This document shows positions 1 through 64,000 of a DNA stretch of 64,000 nt, piece by piece. Both the position numbers and the translations under genes were made by a program. Numbering within the stretch: the first letter of the stretch is position 1; every line of letters starts with the position of its first letter. The notes under the pieces were generated by a model that saw nothing but the letters and a program-made list of their open reading frames with translations, made no database searches and had not been told where the DNA came from. The stretch is from a virus (lineage: Duplodnaviria > Heunggongvirae > Uroviricota > Caudoviricetes), in IMG/VR virus record IMGVR_UViG_2563366895_000001, positions 1 to 64,000 of that record; one strand, written 5' to 3'.

Positions 1-286
1 ATTGAAAATTTATCGGTTTCTTTATTAGGATGAAGTAACAGACTCCTGACATAGCTACCACCATTCTAAAGAGGCTTTGAACAAGAATAGAGATACAGCA
101 GCACTGAAATCAAGAAGTTGTGCAAAAAATAAAAATATTGATTTGTGTCACAGTTGCTGCTTTTTATTATTGAATTTTTATCAATTTCACTACAGATAAA
201 TAAATTGACATAGTGTGTAACCCCTGTAAATATAAAGGGCACTTTATCTGCTAAAGCCAACCAATTTAAAAATAGAGGGTGGGAGC

Positions 287-976
287 ATGGAAGTTATCTA
301 CATAGTAGAACCAATCATTTCCACAAGCACTAACAAGTTGATAGCAGTGGAAGTGTTGAGCAGATTTTATTCCAACGAGGGGGCTATTCTTTCTACTCAG
401 AAAGTATTAGGTATGTTTACAAGCAAGATGAAGATTAACTTGCTAAAATCTCAACTTAACACAATAATCAAATATAAGTGTTTTTTTGAATGCCATAATA
501 TATTATGCTCTATCAATGTAGATTATGATACCTGTTTATATATATATGGCAATAAACAAATTCAAGAACTACTAATAAACAATAAATTTATAGCGATTGA
601 GATATCAGAAAACTATCCTGATTTAAGCGATGAGGATTACGTCATATCCTTTCTACTGACTTTGACAGATAATGTTTGGCTTGATGATTTTGGAAGTGGT
701 AACGCCACCATGAAAGCATTAATTAAAAATAAATACCATGCAATAAAACTTGATAAGTCATTTTTTCAAGAGCATATGATTAAGCCTCATTTTGATGTCA
801 TTATTAGCAATTTAAAAAAGTTATGTCCGAATATCATCGCTGAAGGCGTCGAAAACATTGATTGTCATAAGTTATCAAAAGGGATAGGGCTATGGGGCGC
901 TCAGGGATATTTTTTCCCATCAATTCCGCTGACGGAGATTGAGTCCATAGATAGTAAGTGGCTATCAGATTTATGA
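287..976 (+). CDS. Stand-alone EAL-domain protein, probable c-di-GMP phosphodiesterase
   Basis: 229-aa ORF with purine-rich RBS (agagggtggga) just upstream; translation carries the EAL-domain motifs in canonical order: EVL, IEISE (ExxE), DDFGSGN, IKLDKSF, AEGVEN, QGYFF; AT-rich, unlike neighbouring backbone genes. Confidence 0.65.
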   Translation: MEVIYIVEPIISTSTNKLIAVEVLSRFYSNEGAILSTQKVLGMFTSKMKINLLKSQLNTIIKYKCFFECHNILCSINVDYDTCLYIYGNKQIQELLINNKFIAIEISENYPDLSDEDYVISFLLTLTDNVWLDDFGSGNATMKALIKNKYHAIKLDKSFFQEHMIKPHFDVIISNLKKLCPNIIAEGVENIDCHKLSKGIGLWGAQGYFFPSIPLTEIESIDSKWLSDL

Positions 977-1029
977 GATGCAGAGAGTTAGGATATTGAT
1001 ATGAACATCTAAGCACCTCATTACTGTGC

Positions 1030-1701
1030 TTAAAAGATGTTATCCTTACCTGTTAATTTACCTTGAGGAACTTTAGTGAGCTCCATCCGATAAAATGCTT
1101 TTATCATATTTACAAATGGCTCATATGGTGAATATTCGTTGTCTTGTTTAGTAACGGTGTCTGTCATTGTCCTGATGTAGTCTGCGCTTACCACGTTGTT
1201 GTATTCTGTTGCGAAGCAGCATAACAACGTCAGAACATGCTCTGTCGTTATTTCGCTCCAGTTGATGTTGAAAAACTCATCGCCTTTTTTATCGTGTTCG
1301 GAATCGAAGATGCTTTGGTGGAGGATGTATTTGCCGGATTCCTTGCGCGGTAACTTGATCGCTTTCTGGCGTTCCAACTCCTTGTAAATCTGCATTGCTT
1401 CAATTAGTACCGGCCTGCCGTTCATGAAGGGATCGCGCAACCTTACACGCTGGCCAACTCGACCGGTAATAAAGCTGTTTTCCTCTTCCACCAGCACGAT
1501 AAAACCCTTTTCCTCTTTTTCTCGCAATTCGCGCAGCAGCTGGAGTTCCATATCGCGGCGGCGTTCAGGGTAGCTGGTCCGCTCAGCCATTATCAGCTCG
1601 TTGTTGATCCATGCAGCAGTCATTGACGCCGGTTTGCCGACGCTCATCGAAACAACGCATATTTTCTTATCCATAGCGCCCCTACAAAAAAGAAAAGCCA
1701 C
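1030..1701 (-). CDS. Hypothetical protein (start uncertain; ATG at 1674 would give 214 aa)
   Basis: 223-aa ORF in six-frame track; no motif recognised by eye. Confidence 0.45.
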   Translation of the reverse strand: MAFLFCRGAMDKKICVVSMSVGKPASMTAAWINNELIMAERTSYPERRRDMELQLLRELREKEEKGFIVLVEEENSFITGRVGQRVRLRDPFMNGRPVLIEAMQIYKELERQKAIKLPRKESGKYILHQSIFDSEHDKKGDEFFNINWSEITTEHVLTLLCCFATEYNNVVSADYIRTMTDTVTKQDNEYSPYEPFVNMIKAFYRMELTKVPQGKLTGKDNIF

Positions 1702-1956
1702 CAGCGGCGGCTTAGCAATACAACTGAAGGTAGCGCCCGGTACTCAGACTGTGCCGTCCATGGAATATTTGAAAAGGGATCCATCCGTACCGGGCTTGAT
1801 GTGATTTTGGCAGAAGTAATTTGTCAGATGTCAATTTTTTTATCTGTAAAAATGCTATAAACCAATATTTCTATTATTTTTTATATGGTTGCAGTAGTAG
1901 AGTCTGGGCTATTCCTGCGTCCGGTCTTGATGACCACAAATCACGGAGATTGATTA

Positions 1957-2511
1957 ATGAAAAATCGTAGTTTCAACATCATCGCTTCTATTGCTATGGC
2001 TCTAATGTTAACAGGGTGTAACCAGTCAGAGATTGATAAACTCTCACTTATCGGTGAAGACAAGAGTTATCTTGAAGAACAGGACGAAGCCACTTTTGAA
2101 AAACGGACTCCAGACATAGAACTTTTTGCATTATACGATAAATCGTCACCTGACGCTCAGGAACCACATACCACAGGAATGTTGATTAATGGCAAGGTTG
2201 AGTTGAGCATGACAACAAAAGTTGGCAAATATACCTTTATGCAATTAGATGAAATGCTTACAAAAGAGTATGGGAAACCTGTTGCGACGAAGGACCATAT
2301 CTTTGATAAGGCTGCAATCTCTGGTTTGGACTGCATTGAAACTAAAACCTGTGGTGCTGGTAAGTATTATGAAGTATTCCGAGGAAAGGATCGGTTTGTA
2401 TTATTGATTAATGGAGCTGGTTATTTGTACGAAAAAGAAGGGGTTGCATTGCTTACTATCACGGACAAACAATTAAAAGTTGCTCGTCTGGAAGAGGACA
2501 AAAAACATTAA
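1957..2511 (+). CDS. Lipoprotein
   Basis: N-terminus MKNRSFNIIASIAMALMLTGC is a signal peptide with L-x-G-C lipobox; 184 aa. Confidence 0.6.
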   Translation: MKNRSFNIIASIAMALMLTGCNQSEIDKLSLIGEDKSYLEEQDEATFEKRTPDIELFALYDKSSPDAQEPHTTGMLINGKVELSMTTKVGKYTFMQLDEMLTKEYGKPVATKDHIFDKAAISGLDCIETKTCGAGKYYEVFRGKDRFVLLINGAGYLYEKEGVALLTITDKQLKVARLEEDKKH

Positions 2512-2518
2512 CAAACAG

Positions 2519-2534
2519 GGGCATACGCGCCCCA
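2519..2534. terminator. GC hairpin between convergent genes (possible bidirectional terminator)
   Basis: ggggcatacgcgcccc followed by A/T-rich tract, between the + lipoprotein gene and - ref. Confidence 0.3.
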
Positions 2535-2557
2535 ATATTTTAAAAATAATAAATATA

Positions 2558-3118
2558 TTAGTGCATGATATTTGCCATCTCATAGGCGTCAGCCAGCAAC
2601 TCCATCTCTGACTTGTTCAGCAGGGTGAATTCTTTCTTGCCTCCAACCACACCATCGGCATGAACAGGGACCAGCCAGGGGTATTTTTCTCTTACTTCAG
2701 CCGGTGCTGCATGCTGGTGGTGCCATCTACAAAGGGGCAATTGCTTTTTGTGACAACCCGGCGCGGTACGACCGGAGATATGGTGCAGAGACACCTCTTC
2801 AGATATTACTCCATGCATGTAGCAGGCAATGCAGGGGAGAGTGCCAAGAGCATTGGCGATGGTCCGTTCCTCCGCCGTCGGTGTTCGCCCCTTCAAGCCA
2901 CGAGATTTTATTTTTACCGCACTTTTCCGCGTTTTGCTGGCTGGTGGGCGCTCTTTCTGTTTAGCGATACGGCGGTCGATAGAATCCCGCATTTTCTGAT
3001 ATTGCGATTCTCGCCAGGCGGGGTCAGCCAACTTTTCCCGTTGCCGAGCGATCGCTCGTTCTCTGGCTGCCTTCTGCCACTCGCGGCGCTGTTCAAGTTT
3101 TTGTTCGATTGTTTTCAT
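2558..3118 (-). CDS. ref: Ref recombination-enhancement function, HNH-family endonuclease
   Basis: Begins MKTIEQKLEQRREW at the internal ATG (3118) of the 221-aa track ORF, giving 186 aa; cysteine/histidine-rich C-terminus (CIACYMHG...HHISGR...CRWHH); position downstream of cre as in P1; the upstream ATG at 3223 lies upstream of the promoter/operator. Confidence 0.8.
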   Translation of the reverse strand: MKTIEQKLEQRREWQKAARERAIARQREKLADPAWRESQYQKMRDSIDRRIAKQKERPPASKTRKSAVKIKSRGLKGRTPTAEERTIANALGTLPCIACYMHGVISEEVSLHHISGRTAPGCHKKQLPLCRWHHQHAAPAEVREKYPWLVPVHADGVVGGKKEFTLLNKSEMELLADAYEMANIMH

Positions 3119-3123
3119 ATGGC

Positions 3124-3149
3124 AAAAAAAAGGCGGCCTAATGGCCGCC
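3124..3149 (-). terminator. Intrinsic terminator-like hairpin plus T8 run in the ref leader
   Basis: Minus strand reads GGCGGCCATTAGGCCGCC followed by TTTTTTTT, ending 5 nt before the ref ATG; lies between the putative ref promoter/operator and the start codon. Confidence 0.4.
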
Positions 3150-3216
3150 AATGATGTCAAGGAGTGAAGTAATGGCAACGTCTTCGTAGTTGACAAAAAC
3201 TGCGACTCAATTATAG

Positions 3217-3233
3217 CAACCAATTAGAGCAAT
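3217..3233 (-). promoter_or_regulatory. C1 operator-like site overlapping putative ref promoter
   Basis: Plus strand caaccAATTAGAGCAAT (11 of 17 consensus positions); minus strand has gctataat -10 immediately downstream. Confidence 0.45.
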
Positions 3234-3364
3234 TAAAGTTGTTTATTTATCGCGAATCACATTTTTTCACTTCAGTACCTGTGTGCTATACTCCTTCTTG
3301 ATTGATTGGATGCGGAATACAAACCCGCTCTTTTGTGCAGCCTGGCTCCTTGCCAGGCTTTTTT

Positions 3365-3676
3365 TTATTTCATCATGGAAGCTGTTAACGCTTTGGACCT
3401 TGCTGAACTGATTGAGAGGGCTTTGTCAACGTGCCCCAAAAATTCGCCAAACTCAGACATCACTTTAGCAAAACCGCGCCGTGCTTCTTCCTCGGTGGCA
3501 TTCATCACGAAATGTTCAGCACCACGCATACTTTTGACAGGGAACGCAACGGATATTGAATCAATATCAGGCATTCTATCGCTCAGCTTTACAGTGACAA
3601 TGACGGCTGGCGACTGAATATTAGTGCTTACAGACAGCACTACATATTTTCCGTCGATTTTGAAATCCTTTCTCAT
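3365..3676 (-). CDS. Hypothetical protein downstream of cre (c8-like position)
   Basis: 103-aa ORF; operator-like site at 3693-3709 just upstream. Confidence 0.45.
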   Translation of the reverse strand: MRKDFKIDGKYVVLSVSTNIQSPAVIVTVKLSDRMPDIDSISVAFPVKSMRGAEHFVMNATEEEARRGFAKVMSEFGEFLGHVDKALSISSARSKALTASMMK

Positions 3677-3692
3677 ATGTCACCATAAATAT

Positions 3693-3709
3693 CAAAGAAT
3701 TAGAGCAAT
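3693..3709 (-). promoter_or_regulatory. C1 operator-like site (partial match)
   Basis: caaagaATTAGAGCAAT between the cre stop and the 103-aa ORF. Confidence 0.35.
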
Positions 3710-3726
3710 CATTTACGCGTTAATGG

Positions 3727-4758
3727 CTAATCGCCATCTTCCAGCAGGCGCACCATTGCCCCCGTTTCACTATCCAGGTTACGAATGTAGTTCATGACAA
3801 TATTTACGTTGGTCCAGCCGCCAGCTTGCATGATCTCCGGTATAGAAACTCCGGCGCGGGCCATATCTCGCGCGGCACCGACACGGGCACTATGTCCAGA
3901 CCAGGCCAGGTATCGCTGACCAGAGTCATCTTTTGCCCCGTAAATCAATCGGTGAGTTGCTTCAAAAATCCCTTCCAGGGCGCGAGTTGATAGCTGGCTG
4001 GTGGATGATGGCGCGGCAACACCATTTTTTCTGACGCGGCAAAACAGGTAGTTATTCGGATCATCAGCTACACCAGAGACAGAAATCCATCGCTCAACCA
4101 GTTTAGTTACCCCCAGGCTAAGTGCCTTCTCTACACCAGCGGTGCTAACCAGCGTTTTCGTTCTGCCAATATGGATTAACATTCTCCCACCGTCAGTACG
4201 TGAGATATCTTTAACCCTGATCCTGGAAATTTCGGCTATACGTAACAGGGTGTTATAAGCAATCCCCAGAAATGCCAGATTACGTATATCCTGGCAGCGA
4301 TCGCTATTTTCCATGAGTGAACGAACCTGGTCGAAATCAGTGCGTTCGAACGCCAGTGCCTGTTTTGCACGTTCACCGGCATCAACGTTTTCTTTTCGGA
4401 TCCGTCGCATGACCAGTGAAACAGCATTGCTGTCACTTGGTCGTGGCAGACCGGACCGACGATGAAGCATATTTAGCTGGCCCAAATGTTGCTGGATAGT
4501 TTTCACTGCCAGACCGCGCGCCTGAAGATATAGAAGATAATCGCGAACATCTTCAGGTTCTGCGGGAAACCACTTCCGGTTATTCAACTTGCACCATGCC
4601 GCCCACGACCGGCAAACGGACAGAAGCATTTTCCAGGTATGCTCAGAAAACGCCTGGCGATCCCTGAACATGTCCATCAGGTTCTTGCGAACCTCATCAC
4701 TCGTTGCATCGACCGGTAATGCAGGCAAATTTTGGTGTACGGTCAGTAAATTGGACAT
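3727..4758 (-). CDS. cre: Cre site-specific tyrosine recombinase
   Basis: 343-aa translation recognised as P1 Cre (MSNLLTVHQNLPALPVDATSDEVRKNLMDMF...; catalytic region ...HSARVGAARDMARAGVSIPEIMQAGGWTNVNIVMNYIRNLD); loxP lies 420 bp upstream. Confidence 0.97.
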   Translation of the reverse strand: MSNLLTVHQNLPALPVDATSDEVRKNLMDMFRDRQAFSEHTWKMLLSVCRSWAAWCKLNNRKWFPAEPEDVRDYLLYLQARGLAVKTIQQHLGQLNMLHRRSGLPRPSDSNAVSLVMRRIRKENVDAGERAKQALAFERTDFDQVRSLMENSDRCQDIRNLAFLGIAYNTLLRIAEISRIRVKDISRTDGGRMLIHIGRTKTLVSTAGVEKALSLGVTKLVERWISVSGVADDPNNYLFCRVRKNGVAAPSSTSQLSTRALEGIFEATHRLIYGAKDDSGQRYLAWSGHSARVGAARDMARAGVSIPEIMQAGGWTNVNIVMNYIRNLDSETGAMVRLLEDGD

Positions 4759-4765
4759 TTAACAC

Positions 4766-4987
4766 TCAGATGATGGTTTTAAGTAAAGTGTACAGGATCG
4801 GCTCTGCCTTTACCTGTTTATGGTTCTCGTCATAGAAACGCCAGCGACCGCGCGTGCGTTCTATTTTCTCTTCACCGCGCGATAATGACAGTTGGCAACT
4901 ATCACGATCAAACCCTTTTGCCCGCCAGTAACCACGGTTTTTCTCAAGCTCAAGATGAGTGGACACTTTAGCAGTTGAATATCCCAT
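4766..4987 (-). CDS. cra: Small ORF between loxP and cre (cra-like, cre-associated)
   Basis: 73-aa ORF ending 8 bp before the cre start, same strand; name assigned from position only. Confidence 0.45.
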   Translation of the reverse strand: MGYSTAKVSTHLELEKNRGYWRAKGFDRDSCQLSLSRGEEKIERTRGRWRFYDENHKQVKAEPILYTLLKTII

Positions 4988-5082
4988 TTTTCACCTCTGA
5001 TTGATTGGTGGTGCTAAGTGCGCTACGCGAAATCTGTAGGACTAACACCGCCAACTTTGCACAGATTTTACGTAGCGCAACC

Positions 5083-5106
5083 TTGATCAAATGATCAAGT
5101 GATCAC
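5083..5106. promoter_or_regulatory. Cluster of three Dam (GATC) sites in the cre upstream region
   Basis: ttGATCaaatGATCaagtGATCac; consistent with the methylation-sensitive cre promoter known for P1. Confidence 0.4.
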
Positions 5107-5176
5107 TATTTGACCTGCTAAGGTATTGAACTGTATGGATTTACAGGTAAATTGATCATATTCAATAACCCTTATT

Positions 5177-5210
5177 ATAACTTCGTATAATGTATGCTAT
5201 ACGAAGTTAT
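5177..5210. other. loxP: loxP recombination site
   Basis: Exact 34-bp ATAACTTCGTATA-ATGTATGC-TATACGAAGTTAT: 13-bp inverted repeats flanking the 8-bp asymmetric spacer. Confidence 0.97.
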
Positions 5211-5253
5211 CAGGTCCGAAGAGGAGTTTACGTCCAGCTGTGCACAAAAATCA

Positions 5254-5270
5254 ATAATTATTAGAGCAAT
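5254..5270 (-). promoter_or_regulatory. C1 operator (Op99-type, c1/coi control region)
   Basis: ataATTATTAGAGCAAT matches the reverse-complement consensus AAATTTATTAGAGCAAT. Confidence 0.6.
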
Positions 5271-5336
5271 AAATTTAGAGAGAAAAATCCCACTCCACCA
5301 GCTAAAAACTGGATTGTTTTTCATAGTTGTTTGACA

Positions 5337-5353
5337 ATTGCTCTAATAAATTA
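5337..5353 (+). promoter_or_regulatory. C1 operator overlapping a TTGACA -35 box
   Basis: TTGACA followed by ATTGCTCTAATAAATTA, 16 of 17 consensus positions. Confidence 0.65.
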
Positions 5354-5591
5354 TAGTTTTGCCGACGTTACGTAATACGACTTTGGATTCACTATTTAAT
5401 GTGTCTTCAGCGTTGTAGAGCGGCTCAGAAGGAAATGAGCAAACAGGGAAACCTTATACAACGGCATTACAGCTATGCATTGCTCATCTTACACACAGCG
5501 CAATGTTGTTAGATTACCCCAGCATGGATCATGGGTGAAACAGTAGGTCAGAGCTTCAGGCTCTGTGTTGTCAATACAGTGAGGCATAATT

Positions 5592-5801
5592 ATGGCTTTC
5601 ATTCAACCAACCATCGACGACGTTAGACATTGCTCTAACGCTTTATCTGTAGACCCTGCCGAAACCGACGCTGCCCGCGCCATTGCTGAACACTACTCAA
5701 AGATATCCAATCAGGAGTACCGCATCACCCAAGACGACCTGGATGACCTCACTGACACAATCGAATATCTCATGGCAACTAACCAGTTGGACTCACAATA
5801 A
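5592..5801 (+). CDS. coi: Coi, C1 inactivator
   Basis: 69-aa ORF directly upstream of c1 on the same strand, downstream of C1 operators. Confidence 0.8.
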   Translation: MAFIQPTIDDVRHCSNALSVDPAETDAARAIAEHYSKISNQEYRITQDDLDDLTDTIEYLMATNQLDSQ

Positions 5802-5911
5802 ATGCACTAATAAATCTATTATTTTTGTTTGATCCCTCTATAATATAGGTCAGTAATGACCGGTTTTCTCAGCCGGGCGTTATTGACCATGTCAATTCTG
5901 GAGGAGGATCA

Positions 5912-6763
5912 ATGATAAATTATGTCTACGGCGAACAACTGTACCAGGAGTTCGTCAGCTTCAGGGATCTCTTTCTAAAAAAAGCTGTTGCACGCGCCCA
6001 ACACGTTGATACAGCCAGCGACGGTCGTCCTGTACGCCCGGTTGTCGTTCTACCGTTCAAAGAAACTGACAGCATTCAGGCTGAAATTGATAAATGGACT
6101 TTAATGGCGCGGGAACTGGAACAGTACCCAGACCTCAATATCCCAAAGACTATTTTATATCCAGTGCCTAACATCCTTCGCGGTGTGCGTAAGGTTACAA
6201 CTTATCAGACAGAGGCTGTGAACAGCGTCAACATGACCGCTGGCCGCATTATTCATCTGATTGATAAGGACATTCGCATCCAAAAAAGCGCGGGGATCAA
6301 TGAGCACAGTGCGAAATACATAGAGAACCTGGAAGCAACAAAAGAGCTAATGAAGCAGTACCCGGAGGATGAAAAATTCCGTATGCGCGTACACGGCTTT
6401 AGCGAAACAATGCTGCGCGTCCACTACATTTCCAGTAGCCCTAACTACAATGATGGTAAATCAGTTAGTTACCATGTGCCACTGTGTGGCGTGTTTATCT
6501 GCGATGAAACTCTCCGTGATGGAATTATCATCAACGGTGAATTCGAAAAAGCAAAATTTAGCCTTTATGACTCCATAGAACCGATCATCTGCGACCGCTG
6601 GCCGCAAGCAAAAATATATCGCCTGGCAGATATTGAAAATGTAAAAAAACAAATTGCCATCACTCGCGAAGAGAAAAAGGTTAAGTCAGCCGCATCAGTT
6701 ACGCGCAGCCGTAAAACCAAGAAGGGGCAGCCAGTAAACGACAACCCCGAAAGCGCGCAATAA
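5912..6763 (+). CDS. c1: C1 repressor of lysis
   Basis: 283-aa ORF (MINYVYGEQLYQEFVSFRDLFLKKAVARAQHVD...), length and context as P1 C1; its operator is scattered across the window. Confidence 0.9.
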   Translation: MINYVYGEQLYQEFVSFRDLFLKKAVARAQHVDTASDGRPVRPVVVLPFKETDSIQAEIDKWTLMARELEQYPDLNIPKTILYPVPNILRGVRKVTTYQTEAVNSVNMTAGRIIHLIDKDIRIQKSAGINEHSAKYIENLEATKELMKQYPEDEKFRMRVHGFSETMLRVHYISSSPNYNDGKSVSYHVPLCGVFICDETLRDGIIINGEFEKAKFSLYDSIEPIICDRWPQAKIYRLADIENVKKQIAITREEKKVKSAASVTRSRKTKKGQPVNDNPESAQ

Positions 6764-6768
6764 ATTAT

Positions 6769-6786
6769 GCCCGGCATCAACCGGGC
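6769..6786. terminator. Hairpin between convergent c1 and ant-like genes
   Basis: gcccggcatcaaccgggc. Confidence 0.35.
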
Positions 6787-6795
6787 ATTCTTCCA

Positions 6796-7911
6796 TTATT
6801 CAGCCGCCACCGGTTTTAACAAGCCAGCATCGAGCAGTTTACGCGTCAACCACTGCTGGCCTTTACCCGTTAATTGAGGCGTCAACCGTATCTGGTAGCC
6901 ATCTTCATCATCCAGCACCACTTCTTTCACCGTGAAATACCCCGCGTTGATGTACTGCTGGAACGGCACATTTTTACGTCCACCGGACGCTATCAGGATG
7001 CCGTTCTCCCGTAACCAGGCAAACAGCGCGTTTTGCTTAAGTCCAACAACCTTTGCAAAATTCCCAATCAGGATCCCTTTAGCTACTGATACCCGGTCGG
7101 CAAAATCGACTTTAGGAGCGGCGGCCACCAGCTGCTGATTTAGCTGGTGGGCTTTCTGTTCCAGAAGCTGCTTTTGTTCAGCCAGTTCGGCAGCCAGGCG
7201 TAGGGCTTCTGGTAATGTTTGGGGGATTGCAACCGGTTGCTGTTCTTTTTGTCGGAAGTAGCTGTCTTCCAGTTTTTCAAAGAATGCCCATGCCTGATCG
7301 GTTTCGATCATTTTAGCGTGGCGGGCTGCGCCGCGTTCCGTCCAGAGGATGAGTGAGCGGGCTTTAGGAGAGATAGGATTTTGTGAGTTACTTAAAGTCA
7401 CTCGCAAATTGTTCAAATCATCTCCAATAACTTTATAGAAATGCTTGCCTTCACAAAAACGTTCAGCATTACGGGAAAAGTTCTTCTTGATGTTATCCGC
7501 ATCTGTCCCATACCCCTTAGCAAGGATCTTAGTTGTCACTACACGCACTCCCAGCCATTCCAGAACGGGAATTTCATCAGACTGATTCTGAACAACCACC
7601 AGCTCCGATTCCTGAACTGAAGGTGCATGAGTTTTTTCTGATTTAACGTTAGTTGCTTTCATTCTGTGTGCCTCCTTGCGTGTTTCGGCTGCGACGGTTG
7701 CGTAATTCAGATGCCCCTGTTCGAGCAGGTATTCGCGGATATCAGACAACAGAATGCGGTGAACAGCGTTCTTGTCCTTTCTCCGGTAAAGTTGTTTGGT
7801 GATCATGAAGTAGTTGGCAATAACGCCCGGTATATCCCTGGTACTGATACAGGATGTGTGCTGTTCAATTGCCTCAATCATTTCTTCACGGGTGACTAAT
7901 GACGTTCTCAT
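6796..7911 (-). CDS. Antirepressor-like protein (KilA-C type C-terminal domain), paralog of immI Ant
   Basis: 371 aa; C-terminal about 95 aa nearly identical to Ant at 53426-54463 (GILIGNFAKVVGLKQNALF...GYFTVKEVVLDDEDGYQIRLTPQLTGKGQQWLTRKLLDAGLLKPVA) and related to KilA. Confidence 0.7.
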   Translation of the reverse strand: MRTSLVTREEMIEAIEQHTSCISTRDIPGVIANYFMITKQLYRRKDKNAVHRILLSDIREYLLEQGHLNYATVAAETRKEAHRMKATNVKSEKTHAPSVQESELVVVQNQSDEIPVLEWLGVRVVTTKILAKGYGTDADNIKKNFSRNAERFCEGKHFYKVIGDDLNNLRVTLSNSQNPISPKARSLILWTERGAARHAKMIETDQAWAFFEKLEDSYFRQKEQQPVAIPQTLPEALRLAAELAEQKQLLEQKAHQLNQQLVAAAPKVDFADRVSVAKGILIGNFAKVVGLKQNALFAWLRENGILIASGGRKNVPFQQYINAGYFTVKEVVLDDEDGYQIRLTPQLTGKGQQWLTRKLLDAGLLKPVAAE

Positions 7912-8129
7912 AGTCCCTCCTGAGCAGAAGCGTTAACAGGGAGGCACCAGTAACTGAGAGAGTTGCGCGAATCAGTGGAAAAGCGGGCAGAGAAAATGCA
8001 GGGAGCGTCAGGAAGCTGAGAACGGGCCTCATCTTCTGTCGGTGCAATAACGAAGTGATAGTGACGTTTCTGGCAGGAATAGAAGCGCCAGATGAATTCA
8101 GGATGAGTTGGGGTAGGGACAGTAGCCAT
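7908..8129 (-). CDS. Icd-like small protein (paralog of the icd at 54460-54681)
   Basis: 73 aa; shares EFIWRFYSCxKxHYHFVIAxTEDEARSQLPDxPCIFxARFSTxSRNSLSYW with the other 73-aa ORF; stop overlaps the ant-like start; RBS aaggagg. Confidence 0.55.
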   Translation of the reverse strand: MATVPTPTHPEFIWRFYSCQKRHYHFVIAPTEDEARSQLPDAPCIFSARFSTDSRNSLSYWCLPVNASAQEGL

Positions 8130-8313
8130 AATGGCAGCCTCCTTTGACTAAGTTAAGGAGCTACCGCGTGAGGTCTCAATCTCAATGGCGGTAGCACTGA
8201 CTGGGTTGAGACTACCGGCGTCAAAGGGAACCGGCCTGCCTTTCGGCAGCCCAGCCAGCACTACCATTGATTTCGGAGCTAAACGCTACGTATGGCTGTG
8301 CGATGGCATGACA

Positions 8314-8450
8314 CAAAAAAAGACGCTTTCGGCGTCTGTGTCGCCTTTGACATTATCCGGGGTCTCAATCCCGGCACCCGTTTTAATGAGGTGCCTGATA
8401 AGCATAAACCGAAAATGCCTCAAGGCGCAAGAGGTCAGGTTCAATGTAAC
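8314..8450 (-). ncRNA. c4-like antisense RNA region of the second immI-like module (approximate)
   Basis: Leader between the C1 operator (8469-8485) and the icd-like start; minus strand has hairpin CCGGGATTGAGACCCCGG, then terminator GACGCCGAAAGCGTC plus T7, then downstream complementary GTCTCAAC near the RBS. Confidence 0.35.
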
Positions 8451-8468
8451 ATCGGTAGTTAAAAAACA

Positions 8469-8485
8469 CAATTTATTAGAGCAAA
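8469..8485 (-). promoter_or_regulatory. C1 operator upstream of the icd/ant-like module
   Basis: cAATTTATTAGAGCAAa. Confidence 0.55.
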
Positions 8486-8488
8486 TAT

Positions 8489-9973
8489 TCATTCATTAAG
8501 CCATGCCAGAGCTTCATCAACCTGCGCTTCGTCTTCGACGCTAAGCACTTCATCCTGGGGAACATAATCCGCCAGCATAGCGAAACAATATGTATCCCAA
8601 TGGTCTGGTGAGTGCAGGTTGAGTTTTTTCTTCATATCCTCCTTACTCATCACCTTCCATTGACCTGCGGAGTTAATCCCTACAGGGATTTTCGACGCTT
8701 CCTCAATAGTTTCATTACCCTTATCCAGTCTCATACGACCAGATTTTACGGCCTCTGCGGCTTGAACGTTGGCATAAGCACGTTTATCAAAGTACAGGCT
8801 CTTATCTTCACGGCTATGCATCTTTTTACCCCAGCGTATGCGCTGTACGGTAATACCATAATACTCGTACATCAGATCCGCCGTTGCTTTACCCAGGCCA
8901 TCGCCGTCTATCGCTATGGTGATATTTGGGAATCGCTCAGGATTACATTCTGCGAAAATTTTGGCGGCAAGCTGCGTTTCTGTAACGTCTGTGTATTCCA
9001 GCATTCGATAGTTGATTACACGGCGTTTATTTCGCTGGCCGGACACCATCATGATATTGATAACGGACTTATCCCGTCCTGTACCACCAGCAACGTCCAC
9101 ACATGCAAGCCAGCCCCATCCTTTGGCAATCTTGACTTTCCGCCGCGTCGCACGTTCAACCTCATCACGTCCAAGAAGGAAGCCGTCCTGTGATTTAGGG
9201 AATAGCCCGCGTACCTTAATCATGTACATAGGGTTATCACGCCCGCCGTACTCCGCCAGCTTCATTTTGATAAATGCTGGCGTTACCAGCGGTGATTCCT
9301 CACTGTTAAGCGTGATCGCCGTATAAACGCCATCAGGGTTACCAGGACGCTTGGCCAGTTTATGGTGAGTATCGTAGAAATAGCCGCTTGGGCGTGTAGG
9401 CTGTGACAGTAATAAGATGCGGTTATCCTGTCCGGTAAGAGCACCAGTGATGATACCGAAAGCTCTATCACTGACACCGGAGGCTTCATCGATAATATAC
9501 AGAAGATGATCTGCGTGTTCACCGGCGAGAGCTTCTTCACTTCCCAGACGAAAGCCCTTCGGTACTACAGTCCATACACCTTTACCAGTAACCTCATAGA
9601 AAGCGGTTTCTGTCAGAACAAAATAATCAGCAAGCCATGGAAAACGGCTGGTGGCAGTAGCCCAGTTTATCTTGATGTACTTGAATATACCGGTCATTAC
9701 CTGCTGAATTTTGTTCGCAACGATAATGGCGCGGGCACCGGGATACATGATTATGAACAACATGATCATGATAGAAGTCATGTCTGATTTCCCGGTACCG
9801 TGACCAGACGAAACAGATGTCTTGCTACCCTGTTCCTGCACAGACTCAATAATCAGATCCTGCTGCCAGGTAGGTGTTTTGCCGAACAAAACATCAGCGG
9901 CCGCAATCCAGTCATAACGATATAGCGCCACCAGCTCGCGCCAACGTGGATCCGTTACGCAACTTCTGGCCAT
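8489..9973 (-). CDS. pacB: PacB, terminase large subunit
   Basis: 494-aa ORF whose start overlaps the pacA stop; gene order as in P1. Confidence 0.85.
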
Positions 9974-11166
9974 TAATCATCATCCCCGTATAGCTTGCGG
10001 GTAACTTCTTCGTCTTCCTCCTCGTCTTCGTCCAGGTCTTGTTCCAGCCATGGGTCGTTTGATACACCTTCAGTATCAACATCTCCATAACCGCCTGTAT
10101 CAACAATATCGGCGATTTCTTCCCTACGCTGCTCAATCCACAATGCGGCATCGGCGCGGCGGTTGGCGGCCCGTTCTCGCGCAACTTTGTCCAGATCTTC
10201 AAGAGAAGGGCCACCGACGGCTGTTTGCCTTTCCTCATCATCGGTATTGGTCTTAGGAGCACGCAGATCGGCTTTGATTTGCTCCAGCATCAGGGGCGGT
10301 ACTTTCCCTCCATGCGCCTCGATGAATTCAGCTGCCTCCAGCACTGACCAGTTGTTTTCACGCTTTCGTTCGTATGCCAGCTTAACAATGCCAGCTTGCC
10401 CCATAGACAAAGCGTGCTTTTCCGCCTCCCGGCTTTCTTTTCGATAGTTATTCCGGATGCTGTAAATGGTGTTGATCAGGCTGCTTATCTGCGCGGAACA
10501 GCTGTTTAGCATGCTCGCGATACGGTATTCAGGCGGAGTACCTTCATCATCGTCTTTTTGCTGATCGCGCATTTCCTGCACCAGGCGAATACACGTATCC
10601 CTGGCGTTCTCCAGCATAAGGAGATGAGAAAGAGACTTTTCCAGAAGAGTGGTTTCCAGAACATCAGCTCCGGAACGACGCAACATAGCGCGCGCGGCCT
10701 TCCGCGCTTCAACGTTATCTATCAGGTAATCGCCAGCTTCGAATTCAAAGCGTTCACCATCATCATCCAGGGTGTCGCGTTCCAGGCGATCACGTAAGGT
10801 CCGGTGGGCGCGGGTGATCACGTCATGATCATCTGAACGATCATTTATGCGCTTATTTTGGCGCTTCGCGTTCTCGACTGCGGCACTGACAACAGCATTA
10901 ACTCTTTGTTTTTCTGCCATTTCAGCCGCAATATGATCACCTGCATGTTGATCATTAGAGTGATCAATGATCATGCTTTTTAGTGGCTTCCTGACTGGCT
11001 TATTTGGCTTGCGGCTGTCCACAGTCCTGGTGTCTTCTTTGAAGGCACGGAGATAACGACGTGCGGTATTAGGGTTAAGATTAAACTCGGCGGCATACTG
11101 TGCGATGGTGTAACCACCATCTCGCGCCAGGCGAGCAAAATTCTTCTTGTGATCGTCCCAGGTCAC
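9973..11166 (-). CDS. pacA: PacA, terminase small subunit / pac-recognition protein
   Basis: 397-aa ORF with acidic C-terminus; contains the pac site within its coding sequence. Confidence 0.85.
10815..10973. other. pac: pac packaging site (hexanucleotide TGATCA/G elements with Dam sites)
   Basis: Seven TGATCA-type hexamers in two clusters (three at 10815-10843, four at 10934-10973) inside pacA, about 5.6 kb from loxP. Confidence 0.75.
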
Positions 11167-11251
11167 TTATGCTTCCTTTCGTAAAAACTCTTTTTGACGC
11201 GAGGGTAACGAAAGTCACATGTCAAAAGGCCCGGAACGGGCAAGCAATCAA

Positions 11252-11704
11252 TCAGATACGTGCGGATGTGGCATTACCGTAATGACGGTGCTGACGGGCC
11301 ACCTTATTGAAAAGTTGACGCGCCATTACCCAAGGCTGGTGCTCCCGGCGTTCCTTTTCGTCCTGCGTCATATAGAGTTCGTTCTGGAGTTTTTCATCAA
11401 ACCGGCGCGGAGCGCGGCTACGGCGAAAGAATTCAGGATTCAGAGAGTGGATCTGAAATCTACGTGGGCGTGTACTGTCATCAATCAAAACAGACGAATA
11501 CTTAGACACAGCGATAGCTTTTAAGCGCAGATAAACATCGCGCTTATCGACATCCAGATGCGGGTATTCCTTTTCAAGAATTGCTGCGAGTTCTTTCGCT
11601 GATAGAAGAGATTTAGTGCGGATCATGTAATCCGCAATCTCGTACGATGTTATTCGTGAGTGATTTATTTCCATGAAGTGGCGTCCCTGCCAGTTAAGTA
11701 ACAT
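11252..11704 (-). CDS. lpa: Lpa, late promoter activator
   Basis: 150-aa ORF adjacent to pacA with a C1 operator just upstream; three structural operons carry a shared promoter motif. Confidence 0.6.
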   Translation of the reverse strand: MLLNWQGRHFMEINHSRITSYEIADYMIRTKSLLSAKELAAILEKEYPHLDVDKRDVYLRLKAIAVSKYSSVLIDDSTRPRRFQIHSLNPEFFRRSRAPRRFDEKLQNELYMTQDEKERREHQPWVMARQLFNKVARQHRHYGNATSARI

Positions 11705-11774
11705 CCTGTCACCTACTGATTAGCCCATGTCAACTAATCAACGTGGAATATAATACACTCGATTAATGAAATAG

Positions 11775-11791
11775 CAATACATTAGAGCAAT
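11775..11791 (-). promoter_or_regulatory. C1 operator upstream of lpa
   Basis: caatacATTAGAGCAAT. Confidence 0.5.
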
Positions 11792-11792
11792 T

Positions 11793-12836
11793 TTATCTAA
11801 CACTCGACGAGTGACTTGTGATAGCGCCGACTCCAAGCGCGTAATCAAAGAACAATCGTTGATGCATCGCCAGCCTACCGTGCGTCTTCTCCCAATTATC
11901 GCGGTCACGCTCAATATCACGCTGGCATGACTGGCACAGAGGAATTGCGTAAATGTCATGCGCGCATAATCGACTATGACGAACGATATAAGGCGTAATG
12001 TGAGCGCCAGCTCCCGCCGCTCCACACCCACAGCATGGACGGGAAGCAACAAAGTCCATGTACTCAGGTAATTTTAGCGATTGCAGTTTTGGTATTTTGA
12101 AATGCGCCATGCCAGGGTCGGAGTCAACATCCACAGGGCATACTTTTGCACGCATCGGCGCGGCGCGTTCTTCCATCATCTGAACATATGCTGTAGCGCG
12201 ATCGTCATACGGGCGAATATCCGCCTCTTTCAGAGGTCCGCTATCCTGCGTTGCGGCTTTCATCTTATTTATTGATATACGGCAAACTTCTTCCGGCATC
12301 AGGTGCATCATGTTGCGCATGAAAGCCCACCAGCACAGTTCCTGAATACTTAAATCATGGCCATCTGAAAGCCCCATTTCCTGACGGGCGACATCCAGTA
12401 TCCAGTTAACGCGATTATTATGCAGCGTTTCTTTCAGCTCATTAAAACCACGCATCCGGTAATGGTTATCGTGATGCCAGCACAACAACACCGCGCTCTT
12501 GTCTCGTTCAGCGTGGACAATATGGTTGTCACACCAACTACGATCTGCGGCCTGGCATTGCCCCTCTTTCCTGCGCAACCACGCCACCAGCGCGTCAATT
12601 CCACCAATACGGCGAAACAGTTCATCGCTGTTAAAAAACGGCTGCAACGCCTCATTTGTTGCCATAGTTTGCTCGGAAAAAACGAGGCCGTCGTCCATGT
12701 GCTCGATTAACTCACGCGGCACCGGCTCCATAATAAATTTACGGCCAGCCTCCACCAGCTTTCTGACTTCCTGATCCACTTTGAATGTGGCGACGCCAAG
12801 CTCTTTTTGTACAAAGGGAGTAATTACGGCTTTCAC
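11793..12836 (-). CDS. Cysteine-rich protein (PdcB-like, post-doc position)
   Basis: 347-aa ORF; C-terminal cysteine clusters CCGCG...CAHD...CQSCQ. Confidence 0.5.
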
Positions 12837-12863
12837 ATCACACCTTTCATCACTGATTGGGCT

Positions 12864-13064
12864 TTATCTGCTGCCCGGCATTCTCTGTTTAAGCACAACC
12901 ATTTCCTGACGGCATAACACAGCAATAGCGGTCCTGACACCAACTTGCTTACCAACCAGGTATTGCTTTACCTCGCGGCGACTCACGCCATCAAGAAGCA
13001 TCTTTAACGCTTCACGGGACAATTTGTTGTATTTGCGTGCCATTAATCTACTCCGCAGAACCAT
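12864..13064 (-). CDS. Small ORF downstream of doc (start uncertain)
   Basis: 66-aa track ORF overlapping the doc 3' end. Confidence 0.3.
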
Positions 13065-13428
13065 ACAATCTACGTAACGTGTCGGCGACAGAAGATACAG
13101 ATATCTCGCCAGTCGCAGCGCCTACAGTAAGGTCTGCCAGTTCAGGTGAATCAAATACCTGCACCCCGTTACGGCGTAGAAATAGCAGCGCACTGTTTAG
13201 CGCGGTACGCTTATTGGCATCATTGAATATATGCCCTCTCGCTGTAGCCACCAGGTAGGTGGCGGAGACTTCGAAAAGGTCGGTGATCTCTTCGTAGGCA
13301 ACTCTGGCCTGAACTCTCCCGATAATGGCCTCTGCCCTACCCGGATCTGACATTCCCGGCAGGCCGCCGTAGCGGTTTATATTCGCATCATGAAGCGCAA
13401 TAAGTTCTTCCGGTGATATATGCCTCAT
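13048..13428 (-). CDS. doc: Doc toxin (Fic-fold kinase, death on curing)
   Basis: 126 aa, [39 protein letters not shown]... with Fic-type motif [12 protein letters not shown]; start overlaps the phd stop. Confidence 0.95.
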
Positions 13429-13649
13429 TATCGGTTAACCAGTTCCTTGTTGGTGGAGTCCAGGGTGTCAAACAGGGATGCAAATTCAGCATCCAGCGCC
13501 GCTTTTTTGTAGGCTTCGAAAGTAGCCTTGCTGACAATTACTGCTGGCTCACGGCCTCTGCGGGTGATTTCAACCTCTTCCCCGGCCTCAACATTGTTGA
13601 GCACTTCAGAAAGGTTGCCGCGCGCGGTACGGAAGTTAATGGATTGCAT
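13428..13649 (-). CDS. phd: Phd antitoxin
   Basis: 73 aa from the ATG at 13649 ([28 protein letters not shown]...); the track start at 13655 is a GTG. Confidence 0.9.
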
Positions 13650-13655
13650 AAACAC

Positions 13656-13682
13656 CTCGTGTACTTGTTATGTGTACACAAT
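13656..13682 (-). promoter_or_regulatory. phd-doc promoter/operator with GTGTAC palindromes
   Basis: Minus strand tgtGTGTACACataacaaGTACACg directly upstream of phd. Confidence 0.4.
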
Positions 13683-13825
13683 TATAAACTTCACAGGCAT
13701 AAAGCGCCAGCACTTTGCGGCTTAACAAAACTCTAGGCAGGTCATTCATAGCCTAATGTCCGAACTGTTAAAGCCACCAAGTTGTTGTAGAATCACATCC
13801 AATTACATAAGCCTGAAATAAGTGG

Positions 13826-15388
13826 ATGAAAATGACAAGTATTCAACAACGTGCAGAGCTTCATCGTCAAATCTGGCAAATTGCTAACGATGTCAGGGGT
13901 TCGGTCGATGGATGGGATTTTAAGCAATACGTTCTGGGCGCACTTTTCTACCGTTTTATCAGCGAAAATTTTTCCAGCTATATTGAAGCCGGTGATGACA
14001 GTATCTGTTATGCGAAACTGGATGACAGCGTAATTACTGATGACATTAAAGACGATGCCATCAAAACTAAAGGCTACTTCATCTACCCCAGTCAGCTTTT
14101 CTGCAACGTAGCTGCGAAAGCAAATACCAATGACAGACTGAATGCAGATTTAAACAGTATCTTCGTTGCTATCGAAAGTTCTGCTTACGGTTATCCTTCA
14201 GAAGCTGACATCAAAGGTTTGTTTGCTGATTTCGATACCACCAGTAACCGCCTGGGTAACACCGTTAAAGATAAAAATGCCCGCCTGGCTGCGGTTCTGA
14301 AAGGGGTTGAAGGGTTAAAACTTGGTGACTTCAACGAACATCAGATTGACCTGTTCGGTGATGCCTATGAGTTCCTGATCTCTAACTATGCGGCAAATGC
14401 CGGTAAGTCAGGCGGCGAGTTCTTTACACCGCAGCACGTTTCTAAGCTGATTGCACAACTGGCTATGCACGGGCAGACCCACGTTAACAAAATCTACGAC
14501 CCGGCAGCAGGCTCCGGTTCGCTGTTGTTGCAGGCTAAAAAACAGTTTGATGACCATATCATCGAAGAAGGTTTTTTTGGTCAGGAAATCAACCATACGA
14601 CCTATAACCTGGCGCGTATGAACATGTTTTTGCACAACATCAACTACGACAAGTTTGATATCAAGCTGGGCAATACGCTGACTGAGCCGCACTTCAGAGA
14701 TGAAAAACCGTTTGATGCCATCGTTTCTAACCCGCCGTATTCGGTGAAATGGATTGGCAGCGATGACCCGACGCTGATTAACGATGAACGTTTTGCCCCG
14801 GCTGGCGTTCTGGCCCCCAAATCCAAAGCTGACTTTGCGTTTGTATTACATGCGCTGAACTATCTTTCTGCCAAAGGTCGTGCTGCGATTGTCTGCTTCC
14901 CGGGCATTTTTTACCGTGGCGGCGCAGAGCAGAAAATCCGTCAGTATCTGGTCGATAATAACTATGTCGAAACCGTAATTTCACTGGCACCGAACCTGTT
15001 CTTTGGCACCACCATTGCCGTAAACATTCTGGTTCTGTCTAAACATAAAACGGATACCAACGTTCAGTTTATTGACGCCAGCGAACTGTTCAAAAAAGAG
15101 ACTAACAACAATATCCTGACCGATGCCCATATCGAACAGATTATGCAGGTATTTGCCAGCAAGGAAGATGTTGCTCATCTGGCGAAATCTGTCGCGTTCG
15201 AAGCCGTTGTCGCGAATAACTATAACCTGTCGGTGAGCAGCTATGTAGAATCGAAAGATAACCGCGAAATTATCGATATTGCTGAGCTGAATGCGGAACT
15301 GAAAACCACGGTCAGCAAAATCAACCAGTTGCGTAAAGATATTGATGCGATTGTGGCTGAAATTGAGGGCTGCGAGGTGCAGAAATGA
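13826..15388 (+). CDS. hsdM: Type I restriction-modification methyltransferase subunit HsdM
   Basis: 520 aa; N6-adenine MTase motifs [10 protein letters not shown] (motif I) and VSNPPYS (motif IV). Confidence 0.92.
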
Positions 15389-16641
15389 GCGAGTTAAGTT
15401 ATCTGGAAAAATTGCTGGATGGGGTTGAGGTTGAGTGGAAACCCTTGAAGGATGTTTGTGATTTTAAAAATGGATTTGCATTTAAAAGCAGCTTATTTAA
15501 AGAAACTGGGTTACCGATAGTTAGAATCACAAATATAGATGGATTTAATGTTGACTTAGATGAGGTGAAATACTTTTCACTAAATGATTACAAGGAAGAT
15601 TTATCCTCCTTTGAGGTATCTATGGGAAATATATTGATTGCAATGTCAGGTGCCACTACAGGAAAAGTGGGAATTTATAAAAAAGGAACAAAATGTTATC
15701 TTAACCAACGGGTTGGGAAATTCATACCCAAAGAAAATATTCTAAACAATAATTATTTATACCATTTTTTATTGTTAAATACAGAGACTATTTATATCCT
15801 CGCCGGGGGCGGAGCACAACCGAATCTAAGCTCAAATGCATTGATGTCAAAACTACTCATCCCAATTCCCTGCCCGGATAATCCGGAAAAATCCCTTGCC
15901 ATCCAGTCTGAAATCGTTCGAATTCTGGATAAATTTACTGCACTTACCGCTGAGCTTACCGCTGAGCTTAACATGCGTAAAAAACAGTACAACTACTATC
16001 GCGACCAGTTGTTGAGTTTTAAAGAGGGTGAGGTTGAGTGGAAGACTTTGGGGGAAATTGGGAATTTTACCCGAGGTAAACGTTTTGTTAAAACAGATAT
16101 GCTTTCTGAAGGTTATCCATGTATTCATTATGGAGAAATGTATACTTATTACAACGTATGGACAAATAAAACAAAGTCATTTGTTAGCCAAGAACTGGCA
16201 AGTAAATTAAGAGTTTCAGAGTATGGTGATGTGATAATTGTTGCTGCCGGGGAAACAATTGAAGATATAGGAAAAGGAACAGCCTGGTTGGGTAAATCAA
16301 ATGTTGTTTTTCATGATGCTTGCTTTTCATACAGATGCTTACTAAACCCTAAATATATTGCATACTTTACTCGAACAAAAATATTCCATGATCAAATAAA
16401 AAAACACATATCTTCAGGAAAGATATCCGCAATTAACGCAAATGGGTTATCCAAGGTAAAAATACCTATGCTTTCAGCGAAGGAACAAGCTCGCATTGTC
16501 GAAATACTCGATAAATTCGACACCCTGACCAACTCCATCACCGAAGGTCTCCCGCGTGAAATTGAGTTGCGCCAGAAACAATACGAATACTACCGTGATT
16601 TACTGTTCAGTTTCCCGAAACCTGAAACTGTCAGTAATTAA
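15385..16641 (+). CDS. hsdS: Type I (IC-family) specificity subunit HsdS
   Basis: 418 aa; two target-recognition domains each followed by a conserved helix ([26 protein letters not shown] and [19 protein letters not shown]); start overlaps the hsdM stop. Confidence 0.9.
15943..15968 (+). repeat. Tandem 12-bp repeat (CTTACCGCTGAG x2) encoding the TAEL-TAEL spacer of HsdS
   Basis: Direct tandem duplication in the central conserved region of hsdS. Confidence 0.75.
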
Positions 16642-16762
16642 TTGACCATTGCTACCGATCGGGCCACCTTAACACCCGGTCAGTATATAGACTATTTTTT
16701 ACGCGCCGGAAGTCACTCTTAACGCCCTTCCGGCTCTTGCCAGGCGGCACAAAGGATGCGCT

Positions 16763-19700
16763 ATGACTCATCAAACACACACCATTGCTGAATCCAATAA
16801 CTTTATCGTCCTTGATAAGTACATCAAAGCTGAGCAAACAAGCGACAGCTACCAGAGCGAATCGGACCTGGAACGTGAACTGATTCAGGACCTGCGGAAT
16901 CAGGGTTATGAATTTATTTCCGTAAAATCACAGTCGGCAATGCTGTCTAATGTTCGGGAACAGCTTCAGAGCCTCAATGGTGTGATGTTTAATGACAGCG
17001 AGTGGCGGCGCTTCACGGAGCAGTATCTGGACAACCCCAGCGATGGTATTCTGGATAAAACCCGTAAAATCCATATCGACTATATCTGCGACTTTATTTT
17101 TGACGACGGGCGACTTGAGAACATCTATTTGATAGATAAAAAGAATCTCATGCGCAATAAGGTGCAGATTATCCAGCAGTTTGAACAGACGGGTTCTCAT
17201 GCTAACCGTTATGACGTCACGATCCTGGTTAATGGTTTACCGCTGGTGCAAATCGAACTAAAAAAACGCGGGGTGGCGATTCGTGAGGCTTTCAACCAGA
17301 TACATCGTTACAGTAAAGAGAGTTTTAACAGCGAAAATTCCCTGTTTAAGTATCTGCAACTGTTTGTCATTTCTAACGGCACCGATACCCGTTATTTTGC
17401 CAACACGACAAAGCGCGATAAAAACAGTTTTGACTTCACCATGAATTGGGCGAAATCAGACAACACGCTGATTAAAGACCTCAAAGACTTTACCGCTACC
17501 TTTTTCCAGAAACATACTCTGCTGAATGTTCTGGTGAACTACAGCGTTTTTGACAGTAGTCAGACGCTACTGGTGATGCGACCGTACCAGATTGCCGCCA
17601 CCGAGCGCATTCTGTGGAAAATTAAGAGTTCCTTTACAGCGAAGAACTGGTCAAAACCGGAAAGCGGTGGGTATATCTGGCACACTACCGGTTCTGGTAA
17701 AACCCTCACCAGCTTTAAAGCCGCGCGTCTGGCAACAGAGCTGGACTTTATTGATAAAGTCTTCTTTGTGGTCGACAGGAAAGACCTCGATTACCAGACC
17801 ATGAAGGAATATCAGCGTTTTTCGCCAGACAGCGTCAACGGCTCGGAAAATACCGCAGGCCTTAAACGAAATCTGGATAAGGACGATAACAAAATTATCG
17901 TCACTACTATTCAGAAACTCAATAACCTGATGAAAGCAGAAAGCGACCTGCCTGTATATAATCAGCAAGTGGTGTTTATATTTGATGAATGCCACCGCAG
18001 CCAGTTTGGAGAAGCGCAGAAAAACCTGAAGAAGAAATTCAAACGCTATTATCAGTTTGGTTTTACCGGCACCCCTATTTTCCCGGAAAACGCCTTAGGC
18101 TCAGAAACAACCGCCAGCGTATTTGGTCGTGAATTGCATTCGTATGTAATTACCGATGCGATTCGTGACGAAAAAGTGCTCAAATTCAAGGTGGACTACA
18201 ACGATGTGCGACCACAGTTTAAGTCTTTAGAGACAGAAACTGACGAGAAAAAACTAAGTGCGGCTGAAAATCAGCAGGCGTTTCTTCATCCCATGCGTAT
18301 TCAGGAAATCACGCAATATATTCTGAATAATTTCCGCCAGAAAACCCACCGTACCTTCCCTGGCTCAAAAGGTTTTAATGCTATGTTGGCAGTGAGCAGC
18401 GTGGATGCCGCGAAAGCCTATTATGCGACGTTTAAACGGTTACAAGAAGAAGCCGCTAATAAATCGGCTACCTATAAACCGCTGCGTATTGCGACAATCT
18501 TCTCCTTTGCCGCCAATGAAGAACAAAATGCCATTGGTGAAATTTCCGATGAAACTTTTGATACCAGCGCAATGGACAGCAGTGCTAAAGAGTTTCTGGA
18601 CGCTGCAATTCGTGAATATAACAGCCATTTTAAAACTAACTTTAGCACCGACAGTAACGGTTTTCAGAACTACTATCGTGATTTAGCCCAACGGGTTAAA
18701 AATCAGGATATCGATCTGTTAATTGTCGTGGGAATGTTTTTAACCGGCTTCGATGCTCCAACATTAAACACGCTATTCGTCGATAAAAACTTGCGTTTTC
18801 ACGGCCTGATGCAGGCATTCTCCCGCACCAACCGCATTTATGACTCGACTAAAACCTTCGGTAATATCGTCACGTTCCGGGATCTGGAACGCTCAACCAT
18901 TGATGCCATAACGCTGTTTGGTGACAAAAATACCAAAAATGTGGTTTTAGAAAAGAGTTATGCAGAGTATATGGAAGGCTTTACTGATGCTGCCACTGGT
19001 GAAGCTAAACGCGGCTTCATGACAGTAGTTTCAGAACTGGAACAACGGTTCCCTGACCCTACCAGTATTGAAAGTGAAAAAGAGAAGAAAGACTTCGTTA
19101 AACTGTTTGGCGAATACCTGCGTGCCGAGAACATCCTGCAAAACTATGATGAATTTGCCACGCTAAAAGCCCTGCAACAAATCGATCTTAGCGATCCTGT
19201 TGCGGTAGAAAAATTCAAAGCAGAACATTATGTGGATGATGAAAAGTTCGCTGAATTGCAAACAATTCGTCTCCCTGCTGAACGCAAGATTCAGGATTAT
19301 CGTTCTGCCTATAACGATATTCGCGACTGGCAGCGCCGTGAGAAAGAAGCTGAGAAAAAAGAGAAATCAACCACTGACTGGGATGACGTGGTTTTTGAGG
19401 TCGATTTGCTGAAGTCTCAGGAAATAAACCTGGATTATATCCTTGGACTGATTTTCGAACACAACAGACAAAATAAAGGCAAGGGCGAAATGATCGAAGA
19501 GGTCAAGCGCTTAATTCGTTCAAGCCTGGGGAACCGGGCGAAAGAGGGCCTGGTGGTCGATTTTATTCAGCAAACGAACCTGGATGATTTACCAGACAAA
19601 GCCAGTATCATTGAGGCATTCTTTACGTTTGCTCAACGCGAACAGCAACGTGAAGCAGAAGCATTGATCAAAGAAGAAAATCTCAATGAAGATGCAGCAA

Positions 19701-19879
19701 AACGCTATATTCGCACGTCTTTAAAACGCGAATACGCCACCGAAAATGGCACAGAATTAAACGAAACATTACCAAAACTTAGTCCGTTGAATCCGCAATA
19801 TAAAACGAAAAAACAGGCAGTTTTCCAGAAAATCGTCTCGTTTATTGAGAAGTTTAAAGGCGTAGGCGGAAAAATATAG
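16763..19879 (+). CDS. hsdR: Type I restriction endonuclease/translocase subunit HsdR
   Basis: 1038 aa; superfamily-2 helicase motifs (HTTGSGKT Walker A, DECH box) and N-terminal nuclease region. Confidence 0.92.
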
Positions 19880-19892
19880 CCCAATTCGTGTT

Positions 19893-19925
19893 TTTCTTGC
19901 GGGTTCTTAATTAAACCCGCAAGAG
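19893..19925. terminator. 11-bp-stem inverted repeat downstream of hsdR
   Basis: tcttgcgggtt-cttaattaa-aacccgcaaga; no clean U-tract. Confidence 0.3.
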
Positions 19926-19958
19926 CTCGTGGGGTTCCAAATGGCTAATATACTCCCC

Positions 19959-20045
19959 TTACCCATGCGCGACGATGCCGCCAAAAGTGATAGAGAACAG
20001 CCAGAAATAGATCGCGGCCATAATGATTTTGAATGCCGTGTTCAT
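19959..20045 (-). CDS. Small hydrophobic peptide (28 aa), candidate membrane peptide
   Basis: ATG preceded by AGGAG at 7-nt spacing; MNTAFKIIMAAIYFWLFSITFGGIVAHG; below the 60-aa track cut-off. Confidence 0.25.
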   Translation of the reverse strand: MNTAFKIIMAAIYFWLFSITFGGIVAHG

Positions 20046-20127
20046 ATTTTCAGCTCCTGTGATTGATTGGATACATGCCGCGCCTTGCGGCATGTTTTTA
20101 TTTTCACTTTCTCTGTTTTAAAAATCA

Positions 20128-20144
20128 AGATTTATTAGAGCAAT
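20128..20144 (-). promoter_or_regulatory. C1 operator
   Basis: agATTTATTAGAGCAAT, 16 of 17. Confidence 0.55.
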
Positions 20145-20650
20145 TATTGTTGATGAAGAAGCGCATTTTCGTACTCTCTGACCATTAACGTAAGCACGCC
20201 GTGATGCCTGAAAACACGCGCTACTTCAATCTTATCTTCCAGCGCGAACGCAATTTTACTTAGACCAATTTTCTTAAGGAGATCAATCTTTGCTGGACCA
20301 TCATTTCTGTCATCGGTGGCAGGACGCATAGATAGCAAAGGCTCAGCCCCATTTGTTACGTGCTTACGCAACCAGGCTCGTGTTTTATCCCTGGCTATCT
20401 CACAGCGCCCGGTTACAAACCAGAGCGTGTAAATGCTGGACAACTGGCGCACCATATCAATAACTGGAGTGATGGGAGCATCAGTGTCACAGGCAAGGTT
20501 AAACTCGTTCCAGTGCTCTGTTAATGCACCTTTGCCAGGTGGTGGAAGTAAATGCAACCTGTCTTCCGTTGCCTCTGATATCGTCCCATCAATATCTACT
20601 ATGACGATGTACGGACGTTCCTGGTGTGCGTGTTTATTGTAAATACTCAA
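20144..20650 (-). CDS. HAD-superfamily phosphatase (Pap-like)
   Basis: 168 aa; motif I IVIVDIDGT near the N-terminus. Confidence 0.55.
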   Translation of the reverse strand: MSIYNKHAHQERPYIVIVDIDGTISEATEDRLHLLPPPGKGALTEHWNEFNLACDTDAPITPVIDMVRQLSSIYTLWFVTGRCEIARDKTRAWLRKHVTNGAEPLLSMRPATDDRNDGPAKIDLLKKIGLSKIAFALEDKIEVARVFRHHGVLTLMVREYENALLHQQ

Positions 20651-20723
20651 ATGCCCTCCTCATTGGACGAAAAAAAATGCTGGTGGGCGCACTCCACCAG
20701 CATTAAAAGTGACACTGTAACCA

Positions 20724-33662: not shown

Positions 33663-36600
33663 GTAGCCATAACGTCATGAGCAACACCACGAGTGTCTCC
33701 CTTACAAGACACAGAACGTCTGGCAAAGAGAGGTTCCACTCTGAAGCCACTGTCCTGATAAAGTTCTCTGATGTTTGGCGCGCCACTGTTAGTAATGAGT
33801 ACCTTTGCACCTCGGCGATGAGCATCCGTCAACAGAGACACCAGGCGTTTTTGCTCTTCAAACTTAAAGTCATGACCGGAATAGTTCGTGAATCCCTCTG
33901 TATTTGGAAGCGGTTCATATGGCGGATCGCAAAAAATGACATCTCCTTCTCCGGCAGCTTCAATCACCGCAGCAAAATCACCACATACAAACTCAGAACG
34001 CCCTTCCGCACCAAGGAAGACTTCCATCTCCTGCAATGGGAAATACGGAGTTTTATACTTCCCATAACCGACATTGAACTCACCGGCTTGGTTGTAACGC
34101 GTCAATCCATTAAAACAATGTCGGTTCAGGAACAAAAACGCCGCTGCGAGATGTAAATCATCATAGACTTGTTTGTTAAACGCATTCCGTACTGCCAGGA
34201 ATCCCTCCTGGGTGTTGTAGTCCAGGAAGAAACGATGTGCCAGAGTGATAAGTGAATGCGCCTCGCGTTGCAGAGTCTTGTAAAAGTTAATCAGGTCAGC
34301 ATTCACATCATTTAGCAGATTTTCCTGGTATCCGGCATTTATGAAGACAGCTCCGCCACCAACGAAAGGTTCAATCAGGCGCTTCCCTTCTGGCAAATAG
34401 CGAAAGATTTGTTCCAGAACACCAAATTTTCCACCAGCCCATTTGAATATGGACCGTTCGAATTCTGCCGCTGGTTTAACTTTTCGCTCTTTTGTTTCAC
34501 TTCCTTCTTTCTGCCGACATACGGCCTTAGTAATCCGATCGCCAATCCAGCACATTACTGGTATTGCCATACTATTGCCGATCGCTTTGTAACGCGGTCC
34601 GTCAGCTGCAAGCATCGCGGCCTCTTCTTCGCTTAAATCTGGATAGTGATTGCGAAGATATGCCAGTTCATCTGAATTAACTGTTTTACGCTTTTCCGTC
34701 GGGATCAACGTATGCCCATCAGGAAAACCTTGCAGCCTTTCACATTCGACAGGGGTAAGACGGCGCATTCTACCGTCGCCGAGCAATACAATTGGTGCTT
34801 CATGGTTACATGTCAAAGTTGGTGCCGAATTATCGGTTTTTATCTCAGCCCCTCCTTGCCCATGTGCCATGGCAATTATGTTTGTATCATCGCAAGTTCT
34901 GATAGCGATGTTTGAAGTATATCTGGTAGTTTCCTTCCCCTCGCCTCTGCTCGGCGCAATATCCCGGCGCACGCCTTCGAACTCAAAAAGTACCGTTGCG
35001 GGATCGAGGTCTGTTCGAGCACTTGCGACAACAAACACGCGTCGGCGTCGTTGTGCCACTCCGAAGTATTGGGCATCAAGGATTCTCCAGGCCACTTTTC
35101 GCTGCGATCCATAAATACAACCACACTGCGGCCACTTTGGAGCATGGCAACCGGTTTTGCCATCCCACCGCCAGAACGCGTTACTTTTTCCTGATTCAGG
35201 TCGATCACCTGGTTCAAATGGCGCATCTTCTCCAGCCAATCCGGCAAGGAAACATCCGAAGGCGTTATCTGCCGATGACAAGACTCCTGGGACATTTTCC
35301 CAGACGATAACGGCTGGTTTGAGAAATGACTCAGCCCGTTTGTCGTCAATTGCATTTGCAAGCTCCACATACTTTAAAGTTAGCGCGCCACGCTCATCAT
35401 CAAGCCCACCACGTAATCCCGCGATACTGAATGCCTGACAGTTATGGACCACCGCACCATTGAGGATATAGGAATGATCACCTTCGACTTCTATGTTGTA
35501 TACAGTATCTAGGCCTACCGATTTAAACTCTTTGACTGTTCGTAAAAGCATTCCATGAGCCAATCTTGATTTACGTGACAATTTCTGCGGGCAGATTGTT
35601 ACCTGATAATAATTCCGTTGATTTACCACGCGATCCTCGATCACTTTTTTGGGCTCAACTTCAATAAAGCTGACCGAAGAAACATAACCACAAGTCTGTG
35701 ACAACCCCGCAACGCCCCAAGCAAGCGCAGGACTAACACTATTAATTCTAAATCCCGCTTTACCACTTGGTGTCCCATCAGTATCAAGATAGCCTTGTAA
35801 AAACACATGACGCAATGGATGCGACATCACCCATGCAGGGATACGCTTAGCATGGCTTAACTCGCCAAAATGTTCATTAAGCCAATTGGCATAACACGTA
35901 TCATTCAAGGTTACTTTGATGCTCCCTCGGATTTCGCTTGCCACGGAAAATATGTTTTCTGGTATGCGGCAATGAAACTTTCTCAATTTCTGGCAATTTA
36001 TGCCAAAAACAACCGCCTTCTTAGATTTACCTCTCCATCTCCTAATATATCCATCGCCAACATAAGCGCCCGCAAGATACATAGCCTGTTCTTCAGACAA
36101 GAACCGAGAACAAATATCTGGAGATGCAATATTGAAATTAGTTAGAGCGCACCATTGATATCCCGGCATATCACATGCTGCTCGCCATTCCGGTTCAGAC
36201 AACAACTCTCTCTTAAAATATGTGCCATTTTTCCGGGTGTTTTGGGCTTTCCACCGAACAGCCAGGAAGGGATGGTCATTGGTTGTTCTTATACCTAAAG
36301 GCTGCCCAACGGCATTAAGTAACCCCGTATTAGCTATTTTTGAACCAACTCTTTTTACTTGTTGTAACCGCCCGAGATGACTGACTACGTAATCGCCAGG
36401 GCAAACATCTTCTATTGGTTTATAACCATTTTTACAAAGAACCATATGCCCCGCGGTAAAACATGGTGTTCCCCCGACGAGCACGTCAGGGGATTCGATT
36501 TCCCCAGCCAAGACTTTTTTGGCAAGTTTTGTCATGTCGCCAAGGTTGGCGACATGGGGCCAGCGGAGCGCAAGAACGGCCGATGGAAAAGGCTCGATTT

Positions 36601-36694
36601 CAGCAAACCACGCCGGACGCATACCCAACGGTTCCCAGGCAATACTCGCGGCTTCAATTCCACTGCAAACAGATCCATAGCACAGCTCTTTCAC
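33653..36694 (-). CDS. dmt: Dmt bifunctional DNA methyltransferase (N-terminal C5-cytosine domain, C-terminal Dam-like N6-adenine domain) carrying an intein
   Basis: 1013-aa ORF; C5 motifs GGTP...CQAFSIAG (IV, split by insert), VIVWENV (VI), QRRRRVFVV (VIII); Dam-like motifs [20 protein letters not shown]. Confidence 0.85.
35441..36463 (-). other. Intein (Hint domain with LAGLIDADG homing-endonuclease insert) within dmt
   Basis: 341-aa insert: starts [10 protein letters not shown] (Cys1), block B RTTNDH, LAGLIDADG motifs [11 protein letters not shown] and [10 protein letters not shown], block [23 protein letters not shown], +1 residue Cys of CQAFS; codon boundaries verified on the DNA. Confidence 0.85.
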
Positions 36695-37596
36695 TGCTTA
36701 GCCTCTCCGCCAAGGGCATTTACCAGAGCATCAACCAGGCACGAAATTTCACTGGTCAACAGGAAGAAATCTGCGTCCAGTCGCTGCGCTACATCTTCAC
36801 TATCAATATCAGAGTTCTGCTCAAGCAATTCATCCGCAAATTTGACGCTGGTAAGGCTGAAGTTATGGTCCAGTGTAAATTTAATGCGGTTCTGCCAGTC
36901 GAGTGCCAACTTAGTGACGAGCTTGCCAGCTTCCAGGTGTGTGGAAATTTCATCGCTTCCCAGATCCTGCTTTTTCACTCGGGCAATACCGCCATCCTCA
37001 AGCACTGCCTTAAGTTCTGCCGCATCCCCCATTTGAAATCCCTGTGGAGCACTACCATCACGTACCCAGTCGGTCAGCGTTAATTCAATGGGATTTTCAA
37101 CACTCAGGGGAACAACAGGAAGAGAACCCAGAGACTTACGCATAAGCGCGAGCATATCCTCTGCCTGCCGCGCGCTGGCATTGATATAGATACGTTTAGT
37201 TGAACCGTCGTAGATCGCCTGGATAACAGAAAACTTTGAAAAAGCCCGTGGCAGAAGAGAATGCAGAACTTCGTCTTTCAGGGAGTCCTTCTCTGTTTTC
37301 TTCAGTTTACGCGCTTGTTCTTGCTCAAGTTTTTCAATTTTTTCTTGAATAGCTCGCTGGATAACCGGCGGGGGAAGAATTTTTGTTTCGCGCTTTGCTT
37401 CAACAAGGATAAAACCATTTCCATGCATAGCGATAACTTCGGAATTATCGCCAAATGGAGATACAAAACCGAACTTGGCCATATCCTGACTACCGCATGG
37501 CGTGAAAAGGATCATTTTCTTTTTATCTTCTAAGTCGGTCAGATCCGCCTCACGAGAAAGTTTATAAATAGTAATGTTTTTCCAGTGCTTAAACAT
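36691..37596 (-). CDS. hrdC: RdgC-like recombination-associated protein (hrdC position)
   Basis: From the internal ATG at 37596: [13 protein letters not shown]..., 301 aa, resembling E. coli RdgC length and N-terminus. Confidence 0.6.
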
Positions 37597-37945
37597 GTTG
37601 TAACCCTTGAATATCAACCACAGAAAGCTCGTCTTTGTAGAAAAAGGCCAGGTTGTGGCACCCCCTCGTTTGAGCGTATGAGCTGGGACCAATTTCGTTC
37701 TTCCAGACAAATGGCTTCAAATCCGTACGGCGAAGCATAAAAACGCGATTTGTTCCGCTCTGATTCCCAATGAGGCAAAAGCCTTCTTTCACCTTGATAG
37801 CCTGCAAGTTGTCGAGTTCACCGCTGGTTACACGGCTATCGAACTCCTTGCGGCTTATTAGCTCCATCTGCATCTGACGACTCCAAACAAATGCCCATTG
37901 AAGGGCGATGGCTGAATGGTACCGAAAATACGACATAAAAAACAA
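37589..37945 (-). CDS. Hypothetical protein (start uncertain)
   Basis: 118-aa ORF; C1 operator overlaps its annotated start. Confidence 0.4.
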
Positions 37946-37961
37946 TATTTATTAGAGCAAT
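37945..37961 (-). promoter_or_regulatory. C1 operator
   Basis: AtATTTATTAGAGCAAT, 16 of 17. Confidence 0.55.
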
Positions 37962-38042
37962 TTTGTAATAAGTAAACGCCATACAGACCACAAATAACCT
38001 AAGTTAAAATAACGAAAATCAGAGCAAATAATTGGTGATGGC

Positions 38043-38327
38043 GTGGCAAGTATTGCAACAAAAGACAGCATTTGTTCGGGGCACGGAGGATTCCCATCCA
38101 GGCCTCCTGTAGAGAGTGAACCACTACTTAAAGTCAACGGAGTCGAAGTGTTAGTTGATGGTAAGCAATATGCACAGCATACCGATGGAAACAGTACGCA
38201 CGGTGGGCAAGCTATATCAACCAGGGCATGGTTTACCGTCAATGGTAAAGGGATCGTATGCGTTGGTGACCCTGTTTCATGCGGATCTACCGTAGCGTCC
38301 GGAGACGGCCTGGTTCAGGTAAGTTAG
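38043..38327 (+). CDS. PAAR-like small protein (possible spike-tip protein)
   Basis: 94 aa; SICSGHGG, KVNGVEV, STHGG, TVNGKG, GDPVSCGSTV resemble PAAR-repeat architecture. Confidence 0.4.
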   Translation: MASIATKDSICSGHGGFPSRPPVESEPLLKVNGVEVLVDGKQYAQHTDGNSTHGGQAISTRAWFTVNGKGIVCVGDPVSCGSTVASGDGLVQVS

Positions 38328-38335
38328 GAGATATC

Positions 38336-39124
38336 ATGCTGGAAAAAGACTACCAGTTATCCGCATATAAAAAATTGGCCGCCGCCGGTGGGATGAAAAC
38401 ACCTGGTGCCATAACATCGGCACGAAACAGTGCTAACACAGCAAAACTGCTTGCAGAAGAATTGACCGGATTAATTCTGGATACAATTGTCTATCCCGAC
38501 ACTATTACCAGCTATGTTTCAACGATCAGAACAACCACAACCGGCTTAACGAACATTGGAGAACTGGCAACTAAGCACGCGGACCTGTTGGCTGGTTATG
38601 CAGATCTGTCAATGCTGCTTCAACTCGATATTGGTTGGGATGTTTACTGCCGTGCTAATGAGCGAGAAGTTTCAGAACTGCCGATCTCTATTGCCATTGG
38701 TGATGTGAATATTACTAAATCGCTTGAGGACGCTGTTAACGCGCTTAATACATCAAGTTTAGTCGCTGCAATGGGGGAGATTAACCAGACCCTTAACACT
38801 GGCTCAGGAAGCTCGTCAGGCTCTGGTTCAGGCGGCGGCACTGCCACTCCCCCACCAGCACTAACAGAAGAGCAAATTGAATCTCTGAAAGTAGCAACTG
38901 AACAGTTTGGGGTTGTTTTCAACCAGACAACAGCGCCCACAACTGCGTTACAACAGCAGTATGAACGAGCGAATGAAAGCGCCAACGTAGCCATAACTGC
39001 TTATAACCATGCTATCGGTACCGCGCTTGCGGAAGCATCAGCAAATAAGGCCAGCACAGCCAGCGCAGTTGCCGCTTTGGTTCCTGATTCTGTTCTTGAT
39101 GAATTAAACAAAGCGGCACAGTAA
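38336..39124 (+). CDS. Hypothetical protein with Gly/Ser-rich linker
   Basis: ATG at 38336 preceded by taggag; 262 aa; linker SGSSSGSGSGGG. Confidence 0.45.
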   Translation: MLEKDYQLSAYKKLAAAGGMKTPGAITSARNSANTAKLLAEELTGLILDTIVYPDTITSYVSTIRTTTTGLTNIGELATKHADLLAGYADLSMLLQLDIGWDVYCRANEREVSELPISIAIGDVNITKSLEDAVNALNTSSLVAAMGEINQTLNTGSGSSSGSGSGGGTATPPPALTEEQIESLKVATEQFGVVFNQTTAPTTALQQQYERANESANVAITAYNHAIGTALAEASANKASTASAVAALVPDSVLDELNKAAQ

Positions 39125-39163
39125 CAAAGGACTTCATTGATAATTTTTCTTCAGGAGGAAGAC

Positions 39164-39586
39164 ATGTCATTCTTTTCTACGTTAAAAACAGCTTTGTCTT
39201 TGAAGGAGAAACTTGCTGCTACTGGTGTTCTTGTTCTGATTTGCGCACTTGTTGGTGCTGGGTTTGCATGGGAACGTCATCAGCTAAAGCAAGCCATGGA
39301 GAAAATTGGCAGTCTTGATCAGGCTGTTAAGGAACGTGATAAGTCAATAATGGATCTTAACCAGACCATTGAGACGATGAACAAAGCAGAGCAACATTTT
39401 CACAGCCAGGAAGTGAAAAATGAATCAGAACAAGCCAAATATGCTGACAGGCAAATGGAACGAAAAGCTGAATTTCAGAAACAACTGGTTGCGGCGGGTA
39501 ATGTTCGCCAGCGTATTCCTGCTGACACTCAGCGGTTGCTCCGGGAGTCGATCAGCGAATTTAACGCCGACGCCGACAAAGGTTAA
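39164..39586 (+). CDS. Putative i-spanin-like protein (N-terminal TM helix plus periplasmic coiled coil)
   Basis: ATG at 39164 after aggagg; MSFFSTLKTALSLKEKLAATGVLVLICALVGAGFAW...; overlapped out of frame by a lipoprotein ORF. Confidence 0.4.
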   Translation: MSFFSTLKTALSLKEKLAATGVLVLICALVGAGFAWERHQLKQAMEKIGSLDQAVKERDKSIMDLNQTIETMNKAEQHFHSQEVKNESEQAKYADRQMERKAEFQKQLVAAGNVRQRIPADTQRLLRESISEFNADADKG

Positions 39587-39752
39587 CCACCCTGACCCAA
39601 AAAGTGCATTTATGTGCAGGATGCCAGAGTTTAGCAGTGAATATTTTGATGATCTGCCAGCGTATATCCTCGATACAGAAACGATGCTGATGGGGATTAA
39701 CAGGAAGAATCGCAACGTTAATGATTACAACCGAGCTATTAGCGGTAACTAA
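39501..39752 (+). CDS. Putative o-spanin-like lipoprotein, overlapping the previous gene
   Basis: MFASVFLLTLSGC (lipobox) followed by proline-rich segment TPTPTKVNHPDP; starts inside the 3' end of the upstream gene in another frame. Confidence 0.4.
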   Translation: MFASVFLLTLSGCSGSRSANLTPTPTKVNHPDPKSAFMCRMPEFSSEYFDDLPAYILDTETMLMGINRKNRNVNDYNRAISGN

Positions 39753-39763
39753 AAGGGATTTTT

Positions 39764-40156
39764 ATGTCTGATAAAGTAACAGTAAAGCAAACTATCAACA
39801 AAGCGACTTCAATCTACAAAATTGAGCAAATCACTGTTGGCAAGCCAGGATCTGAACAATACCGTCGTGCTTTCGAGCTTGCCGATCAGCTTGGTTTAAA
39901 ACACCCGGATTGCATTGAGCATGTATTTCCGACCTATGCTGATGAGCAATGTACTCATGTTCTTACCGAAGAGGATTTTTTCAGCACTGAAGAACGAGAA
40001 GGCGTTGATCGCTGTATTGGTGTGATTTGCTCTTCAGTGAGTTATGAGTTATTCCCTAATGTCCATGAAGATAGTGGTATTGGATACCAATTCCTGTACG
40101 AAGGCGATGAGCTTAAATGTTATGAACATGGTCTTCTCATCGAAAGCATAGAATAA
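39764..40156 (+). CDS. Hypothetical protein upstream of the plasmid origin
   Basis: 130-aa ORF followed by a terminator. Confidence 0.45.
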   Translation: MSDKVTVKQTINKATSIYKIEQITVGKPGSEQYRRAFELADQLGLKHPDCIEHVFPTYADEQCTHVLTEEDFFSTEEREGVDRCIGVICSSVSYELFPNVHEDSGIGYQFLYEGDELKCYEHGLLIESIE

Positions 40157-40169
40157 TACAGCTTCCTTC

Positions 40170-40195
40170 CAACCGGCTTTGTTGGCCGGTTTTTC
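40170..40195 (+). terminator. Rho-independent terminator
   Basis: aaccggc-tttgttg-gccggtt then tttt. Confidence 0.5.
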
Positions 40196-40196
40196 A

Positions 40197-40274
40197 CTTA
40201 TCCACATTATCCACTGGATAGATCCAATAATTAGGTCCATACAGATCCCAATTAGATCCATATAGATCCCTGAT
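40197..40274. other. oriR: Plasmid replication origin oriR (tandem DnaA boxes plus five GATC sites)
   Basis: TTATCCACA and TTATCCACT in tandem, then five GATC within about 55 bp. Confidence 0.75.
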
Positions 40275-40299
40275 CGTTGCAGGCCGCGCCACGTCTGGC

Positions 40300-40425
40300 C
40301 TAGAAGTGTATCGCGATGTGTGCTGGAGGGAAAACGATGTGTGCTGGCGGGATAAAAATGTGTGCTGACGGGTTGCTAATGTGTGCTGGCGGGATATAGG
40401 ATGTGTGCTGACGGGAAAGCCTGGG
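40300..40425. repeat. incC: incC iterons (five RepA-binding repeats) containing the repA promoter
   Basis: Five copies of (G/A)ATGTGTGCTG(G/A)(A/C)GGG at roughly 21-bp spacing. Confidence 0.8.
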
Positions 40426-40474
40426 TAGTTATCATCACTTATAAAAACTATCCACATAATTCGGAAAAAGTAAT

Positions 40475-41335
40475 ATGAATCAATCATTTATCTCCGATAT
40501 TCTTTACGCAGACATTGAAAGTAAGGCAAAAGAACTAACAGTTAATTCAAACAACACTGTGCAGCCTGTAGCGTTGATGCGCTTGGGGGTATTCGTTCCG
40601 AAGCCATCAAAGAGCAAAGGAGAAAGTAAAGAGATTGATGCCACCAAAGCGTTTTCCCAGCTGGAGATAGCTAAAGCCGAGGGTTACGATGATATTAAAA
40701 TCACCGGTCCTCGACTCGATATGGATACTGATTTCAAAACGTGGATCGGTGTCATCTACGCGTTCAGCAAATACGGCTTGTCTTCAAACACCATCCAGTT
40801 ATCGTTTCAGGAGTTCGCTAAAGCCTGTGGTTTCCCCTCAAAACGTCTGGATGCGAAACTGCGTTTAACCATTCATGAATCACTTGGACGCTTGCGTAAC
40901 AAGGGTATCGCTTTTAAGCGCGGAAAAGATGCTAAAGGCGGCTATCAGACTGGTCTGCTGAAGGTCGGGCGTTTTGATGCTGACCTTGATCTGATAGAGC
41001 TGGAGGCCGATTCGAAGCTCTGGGAGCTGTTCCAGCTTGATTATCGCGTTCTGTTGCAACACCACGCCTTGCGTGCCCTTCCGAAGAAAGAAGCTGCACA
41101 AGCCATTTACACTTTCATCGAAAGCCTTCCGCAGAACCCGTTGCCGCTATCGTTCGCGCGAATCCGTGAGCGCCTGGCTTTGCAGTCAGCTGTTGGCGAG
41201 CAAAACCGTATCATTAAGAAAGCGATAGAACAGCTTAAAACAATCGGCTATCTCGACTGTTCAATTGAGAAGAAAGGCCGGGAAAGTTTTGTAATCGTCC
41301 ATTCTCGCAATCCAAAGCTGAAACTTCCCGAATAA
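40475..41335 (+). CDS. repA: RepA plasmid replication initiator
   Basis: 286-aa ORF flanked by iteron arrays. Confidence 0.9.
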   Translation: MNQSFISDILYADIESKAKELTVNSNNTVQPVALMRLGVFVPKPSKSKGESKEIDATKAFSQLEIAKAEGYDDIKITGPRLDMDTDFKTWIGVIYAFSKYGLSSNTIQLSFQEFAKACGFPSKRLDAKLRLTIHESLGRLRNKGIAFKRGKDAKGGYQTGLLKVGRFDADLDLIELEADSKLWELFQLDYRVLLQHHALRALPKKEAAQAIYTFIESLPQNPLPLSFARIRERLALQSAVGEQNRIIKKAIEQLKTIGYLDCSIEKKGRESFVIVHSRNPKLKLPE

Positions 41336-41640
41336 GTGTGTGCTGGAGGGCAGCTGCATTTGAAAAATGTGCGCTGCCGGGAATGCCTGCCCATTTTCCT
41401 GTTTTTGGTGTGCGCTGGAGGGTTGCGCCACGCAGTTTGCCCAGACATTCCCTCCAGCACACATCTAACCATCCAAGTTTCCCTCCAGCGCACATCTAAT
41501 CTTCTATCTTTCCCTTCAGCGCACATATTTGATACCAGCGATCCCTCCACAACACATAATTCAATGCGACTTCCCTCTATCGCACATTCTGGCCCTGCAT
41601 CATCCCTCCAGCACACATCTAATAGCCTCATCGCTATTTC
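41335..41640. repeat. incA: incA iterons (copy-number control locus)
   Basis: Multiple TGTGCTGGAGGG / CCCTCCAGCACACA copies in both orientations immediately after the repA stop. Confidence 0.75.
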
Positions 41641-41728
41641 TTTACGTGCAATAATTTACGCACGAATCAAAATAAGTTGCACGTAGCAGAATCAAACGTA
41701 CAATTCACTCATACGAAATGATAAGGAG

Positions 41729-42940
41729 ATGATGATGAAACGCGATTACGGCGGTGTCGGCACCATAGCTCTTCGTGCAAGCGCATTACTTAAGGCCATG
41801 AGTCAGGATATTGAAGATCAGCGCAAAGAGTTCAATCAGACCGAGTATTATCAGACGTTCACTCGTAACGCTGTGGCAAAGTTGCCGAAGCTGAGCCGCC
41901 GCATTGTGGAGCAGGCCATCAAAGAGATGGAAGATGATGGGTACCAGTTCAACAAGAAACAGGTCGGTAACGTTGAACAGTACGCGCTGACCATCCAGAA
42001 CGTCATTGATATCTATGCCCACCGTAAGATCCCAAAATATCGCGACATTCACAAATCGCCTTACGTTATTTTTGTCGTAAACCTGAAGGGTGGCGTATCC
42101 AAAACGGTTTCCACAGTCACGTTGGCGCACGCTCTGCGTGTGCATCAGGATTTACTGCGTCACGATCTGCGCATTCTGGTAATTGACCTTGACCCTCAGG
42201 CATCCAGCACAATGTTCCTCGACCATACTCACAGTATTGGTTCCATCCTGGAAACCGCCGCGCAGGCGATGCTGAACGACCTGGACGCGGAGACGCTACG
42301 CAAAGAGGTGATTCGTCCGACCATCGTTCCTGGCGTAGACGTGATTCCAGCCTCTATCGACGATGGCTTTGTTGCCAGCCAATGGAAAGAGCTGGTTGAA
42401 GAGCATCTTCCCGGACAAAATCAGTACGAAATCCTTCGACGCAATATCATTGATCGTGTTGCGGATGATTATGACTTTATCTTTATTGATACCGGTCCAC
42501 ACCTGGATCCGTTCCTGCTCAACGGTCTGGCGGCCAGCGATTTGCTGCTTACCCCTACCCCACCAGCCCAGGTTGACTTCCACTCAACACTGAAATATCT
42601 CACCCGTCTGCCAGAAATGCTGGAGCAACTGGAGGAGGAAGGCGTAGAACCGCGTTTAAGCGCCAGCATTGGTTTTATGTCGAAGATGACCGGCAAGCGC
42701 GATCACGAGACATCACACAGCCTTGCGCGTGAGGTTTACGCCAGCAACATTCTGGACTCTTCTCTGCCTCGTCTGGATGGATTTGAGCGATGCGGCGAGT
42801 CTTTCGACACCGTAATCAGTGCCAACCCGCAATCGTATCCAGGCAGTGCAGAGGCGCTGAAGAAGGCACGAACCGAGGCCGAGCGTTTCACTAAGGCTGT
42901 GTTTGATCGAATTGAGTTTGTTAGGGGTGAGGCGGCATGA
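41729..42940 (+). CDS. parA: ParA partition ATPase (type Ia, with N-terminal DNA-binding extension)
   Basis: 403 aa; deviant Walker A NLKGGVSKT; P1-ParA-like but divergent. Confidence 0.85.
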   Translation: MMMKRDYGGVGTIALRASALLKAMSQDIEDQRKEFNQTEYYQTFTRNAVAKLPKLSRRIVEQAIKEMEDDGYQFNKKQVGNVEQYALTIQNVIDIYAHRKIPKYRDIHKSPYVIFVVNLKGGVSKTVSTVTLAHALRVHQDLLRHDLRILVIDLDPQASSTMFLDHTHSIGSILETAAQAMLNDLDAETLRKEVIRPTIVPGVDVIPASIDDGFVASQWKELVEEHLPGQNQYEILRRNIIDRVADDYDFIFIDTGPHLDPFLLNGLAASDLLLTPTPPAQVDFHSTLKYLTRLPEMLEQLEEEGVEPRLSASIGFMSKMTGKRDHETSHSLAREVYASNILDSSLPRLDGFERCGESFDTVISANPQSYPGSAEALKKARTEAERFTKAVFDRIEFVRGEAA

Positions 42941-43902
42941 AAAAAATAGTTTCCCGTGGACGAGTGCTGGGCAAGAATAGCTCCGAGTTTGCTCGCATGC
43001 TTGAAGGCAGTGAAGGCACCAAAACCTTTACCCTAAAATCTGGCCGCCAGGCTAAATTTTTGCTTACCGTTGTGCTGAGTGGTGAGATTGAGTCGCGCAC
43101 GTTCGTTGACCCGGCAGTTAACGGCCGCGATCAGTCTCTGCTCACCCCTGAGTCGGTAAGCGATATTTCCCGCACCATTAAATTGCAACAGTTCTTCCCG
43201 GCTATCGGTCGTATGGTTGGGGAGCGCATTGAGGTATTGGACGGATCACGTCGCCGCGCTGCGTGTATCTTCAATGAAACGAAATTTGAGATTCTGGTGA
43301 CGAAAGATGATATCAGCCTGGCGGATGCACGCCAGCTGGCTATTGATATCCAGACAGCCCGCGAACACACCCTGCGCGAACTGGGTAAACGCTTCGAGGT
43401 TATGTATGGTAAGAGCATGACCAAAGAAGAGATCGCCCGCGCTGAGAACATTTCAAAGGCTAAAGTTACGCGCGCGTTCCAGGCGGCAGCGGTGCCGGAT
43501 GAGATGATTGCTGTCTTCCCTGTTGCCAGCGATCTCGCCCTTCCAGATTACCAGTTACTGCTCCAGATCTCCGAGGATGCCAACGCTAAAAGCGTGCCTA
43601 TTGAAGAGCTGGTTGATACGGTGCGCGAACGAATTGCAGAGACTGAGGGCGCGAAAGAGGATAAAGCGAAGATACTGGCTATCTTCAAAGCGGAAAGCAA
43701 AAGCCTGAAGCCCGCGCCGGTTAAATCTGTGGTGGTTGAGAAGCTGCGAGACTTCTCTGACCGTCGCCAATATGCCCGAAAGAAGTCCGATCCGAAAAAA
43801 CGGATTGTCGCCTACGAGTTCTCCAGACTCCCGTCTGAAGTGCAAACTGAAATTGACGAAGCAATAAAAAAAATCATTGGGAAAATGTCTGCTGGGGAAT
43901 AA
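42937..43902 (+). CDS. parB: ParB centromere-binding protein
   Basis: 321-aa ORF overlapping the parA stop, followed by parS. Confidence 0.8.
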   Translation: MKKIVSRGRVLGKNSSEFARMLEGSEGTKTFTLKSGRQAKFLLTVVLSGEIESRTFVDPAVNGRDQSLLTPESVSDISRTIKLQQFFPAIGRMVGERIEVLDGSRRRAACIFNETKFEILVTKDDISLADARQLAIDIQTAREHTLRELGKRFEVMYGKSMTKEEIARAENISKAKVTRAFQAAAVPDEMIAVFPVASDLALPDYQLLLQISEDANAKSVPIEELVDTVRERIAETEGAKEDKAKILAIFKAESKSLKPAPVKSVVVEKLRDFSDRRQYARKKSDPKKRIVAYEFSRLPSEVQTEIDEAIKKIIGKMSAGE

Positions 43903-44060
43903 TCCCGCTGGTGGGAGGCGGCTTTAGCCCCCTCCCCTGTCTAAAATGTCCCGCGTCTATTTCATGTATAAATATATGATATATATAGATATTCATGAAA
44001 AATTTCAGACTGAAATTCCCACGGTTTCACGCCTGTTTTACTTGCCCCCCTCCCCCGCAC
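43903..44060. other. parS: parS centromere (A/T-rich IHF region flanked by ParB box motifs)
   Basis: ATTTCAT...AT-rich (tataaatatatgatatatatag)...AAATTTCAGACTGAAATTCCCACGGTTTCAC; heptamer boxes ATTTCA(C/T/G) and hexamer TTCCCA where P1 has TCGCCA (from memory). Confidence 0.6.
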
Positions 44061-44093
44061 AAAAAATTTAAAAAATTACTTTTAGCAAGAAAG

Positions 44094-44117
44094 TCAACAA
44101 GTGACTTTCAATAAAAT
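44094..44117 (+). promoter_or_regulatory. Candidate late promoter upstream of the capsid gene
   Basis: TCAACAAGTGACT (inside the palindrome AAAGTCA-ACAAG-TGACTTT), 5 nt, TAAAAT. Confidence 0.45.
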
Positions 44118-44168
44118 CTCTTCCGAAAAGGGATTCACACAAGTGCCTTGTGTTTAAGGAAGAGTAAA

Positions 44169-45875
44169 TTGAGTAACTTACGCGAATACCAGAATCGTAT
44201 TGCAGATATCGCAAAACGCTCTAAAGCTGTGCTTGGCTGGGCAAGCACTGCGCAGTTCGGTACTGATAACCAATTCATTAAAGATGATGCCGCGCGTGCC
44301 GCATCTATCCTTGAAGCTGCACGTAAAGACCCGGTTTTTGCAGGTATCTCTGATAATGCCACCGCTCAAATTGCTACAGCGTGGGCAAGTGCACTGGCTG
44401 ACTACGCCGCAGCACATAAATCTATGCCGCGTCCGGAAATTCTGGCCTCCTGCCACCAGACGCTGGAAAACTGCCTGATTGAGTCCACCCGCAATAGCAT
44501 GGATGCCACTAATAAAGCGATGCTGGAATCCGTCGCAGCAGAGATGATGAGCGTTTCTGACGGTGTTATGCGTCTGCCTTTATTCCTCGCGATGATCCTG
44601 CCTGTTCAGTTGGGGGCAGCTACCGCTGATGCGTGTACCTTCATTCCGGTTACGCGTGACCAGTCCGATATCTATGAAGTCTTTAACGTGGCAGGTTCCT
44701 CTTTTGGTTCTTATGCTGCTGGTGATGTTCTGGACATGCAATCCGTCGGTGTGTACAGCCAGTTACGCCGCCGCTATGTGCTGGTGGCAAGCTCCGATGG
44801 CACCAGCAAAACCGCAACCTTCAAGATGGAAGACTTCGAAGGCCAGAATGTACCAATCCGAAAAGGTCGCACTAACATCTACGTTAACCGTATTAAGTCT
44901 GTTGTTGATAACGGTTCCGGCAGCCTACTTCACTCGTTTACTAATGCTGCTGGTGAGCAAATCACTGTTACCTGCTCTCTGAACTACAACATTGGTCAGA
45001 TTGCCCTGTCGTTCTCCAAAGCGCCGGATAAAGGCACTGAGATCGCAATTGAGACGGAAATCAATATTGAAGCCGCTCCTGAGCTGATCCCGCTGATCAA
45101 CCACGAAATGAAGAAATACACCCTGTTCCCAAGCCAGTTCGTTATCGCGGCTGAGCACACGGTACAGGCGGCGTATGAAGCACAGCGTGAATTTGGTCTG
45201 GACCTGGGTTCCCTACAGTTCCGCACCCTGAAGGAATACCTGTCTCATGAACAGGATATGCTGCGTCTTCGCATCATGATCTGGCGTACTCTTGCGAACG
45301 ACACCTTTGACATCGCTCTGCCGGTTAACCAGTCCTTTGATGTATGGGCAACCATCATTCGTGGCAAATTCCAGACTGTATATCGCGACATTATTGAGCG
45401 CGTTAAATCTTCTGGTGCGATGGGGATGTTTGCTGGTGCTGATGCAGCATCTTTCTTCAAACAGTTGCCGAAGGATTTCTTCCAGCCAGCCGAAGACTAT
45501 ATCCAGACTCCGTATGTTCACTACATCGGTACCCTGTTCGGTAACGTGAAAGTGTACGAAGTACCTGCTGGTATTTGTAAGAACTTAACGACAGAGAACA
45601 TTCAGTTCAGCTCGATGGATGTGCTGTGCTACGTCCGTGATGAAAATCCGGGTAAAGCAGGCTTCGTGACTGGTGATGCTGTCCCGGCCATCCCGTTCCA
45701 GCATCCGACCACTCCGGCGCTGGTCAACCGTACCACGCTGTGGGGTTCGGCTATCAACGATATGCACCCACGCAACGGCGCTGATTACTTCACTCGTGTA
45801 ACGCTGACAATGGCCAAAAAAGGCGGGCTTAACTTCATAAGCGGCGACACGATTGATGCCGGTGACTCTGAGTAA
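44169..45875 (+). CDS. Putative major capsid protein (gene 23-like); TTG start inferred
   Basis: Long ORF next to parS; no in-frame ATG near the 5' end; TTG at 44169 follows aaggaag RBS. Confidence 0.55.
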   Translation: MSNLREYQNRIADIAKRSKAVLGWASTAQFGTDNQFIKDDAARAASILEAARKDPVFAGISDNATAQIATAWASALADYAAAHKSMPRPEILASCHQTLENCLIESTRNSMDATNKAMLESVAAEMMSVSDGVMRLPLFLAMILPVQLGAATADACTFIPVTRDQSDIYEVFNVAGSSFGSYAAGDVLDMQSVGVYSQLRRRYVLVASSDGTSKTATFKMEDFEGQNVPIRKGRTNIYVNRIKSVVDNGSGSLLHSFTNAAGEQITVTCSLNYNIGQIALSFSKAPDKGTEIAIETEINIEAAPELIPLINHEMKKYTLFPSQFVIAAEHTVQAAYEAQREFGLDLGSLQFRTLKEYLSHEQDMLRLRIMIWRTLANDTFDIALPVNQSFDVWATIIRGKFQTVYRDIIERVKSSGAMGMFAGADAASFFKQLPKDFFQPAEDYIQTPYVHYIGTLFGNVKVYEVPAGICKNLTTENIQFSSMDVLCYVRDENPGKAGFVTGDAVPAIPFQHPTTPALVNRTTLWGSAINDMHPRNGADYFTRVTLTMAKKGGLNFISGDTIDAGDSE

Positions 45876-45935
45876 TCAGGGGAAGTTCTCCGTTTAACAT
45901 AGCGCCCCCGTGCGGGGCGCATAACAGGGAAAGTT

Positions 45936-47525
45936 ATGTCTCAATATTCAATTCAACAGTCATTAGGTAATGCATCCGGCGTCGCGGTTAGCCCGATCAA
46001 TGCCGATGCGACGTTATCTACCGGTGTTGCATTAAATAGCAGCTTGTGGGCTGGTATTGGCGTATTTGCGCGTGGCAAGCCGTTTACTGTTCTGGCGGTT
46101 ACTGAGTCCAATTACGAAGATGTTCTCGGCGAACCGCTGAAGCCGTCTTCCGGCTCACAGTTCGAACCAATTCGTCATGTGTACGAAGCTATTCAGCAAA
46201 CGTCTGGTTATGTTGTTCGTGCTGTTCCGGATGATGCGAAGTTCCCGATTATTATGTTCGATGAATCAGGCGAACCAGCTTACAGTGCGTTGCCATACGG
46301 TTCTGAAATTGAACTTGATAGCGGCGAAGCCTTTGCTATCTACGTTGATGATGGTGATCCGTGTATTTCACCTACCCGTGAGTTAACCATCGAAACGGCA
46401 ACAGCGGACAGCGCAGGTAATGAACGCTTCCTCTTAAAACTGACCCAGACGACTTCGCTCGGTGTGGTAACGACCCTGGAGACACACACTGTGTCTTTGG
46501 CGGAAGAAGCGAAAGATGACATGGGCCGCTTGTGTTATCTGCCTACGGCTCTGGAAGCCCGTTCTAAATATCTGCGCGCGGTTGTTAATGAAGAGCTGAT
46601 TTCGACCGCGAAAGTAACAAATAAAAAATCACTGGCGTTCACTGGCGGTACCAACGGCGATCAGTCGAAAATCTCCACCGAAGCCTACCTGCGTGCGGTT
46701 AAGGTGCTGAACAATGCGCCGTACATGTACACCGCTGTTCTCGGCCTGGGTTGCTATGACAATGCGGCGATCACCGCGTTAGGTAATATCTGTTCTGATC
46801 GCCTGATTGATGGCTTCTTTGATGTCAAACCGACATTGACGTATACGGAAGCGCTCTCTGCTGTTGAAGATACCGGTTTACTTGGTACCGATTATGTAAG
46901 CTGTGCTGTCTATCACTTCCCGTTCTCCTGCAAAGACAAATGGACCCAATCCCGTGTGGTCTTCGGTCTGTCTGGCGCGGCGTATGCGGCGAAAGCTCGT
47001 GGCGTCAAGAAAAACTCTGATGTCGGCGGTTGGCATTACTCACCGGCTGGTGAAGAACGTGCCGTCATTGCTCGTGCGTCAATTCAACCGCTGTATCCGG
47101 AAGATACCCCGGACGAAGAAGCAATGGTCAAGGGCCGTCTCAATAAAGTATCTGTTGGCACCTCTGGCCAGATGATCATCGACGATGCTTTAACTTGCTG
47201 CACGCAGGATAACTATCTGCACTTCCAGCACGTCCCATCCCTGATGAATGCAATCAGCCGTTTCTTTGTCCAGTTAGCCCGACAGATGAAGCATAGCCCG
47301 GACGGTATTACTGCGGCTGGCCTGACTAAAGGGATGACCAAACTTTTAGATCGCTTTGTCGCCTCCGGCGCTCTGGTGGCTCCTCGTGATCCTGATGCTG
47401 ACGGTACAGAACCGTATGTGCTGAAAGTTACGCAGGCGGAATTCGATAAATGGGAAGTAGTCTGGGCCTGCTGCCCGACTGGCGTAGCCCGTCGTATCCA
47501 GGGCGTACCGCTGCTTATTAAGTAA
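45936..47525 (+). CDS. Putative contractile tail sheath protein
   Basis: 529-aa ORF following the capsid gene. Confidence 0.55.
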   Translation: MSQYSIQQSLGNASGVAVSPINADATLSTGVALNSSLWAGIGVFARGKPFTVLAVTESNYEDVLGEPLKPSSGSQFEPIRHVYEAIQQTSGYVVRAVPDDAKFPIIMFDESGEPAYSALPYGSEIELDSGEAFAIYVDDGDPCISPTRELTIETATADSAGNERFLLKLTQTTSLGVVTTLETHTVSLAEEAKDDMGRLCYLPTALEARSKYLRAVVNEELISTAKVTNKKSLAFTGGTNGDQSKISTEAYLRAVKVLNNAPYMYTAVLGLGCYDNAAITALGNICSDRLIDGFFDVKPTLTYTEALSAVEDTGLLGTDYVSCAVYHFPFSCKDKWTQSRVVFGLSGAAYAAKARGVKKNSDVGGWHYSPAGEERAVIARASIQPLYPEDTPDEEAMVKGRLNKVSVGTSGQMIIDDALTCCTQDNYLHFQHVPSLMNAISRFFVQLARQMKHSPDGITAAGLTKGMTKLLDRFVASGALVAPRDPDADGTEPYVLKVTQAEFDKWEVVWACCPTGVARRIQGVPLLIK

Positions 47526-47534
47526 GGGAATACA

Positions 47535-48350
47535 ATGAGCAAAAACTTTTTTCAATCCGGGGCATTTTTGGGGAATGGACTGTCTCGTTTCGCTTTGAAC
47601 TCTGATCCTGTGCAGTTGATGGAGTCTGCCCGAGCAAGCGCCGAACCGCCAACAGATCCGGTTATTAATAATAATCCGGAACCGGCGGCACAGACTAACG
47701 ATAACGTTCCATCTGATCCGGCTCCTGAGCAAATCCTGGAAGAGAAAGACGGTAAAGAATGGACCGTTGAACAGGCGCACCAGATGATTCTGGAAGCTGC
47801 AAATCGAAGTGCTATGCAAAATGCGTTGAGTGATGCGGCCGACGCCGTTTTCGCCTGGGCTGATAGCGGTGATCTGACTTTCGACTCCCTTGATGGTTTC
47901 GTTCAGGCTATCGCTGGTATCTCTGATGACGACGACTCCGAAGTTACAGAAGAACAGGACGATGCCTATAACGAAGCATGGGCAAATGTTGCTGACTTCC
48001 TCGCAGCATGCGGTGTAGATGATGACCTGATCGAAGCACTGGCTGACGATGAAGACGACGACGCAGCTGCTGATGTTGGTGCCTCTATCGCTGGTTTAGA
48101 TAGCGACGACCGTGATGAACTGGAAGCGGCGTTTGTTGTTGCTGGCACTTCTGATGAAATGCTGACTGAAGCATTTAAGAAGGTTGTTCGTAACGGTGAG
48201 ATCAAACTCATCCGTAAACGCCTGCGTAAAAAACGTCTGACTGCGGCTCAAAAATCGGCGCTGAAAAAAGCGCGTCGAAAAGCCCAGACCGGCGCGGCAA
48301 AACTTGCCCGCAAAAAGTCAATGAAACTGCGCCGTAAGCGCCTTGGCTAA
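47535..48350 (+). CDS. Acidic protein with strongly basic C-terminal tail
   Basis: 271 aa; D/E-rich body (DDEDDDAAADVGASIAGLDSDDRDELEAAF) and C-terminus RKRLRKKRLTAAQKSALKKARRKAQTGAAKLARKKSMKLRRKRLG. Confidence 0.5.
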   Translation: MSKNFFQSGAFLGNGLSRFALNSDPVQLMESARASAEPPTDPVINNNPEPAAQTNDNVPSDPAPEQILEEKDGKEWTVEQAHQMILEAANRSAMQNALSDAADAVFAWADSGDLTFDSLDGFVQAIAGISDDDDSEVTEEQDDAYNEAWANVADFLAACGVDDDLIEALADDEDDDAAADVGASIAGLDSDDRDELEAAFVVAGTSDEMLTEAFKKVVRNGEIKLIRKRLRKKRLTAAQKSALKKARRKAQTGAAKLARKKSMKLRRKRLG

Positions 48351-48385
48351 AGGAGGAGGCCGGAGAACTCCGGCCTTTAACTTGA

Positions 48386-48967
48386 ATGGCACCTATACCT
48401 TATGGGGTTTACAGCCAGGCTGACGGTGTATCGCCATTTCTGAAAGTTACTTTAACGAACTCTCAGTATCAGGTTACCGGATATATCAGCCAGGGGGCAG
48501 CAATGAACATGGCCCAGAATTGGGAAGCGCCGTTTACCGGTATGTCCATGGGGTCTGTTGCTGGTGCTTTCAGTGGTTTTGCGCAGGTTGGTACTGAAAC
48601 AACGTCGGTGGCCCGTTGGAACAGCTTAATGGTTTGGGAAGGGGGAACACCGCCGACTTTCACGCTGCCAGTAACTTTCATCGCTTTGTTTGACCCATTC
48701 ACGGAGGTTTCAGGAGCTATCGCCGCATTGTCAGCGATGATTAGCCCGGAACTTAAAGATGCCAGTATTGGTGGTCGAATCCCGGAGCGTGTGACGCTAA
48801 ACATTGGTCGCCGGATCAACATCATTGATGTCGCTATCCAGGACATAAGTTTCGATCTCGATGCGCCCAGGGACAGCAATGGGCATTTCCTGAAAAACAC
48901 CGTCAACCTCCAGTTGACCGGTTCTTCGATATATAACAGCTCCGATATTGTTCGGGCGTTCCAGTAA
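48386..48967 (+). CDS. Putative tail protein (tube candidate)
   Basis: 193-aa ORF in the sheath operon. Confidence 0.4.
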   Translation: MAPIPYGVYSQADGVSPFLKVTLTNSQYQVTGYISQGAAMNMAQNWEAPFTGMSMGSVAGAFSGFAQVGTETTSVARWNSLMVWEGGTPPTFTLPVTFIALFDPFTEVSGAIAALSAMISPELKDASIGGRIPERVTLNIGRRINIIDVAIQDISFDLDAPRDSNGHFLKNTVNLQLTGSSIYNSSDIVRAFQ

Positions 48968-48978
48968 AAGGATTTTAT

Positions 48979-49488
48979 ATGGGGCACAATAACACTAAGG
49001 GAAACCGTAAATTTATTAAGGGCCGCTATACTGCCAACGCGGCCAAAGGCGAACGACTGGTATCTTCTGAATTCCAGCTCACTTTTGCAGGCTATGAAGA
49101 TATCAGTGTACTTGTTCGTACGTCGCAAATCCCTGAAATGACTCGCGAGGATGTGGAGGACTATGGTCCGAATGGTGTGAAGTTCAACCAGCACGGACCA
49201 ATTCGAAACTCTGGGGAAATCCAGGTCCAGTGCGTGGAGACTATCGAAGGCGATATTCTTCAGTTCATCAAGGATCGCATTGCGGCGAAGGACTATGTTG
49301 ATATCACGATGGCTGCTACCCCTGAATCCAAATCTTCCGGGGTTAACGCTGTGACAAAAGCTGCTACAACAATTGAAATGTTGGACTGCAAAATCTACAG
49401 TGATGCAATCGACTTTAGTACCGAAGATGTGACTGCCGCTGTGCGCCCGTCACTTCGTATCGTCTACAACTGGATTGAGTGGGATTAA
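48979..49488 (+). CDS. Putative tail protein
   Basis: 169-aa ORF followed by a terminator. Confidence 0.4.
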   Translation: MGHNNTKGNRKFIKGRYTANAAKGERLVSSEFQLTFAGYEDISVLVRTSQIPEMTREDVEDYGPNGVKFNQHGPIRNSGEIQVQCVETIEGDILQFIKDRIAAKDYVDITMAATPESKSSGVNAVTKAATTIEMLDCKIYSDAIDFSTEDVTAAVRPSLRIVYNWIEWD

Positions 49489-49507
49489 GAGTCATCCCTT
49501 GTATTTT

Positions 49508-49531
49508 AAAGCTCCTTCGGGAGCTTTTTTA
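49508..49531 (+). terminator. Rho-independent terminator
   Basis: aaagctcc-ttcg-ggagcttt followed by tttt. Confidence 0.6.
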
Positions 49532-49582
49532 TTTGGAGAGGAAAGGGTGCATTGAGGATACCTGACACACGAAGAGTGGCGG

Positions 49583-49592
49583 GGATCTCTCC
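49583..49592. repeat. Target-site duplication (left copy) of the IS186-like element
   Basis: GGATCTCTCC, repeated at 50932-50941. Confidence 0.7.
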
Positions 49593-50931
49593 CATAAGCG
49601 CTAACTTAAGGGTTGTGGTATTACGCCTGATATGATTTAACGTGCCGATGAATTACTCTCACGATAACTGGTCAGCAATTCTGGCCCATATTGGTAAGCC
49701 CGAAGAACTGGATACTTCGGCACGTAATGCCGGGGCTCTAACCCGCCGCCGCGAAATTCGTGATGCTGCAACTCTGCTACGTCTGGGGCTGGCTTACGGC
49801 CCCGGGGGGATGTCATTACGTGAAGTCACTGCATGGGCTCAGCTCCATGACGTTGCAACATTATCTGACGTGGCTCTCCTGAAGCGGCTGCGGAATGCCG
49901 CCGACTGGTTTGGCATACTTGCCGCACAAACACTTGCTGTACGCGCCGCAGTTACGGGTTGTACAAGCGGAAAGAGATTGCGTCTTGTCGATGGAACAGC
50001 AATCAGTGCGCCCGGGGGCGGCAGCGCTGAATGGCGACTACATATGGGATATGATCCTCATACCTGTCAGTTCACTGATTTTGAGCTAACCGACAGCAGA
50101 GACGCTGAACGGCTGGACCGATTTGCGCAAACGGCAGACGAGATACGCATTGCTGACCGGGGATTCGGTTCGCGTCCCGAATGTATCCGCTCACTTGCTT
50201 TTGGAGAAGCTGATTATATCGTCCGGGTTCACTGGCGAGGATTGCGCTGGTTAACTGCAGAAGGAATGCGCTTTGACATGATGGGTTTTCTGCGCGGGCT
50301 GGATTGCGGTAAGAACGGTGAAACCACTGTAATGATAGGCAATTCAGGTAATAAAAAAGCCGGAGCTCCCTTTCCGGCACGTCTCATTGCCGTATCACTT
50401 CCTCCCGAAAAAGCATTAATCAGTAAAACCCGACTGCTCAGCGAGAATCGTCGAAAAGGACGAGTAGTTCAGGCGGAAACGCTGGAAGCAGCGGGCCATT
50501 TGCTATTGCTAACATCATTACCGGAAGATGAATATTCAGCAGAGCAAGTGGCTGATTGTTACCGTCTGCGATGGCAAATTGAACTGGCTTTTAAGCGGCT
50601 CAAAAGTTTGCTGCACCTGGATGCTTTGCGTGCAAAGGAACCTGAACTCGCGAAAGCGTGGATATTTGCTAATCTACTCGCCGCATTTTTAATTGACGAC
50701 ATAATCCAGCCATCGCTGGATTTCCCCCCCAGAAGTGCTGGATCCGAAAAGAAGAACTAACTCGTTGTGGAGAATAACAAAAATGGTCATCTGGAGCTTA
50801 CAGGTGGCCATTCGTGGGACAGTATCCCTGACAGCCTACAAAACGCAATTGAAGAACGCGAGGCATCGTCTTAACGAGGCACCGAGGCGTCGCATTCTTC
50901 AGATGGTTCAACCCTTAAGTTAGCGCTTATG
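49593..50931 (+). mobile_element. IS186-like insertion sequence (IS4 family), 1339 bp
   Basis: 23-bp terminal inverted repeats CATAAGCGCTAACTTAAGGGTTG at both ends, single transposase ORF, 10-bp direct repeats, inserted into a G4-N6-C4 palindrome (typical IS186 target). Confidence 0.85.
49642..50760 (+). CDS. IS4-family DDE transposase
   Basis: 372 aa with C-terminal YRLRWQIELAFKRLKS motif. Confidence 0.85.
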   Translation: MPMNYSHDNWSAILAHIGKPEELDTSARNAGALTRRREIRDAATLLRLGLAYGPGGMSLREVTAWAQLHDVATLSDVALLKRLRNAADWFGILAAQTLAVRAAVTGCTSGKRLRLVDGTAISAPGGGSAEWRLHMGYDPHTCQFTDFELTDSRDAERLDRFAQTADEIRIADRGFGSRPECIRSLAFGEADYIVRVHWRGLRWLTAEGMRFDMMGFLRGLDCGKNGETTVMIGNSGNKKAGAPFPARLIAVSLPPEKALISKTRLLSENRRKGRVVQAETLEAAGHLLLLTSLPEDEYSAEQVADCYRLRWQIELAFKRLKSLLHLDALRAKEPELAKAWIFANLLAAFLIDDIIQPSLDFPPRSAGSEKKN

Positions 50932-50941
50932 GGATCTCTCC
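50932..50941. repeat. Target-site duplication (right copy)
   Basis: GGATCTCTCC. Confidence 0.7.
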
Positions 50942-50953
50942 CCGCCAGGTCTC

Positions 50954-51109
50954 TTACCTTTCAGATTCGTAGGCTGTGAAGACAGTGACCTCCGTCTGGC
51001 CGGTTCGGATTCGTACCTCGCAGAGGTCTTTCCTCGTTACCAGTGCCGTCACAATGACGGTTAAACAGATGACGATCAGAGCGATTAACATCGCTTTTTG
51101 CTGCTTCAT
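50954..51109 (-). CDS. hok: Hok/Gef-family type I toxin
   Basis: 51-aa ORF translated codon by codon: MKQQKAMLIALIVICLTVIVTALVTRKDLCEVRIRTGQTEVTVFTAYESER, close to E. coli HokD/RelF and HokC; AAGGAG RBS; below track cut-off. Confidence 0.85.
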   Translation of the reverse strand: MKQQKAMLIALIVICLTVIVTALVTRKDLCEVRIRTGQTEVTVFTAYESER

Positions 51110-51167
51110 AGCCTGCTTCTCCTTGACCTTTTGGTCGGTAAGAGGCTAATCTACGTATGCTAAGCAT
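50961..51167 (-). CDS. mok: Mok (modulation of killing) reading frame overlapping hok
   Basis: 68-aa track ORF overlapping hok in another frame and ending near the hok stop. Confidence 0.6.
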   Translation of the reverse strand: MLSIRRLASYRPKGQGEAGYEAAKSDVNRSDRHLFNRHCDGTGNEERPLRGTNPNRPDGGHCLHSLRI

Positions 51168-51230
51168 AGATATGGCCTCAGATTAATGTTAAGCGTCTTG
51201 CAGGACGCGTAATGTTATCTGGGGCTTTCT
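51159..51230 (+). ncRNA. sok: Sok-like antisense RNA (approximate)
   Basis: Plus-strand TTGACC, 18 bp, TAATCT promoter at 51123-51152 firing antisense across the mok start/RBS; 3' end not pinned down. Confidence 0.35.
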
Positions 51231-51290
51231 TCTATCTGCTTTTCGGGTAATGCCTGAAGCAGATAGCCTCAAGCACCCGCAACGATTGTA

Positions 51291-51617
51291 TCAATGTCTG
51301 GCTTTTTTTCTATAGAAATCACCTGGAAGGGTGAATATCCACATCAAAAGAAATGTTGCAGCAAACATGATCCCTAATGGCCAGACCGCGCCAAAGAAAA
51401 TCCATACTAAGATCTCCTCTGTTCGTTCTTTGCGGTCGATATCGACAAGCATTTTTCGGCTGATCATGTATACACAGAAGCCAATACAAACATATCCTGC
51501 AAAAGAGATCGCTAACTGTAAAAAATCAGATTGCATCTCCGACCTCAAACTGAAAACGCCAGGTGACTCCAGATTAGAGCAATTTATCACCCTCTGAATC
51601 CTGCCGGTATACCCCAT
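51291..51617 (-). CDS. Small membrane protein
   Basis: 108 aa with three hydrophobic segments. Confidence 0.4.
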   Translation of the reverse strand: MGYTGRIQRVINCSNLESPGVFSLRSEMQSDFLQLAISFAGYVCIGFCVYMISRKMLVDIDRKERTEEILVWIFFGAVWPLGIMFAATFLLMWIFTLPGDFYRKKARH

Positions 51618-52432
51618 TGTTCGTTATCTTTATTTTTGGCTAAAACCGCATTAAGAGCTTCGTTTACCGTCATGCAATGCGGCAGATTATCGAAGTTTGA
51701 TATCCCGCCAATATCAGGAGAACGCTTGTCCTTCAGGTAAGCATATTTCCGCGCTGCCGCCTCTACTTTCTGCTTGAACTCATGTTTTTGAGCGCGTTTT
51801 TTGGATAACCGCAGATTGTCAGCCTTTGCTTTTGCCTCAGCGATCCATGAAGTCAATTTTTTGAGTCTGGTCGTTCCGGCACCGCCGGAAACTGATCTTT
51901 TTGTTTTTTTAACTTGTGACTTCTTATTCTTTATTGCCACGTCATCCTGACAGGGGGAGGGGGTATCATTTTGACATGGGGGTGTGGATAAAAAATTAAA
52001 TAAAGCCAATGTCTTAGCGAGAACAGCTTTAACCTTGGTTGCCGCTGAAGAGATCTTTAATTTGCTTTCAATCAGCGCATTTTTGGCTTGTTGTGCGAAG
52101 GCCAAAAAGGATGGTGTAAACCGGTACAGGTTAGCGCGACGTTCACGGTGATCGCCGATAACAATCTCTACAGACAGGATTCCTTTGTTTACAGCTTCAC
52201 GGAATGCACGAACGACGGTTGATTGGCTATAACCAGTTTCTGCCGCGATCAGGCGGTGAGGCTTGTGAATGAAGTATTCACTGGTTGTTGCCGCGAGATT
52301 TGCACATTGCGACAGGATATGCCCGGCGCTACGGGATAGACCGGAGTGTGTTACAAAGCAGGCCAATTCATAGCCAGAAAAAGTAAAATCGCTCATCGTT
52401 ATACAGCTCAGGAAAGTGACTTTAGCCAGCAT
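51587..52432 (-). CDS. repL: RepL lytic replication initiator
   Basis: 281-aa ORF directly downstream of kilA, downstream of the Op53-type operator. Confidence 0.7.
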   Translation of the reverse strand: MLAKVTFLSCITMSDFTFSGYELACFVTHSGLSRSAGHILSQCANLAATTSEYFIHKPHRLIAAETGYSQSTVVRAFREAVNKGILSVEIVIGDHRERRANLYRFTPSFLAFAQQAKNALIESKLKISSAATKVKAVLAKTLALFNFLSTPPCQNDTPSPCQDDVAIKNKKSQVKKTKRSVSGGAGTTRLKKLTSWIAEAKAKADNLRLSKKRAQKHEFKQKVEAAARKYAYLKDKRSPDIGGISNFDNLPHCMTVNEALNAVLAKNKDNEQWGIPAGFRG

Positions 52433-52461
52433 TACAATGCTGGTGGTTCTTACTACGTCTG

Positions 52462-53262
52462 TTAGCGCGTTGCCGCGACAGGTACCAGCACACCAGCATC
52501 AAGCAATCGCTTCATCAGCCACTGCTGACCTTTGCCGGTTATACGAGTCGTGAAAGAAATCCTGCTTCCATTGCTTGTATCGATCACGGTTTCTTTAAGG
52601 GTGAAATACCCACGGGATATGTATTCTTGTTTGGGGACGTTCCTGCGTTCACCGGTTGCGATCAGAATTCCGTTATCACGCAACCAGGTGAAGAGATAGT
52701 TTTGGCCCAGGCCGAGCACTTTGGCATAGTTGCCGATTAGAACCCCGCTGGCGGTAGCAACGCGTTCGGCGAATTCGACTTTAGGTGCATCCATCAGCAT
52801 TTTTTGCTCCAGCCGTTGCTTTTGCTCTGCCAGGTCGGCAGCCAAACGGAGAGCTTCTGGGAGGCTCTTCGGAATAGCAGGTTGTAATCTTCCAGCTCGA
52901 TAGTCGATAAATGTCTGGTTTACCTTCAGCCGAAACGCGGGAGAAATCCAACCAGCGTACTCCACTGCGAGCAATTCATGGGCAAAAGTGCCGCCGCCAC
53001 GGCCTTCGAACGAAACTATGCAATTCTGCATAGTTTCTTTTTCAAGCTCTTCGATGAGCTGTTTAGCTGACAGCGTTCTTAGCCATTGAGCTGGCGCTTT
53101 ATGGGCACCGAGTCCGCTCGCTCTGTGTAGAGCATTAAGGTTGTAACGGCCAGCGCGGTCGGTCGTAATTTCAACACCACAAATAACAGGCAGAGTGGTT
53201 GAAGGATCGACATTTTGATGAAGGTTTGATATATTCATATCCGCATTGAATGTTTGTTGCAT
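52462..53262 (-). CDS. kilA: KilA (KilA-N DNA-binding domain plus KilA-C domain)
   Basis: 266 aa; C-terminus shares the LIGNYAKVLGLGQN...GYFTLKE block with the Ant proteins. Confidence 0.7.
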   Translation of the reverse strand: MQQTFNADMNISNLHQNVDPSTTLPVICGVEITTDRAGRYNLNALHRASGLGAHKAPAQWLRTLSAKQLIEELEKETMQNCIVSFEGRGGGTFAHELLAVEYAGWISPAFRLKVNQTFIDYRAGRLQPAIPKSLPEALRLAADLAEQKQRLEQKMLMDAPKVEFAERVATASGVLIGNYAKVLGLGQNYLFTWLRDNGILIATGERRNVPKQEYISRGYFTLKETVIDTSNGSRISFTTRITGKGQQWLMKRLLDAGVLVPVAATR

Positions 53263-53332
53263 TTTTTCTCCAAATTTGCATCAACCTTCAATCACCAGCT
53301 CGAAATGGTGATTCTTTGCACTTAGAAAACGA

Positions 53333-53349
53333 AATTTATTAGAGCAAAT
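53333..53349 (-). promoter_or_regulatory. C1 operator upstream of kilA-repL (Op53-type)
   Basis: AAATTTATTAGAGCAAa, 16 of 17, between the ant stop and the kilA start. Confidence 0.65.
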
Positions 53350-53425
53350 TTTTCTGACTCGATCCAGATCGGGTTGGTCGATCTGCTCAGAAACCTGCCA
53401 GTTTGCTGGCAGGTTTTTTCTTTTG

Positions 53426-54463
53426 TTAACCTATTGCTACTGGTTTTAACAAACCAGCATCAAGTAGCTTGCGAGTTAACCACTGCTGGCCTTTACCCGT
53501 TAATTGGGGCGTCAGCCGTATCTGGTAGCCATTTTCATCATCCAGCACCACTTCTTTCACCGTGAAATACCCGGCGTTAATGTACTGCTGGCGCGGTACG
53601 TTTTTGCGCGCACCAAAAGCCATGAGAATGCCGTTCTGGCGCAACCATGAGAAAAGGGCGTTTTGCTTAAGTCCAACGACCTTTGCAAAGTTCCCGATCA
53701 GGATTGCATTAGCCGCTGATACCCGGTCGGCAAAATCGACTTTAGGGGCTGCGGCCACCAGCTGTTGTTCCAACTGCATTTTCTGTTCTGCCAACTCGGC
53801 AGCCAGGCGTAGAGCGTCTGGTAATGTTTGGGGGATCGATGGCGCAGGGGAGTTTGCCTGCTGCAATTCTTCCAGTTTGTCGATCAGCGAACGGCGGACT
53901 GCTTTTGACTCGCGCGCGGCGACTCGCAGGGCTTGTTTGAAAGTCATGGTTATGACAAGCATTGATGTTTTGTTCATTTTTTCCACTACACTTTTTGTGT
54001 AGTGCTCACCATCAAGCTCATCGAGTATTTTTTCGATGAATTTGTTGTTCCGAACCTCTGGTTCCCTACATAACTTACGCGCTTCATTGACCATCTTTAA
54101 CAGTGTCAGGCTGTCGATTGTGTCTCCGGTGTTGGGGATGATATTCACGGCTGGTGCTGGCGTAGCTGAAGCAACAGGTGCTGGTTTTTCAACATTCAAA
54201 TTATTACCGGTCATTCTGCGCGCCTCCTTTCTCATTTCTGCTGCCACTGTTGCGTAACGTAGACGTCCTTGTTCAATCAAATAATCCCTGATCTCGGCTA
54301 TCAGTAGCCTGTTGATCACAGCCTTATCTGTTCGGGTATAAAAACGTCTGGTTATCATGAAATAGTTGGCAATTGCGCCGGGGATCTCCCGTGTCGGCAT
54401 ACAGGTTGTATGCAAAGCGATCGCTTTGGCTATTTCATTACGGGTGACGAGAGGTTTTTTCAT
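53426..54463 (-). CDS. ant: Ant antirepressor (immI)
   Basis: 345-aa ORF whose start overlaps the icd stop; KilA-C type C-terminus. Confidence 0.75.
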   Translation of the reverse strand: MKKPLVTRNEIAKAIALHTTCMPTREIPGAIANYFMITRRFYTRTDKAVINRLLIAEIRDYLIEQGRLRYATVAAEMRKEARRMTGNNLNVEKPAPVASATPAPAVNIIPNTGDTIDSLTLLKMVNEARKLCREPEVRNNKFIEKILDELDGEHYTKSVVEKMNKTSMLVITMTFKQALRVAARESKAVRRSLIDKLEELQQANSPAPSIPQTLPDALRLAAELAEQKMQLEQQLVAAAPKVDFADRVSAANAILIGNFAKVVGLKQNALFSWLRQNGILMAFGARKNVPRQQYINAGYFTVKEVVLDDENGYQIRLTPQLTGKGQQWLTRKLLDAGLLKPVAIG

Positions 54464-54681
54464 AAAACCCCCTGAACGTCGGCAGAGAAGGGGAGGTTCC
54501 AGTAACTAAGTGAATTGCGCGAGTTAGTTGAAAAACGGGCAGTAAAAATGCAGGGGCCATCAGGCAATTGAGAGCGTGCTTCGTCTTCTGTTGCTGCGAT
54601 GACGAAGTGATAGTGGTGTTTTTTGCAGGAATAGAAACGCCAGATGAATTCTTGGCGTGCGCAAGGATTGGCATTAACCAT
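54460..54681 (-). CDS. icd: Icd (immI small protein translationally coupled to ant)
   Basis: 73-aa ORF (MVNANPCARQEFIWRFYSCKKHHYHFVIAATEDEARSQLPDGPCIF...), RBS-bearing leader upstream. Confidence 0.65.
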   Translation of the reverse strand: MVNANPCARQEFIWRFYSCKKHHYHFVIAATEDEARSQLPDGPCIFTARFSTNSRNSLSYWNLPFSADVQGVL

Positions 54682-54699
54682 AGTTACGGCCTCACAATC

Positions 54700-54960
54700 A
54701 GGTTTAACAACCTGCTACCCGCTGCTAAACAGGTGGCAGGACGTGACGGGGTTAGCAGACTGGCGATTGTGAAACCAGCAGGCCGAAGCCTCCCCATCCC
54801 GCCCCACCATAATTTGGGCGTAACGCGGTTTTACGGACACAAAAATACCGCAATATCGGATATCTGCGGCTGTCCGCACAATCATTCAGGCTGCTAAACC
54901 CGGTCGCAGAATTTGCTACGACGGCGAAACTATAAGCCTGAACGATTAAAAGGTCAATAT
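54700..54960 (-). ncRNA. c4: c4-type antisense RNA and its target sites in the immI leader (approximate)
   Basis: Between the Op51-type operator and icd; minus strand has GGGTTTAGCAGCC, then complementary GTCTGCTAAC, then a second TTTAGCAG next to the icd RBS. Confidence 0.4.
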
Positions 54961-54994
54961 GATGCGAAAAGATAGCATTCGCGACTTAAAAATA

Positions 54995-55011
54995 CAAATT
55001 TATTAGAGCAG
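54995..55011 (-). promoter_or_regulatory. C1 operator upstream of immI (Op51-type)
   Basis: AAATTTATTAGAGCAga, 15 of 17. Confidence 0.6.
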
Positions 55012-55293
55012 ATTAGTGTCGTGCAATAGATATATTATTTGTGATGAAAAATAATGCAGAGGGATATTGTAACTTTAAGATGGATATCAATAGTCGATAC
55101 ATAAATTAAGTTAGCAATAAACTATTAACTTAAGAAATAATGCAGATGGTGAACTTGTCTCTGACTTTTCAGCTATACACAATAAGTTAGGGATAGCTTA
55201 TAAAAAGTTGATTAATTGATATAAGTCAATGGGAGTATTCTTGTTTACTTTCCGTTCTCGTGGTAACTTCTCGCCGGTTTTTGTTTTTCTGGG

Positions 55294-55815
55294 ATGATTC
55301 TTATGTCTAAAAAGTATACTTTATGCGCTCTTGTTGTATCTGCAATTCTTCTTTCTGGGTGTCAATCTAGCGGTGCTGATTATGCTGCCGATGTTTATGA
55401 TACCGCTCAATTGAATTCGAAGCAGGAAACAAAGACAGTCAATATTATCTCTGTGCTTCCAGCTAAAGTGAAAGTTGATAATAAAGCTAATAAAGAAGCG
55501 GCACAGACATTTGGTGCGGTACTGGGAGCTGTTGCTGGGGGCGTTGCCGGTTATAATGTTAAAGGCACATCGACACTGGGTGCTGTAGCTGGCGGTACTG
55601 GTGGTGCGGCTCTTGGTGCAGCGGCTGGTTCTTTGGTTAGTGATAAAACAATTGTTGAAGGTGTTTCACTGACTTATAAAGAAGGAACTAAGGTGTTCAC
55701 TTCAACTCAAGTTGGTAAAGCATGCCAGTTTACAACGGGGCTTGCTGTGCTTATTTCAACTAAAGATAATGAAACTCGAATTCAGCCAAATGCTACTTGT
55801 CCAGAAAAGAAATAA
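55294..55815 (+). CDS. Lipoprotein with glycine-zipper segment
   Basis: MSKKYTLCALVVSAILLSGC signal/lipobox; GAVLGAVAGGVAGY...GAVAGGTGGAALGAAAGS. Confidence 0.6.
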   Translation: MILMSKKYTLCALVVSAILLSGCQSSGADYAADVYDTAQLNSKQETKTVNIISVLPAKVKVDNKANKEAAQTFGAVLGAVAGGVAGYNVKGTSTLGAVAGGTGGAALGAAAGSLVSDKTIVEGVSLTYKEGTKVFTSTQVGKACQFTTGLAVLISTKDNETRIQPNATCPEKK

Positions 55816-55818
55816 TTT

Positions 55819-56358
55819 ATGAATAAAATTATTTTATTTCTAATCTTTTCTACGTTTAGTGTAGGCACTGCCTTGGCTAACTCGTTGCAAAGTCAAATTG
55901 CTGCTATTGCTCAAGCGGAAAATGAAGGGCGAGCTAAAGAGCAGCAAGCTGAGGATGCCAGAAAAGAACTTATTCGCCAACAAGCACAAGCTGAACGTAT
56001 TAGAAGAGAAAAAGCAGCATCTGCCGCTGCTGCACGCGAAAAACAGCGTGTTGCTGCAGAAAATGAACGTAGAGCGAAACGAGAAGCCGAGCTAGCAAAT
56101 GACAAGAAGCGAGATCAAGCTTATGAGGATGAGCTTCGCAAGCTGCAACTCGAAAGCATGAAACTCGAACTGCAAGCAAAAGCGGCTCGTGTCCAGCGAG
56201 AAAACGATTTTATAGAGCAGGAGTTGAAGGAGAGAGCAGCTAAGACAGATGTAATTCAGTCTGAGGCTGATGCAAATAGAAATATTTCTACAGGAAGTAA
56301 AGATTTACTGCAAAGCGAAGGAAAAGCTAGAGAGAAGAAAGCTAGCAGTTGGTGGTAG
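55819..56358 (+). CDS. Secreted coiled-coil protein with TolA-like Ala/Glu/Lys/Arg-rich repeat
   Basis: Signal peptide MNKIILFLIFSTFSVGTALA; body EQQAEDARKELIRQQAQAERIRREKAASAAAAREKQRVAAENERRAKREAELA. Confidence 0.55.
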   Translation: MNKIILFLIFSTFSVGTALANSLQSQIAAIAQAENEGRAKEQQAEDARKELIRQQAQAERIRREKAASAAAAREKQRVAAENERRAKREAELANDKKRDQAYEDELRKLQLESMKLELQAKAARVQRENDFIEQELKERAAKTDVIQSEADANRNISTGSKDLLQSEGKAREKKASSWW

Positions 56359-56384
56359 TAATCGCTACGATTGCGAGCATACTG

Positions 56385-57005
<621 letters not shown>

Positions 57006-57015
57006 GGGGGCTGAT

Positions 57016-57627
57016 ATGGGGCTTAATGTTGCTTCAGTAAAGTCTTATGTATCTTCGGCATTAACGACGACATTATTTGGCTCCGGCGTTGGTGAGCGGG
57101 AAGTTGGTAAGCTGACGTCAATCATCATGAACAAAATGCTGTTCGCGCAAGGATGGCAGTTCTCTGTCGAAGTTGATGGACTGGAGGGGGCAGACTTCTT
57201 TGCCAAAGATATTACCTACCACGATTACAGCATCGAATATGAAACGATTAAAATCGGCGGAGGGAATATCCTTCAACCAACGGAGCGTTCGCCTGGGCAG
57301 ATAACAATGATGGTCAGGGATACCGTTGATGGCCTCGTTTTGGACTGGTTTAAGACGGCAAAAAGTCGGGTGATTAATCCAGACGGTTCCGGGAATATAC
57401 CGTCTAAATATTTGCTCAATGTGCGTATTTATCGGTTGTTGTCTTCCGGCTTAACCAAACTGGAAAATGAGATGACTGTATTTCCGGTCACTACCGGCGA
57501 TGTCACCTATGCGCGGGATCAGGTTACGGAATTTAAGTCATTCCCAATGACCTTCGCATTGCACAGCACGTTTAACCAATCCTCAAGTTCTTTGGCTTCC
57601 CTTCTGGGCTTTAGCTTTTCTCTTTGA
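57016..57627 (+). CDS. Hypothetical tail-operon protein
   Basis: 203-aa ORF. Confidence 0.45.
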   Translation: MGLNVASVKSYVSSALTTTLFGSGVGEREVGKLTSIIMNKMLFAQGWQFSVEVDGLEGADFFAKDITYHDYSIEYETIKIGGGNILQPTERSPGQITMMVRDTVDGLVLDWFKTAKSRVINPDGSGNIPSKYLLNVRIYRLLSSGLTKLENEMTVFPVTTGDVTYARDQVTEFKSFPMTFALHSTFNQSSSSLASLLGFSFSL

Positions 57628-57641
57628 ATTAAGGAGCAAGG

Positions 57642-58523
57642 ATGCTTTTACCTCTTTTCCCGCTACCATCGCGGCCAACTGAATTGATCCAGTTCCGTCA
57701 GCCAAATATTGCTGATGCGATGCGTTTCAACTCGATAACACCGGAGGAACAAGAACAACAGACAACGGCGTATTTAAAAGCCTTGCTGGCTGAACCCGCG
57801 AAACATGATCCCCTGACATGGACGGCGCAGGACCGGATTACCGCGTTATGGTGGATATTTACCGGCTCCCGTGAAACACCGGTCGAGACATTCACCTACA
57901 CCTGTAAACATTGCGGTAAAGAGCATTATTACGATTGCGATATGAATGCTCTGGCTGAAGATATCCAGGTCCTGGAAGTGGAACCTTTCATTGACGATAT
58001 TGAGGTGCCTGTAGAGGGAGTACCTTATCAATGGCGTATCGTGCCGCTTGATGGTTGGGCAATGGAAATGCTGGAGATGCGCCGTGCAGCATTGCCACCT
58101 GAAGACGACGCGGAATTCAAAGAAGCGATCGTTGATTTGCGTTTTTGGGAATTCGCTTATCAGTGTGAGCTTTATAACGATGTTAGCGGTACTCGTGAAG
58201 ATCAGGCTGAGCGTCGTTATGAAACGATTAAACGGATGGCCATTGATACTGAATTTATGAAGCTGGCGGCACACATCCGACTGGCTCATGAAAAGCTCGA
58301 ACATGGTTTACCGTGCTACATCGATAAAGGTGAAATGCGTCTTCGTCTCCCGCCGCATAAATGCCCAAATCAGGATAAAAAGGAGTCCACAGAGGGTGCG
58401 TATACCCGTCTGTGGGTGCCCTTTCGGGCTACCGACTTCATTCCACAGGTGGGGATTGAAAAGCTATCAGACCTTAGTGTCCAACCTGGTTTTGTATGGG
58501 GGTATACCGATTCAGGACGCTGA
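57642..58523 (+). CDS. Hypothetical tail-operon protein
   Basis: 293-aa ORF preceding sit. Confidence 0.45.
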   Translation: MLLPLFPLPSRPTELIQFRQPNIADAMRFNSITPEEQEQQTTAYLKALLAEPAKHDPLTWTAQDRITALWWIFTGSRETPVETFTYTCKHCGKEHYYDCDMNALAEDIQVLEVEPFIDDIEVPVEGVPYQWRIVPLDGWAMEMLEMRRAALPPEDDAEFKEAIVDLRFWEFAYQCELYNDVSGTREDQAERRYETIKRMAIDTEFMKLAAHIRLAHEKLEHGLPCYIDKGEMRLRLPPHKCPNQDKKESTEGAYTRLWVPFRATDFIPQVGIEKLSDLSVQPGFVWGYTDSGR

Positions 58524-58604
58524 AAGGCTTACTGAATCCTATGCGTTTTTCCTGTTGGAGAAACTGGAAGAAAAACTTAAACCGAAACGGTAGGCGATAA
58601 GATC

Positions 58605-61600
58605 ATGGAAAGAAAAAACGCCAACATTGACGATGTTATAAGGACAGTTGAAACCGCCAGCGCAAAAGAGCTGGAAGAGCTTGCAGGTATCCGGGAAGCT
58701 GTTGAAGATTTGAAAGGGGGACGCGTTGCAACTGTTGATCCTGTCTCTCGCAGTGTGTCGGCATTAAATCGCACAATCGAAAATTCCCGGCCAGACTTTG
58801 TGGCCAATGCGCCATCAGTGGACCCTATTGTTGACGCAATGAAACGGCTTAATTTAGGGGACGTTTCTCGTATACGGGAGGACAAAGTCACTAACCGTGA
58901 ACAGCAGGCTGCACCAACAGCGCACAATCCCCCAAATAGACGAAGAGAGGCAATAACAGAGGATGTTAAAGCACAGCGGTTAGAAACGGTCAAACTCGCT
59001 CGTGATTTGAAAGGGGAACGCGTTGCAACGGTTGACCCAGTATCTCGCAGTGTGTCGGCATTAAATCGAACAATCGAAAATTCCCGGCCAGACTTTGTGG
59101 CCAATGCGCCATCAGTAGCCCCTATTGTTGACGCAATGAAACGGCTTAATTTAGGGGACGTTTCTCGTGTAGTTCAGGAGGGCATTGCTCAACAGGAACA
59201 GCAGGCCAAATCAACTACACCAAAGGGTAAAAAACGACGCAGGAAGGCTATACCAGAGGATATAAAGGCACAACGGACCGAAGCAGCCGAACACGCTCGC
59301 GAAATGCTCGATCAAAAAGGCGGTGCGCAAAAAAGCCAAAACCAACGCGATGCGCGTGGTCGTTTTATTGGAAAGTCAGGGAGTAAGGCCGCAGCGGAAG
59401 ATGCCCGTGCTGAACGTGCTGAAAAGGCCAGGCGCAAAGAGGATGATGAGCGTCTAAATGCTGAATCAGGTTTATTAAAAAAACTGTCAAAAGTAGCTGA
59501 AGGCATAGGTAACCCTTCAGAGACTCGTGCCGTCGATGCGTTAGGTTATGCCGTTGCTGGTCCATTGTGGGCAGCAGGGAAGGAGCTTGGCGGGATATCA
59601 AAAGAAGTTGGTGGATCGCTTAATGGTGCCAGAAAGTCTATTGCCGATGTGATTCGTGGCAATGACGATAACAGCCGTAGAAAAGGTTTTTTTAGGCGTA
59701 AATCGCAAAATAGTGCCGATGTCGTTCAGGTTAACACCCAAAAACGGACGGTTCAGGAACTTCAGGAGCAGACCAGCGAAATTAAAGAGGGCAATGACAA
59801 GATTCTCAGCGCCCTTGATCAGATAGCCAAAAACACCGGGAAAAAGAAGGGCGGCTTGCTGTCCAAACTATTTAGCCTGTTAGGGAAGGGGGCCGGTGGC
59901 GTCGCGTCGTTGTTAATGGGGCGTGGCATGCTGAAAAAAGCTGGAGCACTCGCTTTTGGCGCTCTGGGGGCAAAGAAACTTGTAGGAATGCTACGCGGTG
60001 GTGGCAAGAAGACTCTCGCCCATGAAGGCGGAGATTTGGCTGCCCGGGCAGCAGGTAAACTTGGATTAAAGGCAGTTGGTAAAGGGGCGTTACGCGCAAT
60101 TCCCCTGGTCGGCACAGTGGCTGGAGGTATTTATGATGCGGTAACCGGTTGGAATGATACAGAAGCGCAACGTCGAGCGTTTGGGCTTAAATCAGGACAA
60201 GATCCATCATTCCAGCAAAAAGCCGCTTATACGTTAGCTAATGTTCTTGATATGGGGGGACTGGTATCTGGTATTAACAGCGCCATTGGTGAGGTTCTCA
60301 AATCACTTGGATTTGAGGATATCGGCAATATGTTGCAATCATTTTCGACGGAAAGTATTGCCCAGGCCATTGATAGTGGGATTACCAACTTAGAAACATA
60401 TATTTCTAACCTTGGCGACACGATTTCTACCAAGTTCGATGATTACACAGCAAAGATTGGTGATGCTGTTTCAGCATGGTTTAGCGATACATCTAATAAG
60501 CTGCTTGAAAAGCTGGATGCCATCAAAGACTTCTTTACTGTCGATAACCTGAAACAGGTTTTCAGTGATGCAATTGATAGTGCAATTGATTTCATTAAGA
60601 ACCCAGGGAAACACATTAAAGAGGCGGCTGGTAATATTTGGGATGGGGTTAAAAATTTACCCGGTAAAGCATTAGATGCAGCGGTTGATGCCGTTAAAAA
60701 TACCCCTGCGGCAATGATTGTATCAAAAATACCCAATCCGATCGGCGAGGCTAATGCGAAAGAAATCACTCCAGAGTTAAAAGCTCCGGTTAATAGCCAC
60801 CAGGAGACGTCTAATTCTAAAACTGAATCCGATGCCAAACAGAGTAATATTGCTACCCGCGTGATAAATGCGGCACTGGACACAGCGAAAGATAGCAATA
60901 AAACAGTTAAACAAACTGCCAATCAGATTATCAATGCAAATGCCGTAGAAACGGGCAATAGCGCGTTGCAGAAAATTGATAAAGCTATTGGTCAAAATAG
61001 CTCGTCATCATCCTCGCTTAATACCACTGGCACCAGGAATGACATTCAGAAAGCTGCGGATACCTACAATAATGGCAACTTGGATGTAAAAGTCGGAAGT
61101 CTTGGCGCTGAAGGTAAGGCAAATCTCGATAAGTTGGCTCCGTATTTTGCTGAACTAGAGAATAAATATGGCCTTCCTGAAGGTACTCTTTACGCGATCG
61201 CTGCAACTGAATCTGGTGGTGATCCTAACGCAAAATCTACGCTTACAAGATCACCAAATAGAAAGCTAAGTGGTGGCGCTCTCGGAATGTTCCAGTTTAC
61301 GAGCGTTGCTCGTGAGGAAACTGGATTATCCCGGGAAGATTCTTTTAATCCGGAAAAATCGGCAGAAGCTGCGGCTCTTCTCATGAGCAAGTATCTGAAG
61401 CAAGCCAATGGAGACTTAAACGAGGCCATCACTGCATATAACGCTGGGTTTGGCACTATCAATAAGTGGAAAAAAGGCACAGGTGACTTATCGAAAGAAA
61501 ACCGTGAGTACGCGATCAAGGTCAATACTCATCGTGCTCGCTATTTAGGTGGTGAAATCTATACACCTGGAGCAGGAGCACAGGGTGGGGCGCAATATGG

Positions 61601-62324
61601 AGTGAGGGGACCACTGCCTGATAACGCTGTTATCGATCAGTCTACTGGCCTGGCGTTTACCCCTGGTGATAGCCCGTTTGAGAAAGGCGGTCTGGTAGAC
61701 AAAATCGGCAATGCTGTTGGCGTTAACGATCTGGTCAACAAATTCATGAATGGCCGGGGTATGCGTCGGGAAGTCGTTCAGGGAACGCTCGAAGAACGTG
61801 CACGAGGGAAGGGGACCGCAACAGCAGCTGGCAATGTGTATGTTGATACTCCGATGCCAGTTGAAGAGGCGCGTCCGGTGGCCAGCAACTCAAGTTACTT
61901 TGACCAACTCGGCGCACAAATGGGGATTGATGGACTATTCGATAAACTCCGCAACTCGCCGGGGATGCGGAAAAATAATGCGCCTGAACCAGCCTCCACG
62001 TCCCAGGTGACGACTGCCGCCAACGATTTGCAGCAACCAACCGGTCGTATGCAGATAGACGGGCAGGTTATTAGTGACCTTGGCGGTTCCGGTGCCAAGC
62101 CGACAATGCAGTTGGCTGATAATACCGTTTCACTTGATGGTGAAACGAAGCGGCTGTTTGCGCAGATGACCTCATTGCTTGCCAGGATTGAAGAGCACAC
62201 CAAAGACTCGGCGAAAGGCCAGGGAACTGTCGTAAAGGTCAGCACGCCTCAGCCGGGCGTTATGCGCACGGTACCACTGTCAATTGATGATCCGTTGATG
62301 AATGACTACGCGAGAGTTGATTGA
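58605..62324 (+). CDS. sit: Sit-like tape-measure/injection protein with lytic transglycosylase domain
   Basis: 1239 aa; Gly-rich central segment; SLT signatures ...IAATESGGDPNAKS...GALGMFQF...AYNAGFG; internal duplicated N-terminal segments. Confidence 0.8.
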   Translation: MERKNANIDDVIRTVETASAKELEELAGIREAVEDLKGGRVATVDPVSRSVSALNRTIENSRPDFVANAPSVDPIVDAMKRLNLGDVSRIREDKVTNREQQAAPTAHNPPNRRREAITEDVKAQRLETVKLARDLKGERVATVDPVSRSVSALNRTIENSRPDFVANAPSVAPIVDAMKRLNLGDVSRVVQEGIAQQEQQAKSTTPKGKKRRRKAIPEDIKAQRTEAAEHAREMLDQKGGAQKSQNQRDARGRFIGKSGSKAAAEDARAERAEKARRKEDDERLNAESGLLKKLSKVAEGIGNPSETRAVDALGYAVAGPLWAAGKELGGISKEVGGSLNGARKSIADVIRGNDDNSRRKGFFRRKSQNSADVVQVNTQKRTVQELQEQTSEIKEGNDKILSALDQIAKNTGKKKGGLLSKLFSLLGKGAGGVASLLMGRGMLKKAGALAFGALGAKKLVGMLRGGGKKTLAHEGGDLAARAAGKLGLKAVGKGALRAIPLVGTVAGGIYDAVTGWNDTEAQRRAFGLKSGQDPSFQQKAAYTLANVLDMGGLVSGINSAIGEVLKSLGFEDIGNMLQSFSTESIAQAIDSGITNLETYISNLGDTISTKFDDYTAKIGDAVSAWFSDTSNKLLEKLDAIKDFFTVDNLKQVFSDAIDSAIDFIKNPGKHIKEAAGNIWDGVKNLPGKALDAAVDAVKNTPAAMIVSKIPNPIGEANAKEITPELKAPVNSHQETSNSKTESDAKQSNIATRVINAALDTAKDSNKTVKQTANQIINANAVETGNSALQKIDKAIGQNSSSSSSLNTTGTRNDIQKAADTYNNGNLDVKVGSLGAEGKANLDKLAPYFAELENKYGLPEGTLYAIAATESGGDPNAKSTLTRSPNRKLSGGALGMFQFTSVAREETGLSREDSFNPEKSAEAAALLMSKYLKQANGDLNEAITAYNAGFGTINKWKKGTGDLSKENREYAIKVNTHRARYLGGEIYTPGAGAQGGAQYGVRGPLPDNAVIDQSTGLAFTPGDSPFEKGGLVDKIGNAVGVNDLVNKFMNGRGMRREVVQGTLEERARGKGTATAAGNVYVDTPMPVEEARPVASNSSYFDQLGAQMGIDGLFDKLRNSPGMRKNNAPEPASTSQVTTAANDLQQPTGRMQIDGQVISDLGGSGAKPTMQLADNTVSLDGETKRLFAQMTSLLARIEEHTKDSAKGQGTVVKVSTPQPGVMRTVPLSIDDPLMNDYARVD
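58712..59300 (+). repeat. Two diverged tandem copies (about 295 bp each) inside sit
   Basis: Protein segment RVATVDPVSRSVSALNRTIENSRPDFVANAPSV(D/A)PIVDAMKRLNLGDVSR occurs twice; DNA copies begin near 58712 and 59007. Confidence 0.7.
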
Positions 62325-62680
62325 TGGCCAACAATAACGAAATTGATCCTTTGCTGACGCTGGAGTTATCCGGCGTAAAAACGTATGAGTCCCAGGAGGA
62401 GGCCTGGGGCGCTCGTTTATATGAGTGGCTAAACACTTATCAGGGTGAGGTATACGGAGATCCGTCATGGGGCAATGTTTTACCGCAGTTTAAACACGAA
62501 CCGACCAACTTGTCGCATGTTCAAATTGCGGTTGAGGCAATGCTGTTGCAAAAACTGACGGTAGATTTACCTGACATACCGATTTCTGGCTTGTCAGTAG
62601 CCGAGGGAGATGCTTTTGATAAGTTGAAAATATCCATTCGTATCAGGGATATAACTATCACACAGGACGTGGTGCTATGA
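62321..62680 (+). CDS. Small baseplate protein (gpW/gp25-like position)
   Basis: 119-aa ORF overlapping the sit stop and the next start. Confidence 0.45.
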   Translation: MMANNNEIDPLLTLELSGVKTYESQEEAWGARLYEWLNTYQGEVYGDPSWGNVLPQFKHEPTNLSHVQIAVEAMLLQKLTVDLPDIPISGLSVAEGDAFDKLKISIRIRDITITQDVVL

Positions 62681-64000
62681 GTAAAACAACACCGACTAAA
62701 GACAGTATTCGTGCAGAGTTTGAAGAGCTTGTCGAGAAAGATTCATTCTGGTCGAAGTTTGTCGGCTCTCAATTTGTCTCGATGCTGACATTGTTTATTA
62801 CCCAGATTGTCTACAGGTGCTTTCAGTATGCCGATGCGGCGCTGGCTGAAGGCTTTATATCGACCGCGACGCGGCGTTCCTCTATCCTGGCAGCGGCAGA
62901 AACGAATAGTTACGTTGGTACCAAGCCAACACCGTCATCGGGGATGATTGAGATCACCGCCACAAGTGAAGATGCCCCAGCGGTAATCCCCAAAAACATG
63001 CCTTTAATATCTGACGACCAGTACCCTTACATGACTATGGATGTATGCAGGTTGGTTGACGGCACCGGTACGGTAGAAGTGGCACAGTTGGAAATCCAGG
63101 AGGTGACATATACCGTTACGGCAGCCAAAGAATTTCTGGAAGTCGTGTTATCAAAGGCTCTTACTGCTGTCTGCTATAAGCTGGAAGTATTCGTGACGAC
63201 CGATGGTAAGACCACGCAGTGGTCTTCCAGCACTATGTTCCGGTTAGCCGGTAGTAAAAGCCAGGTCTACGTTGAGTTTTATAAACCATCCGAGCAGTTG
63301 GGGGTTCGATTCGGCGATGGGCTAATTGGGCAAATACCGCCAGAAGGCTCGACCATTACACTTAAGGTATGGTGCACCAACGGAGATATAACCTTGGTTG
63401 CTGGCCAAAATCTGACGCCTGTCGATTCTGCGGCTAATTTAGCTAATTTGATTTCAGTTAAGACAACGACACCTATAACCGCAGGTACCGATGCCGAAAC
63501 AACGGAGATCACACGTAACCGTGCTCAATATTATCTTGCCTATGATGATCAGGTCGTATGGGGCGGGGACTATACGTATTTTCTGGTGCGTAACATCCCG
63601 GGACTGTCCTGGGTAAAGGCATGGGGCGAAGGCCAGCAAGAGAAATTAGATGGTGCTTATAATGTTCAGAATATCAATAAGATATTTATTTCAGGATGGC
63701 ATCCAAACAAAAGCCAGTCAGAGCTTGAAGAAATGATCCTGGCTGCCTTTAAGAAGGTGCCGAATGAGTTGAACAAGAAATTCTCGTATAAAGAGGTCAG
63801 AAAACTACCCTTTAAGATCACCATCACCGGGCGGATATCGGCAAGCCTGACCATTGAGAACGTGACTGATGAGCTGAAGTCGGCACTGGAAACAAAATTT
63901 GGGCGTGACTCAACTTTCTTTGATCCGAACCGTGTCGGCAAGTACATCCTAATCAAGAAAAAAGACGTTTGGGCATTTATCGAAACGCTGGGTTATTTCC
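62677..64000 (+). CDS. Baseplate protein (gpJ/gp6-like position), 3'-truncated by window end
   Basis: Open frame from ATG 62677 (overlapping the preceding TGA) with no stop to position 64000; not in the track because incomplete. Confidence 0.55.
   Translation, partial: MSKTTPTKDSIRAEFEELVEKDSFWSKFVGSQFVSMLTLFITQIVYRCFQYADAALAEGFISTATRRSSILAAAETNSYVGTKPTPSSGMIEITATSEDAPAVIPKNMPLISDDQYPYMTMDVCRLVDGTGTVEVAQLEIQEVTYTVTAAKEFLEVVLSKALTAVCYKLEVFVTTDGKTTQWSSSTMFRLAGSKSQVYVEFYKPSEQLGVRFGDGLIGQIPPEGSTITLKVWCTNGDITLVAGQNLTPVDSAANLANLISVKTTTPITAGTDAETTEITRNRAQYYLAYDDQVVWGGDYTYFLVRNIPGLSWVKAWGEGQQEKLDGAYNVQNINKIFISGWHPNKSQSELEEMILAAFKKVPNELNKKFSYKEVRKLPFKITITGRISASLTIENVTDELKSALETKFGRDSTFFDPNRVGKYILIKKKDVWAFIETLGYF

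Follow-up and report, generated by a model that had tools for sequence, protein, structure and literature searches.

P1-like phage-plasmids have a res-mod variable region (RD-1) that earlier work describes as a hot spot with contents swapped between elements (PMC9603915; PMC6906374), and neither an EAL gene nor an AraC partner is named as RD-1 content in these two papers. Papers on the diversity of P1-like plasmids and on a P1-derived IncY plasmid likewise mention no EAL gene, and a literature search that included full text on P1 and EAL found no characterization of the EAL protein described here. Among the small EAL-domain proteins of enterobacteria, SfaY has been reported to be an active stand-alone phosphodiesterase (PMC6385356; PMC5635171), whereas STM1697 and YdiV (RflP) are anti-FlhD4C2 factors whose active sites are missing key residues and which neither hydrolyze nor bind c-di-GMP (PMC5622320).

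The locus examined here lies at the left end of a 64,000-nucleotide stretch of viral DNA (positions 1 to 64,000 of IMG/VR record IMGVR_UViG_2563366895_000001; hereafter, the window). As in RD-1, the slot between lxc and mat is occupied by an AT-rich segment, and the replacement here additionally takes in a divergent 3' end of mat. The segment carries the gene for a stand-alone EAL protein that is placed by its sequence in the PdeH/SfaY/YdiV/STM1697 clade of small enterobacterial proteins. The EAL-domain annotation was already known and the hot spot already recognized; what is to be gained is a characterization of the gene rather than a new principle.

Organization of the left end

Positions 1-4975 of the window are 100% identical to plasmid pWL164-2. 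All three open reading frames listed in the initial annotation are real: 287-976 on the plus strand (229 aa), 1030-1701 on the minus strand (223 aa if started at a GTG, 214 aa from the ATG annotated at 1674) and 1957-2511 on the plus strand (184 aa). They had been taken together as one AT-rich island of three unrelated genes standing in place of mat and the res/mod genes. The middle gene, which had been described as encoding an unknown protein, is P1 mat: the protein is 85% identical to P1 Mat overall, its residues 1-161 are 100% identical to residues 38-198 of P1 Mat, it is annotated as Mat in relatives, and the position of the gene between ref and the res-mod region is as in P1, P7 and P1vir. 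Over its C-terminal ~53 aa, the protein departs visibly from P1 Mat, with an identity judged by eye at roughly 40%. A C-terminal truncation of the protein (214 vs 250 aa) was considered and ruled out: the annotation of the N-terminal start differs, and the C-terminus, although divergent, remains colinear.

In the alignment to P1, homology to the reference was confined to window positions 1165-1859 and 2540-3300. The laboratory P1vir OP279344 has the EAL cassette and no lipoprotein insert, and a co-inheritance check showed that the EAL gene, the mat 3' allele and the lipoprotein gene are not always found as one block in P1-like plasmids; the lipoprotein gene is present on 23 plasmids, compared to ~135 for the EAL gene. 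Since the middle gene is mat and the two insertions are distributed differently, the model of a single three-gene island was rejected. The left end is a mosaic in which two independent small insertions flank the ordinary P1 gene mat (Table 1), and it is a common accessory variant of the P1-type phage-plasmid, not a new kind of system. What stands of the original description is that the EAL gene is accessory cargo located where the EcoP1I res/mod genes sit; mat, however, is still there. In the same way, AT-richness holds for the EAL gene (GC 32.8%) but not as a uniform trait, the values being 45.4% for mat, 38.6% for the lipoprotein gene and 47.1% for the whole window. The suspicion that the island runs past the window start was correct, as positions 52-1 on the minus strand encode the N-terminus of an AraC-family protein that is whole in relatives.

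Table 1. Features at the left end of the window (window coordinates)
Feature	Position	Strand	Basis
Rns/YdeO-like AraC-family regulator gene, first 17 codons (MSGVCYFILIKKPINFQ)	1..52	-	Direct reading; remainder lies beyond the window start
Divergent intergenic control region, AraC-like/EAL	53..286		Blocks conserved among the P1, IncF and IncX1 versions; ~72% identity throughout
21-nt element TACAGATAAATAAATTGACAT with consensus -35 TTGACA (206-211)	191..211	+	Candidate promoter of the EAL gene
Stand-alone EAL-domain protein, 229 aa, predicted c-di-GMP phosphodiesterase	287..976	+	Pfam EAL; phrog_32988
Rest of the segment replacing P1 res-mod	977..1164		Cassette homology stops at ~979; then, to 1164, divergent but colinear mat 3' allele
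mat, maturation control protein, P1 backbone gene	1030..1674	-	Identity to P1 Mat; phrog_1837; annotated in relatives
Second copy (20/21) of the 21-nt element	1828..1848	-	Coincides with the Pmat -35 region of P1 (P1 annotation and alignment)
680-bp single-gene cassette at the mat/ref junction	1860..2539		TAAAAAT microhomology; imperfect 37-nt inverted repeats at the ends
Predicted lipoprotein, 184 aa	1957..2511	+	Lipobox LTGC, Asn at +2, two invariant cysteines; phrog_15156
GC-rich hairpin GGGGCATACGCGCCCC, terminator-like on both strands	2518..2533		Just 3' of the lipoprotein gene, inside the insert
ref, RecA-dependent nuclease, P1 backbone gene	2558..3118	-	Pfam RecA_dep_nuc, 167 bits; annotated in relatives; right-hand context

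At an identity of at least 95%, the EAL gene was found on ~135 plasmids as compared to 701 cre-positive plasmids (~19%), and is thus not a conserved backbone gene of all P1 relatives. It was present in 137 of 5,426 complete E. coli genomes (2.5%), with 134 of the 138 copies located on plasmids. An Rfam search of positions 1-3400 gave no match above threshold, and a generic promoter scan showed no enrichment over shuffles. When C1 operators were searched for allowing up to 3 mismatches, 14 operator-like sites were found in the window, none of them within positions 1-5200, and the LPmat-type late (Lpa) -22 box was absent from the coding strand upstream of both the EAL and the lipoprotein genes. 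Judged from these upstream sequences, the two cargo genes are not wired into P1 lytic control.

The AraC-like/EAL cassette in the res-mod slot

At RD-1, the EcoP1I genes together with the last ~150 nt of mat have been swapped for an AT-rich segment, which comprises the two-gene cassette of AraC regulator and EAL gene plus the divergent mat 3' end. An IncX1 plasmid and an IncF plasmid of ETEC each have a version of the 1.61-kb AraC-EAL cassette with ~72% identity, in the IncF case beside eatA; the IncF/IncX homology stops 3 nt past the EAL stop codon, and homology to the P1 reference picks up again at 1165. The neighbors of the cassette are the anti-restriction genes lxc, ulx and darB.

The partner regulator is 233-240 aa long where it is whole in relatives (tblastn with the 233-aa protein of P1vir OP279344). 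Its best NCBIfam profile score was to YdeO (126 bits), GadX scored 72 bits, and profile matches in the PDB were to GadX, Rns, CsvR and ToxT. It matches Rns/CsvR over the full length of the profile (E ~2e-21) but stays under every equivalog cut-off, and, unlike regulators of the Rns, CsvR, GadX and YdeO types, it is a pseudogene in the lineage of the window's plasmid. Frameshifts disrupt the gene in pWL164-2 and, among the P1-like plasmids sampled that have the cassette, in many cases; in P1vir it has a 21-nt in-frame deletion within the first HTH. The initial annotation had called the EAL protein constitutive; this is not established, given a conserved cassette with a divergent Rns/YdeO-like AraC regulator that is frameshifted in pWL164-2.

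Because the partner regulator is a pseudogene in the window's plasmid, expression of the EAL gene would need a sigma-70-like promoter of the cassette's own. The intergenic region contains TTGACA followed, 17 nt on, by TGtAAATAT (spanning 206-240), and this arrangement is a candidate AraC-independent sigma-70 promoter from which the EAL gene would be expressed. Within the 64 kb, the 21-nt element that includes the TTGACA recurs just once, at the mat promoter, while the expectation by chance is 0. The alignment showed that TTGACA is missing from the IncF/IncX versions of the cassette.

The EAL protein and its relatives

Pfam EAL (PF00563) matched the protein with 65.5 bits (cut-off 31.3), residues 8-210 corresponding to profile positions 18-233 of 236, and there is consequently no space for a sensor domain, as had been claimed. 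The claim that every catalytic motif is present was also borne out: the protein contains EVL (E22), N77, E105xxE108, D133 and D134 in DDFGSGN, K154 in KLD, E186 and E189 in EGVE, and Q206 in QGYFF. These ten numbered residues align with the catalytic residues of YahA/PdeL, PdeH and SfaY, no catalytic residue is substituted in the alignments to YahA/PdeL, PdeH and the family, and all ten are invariant across the aligned family down to 23% identity, SfaY included. Of 104 short stand-alone EAL proteins, made up of 95 relatives from the search with lengths of 210-300 aa and 9 reference sequences, only 53 keep all ten. Most of the full-length sequences nearest to the P1 EAL protein keep all ten, and some differ at E189 alone; that just about half of the larger set is intact, yet most of the nearest relatives are, argues for selection on catalysis. 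The gene is under purifying selection, with a dN/dS of 0.11-0.14 against the IncF/IncX homologues. Loop 6 reads DDFGSGNATMKAL (DDFGSGNAT) in place of the canonical DFG(T/A)GYSS; the reported phosphodiesterase SfaY has the same GSGNA variant, and the inactive YdiV has a similar GAGNSTMKAV. The N-terminal motif is EP in place of QP. Identity with the UPEC proteins PdeU1/2/3 was ruled out, as those carry QP...DDFGTGYAT motifs.

PdeH (YhjH) is also a single EAL domain of like size (229 aa here vs 255 aa), with all catalytic residues common to both, and its NCBIfam profile was the best match (NF008617, E 8e-27). However, the MG1655 protein is only 25% identical, and since the score of 94.1 bits lies below the equivalog cut-off of 190, the EAL protein is not a PdeH orthologue; it differs further in having EP for QP and in being plasmid/phage-borne and AT-rich. 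SfaY (PdeY), encoded at the end of the ExPEC S-fimbrial operon, belongs to the same clade, shares the DDFGSGNA loop 6 and the EP motif, and is likewise accessory and horizontally acquired. The two proteins are 23-24% identical, and while SfaY is chromosomal and sits in a fimbrial operon with SfaX, the P1-plasmid EAL protein has an AraC-type regulator as its partner and is encoded at a hot spot of phage-plasmids. Further members of the family flank fimbrial or autotransporter loci.

The best sequence matches in the PDB were STM1697 (E 1e-27) and YdiV (2e-18). The AF2 model of the protein (pLDDT 92.8, pTM 0.89) gave Foldseek probabilities of 1.0 to a large number of EAL structures, YdiV, STM1697, YahA and RocR among them, with YdiV as the best fold match (TM 0.88, rmsd 1.9). 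STM1697 and YdiV have the same compact single-domain architecture and a similar GxGN(A/S)T loop, but differ at three and four, respectively, of the ten catalytic positions, whereas the P1-plasmid EAL protein differs at none.

Proposed function and alternative explanations

Overall, we consider it rather probable that the EAL gene of this mosaic left end encodes an active c-di-GMP phosphodiesterase and is a lysogenic-conversion gene; the activity, the expression in the lysogen and the phenotype are what we infer. The predicted enzyme would hydrolyze c-di-GMP to pGpG in a Mg2+/Mn2+-dependent manner, as do PdeH and SfaY, and would lower c-di-GMP in carriers of the plasmid prophage. With less c-di-GMP, cells would form less curli/cellulose matrix, the YcgR brake on the flagella would be lifted and other outputs that depend on c-di-GMP would be lost. 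The gene would accordingly be of the moron type and would not serve a lytic function of the phage. If the protein is active, about one in five P1-like plasmids would supply their host with an extra sensor-less c-di-GMP phosphodiesterase, as would a P1vir stock from published experiments; biofilm, motility and c-di-GMP-dependent phage susceptibility of lysogens could shift, and experiments using such P1 stocks could be quietly confounded. The clade also offers a natural comparison between intact members (the P1-plasmid EAL protein, SfaY and PdeH) and degenerate protein-binding ones (STM1697 and YdiV).

The closeness to the latter raises the alternative that the EAL protein acts mainly by binding FlhD, as STM1697 and YdiV/RflP do, shutting down flagellar genes with catalysis as a secondary or trigger function, which we regard as unlikely. 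Not only are these two proteins its top structural-database matches, with YdiV the top fold match; 6 of the 11 FlhD-contacting residues of STM1697 (V115, L116, L136, V147, F160, K167, L172, L173, K175, H176 and Y180) are identical or conservatively replaced (F135, I146, F159, K166, V171 and I172), with both central contacts among them (F159 for F160 and I172 for L173), and YdiV F168 and F181 are also retained. However, F159 is part of the general KxDxxF motif of EAL domains, the surface is the usual EAL dimer interface, and the other five contacts (V115, L116, K175, H176 and Y180) are not conserved. Moreover, the binders have lost catalytic residues (STM1697 has G134 and G187, and in YdiV several are lost), whereas the P1-plasmid EAL protein and its subfamily keep all ten. 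We find it similarly improbable that the cassette in the window's plasmid is a silent or decaying passenger, with the EAL gene unexpressed and of no benefit. Such decay would fit the frameshifts and the P1vir deletion in the AraC-like gene, an EAL gene that is itself frameshifted in phage Ro157c2YLVW and present as fragments or truncated copies in some lineages, and its GC of 32.8%; a gene this AT-rich could be silenced by H-NS. Against it, the dominant cluster, with 1,040 member sequences, has an unbroken EAL reading frame, as do no fewer than 129 complete genomes, the P1 lineage has gained the consensus -35 that the IncF/IncX versions do not have, and the long-term dN/dS is ~0.12.

A phosphodiesterase that is active could also be of value in relation to other phages, its drain on c-di-GMP blocking phages with c-di-GMP-dependent receptors or disarming defence effectors activated by c-di-GMP; we give this little credence. 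Overexpression of any of several E. coli phosphodiesterases confers strong resistance to phage N4 (EOP below 8e-8), from which c-di-GMP was concluded to be needed for N4 infection (PMC7553319), and the cassette occupies the EcoP1I res-mod slot and adjoins lxc, ulx and darB. Just as doubtful in our estimation is the related proposal that the cassette is a functional substitute for the displaced restriction-modification system, serving as a c-di-GMP sink that protects the lysogen from phages with c-di-GMP-activated receptors, N4 with its c-di-GMP-dependent infection being the example, or neutralizes c-di-GMP-triggered immunity. Under this proposal, the EAL gene of the P1 lineage may have passed from regulation by AraC to a Pmat-like promoter. 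PADLOC-DB gave no defence-model match for the EAL protein, Mat, the lipoprotein or the AraC-like protein. On the IncF and IncX plasmids the cassette lies beside virulence genes, and distant homologues sit next to loci for adhesins or autotransporters; these settings point to adhesion/motility cross-talk over phage defence.

The lipoprotein cassette

Small secreted lipoproteins encoded as single-gene morons of temperate elements include the prophage and plasmid proteins Cor, Llp, Bor and TraT. The gene inserted at the mat/ref junction is alike in these respects, but its product has no detectable similarity to any annotated family, giving no match in Pfam, NCBIfam, PADLOC or the PDB, and its AF2 model was unusable (pLDDT 40). 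The prediction as a lipoprotein is supported by a classical signal, MKNRSFNIIASIAMALMLTG/C, whose LTGC lipobox (L18, T19, G20 and C21) is invariant in 11 homologues. The protein is probably located in the outer membrane, facing the periplasm; a role in surface exclusion or envelope modification is our guess. Homologues with 62-73% identity are found on contigs of ~110 kb, where these are long enough to judge, and copies of the gene with 69-74% nucleotide identity are present on phage-plasmids of the pHCM2/SSU5 type. P1 and P1vir align to the window up to 1859 and again from 2540. In P7, the same mat/ref junction contains a Tn3.

Mosaic organization of the left end

At its left end the window has the organization of a P1-type phage-plasmid, reversed in orientation relative to the P1 map: the 5' end of an AraC-like gene is followed by EAL, mat, the lipoprotein gene, ref, c8, cre and cra. 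Positions 1-4975 are matched gap-free and with 100% identity by pWL164-2 of E. coli WL164 (NZ_CP128644.1). The only parts aligning here to reference P1 (NC_005856) are the two segments listed in the table. To the left of position 1165, the P1 map continues through the remainder of mat into res, mod::IS5 and lxc; in the window element and in laboratory P1vir (OP279344) alike, these 6.4 kb have given way to ~1.9 kb, in which the gene of a 233-240-aa AraC-family protein and the EAL gene, separated by an intergenic region of 234 bp, are accompanied by a mat 3' end of divergent sequence.

Coordinates of the features at the left end and in compared elements
Feature	Sequence	Position (strand)	Remark
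21-nt element, first copy	window	191-211 (+)	upstream of EAL gene
EAL gene	window	287-976 (+)	229 aa
mat	window	1030-1674 (-)	
Segments aligning to P1	window	1165-1859; 2540-3300	
46-aa ORF	window	1644-1784 (-)	begins MDPFSNIPWT
mat promoter	window	1790-1850	
21-nt element, second copy	window	1848-1828 (-)	mat promoter -35 region
Second acquisition (680-bp insert)	window	1860-2539	between mat promoter and ref end, at TAAAAAT microhomology
Lipoprotein gene	window	1957-2511 (+)	184 aa
Omat-like C1 operator sequence	window	~2552-2570	
ref	window	2558-3118 (-)	
C1 operator matches	window	5254-55012	14 matches
darB	NZ_CP128644.1	1-2285	
AraC-like gene	NZ_CP128644.1	3043-3766	
AraC-like gene	L001 (compared locus)	8334-9052	
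AraC-like gene	OP279344.1	7351-8052	
AraC-like + EAL cassette	OP279344.1	7351-8976	
EAL homologue	vB_EcoM-Ro157c2YLVW	5305-5993	

The initial annotation had described one AT-rich island of three genes, for an EAL protein, an unknown protein and a lipoprotein, in place of mat and res/mod. The three ORFs are where it placed them, and the AT-rich segment does continue beyond the window start, which lies 52 nt into the AraC-like gene. The single island did not hold up: since the middle ORF is mat, at 45.4% GC (EAL gene, 32.8%; lipoprotein gene, 38.6%; whole window, 47.1%), there are instead two AT-rich patches, from two independent insertions, flanking a backbone gene. This ORF, taken to be unknown with mat missing, is identified as P1 Mat by its match to phrog_1837, by the annotation of its relatives (maturation control protein) and by identity: residues 1-161 of the 214 aa counted from the annotated ATG at 1674 are 100% identical to residues 38-198 of P1 Mat, and the last ~53 residues alone are divergent, still colinear. 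The res-mod variable region (RD-1) is a known low-GC hot spot in P1-like elements (PMC9603915; PMC6906374), and neither of these papers mentions any EAL gene.

The 46-aa ORF overlapping the mat start resembles the N-terminus of annotated P1 Mat (250 aa). The window element has this N-terminal extension in a different reading frame from the Mat core, which suggests that the internal ATG at 1674 is the real start. In addition, because of the lipoprotein insert, ~700 bp lie between the mat promoter and the Omat-like C1 operator sequence, itself also diverged from P1; C1 control of mat may have been lost. In pWL164-2, the plasmid identical to the window, darB (anti-restriction methylase/helicase) is annotated as frameshifted.

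The AraC-like and EAL genes form a discrete accessory cassette

The AraC-like gene, the intergenic region and the EAL gene constitute a discrete 1.61-kb cassette, which was also found at ~72% identity in an IncFIA/FIC ETEC plasmid, directly 3' of eatA, and in an IncX1 plasmid; in both cases the homology stops 3 nt past the EAL stop codon. In PLSDB, 701 plasmids had cre, ~135 of which carried the P1-type EAL gene (at least 95% identity), and a ~70% version was present in 67 further plasmids, conjugative for the most part. The EAL gene occurred in 137 of 5,426 complete E. coli genomes, with 134 of 138 copies plasmid-borne. The lipoprotein gene (at least 95% identity) was found in only 23 PLSDB plasmids, and both insertions together with ref in only 9. 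These counts show that the EAL gene is, as initially proposed, accessory cargo and not backbone, and that the two insertions are independent of each other. The P1 cassette probably derives from an adhesion/virulence-plasmid module.

The AraC-like protein matched the NCBIfam families YdeO (126 bits), GadX, HilD and HilC, all under cut-off, and the Rns and CsvR structures along its full length. Between lineages its gene is under purifying selection (dN/dS 0.08-0.11), and it is intact in the IncF and IncX1 plasmids and in some P1-like plasmids. Within the P1 lineage the gene is decaying: NZ_LR883966 has a 1-nt deletion, many of the sampled P1-like plasmids hold an unannotated 722-nt copy, a 1-nt frameshift is present in pWL164-2 (labelled "frameshifted" by PGAP) and in many of the sampled P1-like plasmids, and the P1vir gene lacks 21 nt, in frame, within its first helix-turn-helix.

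The OP279344 record, submitted as "del res del mod", derives from a P1vir laboratory stock that was used in published Argonaute studies; it has the cassette instead of EcoP1I res-mod, and P1 lysates of this type thus deliver an EAL gene. In the sequenced P1-like phage vB_EcoM-Ro157c2YLVW, the EAL homologue shows a gap of 1 nt when aligned to the window and carries the annotation of a hypothetical protein of 199 aa, and so is probably a truncated copy.

The EAL protein retains a complete predicted active site

The EAL protein scored 65.5 bits with Pfam EAL (cut-off 31.3), the match spanning residues 8-210 of its 229, and is thus the bare domain, lacking a sensor, that had been annotated. Its best curated family was PdeH (NF008617; 94 bits, under the 190-bit cut-off), with 25% identity to MG1655 PdeH. 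The best sequence matches among solved structures were STM1697 (1e-27), YdiV (2e-18) and then YahA/PdeL (3e-8). A confident AlphaFold model built from the family alignment (pLDDT 92.8) superposed best on YdiV (TM 0.88, rmsd 1.9 Å) and STM1697, followed by active EAL domains, YahA and RocR among them. These sequence and fold matches place the protein in a small enterobacterial single-domain EAL clade that includes the enzymes PdeH and SfaY and the non-enzymatic FlhD4C2 inhibitors YdiV and STM1697.

YdiV and STM1697 neither bind nor cleave c-di-GMP (PMC5622320), and have lost four and three, respectively, of ten catalytic positions, whereas the P1-type protein has lost none. All catalytic motifs listed in the initial annotation were present in the alignments, with E22, N77, E105, E108, D133, D134, K154, E186, E189 and Q206 unsubstituted and invariant in family members as close as 98% and as distant as 23% identity, among them SfaY; the predicted active site is the decisive difference from YdiV and STM1697. 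A search of 1.84 billion cluster representatives yielded 94 proteins at E ≤ 1e-10, the majority stand-alone and of 219-265 aa. When 104 sequences were aligned (95 search relatives of 210-300 aa and nine references: the query, PdeH, YdiV, STM1697, SfaY and four closer family members), all ten residues were kept in only 53; most of the nearest full-length relatives have the full set, and some deviate at E189 only. Since these residues are readily lost in the clade when not needed, their retention in the P1-type protein speaks for catalysis as the function under selection. The EAL gene has a dN/dS of 0.11-0.14 against its IncF/IncX homologues, and the ORF is intact in a cluster with 1,040 member sequences. 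SfaY, reported to be a functional stand-alone phosphodiesterase (PMC6385356; PMC5635171), shares with the P1-type protein an unusual DDFGSGNA loop 6 and an EP (not QP) N-terminal motif.

Candidate promoter elements

In the P1 lineage the EAL gene is preceded by a 21-nt element, TACAGATAAATAAATTGACAT, which the second copy matches at 20 of 21 positions; the two form a 95% inverted repeat enclosing the convergent EAL/mat pair. The consensus TACAGATAAA[T/A]AAATTGACAT is present at these two sites alone in the 64 kb (chance expectation 0). The element brings a consensus TTGACA, which the IncF/IncX cassettes lack. In P1 the EAL gene would thereby have acquired a candidate AraC-independent promoter, which would make the regulator dispensable.

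In front of the EAL and lipoprotein genes no C1 operator and no LPmat-type late box was found, in keeping with a moron-like expression independent of the lytic programme; the constitutive activity proposed initially is a possibility, as is silencing of this AT-rich DNA. Allowing up to 3 mismatches, the P1 C1 operator consensus had no match in window 1-5200, and the 14 matches in the window, with 0.3 expected by chance, confirm that a P1-type immunity network is intact.

Possible roles of the EAL protein

The EAL protein belongs to a known enzyme family, in which it is so far uncharacterised, and its gene occupies a known hot spot; an active sensor-less phosphodiesterase carried as lysogenic-conversion cargo is the best-supported explanation and a reasonably probable one. 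Binding to FlhD, as by STM1697, is possible as well, because 6 of the 11 FlhD-contact residues of STM1697 are identical or conservative in the EAL protein, both central hydrophobic ones among them; the active site sets it apart from STM1697, and the two models predict opposite motility phenotypes.

A putative prophage-borne c-di-GMP sink for phage exclusion or counter-defence is conceivable, given that the cassette sits in a restriction-modification slot beside the anti-restriction genes ulx and darB and that overexpression of E. coli phosphodiesterases leads to phage N4 resistance (PMC7553319). The contexts of the distant homologues, however, point away from such a role. At 30-50% identity (L011-L017, loci on E. 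coli, Pantoea ananatis and Paramixta contigs), the neighbours are SPATE autotransporters; a pap-like fimbrial operon, then hlyCA; in Pantoea, a chaperone-usher operon accompanied by a TibC-like glycosyltransferase and, downstream, a large protein that lacks annotation; and in Paramixta, an autotransporter. Together with SfaY, these adhesion/virulence neighbourhoods suggest that the usual job of the clade is to link adhesin expression to c-di-GMP or motility.

The lipoprotein insert

The second acquisition carries the lipoprotein gene and a hairpin terminator, and nothing else. P7 has Tn3 at the same mat/ref junction, an AT-rich insertion site according to Venturini et al. (PMC6906374). The initial lipoprotein call agrees with a typical signal (MKNRSFNIIASIAMALMLTG followed directly by C) and with a lipobox that is invariant in homologues; the protein has Asn at +2 and two invariant cysteines. 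Searches of Pfam, NCBIfam, PADLOC and PDB found nothing similar to it, and the AF2 model was of unusable quality. Versions of the gene at 69-74% identity are found in pHCM2/SSU5-type phage-plasmids of Salmonella, Citrobacter and Enterobacter, and the protein homologues (62-73% identical) are on ~110-kb contigs where length allows judging. By analogy with other prophage lipoproteins, surface exclusion or envelope modification would be our guess at its role.

Follow-up and report, generated by a model that had tools for sequence, protein, structure and literature searches.

Dispersed 17-base repeats as probable C1 operators of a P1/P7-mosaic phage-plasmid, one of them heading a second immI-type cassette

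The 17-base repeats dispersed through the window (the whole 64,000-nucleotide stretch analyzed) are very probably operators of a lysogeny repressor, C1 of the P1 type, and the element that carries them is a natural phage-plasmid, a mosaic of P1 and P7. Scanning with a position weight matrix (PWM) derived from the 20 operators annotated in P1 yielded 19 sites of 14.5–27.1 bits, each an asymmetric 17-bp match to ATTGCTCTAATAAATTT whose core, positions 2–11, is conserved, and two further sites fall below the threshold yet lie at annotated P1 positions (Oc1b, 4.1 bits, and a truncated Orlf, 5.4 bits). The operator regulon itself is already known as textbook P1 biology. The extra site at 8469 would tie to C1 a second RNA-gated antirepressor cassette (module 2) that is absent from laboratory P1 and P7; in the searchable literature this C1-wired second cassette is mentioned only as an 'ant insertion'.

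In the P1 plasmid prophage, a single C1 shuts off a large number of dispersed early and lytic operons. Its binding to each asymmetric 17-bp site is aided by the corepressor Lxc and antagonized by Coi and Ant, and the P1 operators each overlap or abut a sigma-70 promoter. The silenced set comprises ref, mat, cre P4, coi/c1, lpa, pmgT, pmgR, ppp, 26/pmgL, ban, dmt, kilA-repL, rlf and the promoter P51a of c4-icd-ant. For P1 C1, 22 dispersed operators with the consensus ATTGCTCTAATAAATTT are bound (PMC8546580). The window, whose map direction is the reverse of the P1 map, aligns with P1 at 92–98% over most of its length and, as judged from its sequence, is a P1/P7-like punavirus, a mosaic phage-plasmid. 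The cognate C1 is encoded by the same element as the operators; the position of lxc is outside the window.

The coordinates of the operators and associated features are collected in Table 1. Synteny identifies 19 of the 21 sites as orthologues of published P1 operators, lying beside the same genes and promoters and coinciding with the protein_bind features 'phage repressor C1' of AF234172; operator positions differ from P1 at 10 of 323. Both bivalent operators (Oc1ab and Obanab) are present, and Ossb falls outside the window. Given the same consensus and the near-identical repressor (281/283), we infer that C1 binds these sites in this element as well. The likeness to the dispersed P1 network and the use of both orientations, which the earlier note had claimed, are upheld by the operator map, and its figure of at least 15 copies was an undercount. 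Each of the 15 positions it gave holds a site, two of them displaced by one base (53333 to 53332 and 54995 to 54996), and its weaker site at 51567 retains the core only; it missed 2551 (Omat), 5629 (Oc1c), 5801 (Oc1a and Oc1b), 24987 (Oppp) and 33635 (Obanb). Its assignments to ref (3217), coi-c1, lpa, kilA-repL, dmt/hrdC and the canonical c4-icd-ant were correct, but 3693 precedes c8 rather than ref, and the sites left unnamed belong to pmgT (20128), pmgR (22221/22270), 26/pmgL (25894) and ban (33646).

Table 1. Operators and associated features of the window
Feature	Sequence	Coordinates	Strand	Bits	Remarks
Omat equivalent	CATGCACTAATATATTT	2551..2567	-	18.1	overlaps ref 3' end
ref		2558-3118			Pfam RecA_dep_nuc
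Oref equivalent	ATTGCTCTAATTGGTTG	3217..3233	-	15.8	99 nt upstream of ref
c8-upstream operator-like site	ATTGCTCTAATTCTTTG	3693..3709	-	18.4	between cre stop (3727) and c8 start (3676)
Oc1e equivalent		5254..5270	-	24.2	adjoins lox and cre promoter P4
Oc1d equivalent		5337..5353	+	25.2	at coi promoter P1coi
coi, C1 inactivator		5592..5801	+		69 aa; RCS47 annotation of same segment
Oc1c equivalent	ATTGCTCTAACGCTTTA	5629..5645	+	14.5	inside coi; identical to P1
Oc1ab equivalent, bivalent		5801..5828	both		at promoter Pc1
Oc1a half		5801-5817	+	22.9
Oc1b half		5812-5828	-	4.1	weak; overlaps Oc1a
c1 repressor gene		5912..6763	+		283 aa; 281/283 identical to P1 C1.100
ant-2 antirepressor		6796..7911	-		371 aa; Pfam ORF6N and ANT/KilAC; matches phrog_63
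icd-2		7908..8129	-		73 aa; 79% identical to canonical Icd over 63-aa BLASTP alignment
C4-2 target boxes		8141..8179	-		a2 TTGAGAC 8179-8173; b2 GTCAAAGG 8148-8141
C4-2 antisense RNA gene		8184..8271	-	75.4	Rfam RF01695, gathering score 45
isrK-family leader		8316..8394	-	60.2	RF01394, gathering score 50
Putative weak sigma-70 promoters (two), module 2 head		8401..8471	-		read by eye
Putative upstream promoter	TTGTGT (8471-8466)-N17-TACATT		-		overlaps module 2 operator by 3 nt, like P51a at Oc4
Putative second promoter	TTGCGC (8430-8425)-N18-TATGCT (8406-8401)		-		predicted start near 8394; conserved in phage D6
Module 2 operator	TTTGCTCTAATAAATTG	8469..8485	-	21.3	3 nt past pacB stop; no P1 or P7 counterpart
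Olpa equivalent		11775..11791	-	19.0	upstream of lpa (11252-11704)
OpmgT equivalent		20128..20144	-	25.8	downstream cargo replaced
OpmgRb equivalent		22221..22237	+	20.8
OpmgRa equivalent		22270..22286	-	22.1	upstream of pmgR and pmgS
Oppp equivalent	TATGCACTAATTAATTT	24987..25003	+	19.0
O26 equivalent		25894..25910	+	24.5	between divergent pmgL and 26
Obanab equivalent, bivalent		33635..33662	both		P1 tRNA/tci/ban/dbn block absent downstream
Obanb half		33635-33651	+	22.9
Obana half		33646-33662	-	27.1	perfect consensus
Odmt equivalent		37945..37961	-	25.7	upstream of uhr, hrdC, dmt
Orlf remnant	ATTGCTCTAATCTGGAG	51567..51583	-	5.4	just past repL stop; 11-nt core only
OrepL equivalent		53332..53348	-	23.6	upstream of kilA (52462-53262) and repL (51587-52432)
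Canonical immI RNA elements		54729..54935	-		c4-a1b1 motif 54883-54935; C4-1 RNA 54729-54814
Oc4 equivalent	TCTGCTCTAATAAATTT	54996..55012	-	20.4	upstream of c4-icd-ant; identical to P7 Op(c4)

Two sites are not orthologous to annotated P1 operators. The site upstream of c8 has an unannotated P1 counterpart at 1485–1501 (ATTGCTATAATTATTTG) with a C-to-A variant, whereas its core in the window is perfect, as it is in 58 of 62 relatives; here and at 3217 the 11-nt core is intact despite four consensus mismatches, and 3693 may also mark a promoter. The other site, at 8469, is without a P1 counterpart and heads module 2, a 1.7-kb insertion in the pacB–c1 interval, unlike the single module of P1 and P7, which lies beside sim and kilA; this element has two. 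The immI order in P1 and P7 is Oc4/Op51, P51a/P51b, a1 b1, c4 antisense RNA, a2 b2, icd and ant1/2, and module 2 contains all of these elements, in unchanged order and at comparable distances, its promoters being putative. The leader fits the isrK model rather than c4-a1b1 and carries the boxes a1 (8368–8362) and b1 (8351–8344), followed by a terminator-like hairpin (8337–8321) and a T-run. C4-2 belongs to the same Rfam family as the C4-1 RNA of the canonical immI (64.9 bits against a gathering score of 45), the b2 box overlaps the icd-2 ribosome-binding site, and icd-2 and ant-2 are translationally coupled through the same stop-start overlap (ATGA) as the canonical icd/ant junction. Ant-2 is 54% identical to canonical Ant, rising to ~90% over the C-terminal ~145 residues, and differs in having ORF6N as its central domain.

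Complementarity between boxes and C4 loop is exact over 7–8 nt within each of the two modules of the window and absent between them; the canonical specificity is P7-type and identical to P7, whereas the module 2 boxes bear no relation to P1 or P7 boxes, so that by base pairing the C4-2 recognition boxes are predicted to be orthogonal to the canonical P7-type immI. Module 2 is found in about half of the relatives, in at least five co-varying specificity classes, and in the five classes of a/b boxes the C4 loops compensate exactly. We propose that C1 would silence scattered early and lytic operons of this element from dispersed operators, and that module 2 would be a complete second immI-type circuit, whose head has a C1 operator that partly covers a weak promoter, followed by a second promoter. 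The a1/b1 boxes of its leader would serve as decoys ahead of the terminator, with a2/b2 at the icd ribosome-binding site. In a lysogen, C1 may damp the upstream promoter while C4-2, orthogonal to the P7-type C4, may block synthesis of Icd-2 and Ant-2.

It is unlikely that 8469–8485 leaves module 2 unregulated, whether as a relic brought in with the cassette, as a roadblock to late pacA-pacB transcription or as an aid to its termination. Such a role would suit the setting, as that transcription is co-directional and ends 3 nt upstream of the operator, no promoter was called in a consensus scan of the module head, and any resemblance to the Oc4-P51a head past the operator falls short of significance (12/28, P=0.12). 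However, no P1-context copy in two surveys has lost any of the operator core (35/35 and 40/40 intact), the site varies among relatives solely at positions 1 and 12, and it is identical even in copies whose leader is just 78% identical. A C1 operator accompanies this leader type in 40 of 40 P1-like contexts and 0 of 79 elsewhere (counts that ignore shared ancestry); missing from all 79 non-P1 contexts, it was therefore not just carried along by the cassette. The distance from operator to a1 is 117 nt in module 2 compared with 115 in the canonical immI, the operator-to-C4 spacing likewise mirrors that of Oc4, and the 3-nt overlap with the -35-like TTGTGT has the Oc4/P51a geometry. Even a roadblock would still amount to C1-dependent control of read-through into module 2. 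These data support the proposal, made in the earlier note, that the second immI-like module, in which operator, isrK leader, C4, icd and ant are all present, would be under a C1 operator.

Two related loci set module 2 in context. In the Salmonella Gifsy-1 IsrK-orf45-anrP locus, translation through orf45 is activated by an sRNA (PMC4825925). As in module 2, whose leader passes the isrK threshold, a short terminated RNA lies upstream of an antirepressor gene whose expression requires read-through; by description, however, the Gifsy-1 locus is neither a C4 antisense system nor under a P1-type C1 operator (PMC4825925), whereas in module 2 leader and ant are separated by icd and a bona fide C4 RNA. 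Phage D6 (MF356679), distantly related to P1, has a leader, C4 and icd start ~91% identical to those of module 2; its a-box is shared with module 2, and its b-box is of the JL22 class. In contrast to module 2, this is the sole such module of D6 and has another genomic neighborhood; the homology begins ~30 nt downstream of the operator, and no P1-type C1 operator is found within 5.3 kb of the D6 immI-like region.

The operator cores show signs of selection. Across 80 IMG/VR relatives the minor-allele fraction was 0.0033 at core positions 2–11 and 0.025–0.031 in the 60-nt flanks, making the cores ~8-fold less polymorphic, and none of the 10-nt windows scanned in these flanks was as conserved as the core; the Oc1c equivalent is invariant in 80/80. 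The core TGCTCTAAT looks like an extended -10 box (TGnTATAAT), the P1 c8 site contains a perfect one (TGCTATAAT), and in P1 many operators share bases with an annotated -10 or -35 hexamer; it is nevertheless highly improbable that the repeats are kept as promoters only. All 10 core positions are conserved, including the ATTG outside any -10, and the annotated operators, which point either way relative to transcription, overlap a -35 in some cases, a -10 in others and neither in the rest, unlike a single promoter element. Both the P1 literature and the record annotation give these sites to C1.

Interpretation as C1 operators also agrees with the abundance of the motif, which in the kind of PWM scan suggested by the earlier note was far above chance. 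The 19 sites that reach 14.5 bits compare with a shuffle mean of 0.81 (maximum 6 at threshold 14 in 300 shuffles), the next best match reaching 11.4 bits; the matrix, trained on P1 sites orthologous to those of the window, is not independent, whereas the consensus and exact-core counts are free of it. With up to three mismatches the consensus was matched 14 times against 0.31 expected (100 dinucleotide shuffles, maximum 3), the exact 11-mer ATTGCTCTAAT occurred 11 times against ~0.03, and TGCWCTAAT 18 times against ~1. The notion of an A+T-rich word recurring by chance in A+T-rich intergenic DNA, without shared function, can draw on the low-complexity 3' half of the motif (AAATTT) and on weak matches of 6–10 bits that barely exceed shuffles (53 observed against 44 expected at 6 bits), but it is refuted by the shuffle tests and, the sites being orthologous to mapped P1 operators with conserved cores, has a negligible probability.

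Several operators stand without their P1 cargo, and the sites are therefore not a simple guide to which accessory genes are repressed, as had been suggested. The Orlf, OpmgT, Omat and Oban equivalents, whose cargo differs from P1 in being replaced or displaced, are probably orphaned or weakened. At Oban, ban is lost, and Omat lies 680 bp from the mat promoter, parted from mat by a non-P1 insertion (1860–2539). Downstream of OpmgT is a 28-codon ORF and then the 3' end of a convergent hsdR, hsdMSR taking the place of the pmgT-to-humD block of P1. At Orlf, homology to P1 stops at 51573, within the remnant, where a replacement bearing an IS and hok/sok has taken all of the operator beyond its 11-nt core.

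A megablast comparison identifies the window as a punavirus in reversed orientation relative to the P1 map, with vB_EcoM-673R5, phi456, SJ46 and RCS47 as the best phage matches and with P1 and P7 at ~95% identity over the shared parts. By blastn, 46.6 kb of the 64 kb aligns to P1, and the remainder consists of about a dozen replaced or inserted segments; no plasmid in PLSDB is identical to the window, the best having 97.9% identity over 97% of 12000-36000. The product of c1 (5912-6763), the P1-type lysogeny repressor, shares 281 of its 283 residues with P1 C1.100, and its operator specificity should therefore be that of P1.

An earlier note had proposed a genome-wide C1 regulon with 15 listed operator sites. 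Each of the 15 positions does hold a site (two shifted by one base), and those at 2551, 5629, 5801, 24987 and 33635 had been overlooked. Searching both strands of the window with the consensus ATTGCTCTAATAAATTT at up to three mismatches yielded 14 matches; dinucleotide-preserving shuffles averaged 0.31 and never exceeded 3. The 20 half-sites that the P1 reference AF234172 labels as bound by "phage repressor C1" were used to build a position weight matrix, and its scan was bimodal, with 19 sites at 14.5-27.1 bits and the next best at 11.4. Across 300 shuffles, the number of sites reaching 14 bits averaged 0.81 and was 6 at most, so that the sites are clearly more frequent than expected by chance. 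The exact 11-nt core of the operator, ATTGCTCTAAT, occurs in 11 copies against ~0.03 expected, and TGCWCTAAT in 18 against ~1 expected. At 3217 and 3693 the sites depart from the consensus at four positions but have perfect cores, and the site at 51567 retains the core alone (5.4 bits). The total of 19 strong and 2 weak operator sites confirms and extends the original observation.

Operators and second-module features in the window. P1 orthologues were assigned by synteny and sequence.
Feature	Position	Strand	Description	Basis
Omat	2551		P1 orthologue	
Oref	3217		P1 orthologue	
Oc1e	5254		P1 orthologue	
Oc1d	5337		P1 orthologue	
Oc1c	5629		P1 orthologue	
Oc1a / Oc1b	5801 / 5812		P1 orthologues	
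Olpa	11775		P1 orthologue	
OpmgT	20128		P1 orthologue	
OpmgRa / OpmgRb	22270 / 22221		P1 orthologues	
Oppp	24987		P1 orthologue	
O26	25894		P1 orthologue	
Obana / Obanb	33646 / 33635		P1 orthologues	
Odmt	37945		P1 orthologue	
Orlf	51567		P1 orthologue	
OrepL	53332		P1 orthologue	
Oc4	54996		P1 orthologue	
C4-1 RNA	54729-54814		canonical immI; preceded by c4-a1b1 motif	Rfam
Module 2 operator	8485-8469	-	first element of the insertion	
-35-like TTGTGT		-	3-nt overlap with module 2 operator	read by eye, weak
Second promoter-like pair, TTGCGC-N18-TATGCT		-	predicted start coincides with 5' end of isrK match	read by eye, weak
isrK-family leader	8316-8394		upstream of C4-2	Rfam
Box a1 (TTGAGAC), box b1 (GTCAAAGG), terminator hairpin		-	downstream of second promoter-like pair, before C4-2	
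C4-2 RNA	8184-8271	-		Rfam, 75.4 bits
Box a2, box b2		-	after C4-2; b2 over the icd-2 ribosome-binding site	
icd-2		-	73 aa; 79% identical to Icd-1 of canonical immI over 63 aligned residues	
ant-2		-	371 aa; ORF6N and KilAC domains; coupled to icd-2 by ATGA overlap	

Orthologues of annotated P1 operators account for 19 of the 21 sites, with 10 of 323 compared operator positions differing from P1; Ossb falls outside the window. The published P1 operator map carries over almost site-for-site to this natural mosaic element, and the regulon is therefore predictable from sequence. The two sites without a P1 operator annotation lie at 3693-3709 and 8469-8485, the second having no counterpart in P1 or P7. 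The first had been placed upstream of ref and is actually located between cre and c8. Its P1 equivalent (AF234172 1485-1501) reads ATTGCTATAATTATTTG, scores 17.8 bits and is not annotated as an operator. Among 62 relatives, this c8-upstream site has a perfect core in 58 and the P1 variant in 4, and c8 may be de-repressed in laboratory P1 relative to most natural relatives. The P1 minority variant, ATTGCTATAAT, forms a perfect extended -10 box (TGcTATAAT).

Conservation was measured in 80 IMG/VR loci whose C1 is ~100% identical to that of the window, pooling nine operators within 10 kb of c1. The minor-allele fraction was 0.0033 at core positions 2-11 compared with 0.025-0.031 in the 60-nt flanks, and across these pooled operators and loci no 10-nt window of the flanks matches the conservation of the core. 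In P1, the literature gives C1 a set of 22 dispersed operators that share this consensus, with repL and lpa among the genes repressed and Coi, Lxc and Ant/C4 as modulators (PMC8546580). Core conservation, the P1 annotation and this literature together back the reading of the sites as a C1 regulon, and we infer that C1 binds the operators of this particular element. The dispersed C1 operator network is in itself textbook P1 biology and already known.

From the c1 stop (6763) to the pacB stop (8489-8491) the window has 1728 nt compared with 24 nt in P1. The second immI-like module that had been suspected from the sequence is real: an insertion with a C4 RNA, target boxes, icd-2 and ant-2 lies between pacB and c1 and is headed by a C1 operator (module 2). 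Rfam detects two C4 antisense RNAs in the window, C4-1 in the canonical immI module and C4-2 in module 2. The module 2 target boxes are exactly complementary to the loops of C4-2 and have no complementarity to those of C4-1; for the canonical boxes the reverse holds, and the operator, boxes and loops of that module are all P7-type. With complementarity within, not between, modules, this one element carries two orthogonal C4 circuits. At the head of module 2, the overlap of the operator with the -35-like hexamer of a putative weak promoter has the geometry of Oc4/P51a, the operator and promoter at the head of P1 immI. Homology between the two heads beyond the operator was also considered and is not demonstrated (12 of 28 nt, P = 0.12), and scanning the module 2 head for consensus promoters gave no match.

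Of 71 informative IMG/VR loci, 35 have module 2, and 302 PLSDB plasmids contain at least 80% of it. Its operator is unchanged in RCS47, JL22, vB_EcoM-673R5, an E. coli plasmid and an E. albertii plasmid, including copies in which leader identity is as low as 78%, and the core is intact in every copy examined, with positions 1 and 12 alone varying. Three a-box types and three b-box types occur in five combinations, in each of which the C4 loops are exactly compensating. This co-variation is strong evidence for an RNA circuit that is functional and diversifying in specificity.

A search of IMG/VR for the invariant leader segment AAAACGGGTGCCGGGATTG gave 119 usable instances. A C1 operator accompanies all 40 of those with the pacB end upstream and none of the 79 in other contexts, counts that are uncorrected for shared ancestry; 51 different sequences occur upstream of the 79. 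In phage D6 the leader and C4 are shared at 91% identity, yet no C1-type operator lies within 5.3 kb. Given this split and the arrangement in D6, the operator does not belong to the cassette that travels; judged from these sequences, it is specific to genomes encoding C1, a restriction that would be expected if the operator couples the cassette to the resident repressor. A published account refers to the pacB-c1 insertion in pTZ20_1P and RCS47 as "two short hypothetical orfs and ant" (PMC6906374), and the RCS47 annotation of this insertion gives only "ant". In the part of the literature searched, the module appears only as an "ant insertion"; its C4 RNA, target boxes, specificity classes and C1 operator are not described there, nor is its character of a second c4-type immunity system.

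In Escherichia and Salmonella, P1-like phage-plasmids commonly carry genes for resistance and virulence. The C1/Coi/Lxc/Ant/C4 circuit, worked out in laboratory P1 and P7, governs how these elements are maintained and induced and how they exclude one another. Pairing of C4 with a2/b2 is established to block icd/ant translation in P1 immI. In a lysogen of the present element, C1 with Lxc would occupy all operators and reduce the activity of the upstream promoter in each immI head, with the downstream promoter supplying leader and C4 RNA. If module 2 works as P1 immI does, its C4 would pair with a2/b2 and block icd/ant translation. Two orthogonal C4/Ant channels could then confer wider antisense immunity against incoming relatives and also provide an antirepressor that a resident with one C4 type cannot silence.

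In Gifsy-1, the short RNA IsrK activates antirepressor translation in trans, and "orf45" is conserved in nucleotide sequence and variable in amino-acid sequence (PMC4825925). By analogy, we speculate that the isrK-type leader with a1/b1 acts as a decoy for C4. In module 2, which is homologous to the Gifsy-1 isrK locus, a C4 RNA separates the isrK-type leader from the antirepressor operon (window 8100-8400). The Gifsy-1 region, too, might code for a C4-type RNA instead of a protein.

The laboratory paradigm is incomplete for the natural population: about half of the sampled relatives have, under a C1 operator, a second antirepressor gated by C4, and several specificity classes occur. We consider it an even bet that about half of natural P1-like phage-plasmids, P1 and P7 not among them, carry between pacB and c1 a second antirepressor circuit, derived from a cassette type common in other prophages and wired into the C1 regulon, whose own orthogonal antisense RNA, context-specific C1 operator and at least five co-varying box classes make up a combinatorial two-channel heteroimmunity code for mutual induction and exclusion. 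If functional, the cassette would alter what is predicted about mutual lytic induction among co-resident or superinfecting P1-like elements, and would constitute a natural set of orthogonal antisense switches.

The further suggestion that the operators reveal which accessory genes are repressed in the lysogen is too simple. Cargo has been replaced or displaced at OpmgT, Oban, Orlf and Omat, and the operator list is therefore no simple read-out of such genes. The P1 pmgT-to-humD block is replaced by a type I restriction-modification locus, hsdMSR, on the opposite strand, and all that now follows OpmgT is a 28-codon ORF and, convergent with it, the 3' end of hsdR. The hsdM-hsdS-hsdR genes occupy 13826-19879 (+), the R subunit having an EcoR124_C domain; the P1 record itself reports that the flanks are homologous to sequences around the EcoDXXI and R124 hsd loci. 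The 28-codon ORF (19963-20045, -; MNTAFKIIMAAIYFWLFSITFGGIVAHG) is hydrophobic, lies directly downstream of the OpmgT operator/promoter region within a P1-shared stretch, is unannotated in P1 and may encode a small C1-controlled membrane peptide. Beyond the bivalent ban operator, the P1 tRNA genes, tciABC, ban (a DnaB-like helicase) and dbn are absent (window 30573-33000), and an HNH-endonuclease-like ORF (32506-32925) and ORFs of unknown function stand in their place; tRNA-Asn is cut short at 32952, and ARAGORN predicts no tRNA anywhere in the window. An IS and a hok/sok locus (49531-51572) replace rlfA and rlfB, and P1 homology stops exactly after the 11-nt core of Orlf. The IS transposase (DDE_Tnp_1) lies at 49642-50760 and the sok RNA (RF01794, 114.9 bits) at 51104-51278. 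Omat and the mat promoter are parted by a 680-bp insertion, inside which a 184-aa protein of unknown function (phrog_15156) is encoded at 1957-2511 (+).

Clustering of mosaic breakpoints at operators, which would then be recombination linkers, was rejected as unsupported: of the 21 points at which P1 homology breaks off, 4 (2539, 8490, 51572 and 55011) are no more than 12 nt from an operator, giving P = 0.00015 under a uniform null and P = 0.09-0.26 under an intergenic-only null. The Dmt ORF (33653-36694, -) encodes 1013 aa compared with 754 aa in P1. Between its C5- and N6-methylase parts lie matches to Hint, intein-splicing and LAGLIDADG domains, which coincide with the non-P1 segments 34766-34949 and 35441-36460; dmt thus appears to contain an inserted intein. 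A non-P1 EAL-domain protein is encoded at the window start (287-976, +), and a lipoprotein-like ORF with a weak TraT match and a DUF5384 protein occupy the place of P1 sim in a P7-like arrangement (55294-56358, +).

Follow-up and report, generated by a model that had tools for sequence, protein, structure and literature searches.

The immI operon of phages P1 and P7, which comprises the c4 antisense RNA, icd and ant1/ant2, was reportedly described by Citron and Schuster in 1990. P1-P7 heteroimmunity is the textbook example of a small antisense RNA that determines the specificity of immunity. A P1-like phage-plasmid in which icd- and ant-like genes occur a second time, next to c1, raises the question of what this second module is and whether it has a specificity of its own. 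The window, which is the whole stretch of 64,000 nucleotides that was analyzed, contains such a module. An earlier note on this DNA described it as a second icd/ant-like module with its own c4-like element, and every element that it named was found in place on the minus strand. The segment is probably a second, self-contained immI-type immunity cassette located between c1 and pacB.

The c1-pacB interval was compared with that of P1 and P7, and the immI operon with its GenBank annotation in AF234172 and AF503408. Relative to both phages, window positions 6764-8485 constitute a 1.72-kb insertion. Only 24 bp separate the c1 stop from the pacB stop in P1 and P7, and the reference phages therefore carry nothing at this position, which settles a point that the earlier note had left open for P1. 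The immI locus is recognized by its position in the order sim - c4 icd ant - kilA repL. The second cassette, in contrast, lies in immC, with c1 and pacB as its neighbors, and not between sim and kilA. It is an extra copy at another locus and not the immI locus itself. It occurs besides a canonical P7-type immI, whose parts are given here for comparison.

53426..55012, minus strand: canonical immI, P7 specificity
54996-55012, minus strand: canonical operator
54929-54957, minus strand: canonical promoter
54883-54935, minus strand: canonical c4-a1b1
54729-54814, minus strand: canonical C4
54460-54681, minus strand: canonical icd
53426-54463, minus strand: canonical ant

The second cassette reads on the minus strand as an operator-like site, two tandem promoter-like sites, an IsrK-type leader with a terminator, C4, the a2/b2 targets, the icd-like gene and the ant-like gene.

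8469..8485, minus strand: C1 operator-like site TTTGCTCTAATAAATTG, 2 mismatches to the consensus ATTGCTCTAATAAATTT
8443..8471, minus strand: putative upstream promoter-like site TTGTGT-17-TACATT, read from the sequence and compared with annotated P1 features
8401..8430, minus strand: putative downstream promoter-like site TTGCGC-18-TATGCT, 8/12 consensus matches
8316..8394, minus strand: IsrK-type leader RNA, Rfam RF01394 (isrK), 60.2 bits against a gathering score of 50
8362-8368, minus strand: site a1 UUGAGAC, in the loop of leader hairpin 2
8344-8351, minus strand: site b1 GUCAAAGG (DNA GTCAAAGG), single-stranded in the fold
8321-8337, minus strand: hairpin of the intrinsic terminator of the IsrK-type leader, then seven T (terminator scan)
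8184..8271, minus strand: C4-type antisense RNA, Rfam RF01695, 75.4 bits against a gathering score of 45
8220-8227, minus strand: site b' CCUUUGAC (DNA CCTTTGAC), in the loop of C4 hairpin 2
8206-8212, minus strand: site a' GUCUCAA (DNA GTCTCAA), in the single-stranded stretch 3' of C4 hairpin 2
8141..8179, minus strand: sites a2 and b2 of the icd-ant mRNA, the target region
8173-8179, minus strand: site a2 UUGAGAC, just 3' of C4, 7 nt complementary
8141-8148, minus strand: site b2 GUCAAAGG (DNA GTCAAAGG), 8 nt complementary, overlapping the icd Shine-Dalgarno sequence AAGGAGG
7908..8129, minus strand: icd-like gene, 73 aa (ORF list; NCBIfam NF033153 phage_ICD_like, 49.8 bits against a cut-off of 25)
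6796..7911, minus strand: ant-like gene, 371 aa (ORF list)
6767..6788, minus strand: G+C-rich hairpin between the convergent ant and c1 (terminator scan), likely a terminator common to both

The second leader had been proposed to be built like the canonical one, and a duplicate a1/b1 upstream, a C4 and then a2/b2 are indeed present. The recognition pair that had been named, GTCTCAA/UUGAGAC, is exact at a', a1 and a2. The upstream element matches the IsrK model above its gathering score and has an intrinsic terminator, and downstream of it lie a C4-like RNA and an antirepressor gene. A check on small-RNA structure and complementarity had been suggested for this leader. The C4 folds stably, with a minimum free energy of -46.5 kcal/mol (z = -5.3) and a long closing stem followed by GCCA, and the complementarity is perfect. 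All 26 internal stem pairs of C4 are kept in 25 distinct relatives, and nine of these pairs show changes on both sides. A predicted cis pairing is seen in the fold of the full second leader, and the IsrK-type RNA is complementary to C4. The second recognition pair (b', b1, b2) and the identity of the upstream element as an IsrK-type RNA with a terminator are absent from the earlier note. A 39-aa ORF inside C4, called 'ash family protein' by PGAP, has no NCBIfam match and lacks a Shine-Dalgarno sequence; it was rejected as an RNA gene mis-called as a protein.

The code of the canonical module is that of P7 (a, TTAGCAG; b, GATTGTG). Pairing was measured by counts of contiguous complementarity and by covariation. 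These replaced RNAduplex energies, which were noisy because flanking bases allowed off-target registers. In each module, C4 is perfectly complementary to its four cognate sites over 7-8 contiguous nt. Across the modules, contiguous complementarity reaches no more than 4 nt for the second C4 on the canonical leader and no more than 5 nt for the canonical C4 on the second leader. The two antisense elements thus differ in specificity, as had been proposed, with no cross-match beyond 4-5 nt. No further paired trans targets of either C4 were found within the window. These counts support the view that the second module has its own C4-type RNA with a code predicted not to cross-react. From sequence and covariation, we infer that the two antirepressors are controlled independently.

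Comparison of 65 related loci identified five a/b specificity alleles. The sites a1/a'/a2 and b1/b'/b2 change together in every allele without an exception in the 65 loci, and the a and b types reassort two by two. Among 25 distinct leaders, 100% of cells were paired for a'-a2 and b'-b2, as against 26-49% in slid-partner controls, and 7 of the 15 pairs had changed on both sides. The a1/b1 sites of these leaders also covary with C4. Such covariation without exception is strong evidence that the pairing is functional; three-way compensatory change in five alleles requires selection on pairing. The same three-way a/b logic holds in Stx2 phage F039. At least five combinations are seen at the c1-pacB locus and at least six at the canonical immI locus. 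In PLSDB, 302 plasmids carry at least 80% of the segment. Most relatives have intact ORFs, usually flanked by pacB on the upstream side and by c1 on the downstream side.

Both ORFs that had been described as paralogous genes for a 73-aa Icd-like and a 371-aa antirepressor-like protein were confirmed. The second Icd is 79% identical to the canonical Icd. The end of icd and the start of ant share 4 nt (ATGA, 7908-7911), and translational coupling of the two genes is predicted. In the second Ant, an N-terminus of the P1 Ant1 type (aa 1-83) is followed by an ORF6N domain (aa 117-201; PF10543, 66 bits against a gathering score of 27.8) and then by an ANT/KilAC domain (aa 259-360; PF03374, 109.1 bits against 25.3). 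An internal Ant2-like start with AAGGAGG ahead of it lies at codon 84 (ATG 7660-7662), which is the same codon as in the canonical gene. The two Ant proteins are 54% identical overall. Their paralogy stands, but the claims that their N-terminal parts differ and that their KilA-C domains are nearly identical need correction. The N-terminal 83 aa are related (60% identity), and the KilAC parts are 83% identical. It is the middle that differs (21% identity), where the second protein has its ORF6N domain.

A C1 operator was also said to precede the second module, and an operator-like match was found there. It lies 3 nt past the pacB stop codon, within the inserted segment. A consensus scan found 14 such sites in the window against 0.31 expected by chance. 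The site is kept in all pacB-adjacent alleles; it is absent at the P1 c1-pacB junction and in the homologous D6 leader. A standard promoter scan found nothing upstream of the second leader, and both proposed promoters rest on geometry and conservation relative to annotated P1 promoters. The upstream site is weak (7/12 consensus matches), and its -35 element overlaps the last 3 nt of the operator in the same geometry as in P1 P2c4 (P51a). From the downstream site, transcription is predicted to start at about 8394, where the isrK match begins; the site is kept in D6 as TTGCGC-18-TATATT. It appears to be the analogue of P1 P1c4 (P51b). The spacing of the two sites parallels that of the annotated P1 P2c4/P1c4.

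The second cassette is similar to the immI operon of P1 and P7 in most of its parts. Both have a C1 operator and then tandem promoters (predicted in the second cassette), upstream a1/b1 copies, a C4 RNA of the same fold and a2/b2 targets, of which b2 covers the icd ribosome-binding site. In both, the gene for the 73-aa Icd runs into ant at an ATGA overlap, ant has nested Ant1/Ant2 starts and encodes a C-terminal KilAC part, and two short complementary elements set the specificity. In contrast to immI, the second cassette has upstream an element that matches Rfam isrK instead of c4-a1b1 and carries a strong intrinsic terminator, the recognition code is unrelated, and an ORF6N domain occupies the middle of Ant.

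The isrK-orf45(STnc1160)-anrP locus of Gifsy-1 in Salmonella, for which trans-activation by IsrK has been published (PMC4825925), and the annotated isrK/C4 pairs of Stx phages show the same succession of an IsrK-type RNA with a terminator, a C4-type RNA and an antirepressor gene. Gifsy-1 IsrK is likewise complementary, in its middle part, to the region of C4, and the cis pairing predicted for the full second leader resembles 'structure A' of the Gifsy-1 paper, in which the C4 region is regarded as a coding sequence, orf45, and P1 c4 goes unmentioned (PMC4825925). Unlike Gifsy-1, the second cassette has icd between C4 and ant, is preceded by a P1 C1 operator-like site and resides in a P1-like plasmid prophage. 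D6 (MF356679) also has two cassettes, one with c4-a1b1 and C4 and the other with isrK and C4, and a second antisense/icd region has been noted in a D6-like plasmid (PMC6799933). The isrK-type leader of D6 is 91-94% identical to that of the second cassette and has site a UUGAGAC in common, whereas its site b is GCAAAAGG, matching the loop CCUUUUGC. The D6 cassette differs further in its genomic position, in the lack of an upstream C1 operator and in its antirepressor, a 313-aa Rha/Roi/KilA-like protein.

The insertion recurs at this very site in RCS47 and pTZ20_1P. Over window positions 5800-9000, RCS47 shows 99.6% identity, and its Ant is 100% identical to the 371-aa Ant; its record annotates ant alone in the c1-pacB interval. 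The ant insertion beside c1 is already in print: a 2019 paper on RCS47 and pTZ20_1P reports two short hypothetical ORFs and ant, with no RNA genes, operator or specificity (PMC6906374). In a literature search of partial coverage, no description was found of the RNA parts, operator or allelic code in P1-like elements.

The observed elements, with their order, complementarity, covariation and distribution, suggest how the cassette may work. Its processing, translational block, Rho polarity, the action of Ant on C1 and the decoy role are modeled on P1/P7 and Gifsy-1. Transcription would start at the two tandem promoters, of which the upstream one, overlapped by the C1 operator, would be shut in the lysogen and the downstream one is probably constitutive. 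Most transcripts would end at the terminator of the IsrK-type leader, and those that read through would carry C4 and the icd-ant message. Production of C4 and ant would depend on read-through because a strong terminator lies between a1/b1 and C4. In P1, C4 is released from the leader by RNase P, and it may be cut out here in the same way. The C4 loop (b') and single-stranded stretch (a') would then pair with a2/b2 and cover the icd ribosome-binding site. Since ant is presumably coupled to icd, and since Rho in P1 terminates the untranslated leader RNA ahead of ant, no antirepressor would be made. The code UUGAGAC / GUCAAAGG does not match the resident P7-type UUAGCAG / GAUUGUG, and each C4 would therefore silence its own cassette only. 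The prophage would be immune to a relative only if its own C4 RNAs covered every one of that relative's antirepressor cassettes, and as a superinfecting phage it would escape any resident without either code. The short IsrK-type RNA with its decoy copies a1/b1 may titrate C4 and switch the cassette on, as has been shown for Gifsy-1 IsrK. The second Ant may have a target other than C1, since it is similar to lambdoid Roi/Ant proteins and its ORF6N middle is not related to P1 Ant. Because some relatives have truncated ant genes, the protein may also be dispensable.

It is conceivable, though unlikely, that the RNA control operates as described and that the 371-aa protein is a lambdoid-type Roi/Ant (ORF6N plus KilAC) instead of a C1 antagonist. 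It might then act on the repressors of other resident prophages or as a DNA-binding factor in lytic growth, and the cassette would mediate cross-talk with other prophages and not P1-type heteroimmunity. The ORF6N domain in place of the P1 Ant middle points in this direction, as do the 58-62% identity of the middle and C-terminal parts to Roi/Ant of Stx phages, PA36 and HK97 and an isrK-C4 leader of the type found in lambdoid/Stx prophages and Gifsy-1. However, the Ant1-specific N-terminus, the Ant2 start at the same codon and the KilAC part are common to the canonical P7-type Ant, and the gain of a C1 operator, missing from the D6 homologue, ties the cassette to the C1 circuit.

It seems quite improbable that the cassette has no function, was left behind by recombination with a D6-like or lambdoid phage and persists as a passenger because it lies between two essential genes. 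P1 and P7 manage without it, the c1 and pacB ends are adjacent in 317 of the 703 plasmids with matching ends, and in some relatives ant is truncated or an IS element lies beside the cassette. A passenger does not fit the three-way covariation across five alleles, the intact icd and ant ORFs of most loci or the conserved operator/promoter region. It is hardly credible that the two modules are an assembly or duplication artefact, which has nothing in its favor but the superficial likeness of the two gene pairs. The leader DNA is 53% and the icd DNA 72.5% identical, identity at the DNA level ranges from 53 to 80% by segment, and the Ant proteins share 54% of their residues. The flanks differ, and the arrangement recurs in RCS47, JL22, 673R5 and hundreds of closed plasmids. 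Assembly duplication, which the earlier note had named as a possible refutation, is thereby refuted, and on sequence grounds the two modules are old paralogues.

As a second immI-type cassette, the module is a real, common and polymorphic variant of the known P1/P7 immunity system, and it reveals no new mechanism. The finding would link the Salmonella IsrK system with P1 c4, and the alleles are ready natural compensatory variants for studies of RNA-RNA recognition. It suggests that two locks with different keys are present in many natural P1-like phage-plasmids, among them RCS47 and others with resistance genes, and that these recognition keys are highly polymorphic. A wider and tentative proposal, for which the odds are somewhat unfavorable, is that P1-like and D6-like phage-plasmids carry a combinatorial immunity code. 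It would consist of one to three C4/icd/ant cassettes per phage-plasmid, each with two freely reassorting short recognition elements, with the locus under diversifying selection and an IsrK-type decoy, driven by a C1-sensitive promoter, as a positive-feedback switch; Gifsy-1 IsrK/orf45 would be the same mechanism as P1 c4. If so, the locus would decide which phage-plasmids, many with resistance genes, coexist, exclude or induce one another. The second cassette probably helps to decide which related phages overcome each other's immunity, and testable predictions follow as to which elements superinfect or induce which lysogens.

The window belongs to a P1-like phage-plasmid. On alignment, the 1.72-kb segment between c1 and pacB is an insertion relative to P1 and P7. 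The c1 and pacB stops are 24 bp apart in P1, and the junction alignment places the extra DNA at window 6764 to about 8485; reference P1 and P7 thus lack any cassette here. Phage RCS47 matches window 5800-9000 at 99.6% identity, and P1, P7, SJ46 and others match only its c1 and pacB flanks (46% of that query). In the RCS47 record, ant is the only feature annotated in the interval. The second icd/ant module with its own C4-type element, which an earlier note had placed between c1 and pacB, is borne out, and its interpretation is supported. All cassette features share the minus strand and are read in order from the pacB end.

The c1-pacB locus (window coordinates)
3727-4758, minus: cre
5592-5801: coi
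5912-6763, plus: c1
8489-9973, minus: pacB
9973-11166, minus: pacA
8485-8469, minus: C1 operator-like site TTTGCTCTAATAAATTG, 3 nt past the pacB stop, 2 mismatches to consensus
8471-8443, minus: upstream promoter-like site TTGTGT-17-TACATT, -35 overlapping the operator end
8430-8401, minus: downstream promoter-like site TTGCGC-18-TATGCT, predicted start ~8394
8394-8316, minus: isrK-type leader RNA (Rfam isrK, 60.2 bits; gathering score 50)
8337-8321, minus: hairpin, then seven T; intrinsic terminator ending the isrK-type leader (terminator scan)
8271-8184, minus: C4 RNA (Rfam C4, 75.4 bits; gathering score 45)
8129-7908, minus: icd-like gene, 73 aa, 79% identity to canonical Icd, NF033153 match
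7911-6796, minus: ant-like gene, 371 aa, ATGA overlap with icd
6788-6767, minus: shared G+C-rich hairpin between convergent ant and c1 (terminator scan)

C1 operator-like sites number 14 in the window against 0.31 expected. The operator overlap and the spacing of both promoter-like sites parallel the annotated P1 Oc4, P2c4 (P51a) and P1c4 (P51b). Both hexamer pairs are weak, and a standard promoter scan found neither proposed leader promoter. In the canonical immI leader, a hairpin CCGCAGATATCCGATATTGCGG followed by TATTTTTG (window ~54838-54866, minus) lies between b1 and c4, a position equivalent to that of the IsrK terminator of the second cassette; it failed the terminator scan.

The second C4 is predicted to form a stable fold with the expected long closing stem and two hairpins (-46.5 kcal/mol, z = -5.3). 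Site names follow the P1 GenBank annotation. Site a, the first target, pairs with a', a single-stranded segment of C4 located 3' of hairpin 2; site b, which overlaps the ribosome-binding site of icd, pairs with b', the loop of hairpin 2.

Recognition codes (window coordinates)
P1 code: a TTGACAG, b GTTAGTG
P7 code: a TTAGCAG, b GATTGTG
Canonical immI, site a TTAGCAG (P7 code): a1 54897-54891, a2 54728-54722
Canonical immI, site b GATTGTG (P7 code): b1 54883-54877, b2 54699-54693
Second cassette, minus, site a UUGAGAC: a1 8368-8362, a2 8179-8173
Second cassette, minus, site b GUCAAAGG: b1 8351-8344, b2 8148-8141
Second cassette, minus, C4 elements: a' GUCUCAA 8212-8206, b' CCUUUGAC 8227-8220

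The canonical leader is 98.3% identical to that of P7. In the second cassette, a1 is placed in a hairpin loop of the IsrK-type RNA, a2 is immediately 3' of C4, and b2 lies on the Shine-Dalgarno sequence AAGGAGG. Of the two recognition pairs, the earlier note had recognized a but not b. In either module, each of the four cognate sites has 7-8 nt of contiguous complementarity, against at most 4 nt for the second C4 on the canonical leader and at most 5 nt for the canonical C4 on the second leader. No further paired a and b target of either C4 was found elsewhere in the 64-kb window. A 39-aa 'ash family protein' called by the NCBI annotation pipeline (window 8148-8267, minus; locus L088 2585-2704) lies wholly within the C4 RNA gene. 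It lacks a Shine-Dalgarno sequence, an NCBIfam search of it gave no match, and the call probably mistakes an RNA gene for a protein, much as with Gifsy-1 'orf45'.

The pairing is conserved through change. An IMG/VR search with the Icd-like protein gave 79 loci, whose leaders were sorted as isrK-type or P1-type. The isrK-type leaders (65 loci) carry five a/b alleles; a1, a' and a2 co-vary in every one, as do b1, b' and b2, and two of the a types are found with each of two b types, giving all four combinations. P1-type leaders show six a/b combinations with the same perfect agreement. Across 25 distinct isrK-type leaders, standard pairs fill 100% of cells, whether the C4 stems are taken with a'-a2/b'-b2 or with a1-a'/b1-b', and in each pair set 7 of 15 intermolecular pairs have changed on both sides. 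Slid-partner controls reach only 26-49% pairing; shuffle counts are not probabilities, because the sequences are related and a few haplotypes dominate. Free a/b reassortment without mismatched combinations is hard to account for unless selection is at work.

The commonest other allele occupies the same locus in the cultured P1-like phage vB_EcoM-673R5 (L004 2574-3840). Its code is a TTGGCCT/TTGGTCT and b GTCTAAGG, with one G-U pair in each; its upstream element does not reach the isrK gathering score, and the ant of this phage, shortened to 257 aa, is annotated Roi. Polymorphism is also high in the canonical immI leader (L068-L084; P1 L086, P7 L085, D6 L087), where a types TTAGCAG and TTGACAG combine with five or more b types (GATTGTG, GTTAGTG, GTACATG, ACGAATG, ACTTACG). 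C4 loop and linker always match the sites in these leaders, and this polymorphism extends well past the classic P1/P7 pair.

The two Ant proteins share 54% identity overall, with 60% in the N-terminal 83 aa, 21% in the middle and 83% in the C-terminal part. The second Ant has ORF6N (aa 117-201) and then ANT/KilAC (aa 259-360) domains; in tblastn, its middle and its C-terminal part are both similar to Roi/Ant of Stx phages, PA36 and HK97. Segment identities, domains and this likeness thus describe a mosaic, with P1-Ant ends flanking a lambdoid-type core. Codon 84 is an ATG preceded by AAGGAGG, at the position of the P1/P7 Ant2 start. Just downstream of canonical ant, KilA (KilA-N and ANT domains; window 52462-53262, minus) brings the proteins with a KilAC C-terminal domain encoded by the element to three. 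An Rfam sok antitoxin RNA match (114.9 bits; window 51104-51278, minus), downstream of a 281-aa ORF (51587-52432) taken as repL, points to a hok/sok-type locus.

At least 80% of the segment is present in 302 PLSDB plasmids. The c1-pacB ends are adjacent as in P1 in 317 of 703 PLSDB plasmids with matching ends and not in the rest; the insertion-bearing and reference states are about equally common. In two plasmids (NZ_CP080123.1 79744-80761; CP098997.1 95158-96175) the ends are ~418 bp apart, a spacing that fits neither P1 (24 bp) nor the window (1.72 kb) and may be a cassette deletion remnant. Among the IMG/VR loci, pacB typically lies upstream of the isrK-type cassette and c1 downstream, with an Ant of ~370 aa. 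Both kinds of leader also occur in phage D6, in different places; the isrK-type one shares 91-94% identity with the leader of the second cassette but lacks the upstream C1 operator. Two P1-type C4 occur within one 5-kb locus (L069), and two identical isrK-type C4 lie 1.5 kb apart in L008. On some viral contigs there are three or more C4/icd cassettes, among them copies in tandem or back to back (UViG_2698536372_000019: L008, L077, L082). Such contigs could be genuine multi-cassette elements or bins that were assembled wrongly.

In Gifsy-1, IsrK transcription continues in part past the terminator into orf45-anrP, giving a long RNA that is silent in translation and is activated by short IsrK supplied in trans; processing of the orf45 region yields a stable RNA, STnc1160 (Hershko-Shalev et al. 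2016, PMC4825925). That paper likens the system to P4 seqA/CI, not P1 c4. Stx2 phage F039 (L005 2500-2760), annotated with isrK and C4, has the same three-way complementarity as the second cassette (a TTAGGAC, b CAATCAAGG); it joins the loop and linker of C4 with the isrK loop and with the stretch covering the ribosome-binding site of the antirepressor gene. This points to IsrK as the a1/b1 element and to Gifsy-1 STnc1160/orf45 as a C4 homologue, a link not made in PMC4825925. The full leader is predicted to pair a1-a' and b1-b' in cis, resembling the Gifsy-1 silent 'structure A', and a decoy or activator role of the IsrK-type RNA, with its decoy sites and terminator, is therefore plausible. 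The ant insertion at this place was noted in PMC6906374, as two short hypothetical ORFs plus ant, and PMC6799933 records a second antisense/icd region in a D6-like plasmid. No description of the RNA genes, operator or specificity alleles of the c1-pacB cassette was found in the literature searched, which did not include the D6 genome and RCS47 papers.

The second cassette extends a known system to a new locus and shows an attractive pattern at the population level; we infer its mechanism. It would act as another immI-type unit, tied into the C1 circuit, with the mosaic 371-aa Ant as putative C1 antagonist. C4 would be processed out of read-through transcripts and then block the icd ribosome-binding site, and ant would be blocked via translational coupling and Rho polarity, as in P1/P7. 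Rho polarity is said to have been established for P1/P7 by Citron & Schuster in 1990 and Biere et al. in 1992. With no cross-reaction between the codes, each antirepressor gene would be silenced independently of the other. A lysogen would be immune only to relatives whose every cassette is covered, and an incoming element would escape residents missing either code.

Follow-up and report, generated by a model that had tools for sequence, protein, structure and literature searches.

Families of type I restriction-modification (R-M) systems were originally delimited by complementation between subunits, cross-reacting antibodies and DNA hybridisation. Type IC enzymes recognise asymmetric, bipartite sequences, which they modify with m6A on both strands, and their ATP-dependent cleavage occurs at a distance from the site. 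Among the type IC systems, EcoR124I recognises the half-sites GAA and RTCG, and type IC hsd loci are reportedly flanked by P1 DNA, as Tyndall is said to have described in 1997. To our knowledge, EcoR124 provides the sole HsdS structure solved for type IC, and its target recognition domains (TRDs) are unrelated to those of the HsdS described here. Two TAEL units in HsdS produce the N6 spacer of EcoR124I and three the N7 spacer of EcoR124II; three units are also found in EcoDXXI, which has an N7 spacer, and in EcoprrI (PMC3874165).

In the 64,000-nucleotide stretch of viral DNA analysed here as a whole (hereafter, the window), the hsdM, hsdS and hsdR genes were all intact and located on the same strand, in that order (Table 1). 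The hsdM stop and the hsdS start share 4 bp (ATGA), and hsdR is set apart from hsdMS by a short gap, as expected from the type IC gene order. The ORF list and the annotation agreed in placing phd-doc to the left of this operon and a pap homologue to its right.

Table 1. Positions, strands and supporting evidence for the hsd cassette and its P1-homologous surroundings in the window.
Feature	Position	Strand	Remarks and evidence
doc, P1 addiction-module toxin	13048-13428	-	left P1-homologous flank; ORF list, P1 alignment and annotation
phd, antitoxin	13428-13655	-	promoter region reaches ~13709; ORF list, P1 alignment and annotation
non-P1 hsd cassette, 6229 bp	13726-19954	+	BLAST breakpoints versus P1
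hsdM, N6-adenine methyltransferase subunit, 520 aa	13826-15388	+	EcoR124 HsdM identity, Pfam, PADLOC
hsdS, specificity subunit, 418 aa	15385-16641	+	EcoR124 HsdS alignment, Pfam
hsdS TRD1, N-terminal target recognition domain, ~aa 23-147	15451-15825	+	EcoR124 HsdS alignment
hsdS central conserved region, ~aa 148-227, first coiled-coil helix	15826-16065	+	EcoR124 HsdS alignment
12-bp tandem repeat CTTACCGCTGAG, 2.3 copies, (L)TAEL-TAEL	15943-15970	+	Tandem Repeats Finder
hsdS TRD2, C-terminal target recognition domain, ~aa 228-366	16066-16482	+	EcoR124 HsdS alignment
hsdS C-terminal conserved region	16483-16641	+	EcoR124 HsdS alignment; one substitution
hsdS-hsdR spacer, 121 bp	16642-16762	+	promoter-like site 16669-16698; promoter scan, weak match
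hsdR, translocase-nuclease subunit, 1038 aa	16763-19879	+	PDB 2w00_A match, Pfam
perfect inverted repeat, 10 bp, CTTGCGGGTT/AACCCGCAAG, 8-nt loop	19896-19923		read from sequence
right P1-homologous flank	19955-20143	-	P1 alignment and annotation
pap homologue, HAD-type polynucleotide phosphatase	20144-20650	-	ORF list, P1 annotation, Pfam

All three proteins fall in type I subunit families, according to Pfam and PADLOC. HsdM is identical to EcoR124 HsdM (PDB 7bst_D) at 515 of its 520 residues (99.0%), and exhibits the motifs DPAAGSGS and NPPY together with the domains HsdM_N and N6_Mtase (Pfam) and MTase_I (PADLOC). HsdR matched PDB 2w00_A over its full length (2283 bits), with 13 substitutions relative to EcoR124 in the 968 residues displayed (~98.7% identity). 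The motifs TGSGKT and DECH were found in this protein, as were the Pfam domains HSDR_N, ResIII, SWI2_SNF2, T1R_D3-like and, at the C-terminus, EcoR124_C (PF12008, E = 1.1e-71, residues 728-1031). HsdS, in which Methylase_S was detected in two stretches, aligned over its full length with EcoR124 HsdS (PDB 7bst_A, E = 3.7e-80). The three conserved regions of HsdS (N-terminal, central and C-terminal) match those of EcoR124 exactly or almost exactly: residues 148-227, including LTAELTAEL, do not differ at all, and residues 367-418 carry one substitution. In contrast, both TRDs diverge in the alignment and show no sequence relationship to the EcoR124I TRDs; the recognition half-sites must therefore differ. 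As judged from this similarity to structurally solved EcoR124I/II subunits, the operon is a type IC R-M system of the EcoR124 family.

The same gene order is found in EcoR124I and EcoR124II (R124, R124/3), and EcoR124I also has two TAEL units; however, these systems are carried by a conjugative plasmid, whereas the carrier here is P1-like. EcoDXXI, located on pDXX1, and EcoprrI both differ from the window HsdS by their third TAEL unit. EcoprrI is, moreover, a chromosomal member of the family that carries the prrC anticodon nuclease; the window cassette lacks prrC, and a prrC-type insert between hsdS and hsdR was ruled out, since the gap measures just 121 bp.

P1 homology, as determined by BLAST, ends at window position 13725 and resumes at 19955, which correspond to positions 2226 and 5714 of the P1 locus used for comparison. 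The cassette takes the place of 3487 bp of P1 (2227-5713 of that locus) containing humD, lxr, hot, upfO/N/M and pmgV/U/T, a segment described as 'variable region 8' of P1-like phage-plasmids (PMC9603915). The initial annotation had read the locus as a complete type IC operon between phd-doc and a pap-like gene, swapped in as defence cargo at the humD/lxr/hot site of P1, with a tandem 12-bp repeat encoding LTAELTAEL in the central conserved region of HsdS; on all of these points, it was borne out. The junctions match the misc_features of the P1 GenBank record (1549-2227 and 5714-5933 of the P1 locus) for the hsd flanks of EcoDXXI and R124/3: EcoDXXI shares both the upstream and the downstream junction with the window, and R124/3 shares the P1 homology of the right flank. 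Identity to P1 was 97.5% over the flanks as a whole and 97.6% for window positions 12000-13725. No direct or inverted repeats signalling site-specific insertion were found at the cassette junctions, and homologous recombination in the P1 flanks is the simplest entry route. The right flank retains the C1 operator Op88 (20128-20144) and the PpmgT promoters, the latter now being aimed at the 3' end of hsdR. Further into the window, positions 25001-50000 aligned with P1 OP279344.1 with 89% coverage and 98.2% identity, an alignment that takes in dmt, ban and parA. Domains of a Cre-type integrase, of ParA and of a KilAC antirepressor were also found, and by homology the carrier is a P1-like phage-plasmid (Punavirus).

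At least 80% of window positions 13000-21000 (phd-doc/hsd/pap) was present in 226 PLSDB plasmids and two sequenced phages. The phd-doc/hsdMSR/pap arrangement is shared by the Escherichia phages phi456 and vB_EcoM-673R5 and by pWL164-2, an independent plasmid that is 100% identical to the window over positions 12000-22000, hsdS included. In phi456, 673R5 and all the PLSDB plasmids, at least one TRD differs from that of the window, the best hsdS coverage being 61-66%. Relatives of hsdS were also located at 899 chromosomal places in complete genomes, and chromosomal relatives are common in E. coli. Homologues of the C1 repressor, terminase and Lpa are annotated in pWL164-2. The res/mod genes of P1 are not annotated in this near-identical plasmid, and hsd may therefore be the element's only R-M system. 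A literature search on the protein accession and the plasmid name returned nothing relevant.

Overall, we consider with a probability of about 0.88 that the locus represents a complete, probably active EcoR124-family system of type IC, which a P1-like phage-plasmid carries as cargo in one of its known variable slots. Function is favoured because the ORFs are full length, contain the catalytic motifs and are ~99% identical to a characterised enzyme. By analogy with EcoR124I, two HsdM subunits and one HsdS would make up a methyltransferase acting on both adenines in a bipartite target, and the addition of HsdR would yield an ATP-driven translocase-nuclease cutting unmethylated incoming DNA. Each HsdS TRD would read one half-site, with the distance between the TRDs fixed by the two helices of the conserved regions. 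Two TAEL turns are predicted to give the EcoR124I spacing, with methylated adenines 7 positions apart; for half-sites of 3 and 4 bp, this corresponds to an N6 spacer. If unequal crossing-over or slippage added or removed a 12-bp unit, the spacer would become 1 bp longer or shorter and a new specificity would result; further specificities would arise when recombination in the conserved regions exchanged TRDs. The cassette itself probably spreads among P1-like elements and other plasmids through homologous recombination in its P1-derived flanks.

The repeat was detected by Tandem Repeats Finder with a period of 12, 2.3 copies and 100% matches, and is in frame with hsdS from codon 187, giving LTAELTAEL. 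The 24-mer CTTACCGCTGAGCTTACCGCTGAG is present once in the window (15943-15966) and had no match in 100 dinucleotide-preserving shuffles. Among relatives, we observed sibling alleles with one, two or three TAEL units in three TRD lineages, the flanking HsdS sequence being 98-100% identical and the DNA differing by exact 12-bp units. These lineages share the central region with the window HsdS, and two of the three also share its TRD2 (99-100% identity). A pair with one and two copies was found within the same P1 slot, and three-copy alleles with the identical 12-bp unit are present in P1-context plasmids (e.g. CP098997.1). In addition, a five-copy tract was observed in one hsdS copy disrupted by IS1. 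Plasmid alleles with two and three units appeared to be about equally common, these counts being estimates from the BLAST identity bands of synthetic queries, cross-checked against each other; the one-unit query joined two pieces across longer tracts, scored 100% identity and gave no usable count.

These siblings speak against the alternative that survives best, namely that the repeat is a fixed coiled-coil spacer, stable at two units and of no practical use as a switch, with diversification proceeding by TRD exchange only. The steps of 12 bp, even within the P1 slot, the five-unit tract and the similar frequencies of two- and three-unit plasmid alleles tell against it. However, the two-copy form of the window allele, present on 12 contigs, is the sole form on record among ~15 billion proteins, in which no one-, three- or four-copy form of this exact HsdS was found. 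Moreover, a two-unit linker occurs in 91 of the 120 closest HsdS clusters, and two 12-bp units offer little scope for slippage next to the tracts of classical phase variation. On balance, a fixed spacer seems doubtful. The specificity switch put forward in the initial annotation is thus upheld for the family, by the published spacer rule (PMC3874165) and by natural siblings with one, two and three copies; for this allele, no copy-number variant appeared in the databases searched. The TAEL switch is real for the EcoR124 family but rare, and with two 12-bp units, changes in number arise from infrequent recombination or slippage, unlike in a fast phase-variation tract.

It could also be supposed that the cassette is a passenger, silent or in decay, which is unexpressed or non-functional and is kept only by hitch-hiking with phd-doc. 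Several relatives do have interrupted or truncated hsd genes, with IS1 in one related locus (L009) and IS1203, ISVsa5 or ISKpn26 beneath the match in plasmids, and carriage alone is no proof of function because of such decay. The promoter and terminator scan of the hsd region returned no more matches than in shuffled sequence and detected no strong promoter; regulatory assignments in the cassette are tentative for this reason. A separate hsdR promoter is weakly suggested by the promoter-like site in the hsdS-hsdR spacer. The inverted repeat sits just past the hsdR stop, and on neither strand does a T-run come after it. Against a passenger stand the three full-length ORFs with catalytic motifs, their ~99% identity to a characterised enzyme and the unchanged copy in pWL164-2, which together make this reading very unlikely.

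It is scarcely credible that the system acts mainly as a phasevarion-like epigenetic regulator with phage defence secondary, a role proposed for repeat-bearing type I systems with TAEL as an analogy (PMC7383803), since hsdR is intact, the documented phenotype of the family is restriction (PMC3874165, PMC12707154), this allele shows no population-level variation and, in place of a many-unit tract with high-frequency length change within a strain, we found 2.3 units of 12 bp and variation between lineages only.

Returning to the EcoR124-family system carried as phage-plasmid cargo, its specificity appears to lie in an uncommon combination of common parts. TRD1, the DNA of which is low in GC (0.36), was found at 98-100% identity in ~45 other 90%-identity clusters among those listed, with different TRD2 partners. 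Similarly, TRD2 was found at 97-100% identity in ~40 other clusters listed, with different TRD1 partners, and these included the series with one, two and three copies. Both TRDs are thus widespread with other partners, and their pairing here is rare. It is conceivable, if unlikely, that this pairing confers a type I recognition sequence not yet characterised and that the P1-like cassette switches among one-, two- and three-unit forms at measurable frequency; we know of no natural one-unit form that has been characterised as a wild-type enzyme. If this were true, a temperate phage-plasmid could use switching to alter, in a reversible manner, its host's restriction barrier as well as the methylation imprinted on the phage-plasmid's own virion DNA.

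The description of the cassette and its repeat is correct but ordinary, as both are textbook features published since 1989-1997, and the significance beyond bookkeeping is small. In public data, the TAEL range comprises one, two, three and, in a broken gene, five identical units; the survey backs the classical model with population data but adds no new concept to it. The element provides another case of type IC specificities being shuffled and carried by P1-like phage-plasmids, and its cassette probably helps plasmid-bearing strains to keep out incoming DNA.

The hsdMSR operon proposed in the initial annotation was found complete at 13826-19879, between phd-doc and the pap homologue, as three ORFs on the plus strand. 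hsdM and hsdS overlap by ATGA, and a gap of 121 bp separates hsdS from hsdR. Type I subunit models (PADLOC) fit all three proteins, and the Pfam domains identified were HsdM_N and N6_Mtase in HsdM, two Methylase_S matches in HsdS, and HSDR_N, ResIII, SWI2_SNF2, T1R_D3-like and EcoR124_C in HsdR. Catalytic motifs were present in the translations of HsdM (DPAAGSGS, NPPY) and HsdR (TGSGKT, DECH).

Features of the window considered here, with their positions
Feature	Position	Strand	Description
EAL-domain ORF	287-976		within region 1-3700
Antirepressor	6796-7911		KilAC/ORF6N; intact
pacB	8489-9973		intact
pacA	9973-11166		intact
hsdM	13826-15388	+	ORF, 520 aa
hsdS	15385-16641	+	ORF, 418 aa
Direct repeat in hsdS	15423-15466, 16026-16069		44 nt, 75% identity
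24-mer	15943-15966		CTTACCGCTGAGCTTACCGCTGAG
Tandem repeat in hsdS	15943-15970		period 12, 2.3 copies, 100% identity
Promoter-like site	16669-16698		hsdS-hsdR gap; weak
hsdR	16763-19879	+	ORF, 1038 aa
Right flank	19955-20144		C1 operator and PpmgT promoters
C1 operator Op88	20128-20144		AGATTTATTAGAGCAAT
Dmt homologue	33653-36694	-	1012 aa
DDE transposase ORF	49642-50760	+	IS4-like IS421 by pWL164-2 annotation

All three proteins aligned over their full length with EcoR124 subunits. Only 5 substitutions in 520 residues separate HsdM from EcoR124 HsdM (PDB 7bst_D; end to end), and HsdR aligned end to end with EcoR124I HsdR (2w00_A; 2283 bits), of which the alignment displayed 968 residues, 13 of them substituted. 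HsdS (7bst_A, E=3.7e-80) matched mainly in three parts: the N-terminus, residues 148-227, which were identical, LTAELTAEL included, and residues 367-418, with one substitution; both target recognition domains (TRDs) were essentially unrelated to those of EcoR124. The GC content of the TRD-coding DNA was 36%, versus 44-50% in the surrounding DNA. As judged from these alignments, the cassette encodes a type IC system in which the EcoR124 framework carries TRDs of another kind. The two copies of an internal direct repeat of hsdS code for GVEVEWKPL and GEVEWKTL segments; this repeat mirrors the way HsdS is built from two duplicated halves, and offers one more substrate for recombination.

The hsdS allele was found in only one of 5426 complete E. 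coli genomes, on plasmid pWL164-2, and the highest coverage by any PLSDB plasmid was 66%. The exact protein, already a RefSeq entry, occurred on 12 contigs of a 5.8-billion-cluster protein collection, and a near-identical protein on 1. When HsdS was split into parts and compared across its best 120 relatives, the N-terminal TRD1 was found at 98-100% identity with unrelated TRD2s in about 45 other clusters, and the C-terminal TRD2 at 97-100% identity with unrelated TRD1s in about 40 others. Both TRDs thus circulate widely, and what is rare is their combination in this allele; such TRD mosaicism is the classical route of type I diversification (PMC3874165).

The 12-bp repeat noted in the initial annotation was recovered by Tandem Repeats Finder; it lies in the central conserved region of HsdS, in frame from codon 187, and codes for LTAELTAEL. 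The corresponding 24-mer is present once in the window and was matched in 0 of 100 shuffles. The effect of unit number on the spacer is well established: EcoR124I, with two TAEL units, recognizes GAA N6 RTCG, and EcoR124II, with three, GAA N7 RTCG (PMC3874165; PMC7383803). EcoDXXI and EcoprrI have three units each (PMC3874165). Hybrids conform to the prediction, and unequal crossing-over is given as the cause of the change (PMC3874165; PMC7383803).

Unit number was derived from the linker length between the ILDxF and RKKQY anchors in the 120 closest HsdS clusters, where linkers of 9, 13 and 17 residues (one, two and three units) occurred in 14, 91 and 13 clusters, respectively. Three TRD lineages each contained members that differed in unit number, with HsdS 98-100% identical on both sides of the linker: lineage A, with one (P0013) or two units (P0008, P0010), and the chromosomal lineage B, with one (P0079), two (P0053) or three (P0070); lineage C had one (P0107) or two (P0089). 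No three-unit form of A or C was found. Lineage C, whose TRD2 is 99% identical to that of the window, lies in a window-like context (pacA-lpa-pdcB-pdcA-doc-phd / hsd / pap-pmgS), so that repeat-number variants, which the initial annotation had suggested looking for, exist in the same P1 slot. At the DNA level, variants differed by exact 12-bp steps (CTTACCGCTGAG, plus CTTAGCGCTGAG, plus a second CTTAGCGCTGAG).

One-unit alleles were not rare (P0013 on 47 contigs, P0079 on 21, P0107 on 1) and were observed in chromosomal and P1-like contexts (loci L005, L006, L010). To our knowledge, the wild-type type IC enzymes characterised have two or three units only. Synthetic queries, in which unit number was altered and the window's own flanks were kept, matched 38 plasmids at at least 99% identity and 357 at at least 95% with three units, including CP098997.1 within a P1-context hsd locus, and 332 at at least 95% with two; complementary 80-90% bands were concordant (338 and 372). 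By this identity-band estimate, plasmids carry two-unit and three-unit alleles with roughly the same frequency. The longest tract, five identical units, was observed in the same P1 slot of plasmid NZ_CP010234.1 (locus L009, 9000-20000; about 5040-5100 in locus coordinates), in a decayed cassette with hsdS broken by IS1 and hsdM truncated N-terminally, and fits drift after loss of selection on the protein.

The proposal that the repeat is a specificity switch was upheld at the level of the family, by the rule and the sibling variants, but only the two-unit form of the window allele is recorded. Exact look-up among about 15 billion proteins returned this form and no one-, three- or four-unit version of the window HsdS. 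There was no sign of switching in this element. With only two 12-bp units, the tract is not a high-frequency phase-variation tract. Sequence comparison indicates that the TAEL tract varies on evolutionary timescales across the family, P1-borne copies included.

Nucleotide identity shows the window to be a phage-plasmid of the P1 type: the cassette flanks are 97.5% identical to P1, and for positions 25001-50000 the match to P1 covers 89% of the length, with 98.2% identity. Homology to P1 stops at 13725 and restarts at 19955, and the P1 counterpart is a 3487-bp segment with humD, lxr, hot, upfO, upfN, upfM, pmgV, pmgU and pmgT, so the P1 gene content given in the initial annotation was correct. 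The P1 GenBank record marks exactly these two boundaries as homologous to sequences upstream and downstream of EcoDXXI hsd, and likewise to the sequence downstream of R124/3 hsdR. Tyndall et al. (1997; title cited in PMC12707154) reportedly described this homology of the EcoDXXI and R124/3 hsd flanks. No repeats were found at the junctions of the cassette with P1 DNA. A survey of P1-like phage-plasmids lists the replaced block as "variable region 8" (PMC9603915).

Plasmid pWL164-2, from a human E. coli isolate, is 100% identical over window 12000-22000. Elsewhere in this near-identical plasmid (33440-45940, locus L013), an EAL-domain gene and small ORFs replace the P1 type III res-mod between ref/mat and darB, and the darB homologue is frameshifted. 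The window also has the EAL-domain ORF, and the type IC system may therefore be the element's only restriction-modification system. In pWL164-2, a deletion has fused the remnants of an antirepressor gene and a terminase gene (region 47978-49451, compared with window 6796-11166); with antirepressor, pacB and pacA intact, the window comes from a close but less degraded relative. The DDE transposase ORF interrupts the P1 backbone close to where the homology to P1 ends. The homologue of P1 Dmt, a fused C5-cytosine and Dam-type N6-adenine methyltransferase, holds what looks like an intein, complete with a homing-endonuclease domain of the LAGLIDADG type (Pfam Hint_2, LAGLIDADG_3); the intein interrupts the catalytic PCQ motif (...GGTP / CFTAGHM...NGAVVHN / CQAFS...). 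This full-length form is also present in P1 OP279344.1 (100% coverage), while phages RCS47 and vB_EcoM-Ro157c2YLVW have it as two pieces (99%); reference P1 (AF234172) and P7 cover just 66% of the protein.

At least 80% of the phd-doc/hsdMSR/pap stretch was present in 226 plasmids of PLSDB, as well as in the two sequenced phages phi456 and vB_EcoM-673R5, and at least 80% of window 1-25000 was held by 108 of the 5426 E. coli genomes. Type IC hsdS matches were found in 1303 of these genomes, at 899 chromosomal and 677 plasmid places.

By homology, M2S1 would methylate a bipartite target and R2M2S1 would translocate and cut unmodified DNA, and the two-unit helix predicts an EcoR124I-like spacing, in which 7 positions separate the methylated adenines (PMC3874165, Table 1). 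Type IC enzymes do not need ClpXP to become established in a naive host (PMC12707154), a property well suited to carriage on a mobile element. In the region of the promoter-like site between hsdS and hsdR, sites of this kind were no more numerous than in shuffled sequence. The right flank keeps Op88 and the PpmgT promoters of P1 without the pmgT-pmgV operon, and these are now directed at hsdR from its 3' side; one may speculate that induction leads to C1-controlled antisense transcription into hsdR.

Overall, the observation was confirmed, and the reading of a type IC system as swapped P1 cargo with the family's specificity repeat was supported. Each of its elements is documented in the literature and databases: the enzyme family, the flanking P1 DNA, the rule for the repeat and the variable nature of the slot.

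What the first reader, a model, noticed from the sequence alone, without database searches (positions are those of the whole stretch)
35441..36463. LAGLIDADG intein inserted at the catalytic cysteine of the Dmt C5-methyltransferase domain
The 1013-aa dmt ORF reads ...VLVGGTP / [13 protein letters not shown] ... [10 protein letters not shown] / [12 protein letters not shown].... Deleting the 341-aa insert restores the C5-MTase motif [14 protein letters not shown], so the +1 nucleophile of the intein is the catalytic Cys. The insert has the expected intein blocks: Cys1, TxxH (RTTNDH), two LAGLIDADG motifs ([21 protein letters not shown]), and terminal VVHN. Methyltransferase activity of this fusion would depend on protein splicing, and the embedded endonuclease could home into intein-less dmt alleles. 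I am not aware of a described intein at this site in P1-family methyltransferases.
Basis: partly seen in the sequence, partly recalled or inferred. Interest (0 to 1): 0.85.

Follow-up and report, generated by a model that had tools for sequence, protein, structure and literature searches.

The report
Mobile intein splitting phage Dmt methyltransferase
A P1-type phage-plasmid carries a 341-residue self-splicing protein element with its own homing nuclease, inserted at the catalytic cysteine of the cytosine-methylase half of its Dmt enzyme; it is a genuine but fairly typical intein that nobody seems to have annotated or described.

Summary
The 1013-aa dmt ORF (33653-36694, minus strand) contains an in-frame 341-aa insert (36463-35441). 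Removing it gives a 672-aa protein that is 97% identical, without gaps, to phage P7 Dam/Dmt, and it restores motif [14 protein letters not shown].

The insert has every sequence mark of a class 1 intein: Cys1, TNDH, a block F/G ending VVHN, and Cys+1. It also has two LAGLIDADG motifs with their acidic residues. A confident AlphaFold model (pLDDT 93) matches PI-SceI, TliVMA and PI-PfuI.

The intein is sporadic. It occurs in about 27% of P1-like plasmids in PLSDB and in 152 of 5426 complete E. coli genomes. It is absent from reference P1 and from P7. It is less diverged than its flanks, shows pN/pS of about 0.3, and sits in two different target-recognition-domain (TRD) backgrounds. It is perfectly linked to a synonymous CCA/CCT difference at the junction. 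All of this fits spread by homing.

Related inteins occupy the same P|C site in C5 methylases of many bacteria, archaea and phages. It is therefore a new member of a known kind, unannotated and apparently undescribed for P1. Splicing and cleavage have not been tested.

The parts
33653..36694 (-). dmt precursor ORF, 1013 aa plus stop: N-extein, intein and C-extein (the rest of the C5-MTase, then the Dam domain)
   Evidence: ORF; PF00145, PF02086, LAGLIDADG_3, Hint_2; the exact protein is in NCBI, named only as a Dam family methyltransferase
36464..36694 (-). N-extein, aa 1-77: C5-MTase motif I (SVCSGIEAA) through ...VLVGGTP of motif IV
35441..36463 (-). Intein, 341 aa, class 1 type with an embedded LAGLIDADG homing endonuclease; GC 43% against 49% in the exteins
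36461..36463 (-). Cys1 (block A, CFTAGH), the nucleophile for the first acyl shift
   Evidence: C1, F2, A4 and G5 are invariant in 13 homologues
36272..36283 (-). Block B, T61-N-D-H64 (TxxH)
   Evidence: T61 and H64 invariant
36050..36076 (-). First LAGLIDADG motif, LAGAYVGDG (aa 130-138); the acidic residue is D137
   Evidence: G132 and G138 invariant, D137 in at least 90%; helix 124-137
35774..35800 (-). Second LAGLIDADG motif, LQGYLDTDG (aa 222-230); the acidic residue is D229
   Evidence: G224 and G230 invariant, D229 in at least 90%; helix 218-229; PF14528 covers aa 221-284
35441..35503 (-). Blocks F and [22 protein letters not shown] (aa 321-341), with the terminal His-Asn
   Evidence: TIGR01443 intein_Cterm, 25.9 bits against a cut-off of 15.6; (aligns to the Spl DnaX mini-intein C-terminus)
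35438..35440 (-). Cys+1: the intein's transesterification nucleophile and, after splicing, the catalytic Cys of motif IV (PCQ)
   Evidence: (aligns with the PCQAFSI motif of M.HhaI)
34460..35440 (-). C-extein part 1: the rest of the C5-MTase (motif [18 protein letters not shown], a short P7-type target-recognition region, [25 protein letters not shown]) plus a linker
33665..34459 (-). C-extein part 2: Dam (D12-class N6-adenine) methyltransferase domain, aa 746-1010 of the precursor; not interrupted
   Evidence: PF02086, 1.7e-55; TIGR00571, 2.9e-72
37945..37961 (-). C1 repressor operator Odmt, overlapping promoter Pdmt, upstream of the uhr-hrdC-dmt operon; implies expression when the phage is derepressed
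   Evidence: 1 mismatch to the operator consensus; near-identical to the region of NC_005856 annotated

Best explanation
This is a bona fide class 1 intein with an embedded LAGLIDADG homing endonuclease. It lies in the dmt gene of a P1-type phage-plasmid, immediately before the catalytic cysteine of C5-methyltransferase motif IV.

Proposed mechanism. The uhr-hrdC-dmt operon is transcribed when C1 repression is lifted. It gives a 1013-aa precursor whose C5 catalytic loop is split by the intein. The intein excises itself by the standard four steps:
1. N-S acyl shift at Cys1.
2. Transesterification to Cys+1.
3. Cyclisation of Asn341, assisted by His340.
4. S-N shift.

This yields a 672-aa P7-type Dmt with [12 protein letters not shown] restored, plus a free 341-aa endonuclease. 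When an intein-less dmt allele is in the same cell (mixed infection, or infection of a lysogen), the endonuclease would cut it at the empty junction. Repair from the intein-carrying copy would then copy in the intein together with short flanking tracts.

Shown here: the precise insertion, the motifs, the predicted fold, the sporadic distribution, and the population signatures of recent spread under purifying selection.

Inferred, not shown: splicing, DNA cleavage, the timing of expression, and the dependence of C5 activity on splicing.
For: Clean insertion:
- P1 Dmt lacks exactly the 341 aa.
- The spliced product is 97% identical to P7 Dam with no gaps.
- PF00145 becomes contiguous across the junction and improves from 5.6e-29 to 2.6e-35.
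- The junction aligns with the M.HhaI PCQAFSI motif.

Intein features:
- Domain hits: PF14528 1.7e-8; Hint_2 28.5 bits against a cut-off of 28.4; TIGR01443 above its cut-off.
- C1, T61, H64, G132, G138, G224, G230 and N341 are invariant, and D137 and D229 are present in at least 90%, among homologues down to 24% identity.

Fold:
- AlphaFold2 pLDDT 93 and pTM 0.90.
- The top Foldseek hits are PI-SceI (E 5e-17), the TliVMA intein, PI-PfuI and PI-PkoII, followed by I-DmoI and I-SceI.

Mobility:
- The intein is in 133 PLSDB plasmids, while 362 have an uninterrupted junction.
- It is in 152 of 5426 complete E. coli genomes, all at least 99% identical.
- In IMG/VR there are 12 copies at 99-100% identity among the loci returned, against 77 empty junctions.
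- It sits in Dmt alleles with two different target-recognition regions, 1013 aa and 1095 aa.
- Mean diversity is 0.58% (max 1.5%) in the intein, 3.5% (max 9.5%) in the N-extein and 1.5% (max 2.9%) in the C-extein.
- The intein has 12 synonymous and 13 non-synonymous polymorphisms, pN/pS about 0.31, binomial P = 0.004. No sampled copy has a stop codon.
- The Pro(-1) codon is CCA in 18 of 18 intein-carrying alleles and CCT in 83 of 83 intein-less alleles.
- A plaque-forming laboratory P1 stock (OP279344) carries an identical intein.
Against: - No experiment shows splicing or cleavage.
- The Pfam Intein_splicing model scores below its gathering threshold (22 bits against 35.8), and Hint_2 only just reaches its own.
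- The -1 residue is Pro. From my own knowledge of engineered intein systems, Pro at -1 is unfavourable for the first step. However, Pro(-1) is the rule in this intein family (26 of 40 genomic and 66 of 74 viral cases).
- The P1-type copies are at least 99% identical, so purifying selection is judged from only 25 polymorphisms.
- The sampled alleles are not phylogenetically independent, so the P values are optimistic.
- General recombination between P1-like genomes could move the intein without any endonuclease.
- It is uncertain whether the Dmt C5 domain is active at all in P1: the NC_005856 annotation says 'perhaps'.
Confidence: 0.85

Rival explanations
1. The intein still splices, but its endonuclease is inactive or irrelevant. 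On this view the patchy distribution comes from vertical descent plus ordinary homologous recombination among mosaic P1-like genomes, not from homing.
For: - P1-like genomes are highly mosaic. The dmt gene alone has four length classes of target-recognition region.
- 31 intein-less alleles share the flanking haplotype of the intein-carrying ones except at position -1. The intein may therefore simply mark one lineage of alleles.
- Many natural inteins carry decayed endonucleases (general knowledge).
Against: - Both LAGLIDADG acidic residues and the nuclease fold are intact.
- pN/pS is about 0.31 over the whole intein, and none of the polymorphisms falls in a motif residue.
- The intein is 3-6 times less diverged than the adjacent N-extein, and it occurs on at least two N-side haplotypes and in two target-recognition backgrounds.
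Confidence: 0.25
2. The insert is a splicing-dead relic. On this view the C5 domain is permanently disrupted, and the gene is kept only for its C-terminal Dam domain, which P1 needs for pac-site methylation.
For: - The Dam domain is separate and intact.
- Dam function is the one known to matter for P1 (PMC12707154).
- C5 activity of P1 Dmt is annotated only as 'perhaps'.
- Reference P1 itself carries an unusual G74W change in motif IV.
- Decayed relatives exist elsewhere: L058 and L125 with stop codons, and H129 with a frameshift.
Against: - All splicing residues are present: C1, T61, H64, H340, N341 and C+1.
- All C5 motifs in both exteins are intact.
- No stop codon or frameshift occurs in the 18 sampled copies, and 153 of 153 E. 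coli copies are full length at 99% identity or more.
- Non-synonymous changes are under-represented.
Confidence: 0.08
3. The insert is not an intein but another kind of Hint-domain element, such as a bacterial intein-like domain, or a free-standing endonuclease gene fused in frame.
For: A weak phmmer hit to a 'bacterial intein-like domain' structure (2lwy, E 0.87).
Against: - The C-terminus is a canonical HN followed by Cys+1.
- The insertion is exact at a conserved motif, and the host sequence is restored on deletion.
- The whole-length fold matches true inteins.
- The nuclease is nested inside the Hint fold: strands 1-107 and 260-340 flank helices 124-257.
Confidence: 0.02

Closest known systems
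PI-SceI (yeast VMA1 intein) and the archaeal TliVMA, PI-PfuI and PI-PkoII inteins: class 1 inteins with a nested LAGLIDADG homing endonuclease
   Same: Both have a Hint splicing fold interrupted by a two-motif, pseudo-dimeric LAGLIDADG nuclease. Both have Cys1, TxxH, a terminal HN and Cys+1. These are the best structural matches (E 5e-17 to 3e-9, TM 0.52-0.63).
   Different: Sequence identity is only 11-16%. At 341 aa, this intein is smaller than PI-SceI (454 aa). The host protein is unrelated (a DNA methyltransferase, not an ATPase or polymerase). The -1 residue is Pro. Activity has not been tested.
Inteins in actinobacteriophage DNA methylases (Kelley et al. 2016, PMC5050341; Gosselin et al. 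2023, PMC9957025; bioRxiv 10.1101/2025.01.02.630785)
   Same: These are LAGLIDADG inteins in orphan phage DNA methylases. They are patchily distributed, the intein is less diverged than the extein, and they transfer between divergent methylase alleles. The 2025 survey lists C-5 methylase (IPR001525) as an intein host.
   Different: The Kelley cases (DNMT-1/2) are N6/N4 methylases. The hosts are Actinobacteria phages. None of these papers mentions P1-type phage-plasmids, Enterobacteria or the bifunctional Dcm-Dam fusion. The actinobacterial relatives found here are only 28-30% identical.
The wider set of inteins at motif IV of C5 methyltransferases, found here in Mannheimia, Metarhizobium, Lachnospiraceae, Bifidobacteriaceae, Arthrobacter, Parcubacteria, a Desulfurococcales archaeon and many IMG/VR contigs
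   Same: The insertion point is the same, directly before the catalytic Cys: xP|C...HN|C-x-x-x-S. This holds for 40 of 69 genomic loci and 74 of 80 viral loci. The spliced exteins hit PF00145 in 7 of 8 tested. The block A sequence CF(T/P)AG and the block F sequence NIEV..D.SY are shared.
   Different: The nearest non-P1 relatives are 52-55% identical and most are 27-33%. Some have Asp, Glu or Ser at -1. One has Ser at +1. Some are decayed or are mini-inteins (P0023).
P1 Dmt and P7 Dam (the intein-less orthologues)
   Same: The operon (uhr-hrdC-dmt), the C1 operator and the Dcm-Dam fusion architecture are the same. The spliced product is 97% identical to P7 Dam.
   Different: These lack the 1023-nt insert. 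Reference P1 has a longer target-recognition region (754 aa) and a G74W change in motif IV.

Membership tests
Class 1 intein | In-frame insertion that is absent from orthologues and whose removal restores a conserved host motif | tested here: met
Class 1 intein | Block A: Cys or Ser as the first residue | tested here: met
   Cys1 (CFTAGH), invariant in 13 homologues
Class 1 intein | Block B: TxxH | tested here: met
   T61-N-D-H64; T61 and H64 invariant
Class 1 intein | Blocks F and G: C-terminal His-Asn followed by Cys, Ser or Thr at +1 | tested here: met
   VVHN|C. TIGR01443 scores 25.9-28.9 bits against a cut-off of 15.6. It aligns to the Spl DnaX intein C-terminus.
Class 1 intein | Hint (horseshoe beta) fold | tested here: met
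   Prediction only: AF2 pLDDT 93, with Foldseek matches to the PI-SceI, TliVMA and PI-PfuI inteins. Pfam Hint_2 scores 28.5 against a threshold of 28.4. Pfam Intein_splicing scores 22 against 35.8, below its threshold.
Class 1 intein | Protein splicing that yields ligated exteins and a free intein | not testable with these tools
   Needs expression followed by SDS-PAGE or mass spectrometry
LAGLIDADG homing endonuclease (two-motif, monomeric) | Two LAGLIDADG helices, each ending in a catalytic acidic residue | tested here: met
   LAGAYVGD137G and LQGYLDTD229G. PF14528 E 1.7e-8, above its threshold. Conserved in homologues. Helices 124-137 and 218-229 in the model.
LAGLIDADG homing endonuclease (two-motif, monomeric) | The alpha-beta-beta-alpha-beta-beta-alpha core fold | tested here: met
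   Foldseek matches to I-DmoI and I-SceI, E about 1e-4, target TM 0.57-0.59; on a predicted model
LAGLIDADG homing endonuclease (two-motif, monomeric) | Site-specific cleavage of the intein-less allele, and homing | not testable with these tools
   Indirect support only: the patchy distribution, the intein being less diverged than its flanks, and the linked junction polymorphism
C5 DNA methyltransferase (host protein, N-terminal half) | The conserved motifs, including PCQ (IV), ENV (VI) and QxRxR (VIII), plus motifs IX and X | tested here: met
   PF00145 E 2.6e-35 on the spliced protein. Alignment to M.HhaI across PCQAFSI, ENV and RRLTPxECxRxxGFPD. The motifs are visible.
C5 DNA methyltransferase (host protein, N-terminal half) | m5C methylation activity | not testable with these tools
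   The P1 annotation says 'perhaps at C5 cytosine'
Dam (D12-class N6-adenine methyltransferase, C-terminal half) | Domain model match above the curated cut-off | tested here: met
   PF02086 188.9 bits and TIGR00571 243.6 bits against a cut-off of 114.85

The most novel reading that the evidence does not exclude
The intein is more than a passenger. It would act as a post-translational gate on the phage's C5 methylase, while also being an actively homing element in natural E. coli populations. On this reading, slow or condition-dependent splicing would delay or tune cytosine methylation relative to Dam methylation during lytic growth. Possible causes are the unusual Pro at -1, or a Cys1/Cys+1 redox pair. 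The CCA/CCT junction difference, which is strictly linked to the intein, would mark part of the nuclease's recognition site. This would give the first genetically tractable natural intein-homing system in E. coli and P1.
Probability: 0.12. Interest if true: 0.75.

Novelty: new member of a known kind. Interest (0 to 1): 0.45.

Why it matters
P1 is a classical model phage, and P1-like phage-plasmids are common carriers of resistance genes in E. coli and Salmonella. About a quarter of them carry this intact intein, as does at least one working laboratory 'P1' stock. Public annotation nevertheless calls the gene only a Dam family methyltransferase. I found no paper that mentions the intein.

If it is active, it offers three things:
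- A natural intein and homing endonuclease in the most tractable bacterial host. This is useful for measuring homing, co-conversion and intein gain or loss in phage-plasmid populations.
- A new LAGLIDADG specificity.
- A caution for anyone interpreting Dmt length variants or methylomes of P1-like elements.

It also shows that motif IV of C5 methyltransferases is a widely used intein insertion point across bacteria, archaea and phages. Conceptually it fits the established rule that inteins sit at catalytic sites of nucleic-acid enzymes, so it confirms current understanding and does not change it.

Tried and rejected
- Literature. Nine searches combined intein with P1, P1-like, phage-plasmid, dmt, DNA methylase, cytosine methyltransferase, cytosine-specific and OP279344. 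None found a paper on an intein in P1-family dmt. The hits were engineered toxin-intein citations, reference-list mentions, or actinophage methylase inteins.
- Sequence search of solved structures with the intein alone gave only weak hits (best E 0.0014). The fold search was needed.
- The Pfam Intein_splicing model is below threshold. I did not count it as support.
- First diversity estimate for the N-extein. It was inflated by outliers (L092 differs by 46%, and L099 is truncated). I recomputed without them.
- The idea that intein-less alleles with the intein-type flanking haplotype (for example CP043288) arose by precise intein loss. This is unlikely, because all 31 of them have CCT and none has the intein-linked CCA. 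They look more like the recipient or ancestral haplotype.
- A group I or group II intron. Rejected: the reading frame is continuous and the element has protein-splicing blocks.
- An assembly artefact. Rejected: the intein is present in 152 complete genomes.
- tRNA scan. It looked for the tRNA-Asn and tRNA-Thr genes that follow dmt in P1 and P7, and found none in the window.
Full report
**1. The observation**

The window carries a 1013-aa ORF on the minus strand, 33653-36694. Pfam finds a C5 cytosine methylase (PF00145) in its N-terminal half, broken into four stretches. It finds a D12/Dam N6-adenine methylase (PF02086, 1.7e-55) in the C-terminal half. In between are a LAGLIDADG_3 domain and a Hint_2 domain.

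The protein reads ...VLVGGTP|CFTAGHMV...AVVHN|[12 protein letters not shown].... I checked the codons of TNDH (36272-36283), LAGAYVGDG (36050-36076), LQGYLDTDG (35774-35800), the terminal HN (35441-35446) and Cys+1 (35438-35440) against the raw sequence.

**2. It is a clean insertion**

- In an alignment with reference P1 Dmt (NC_005856, 754 aa), the P1 protein lacks exactly these 341 residues and nothing else at that point.
- A 730-nt query made by joining the two flanks matches P1, P7, SJ46, JL22 and others in one uninterrupted piece at 95-98% identity. Intein-carrying genomes match it in two pieces that break at base 230/231.
- The spliced 672-aa protein is 649/672 identical to the 672-aa P7 Dam/Dmt, with no gaps.
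- On the spliced protein, PF00145 runs continuously across the junction (aa 8-135) and improves to E 2.6e-35.
- The region aligns to M.HhaI as 'd+l +g PCQAFSI+G'. By established knowledge of C5 methyltransferases, the Cys of PCQ (Cys81 in M.HhaI) is the catalytic nucleophile. The intein's +1 residue is therefore the methylase's catalytic cysteine.

**3. It is an intein with a homing endonuclease**

- NCBIfam's intein C-terminal model (TIGR01443) scores above its cut-off.
- PF14528 (LAGLIDADG_3) is above its threshold, Hint_2 is just at its threshold, and Intein_splicing is below its threshold.
- I aligned the insert with 12 homologues that are 24-53% identical to it. C1, F2, A4, G5, T61, H64, G132, G138, G224, G230, V321, N323 and N341 are invariant. 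D137 and D229, the acidic residues that end each LAGLIDADG helix, are conserved in at least 90%.
- An AlphaFold2 model built on that alignment is confident: pLDDT 93.1, pTM 0.90. It shows beta strands at both ends (1-107 and 260-340) around a helical core (124-257).
- Foldseek against the PDB returns PI-SceI (E 4.6e-17), the TliVMA intein, PI-PfuI, the PhoVMA intein and PI-PkoII over the whole length. I-DmoI and I-SceI then match the nuclease core.
- The element therefore meets every sequence and fold criterion of a class 1 intein with a nested two-motif LAGLIDADG endonuclease. Splicing and cleavage cannot be tested here.

**4. Distribution**

- The same intein, at 99.5-100% identity, is in five phage records. 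These are RCS47, vB_EcoM-Ro157c2YLVW and a laboratory stock deposited as 'Escherichia phage P1 del res del mod' (OP279344). That stock was used as phage P1 in Argonaute studies.
- It is also in 133 PLSDB plasmids of E. coli, Salmonella and Shigella.
- Of 497 PLSDB plasmids that hold the dmt 5' region, 362 have an uninterrupted junction. About 27% therefore carry the intein.
- In complete E. coli genomes it occurs in 152 of 5426. All copies are at least 99% identical and full length, with 148 on plasmids and 5 on chromosomes.
- IMG/VR holds 12 copies at 99-100% identity among the loci returned and 77 empty junctions.
- Public annotation never mentions an intein. The exact protein is named 'Dam family site-specific DNA-(adenine-N6)-methyltransferase'.

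**5. Signatures of mobility and selection**

- The intein sits in Dmt alleles with two different target-recognition regions: 1013 aa (P7-type, as in this window) and 1095 aa (P1-type, as in RCS47).
- Among 16 intein-carrying alleles, mean pairwise divergence is 0.58% (max 1.5%) in the intein. It is 3.5% (max 9.5%) in the 231-nt N-extein and 1.5% (max 2.9%) in the first 480 nt of the C-extein. The Dam part differs by up to 8%.
- The intein has 12 synonymous and 13 non-synonymous polymorphisms, giving pN/pS of about 0.31. The binomial P is 0.004 against the neutral site ratio. None of the polymorphisms touches a motif residue, and none of the 18 copies has a stop codon.
- The codon for Pro(-1) is CCA in all 18 intein-carrying alleles and CCT in all 83 intein-less alleles. 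The nominal Fisher P is 3e-20, but the alleles are not independent.
- Intein-carrying alleles share a C-side haplotype over roughly +24 to +127 that differs from the commonest intein-less haplotype. About 30 intein-less alleles also have this haplotype.
- On the N side, intein-carrying alleles fall into two haplotypes.
- Together these data fit an element that entered one dmt haplotype, carried at least the adjacent base with it, and has since moved among backgrounds faster than the gene diverges. They do not by themselves separate endonuclease-driven homing from ordinary recombination.
- The intein's GC content (43%) is below that of the exteins (49%). This is consistent with a foreign origin.

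**6. Expression context**

The C1 operator Odmt and the promoter Pdmt, both annotated in NC_005856, are conserved upstream of the operon at 37945-37961. The Oban operators abut the dmt stop codon at 33635-33662. By inference from P1 biology, the precursor, and hence the nuclease, would be made on derepression or lytic growth. That is when two P1-type genomes can meet.

The Dam domain is uninterrupted. The function P1 is known to need, GATC methylation at pac (PMC12707154), therefore need not depend on splicing. This may make the site a tolerant one.

**7. Comparison with what is known**

Searching with the intein finds relatives almost only in C5 methylases. Scans of one genome per species and of IMG/VR give 40 of 69 full-length genomic matches, and 74 of 80 viral matches, in the same context: xP|C...HN|C-x-x-x-S. 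The hosts include:
- Metarhizobium;
- Lachnospiraceae and other Clostridia;
- Pseudoscardovia and Bifidobacterium;
- Arthrobacter;
- Mesorhizobium;
- Gilliamella;
- Bacteroidota;
- a Parcubacteria MAG;
- a Desulfurococcales archaeon.

Spliced exteins from eight diverse loci hit PF00145 in seven cases. The nearest non-P1 relatives are 52-55% identical.

In the literature:
- Mycobacteriophage DNMT inteins are in N6/N4 methylases (PMC5050341).
- An actinophage methylase family with an intein shows the same pattern, with the intein less diverged than the extein (PMC9957025).
- A 2025 preprint lists C-5 methylase among actinophage intein hosts.
- I found nothing on P1-family dmt. The library covers open-access papers only.

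**8. Verdict**

The finding is real and correctly interpreted. It is a new, unannotated member of a known kind, and the kind turns out to be widespread at this exact site. It is of moderate interest, mainly because it sits in a model phage and host where splicing and homing can be tested directly.

Noticed in passing
L003 (NC_005856) 2500-4764, codon 74; compare window 36473-36475: Reference P1 Dmt reads VLVWGTPCQ. This is a G74W change (GGG to TGG) in the conserved motif IV. It is unique among the 83 intein-less junctions sampled. It may be an inactivating change in a laboratory strain, which would explain why C5 activity of P1 Dmt is annotated only as 'perhaps'.
   Followed up: partly
L053 (Sphingopyxis sp. 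GW247-27LB) 2501-3547 and L116 (IMG/VR): A related intein at the same motif IV site has Ser, not Cys, at +1 (AGTP|C...VVHN|SQGFSLAG). The spliced methylase would therefore lack its catalytic cysteine.
   Followed up: no
L044 (Ruminococcus MAG) 2501-3520: A related intein lies after ...FAVWENV and before CGAYSS. This looks like motif VI (ENV) of a C5 methylase and not motif IV, so it may be a second insertion site for this intein lineage.
   Followed up: no
P0011, L110, L112 (Mannheimia haemolytica; the cluster was seen on 578 contigs): A 47-48% identical intein at the same site is followed by a truncated C-extein (CQSDKGGTVKASGGGFEWRE*). This is a decayed methylase gene that keeps an intact-looking intein.
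   Followed up: no
L058, L125; H129 (NZ_CP027223.1 35242-36263): Decayed copies exist. Two distant relatives have stop codons in the intein. One E. coli copy of the P1-type intein is 1022 nt, and its gene is annotated as two CDS.
   Followed up: no
dmt alleles in L003-L008, compared with window 34700-35000: The target-recognition region of the C5 domain comes in at least four length classes: Dmt of 672, 754, 807 and 862 aa without the intein. This implies frequent swapping of specificity modules among P1-like elements.
   Followed up: partly
window 1-64000: ARAGORN finds no tRNA genes in the window. P1, P7 and OP279344 have tRNA-Asn and tRNA-Thr about 0.7 kb downstream of dmt.
   Followed up: partly
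window 5254-55012 (14 sites, e.g. 33646-33662 and 37945-37961): There are 14 matches, with up to 3 mismatches, to the P1 C1 repressor operator consensus ATTGCTCTAATAAATTT, against 0.31 expected by chance. This confirms a P1-type immunity network across the window.
   Followed up: partly
L092 (IMGVR_UViG_2597489893_000002), upstream of 2501: This locus has an identical intein, but its 231 nt upstream differ by 46% from the usual N-extein. The cause could be a rearrangement, or a different N-terminal context.
   Followed up: no
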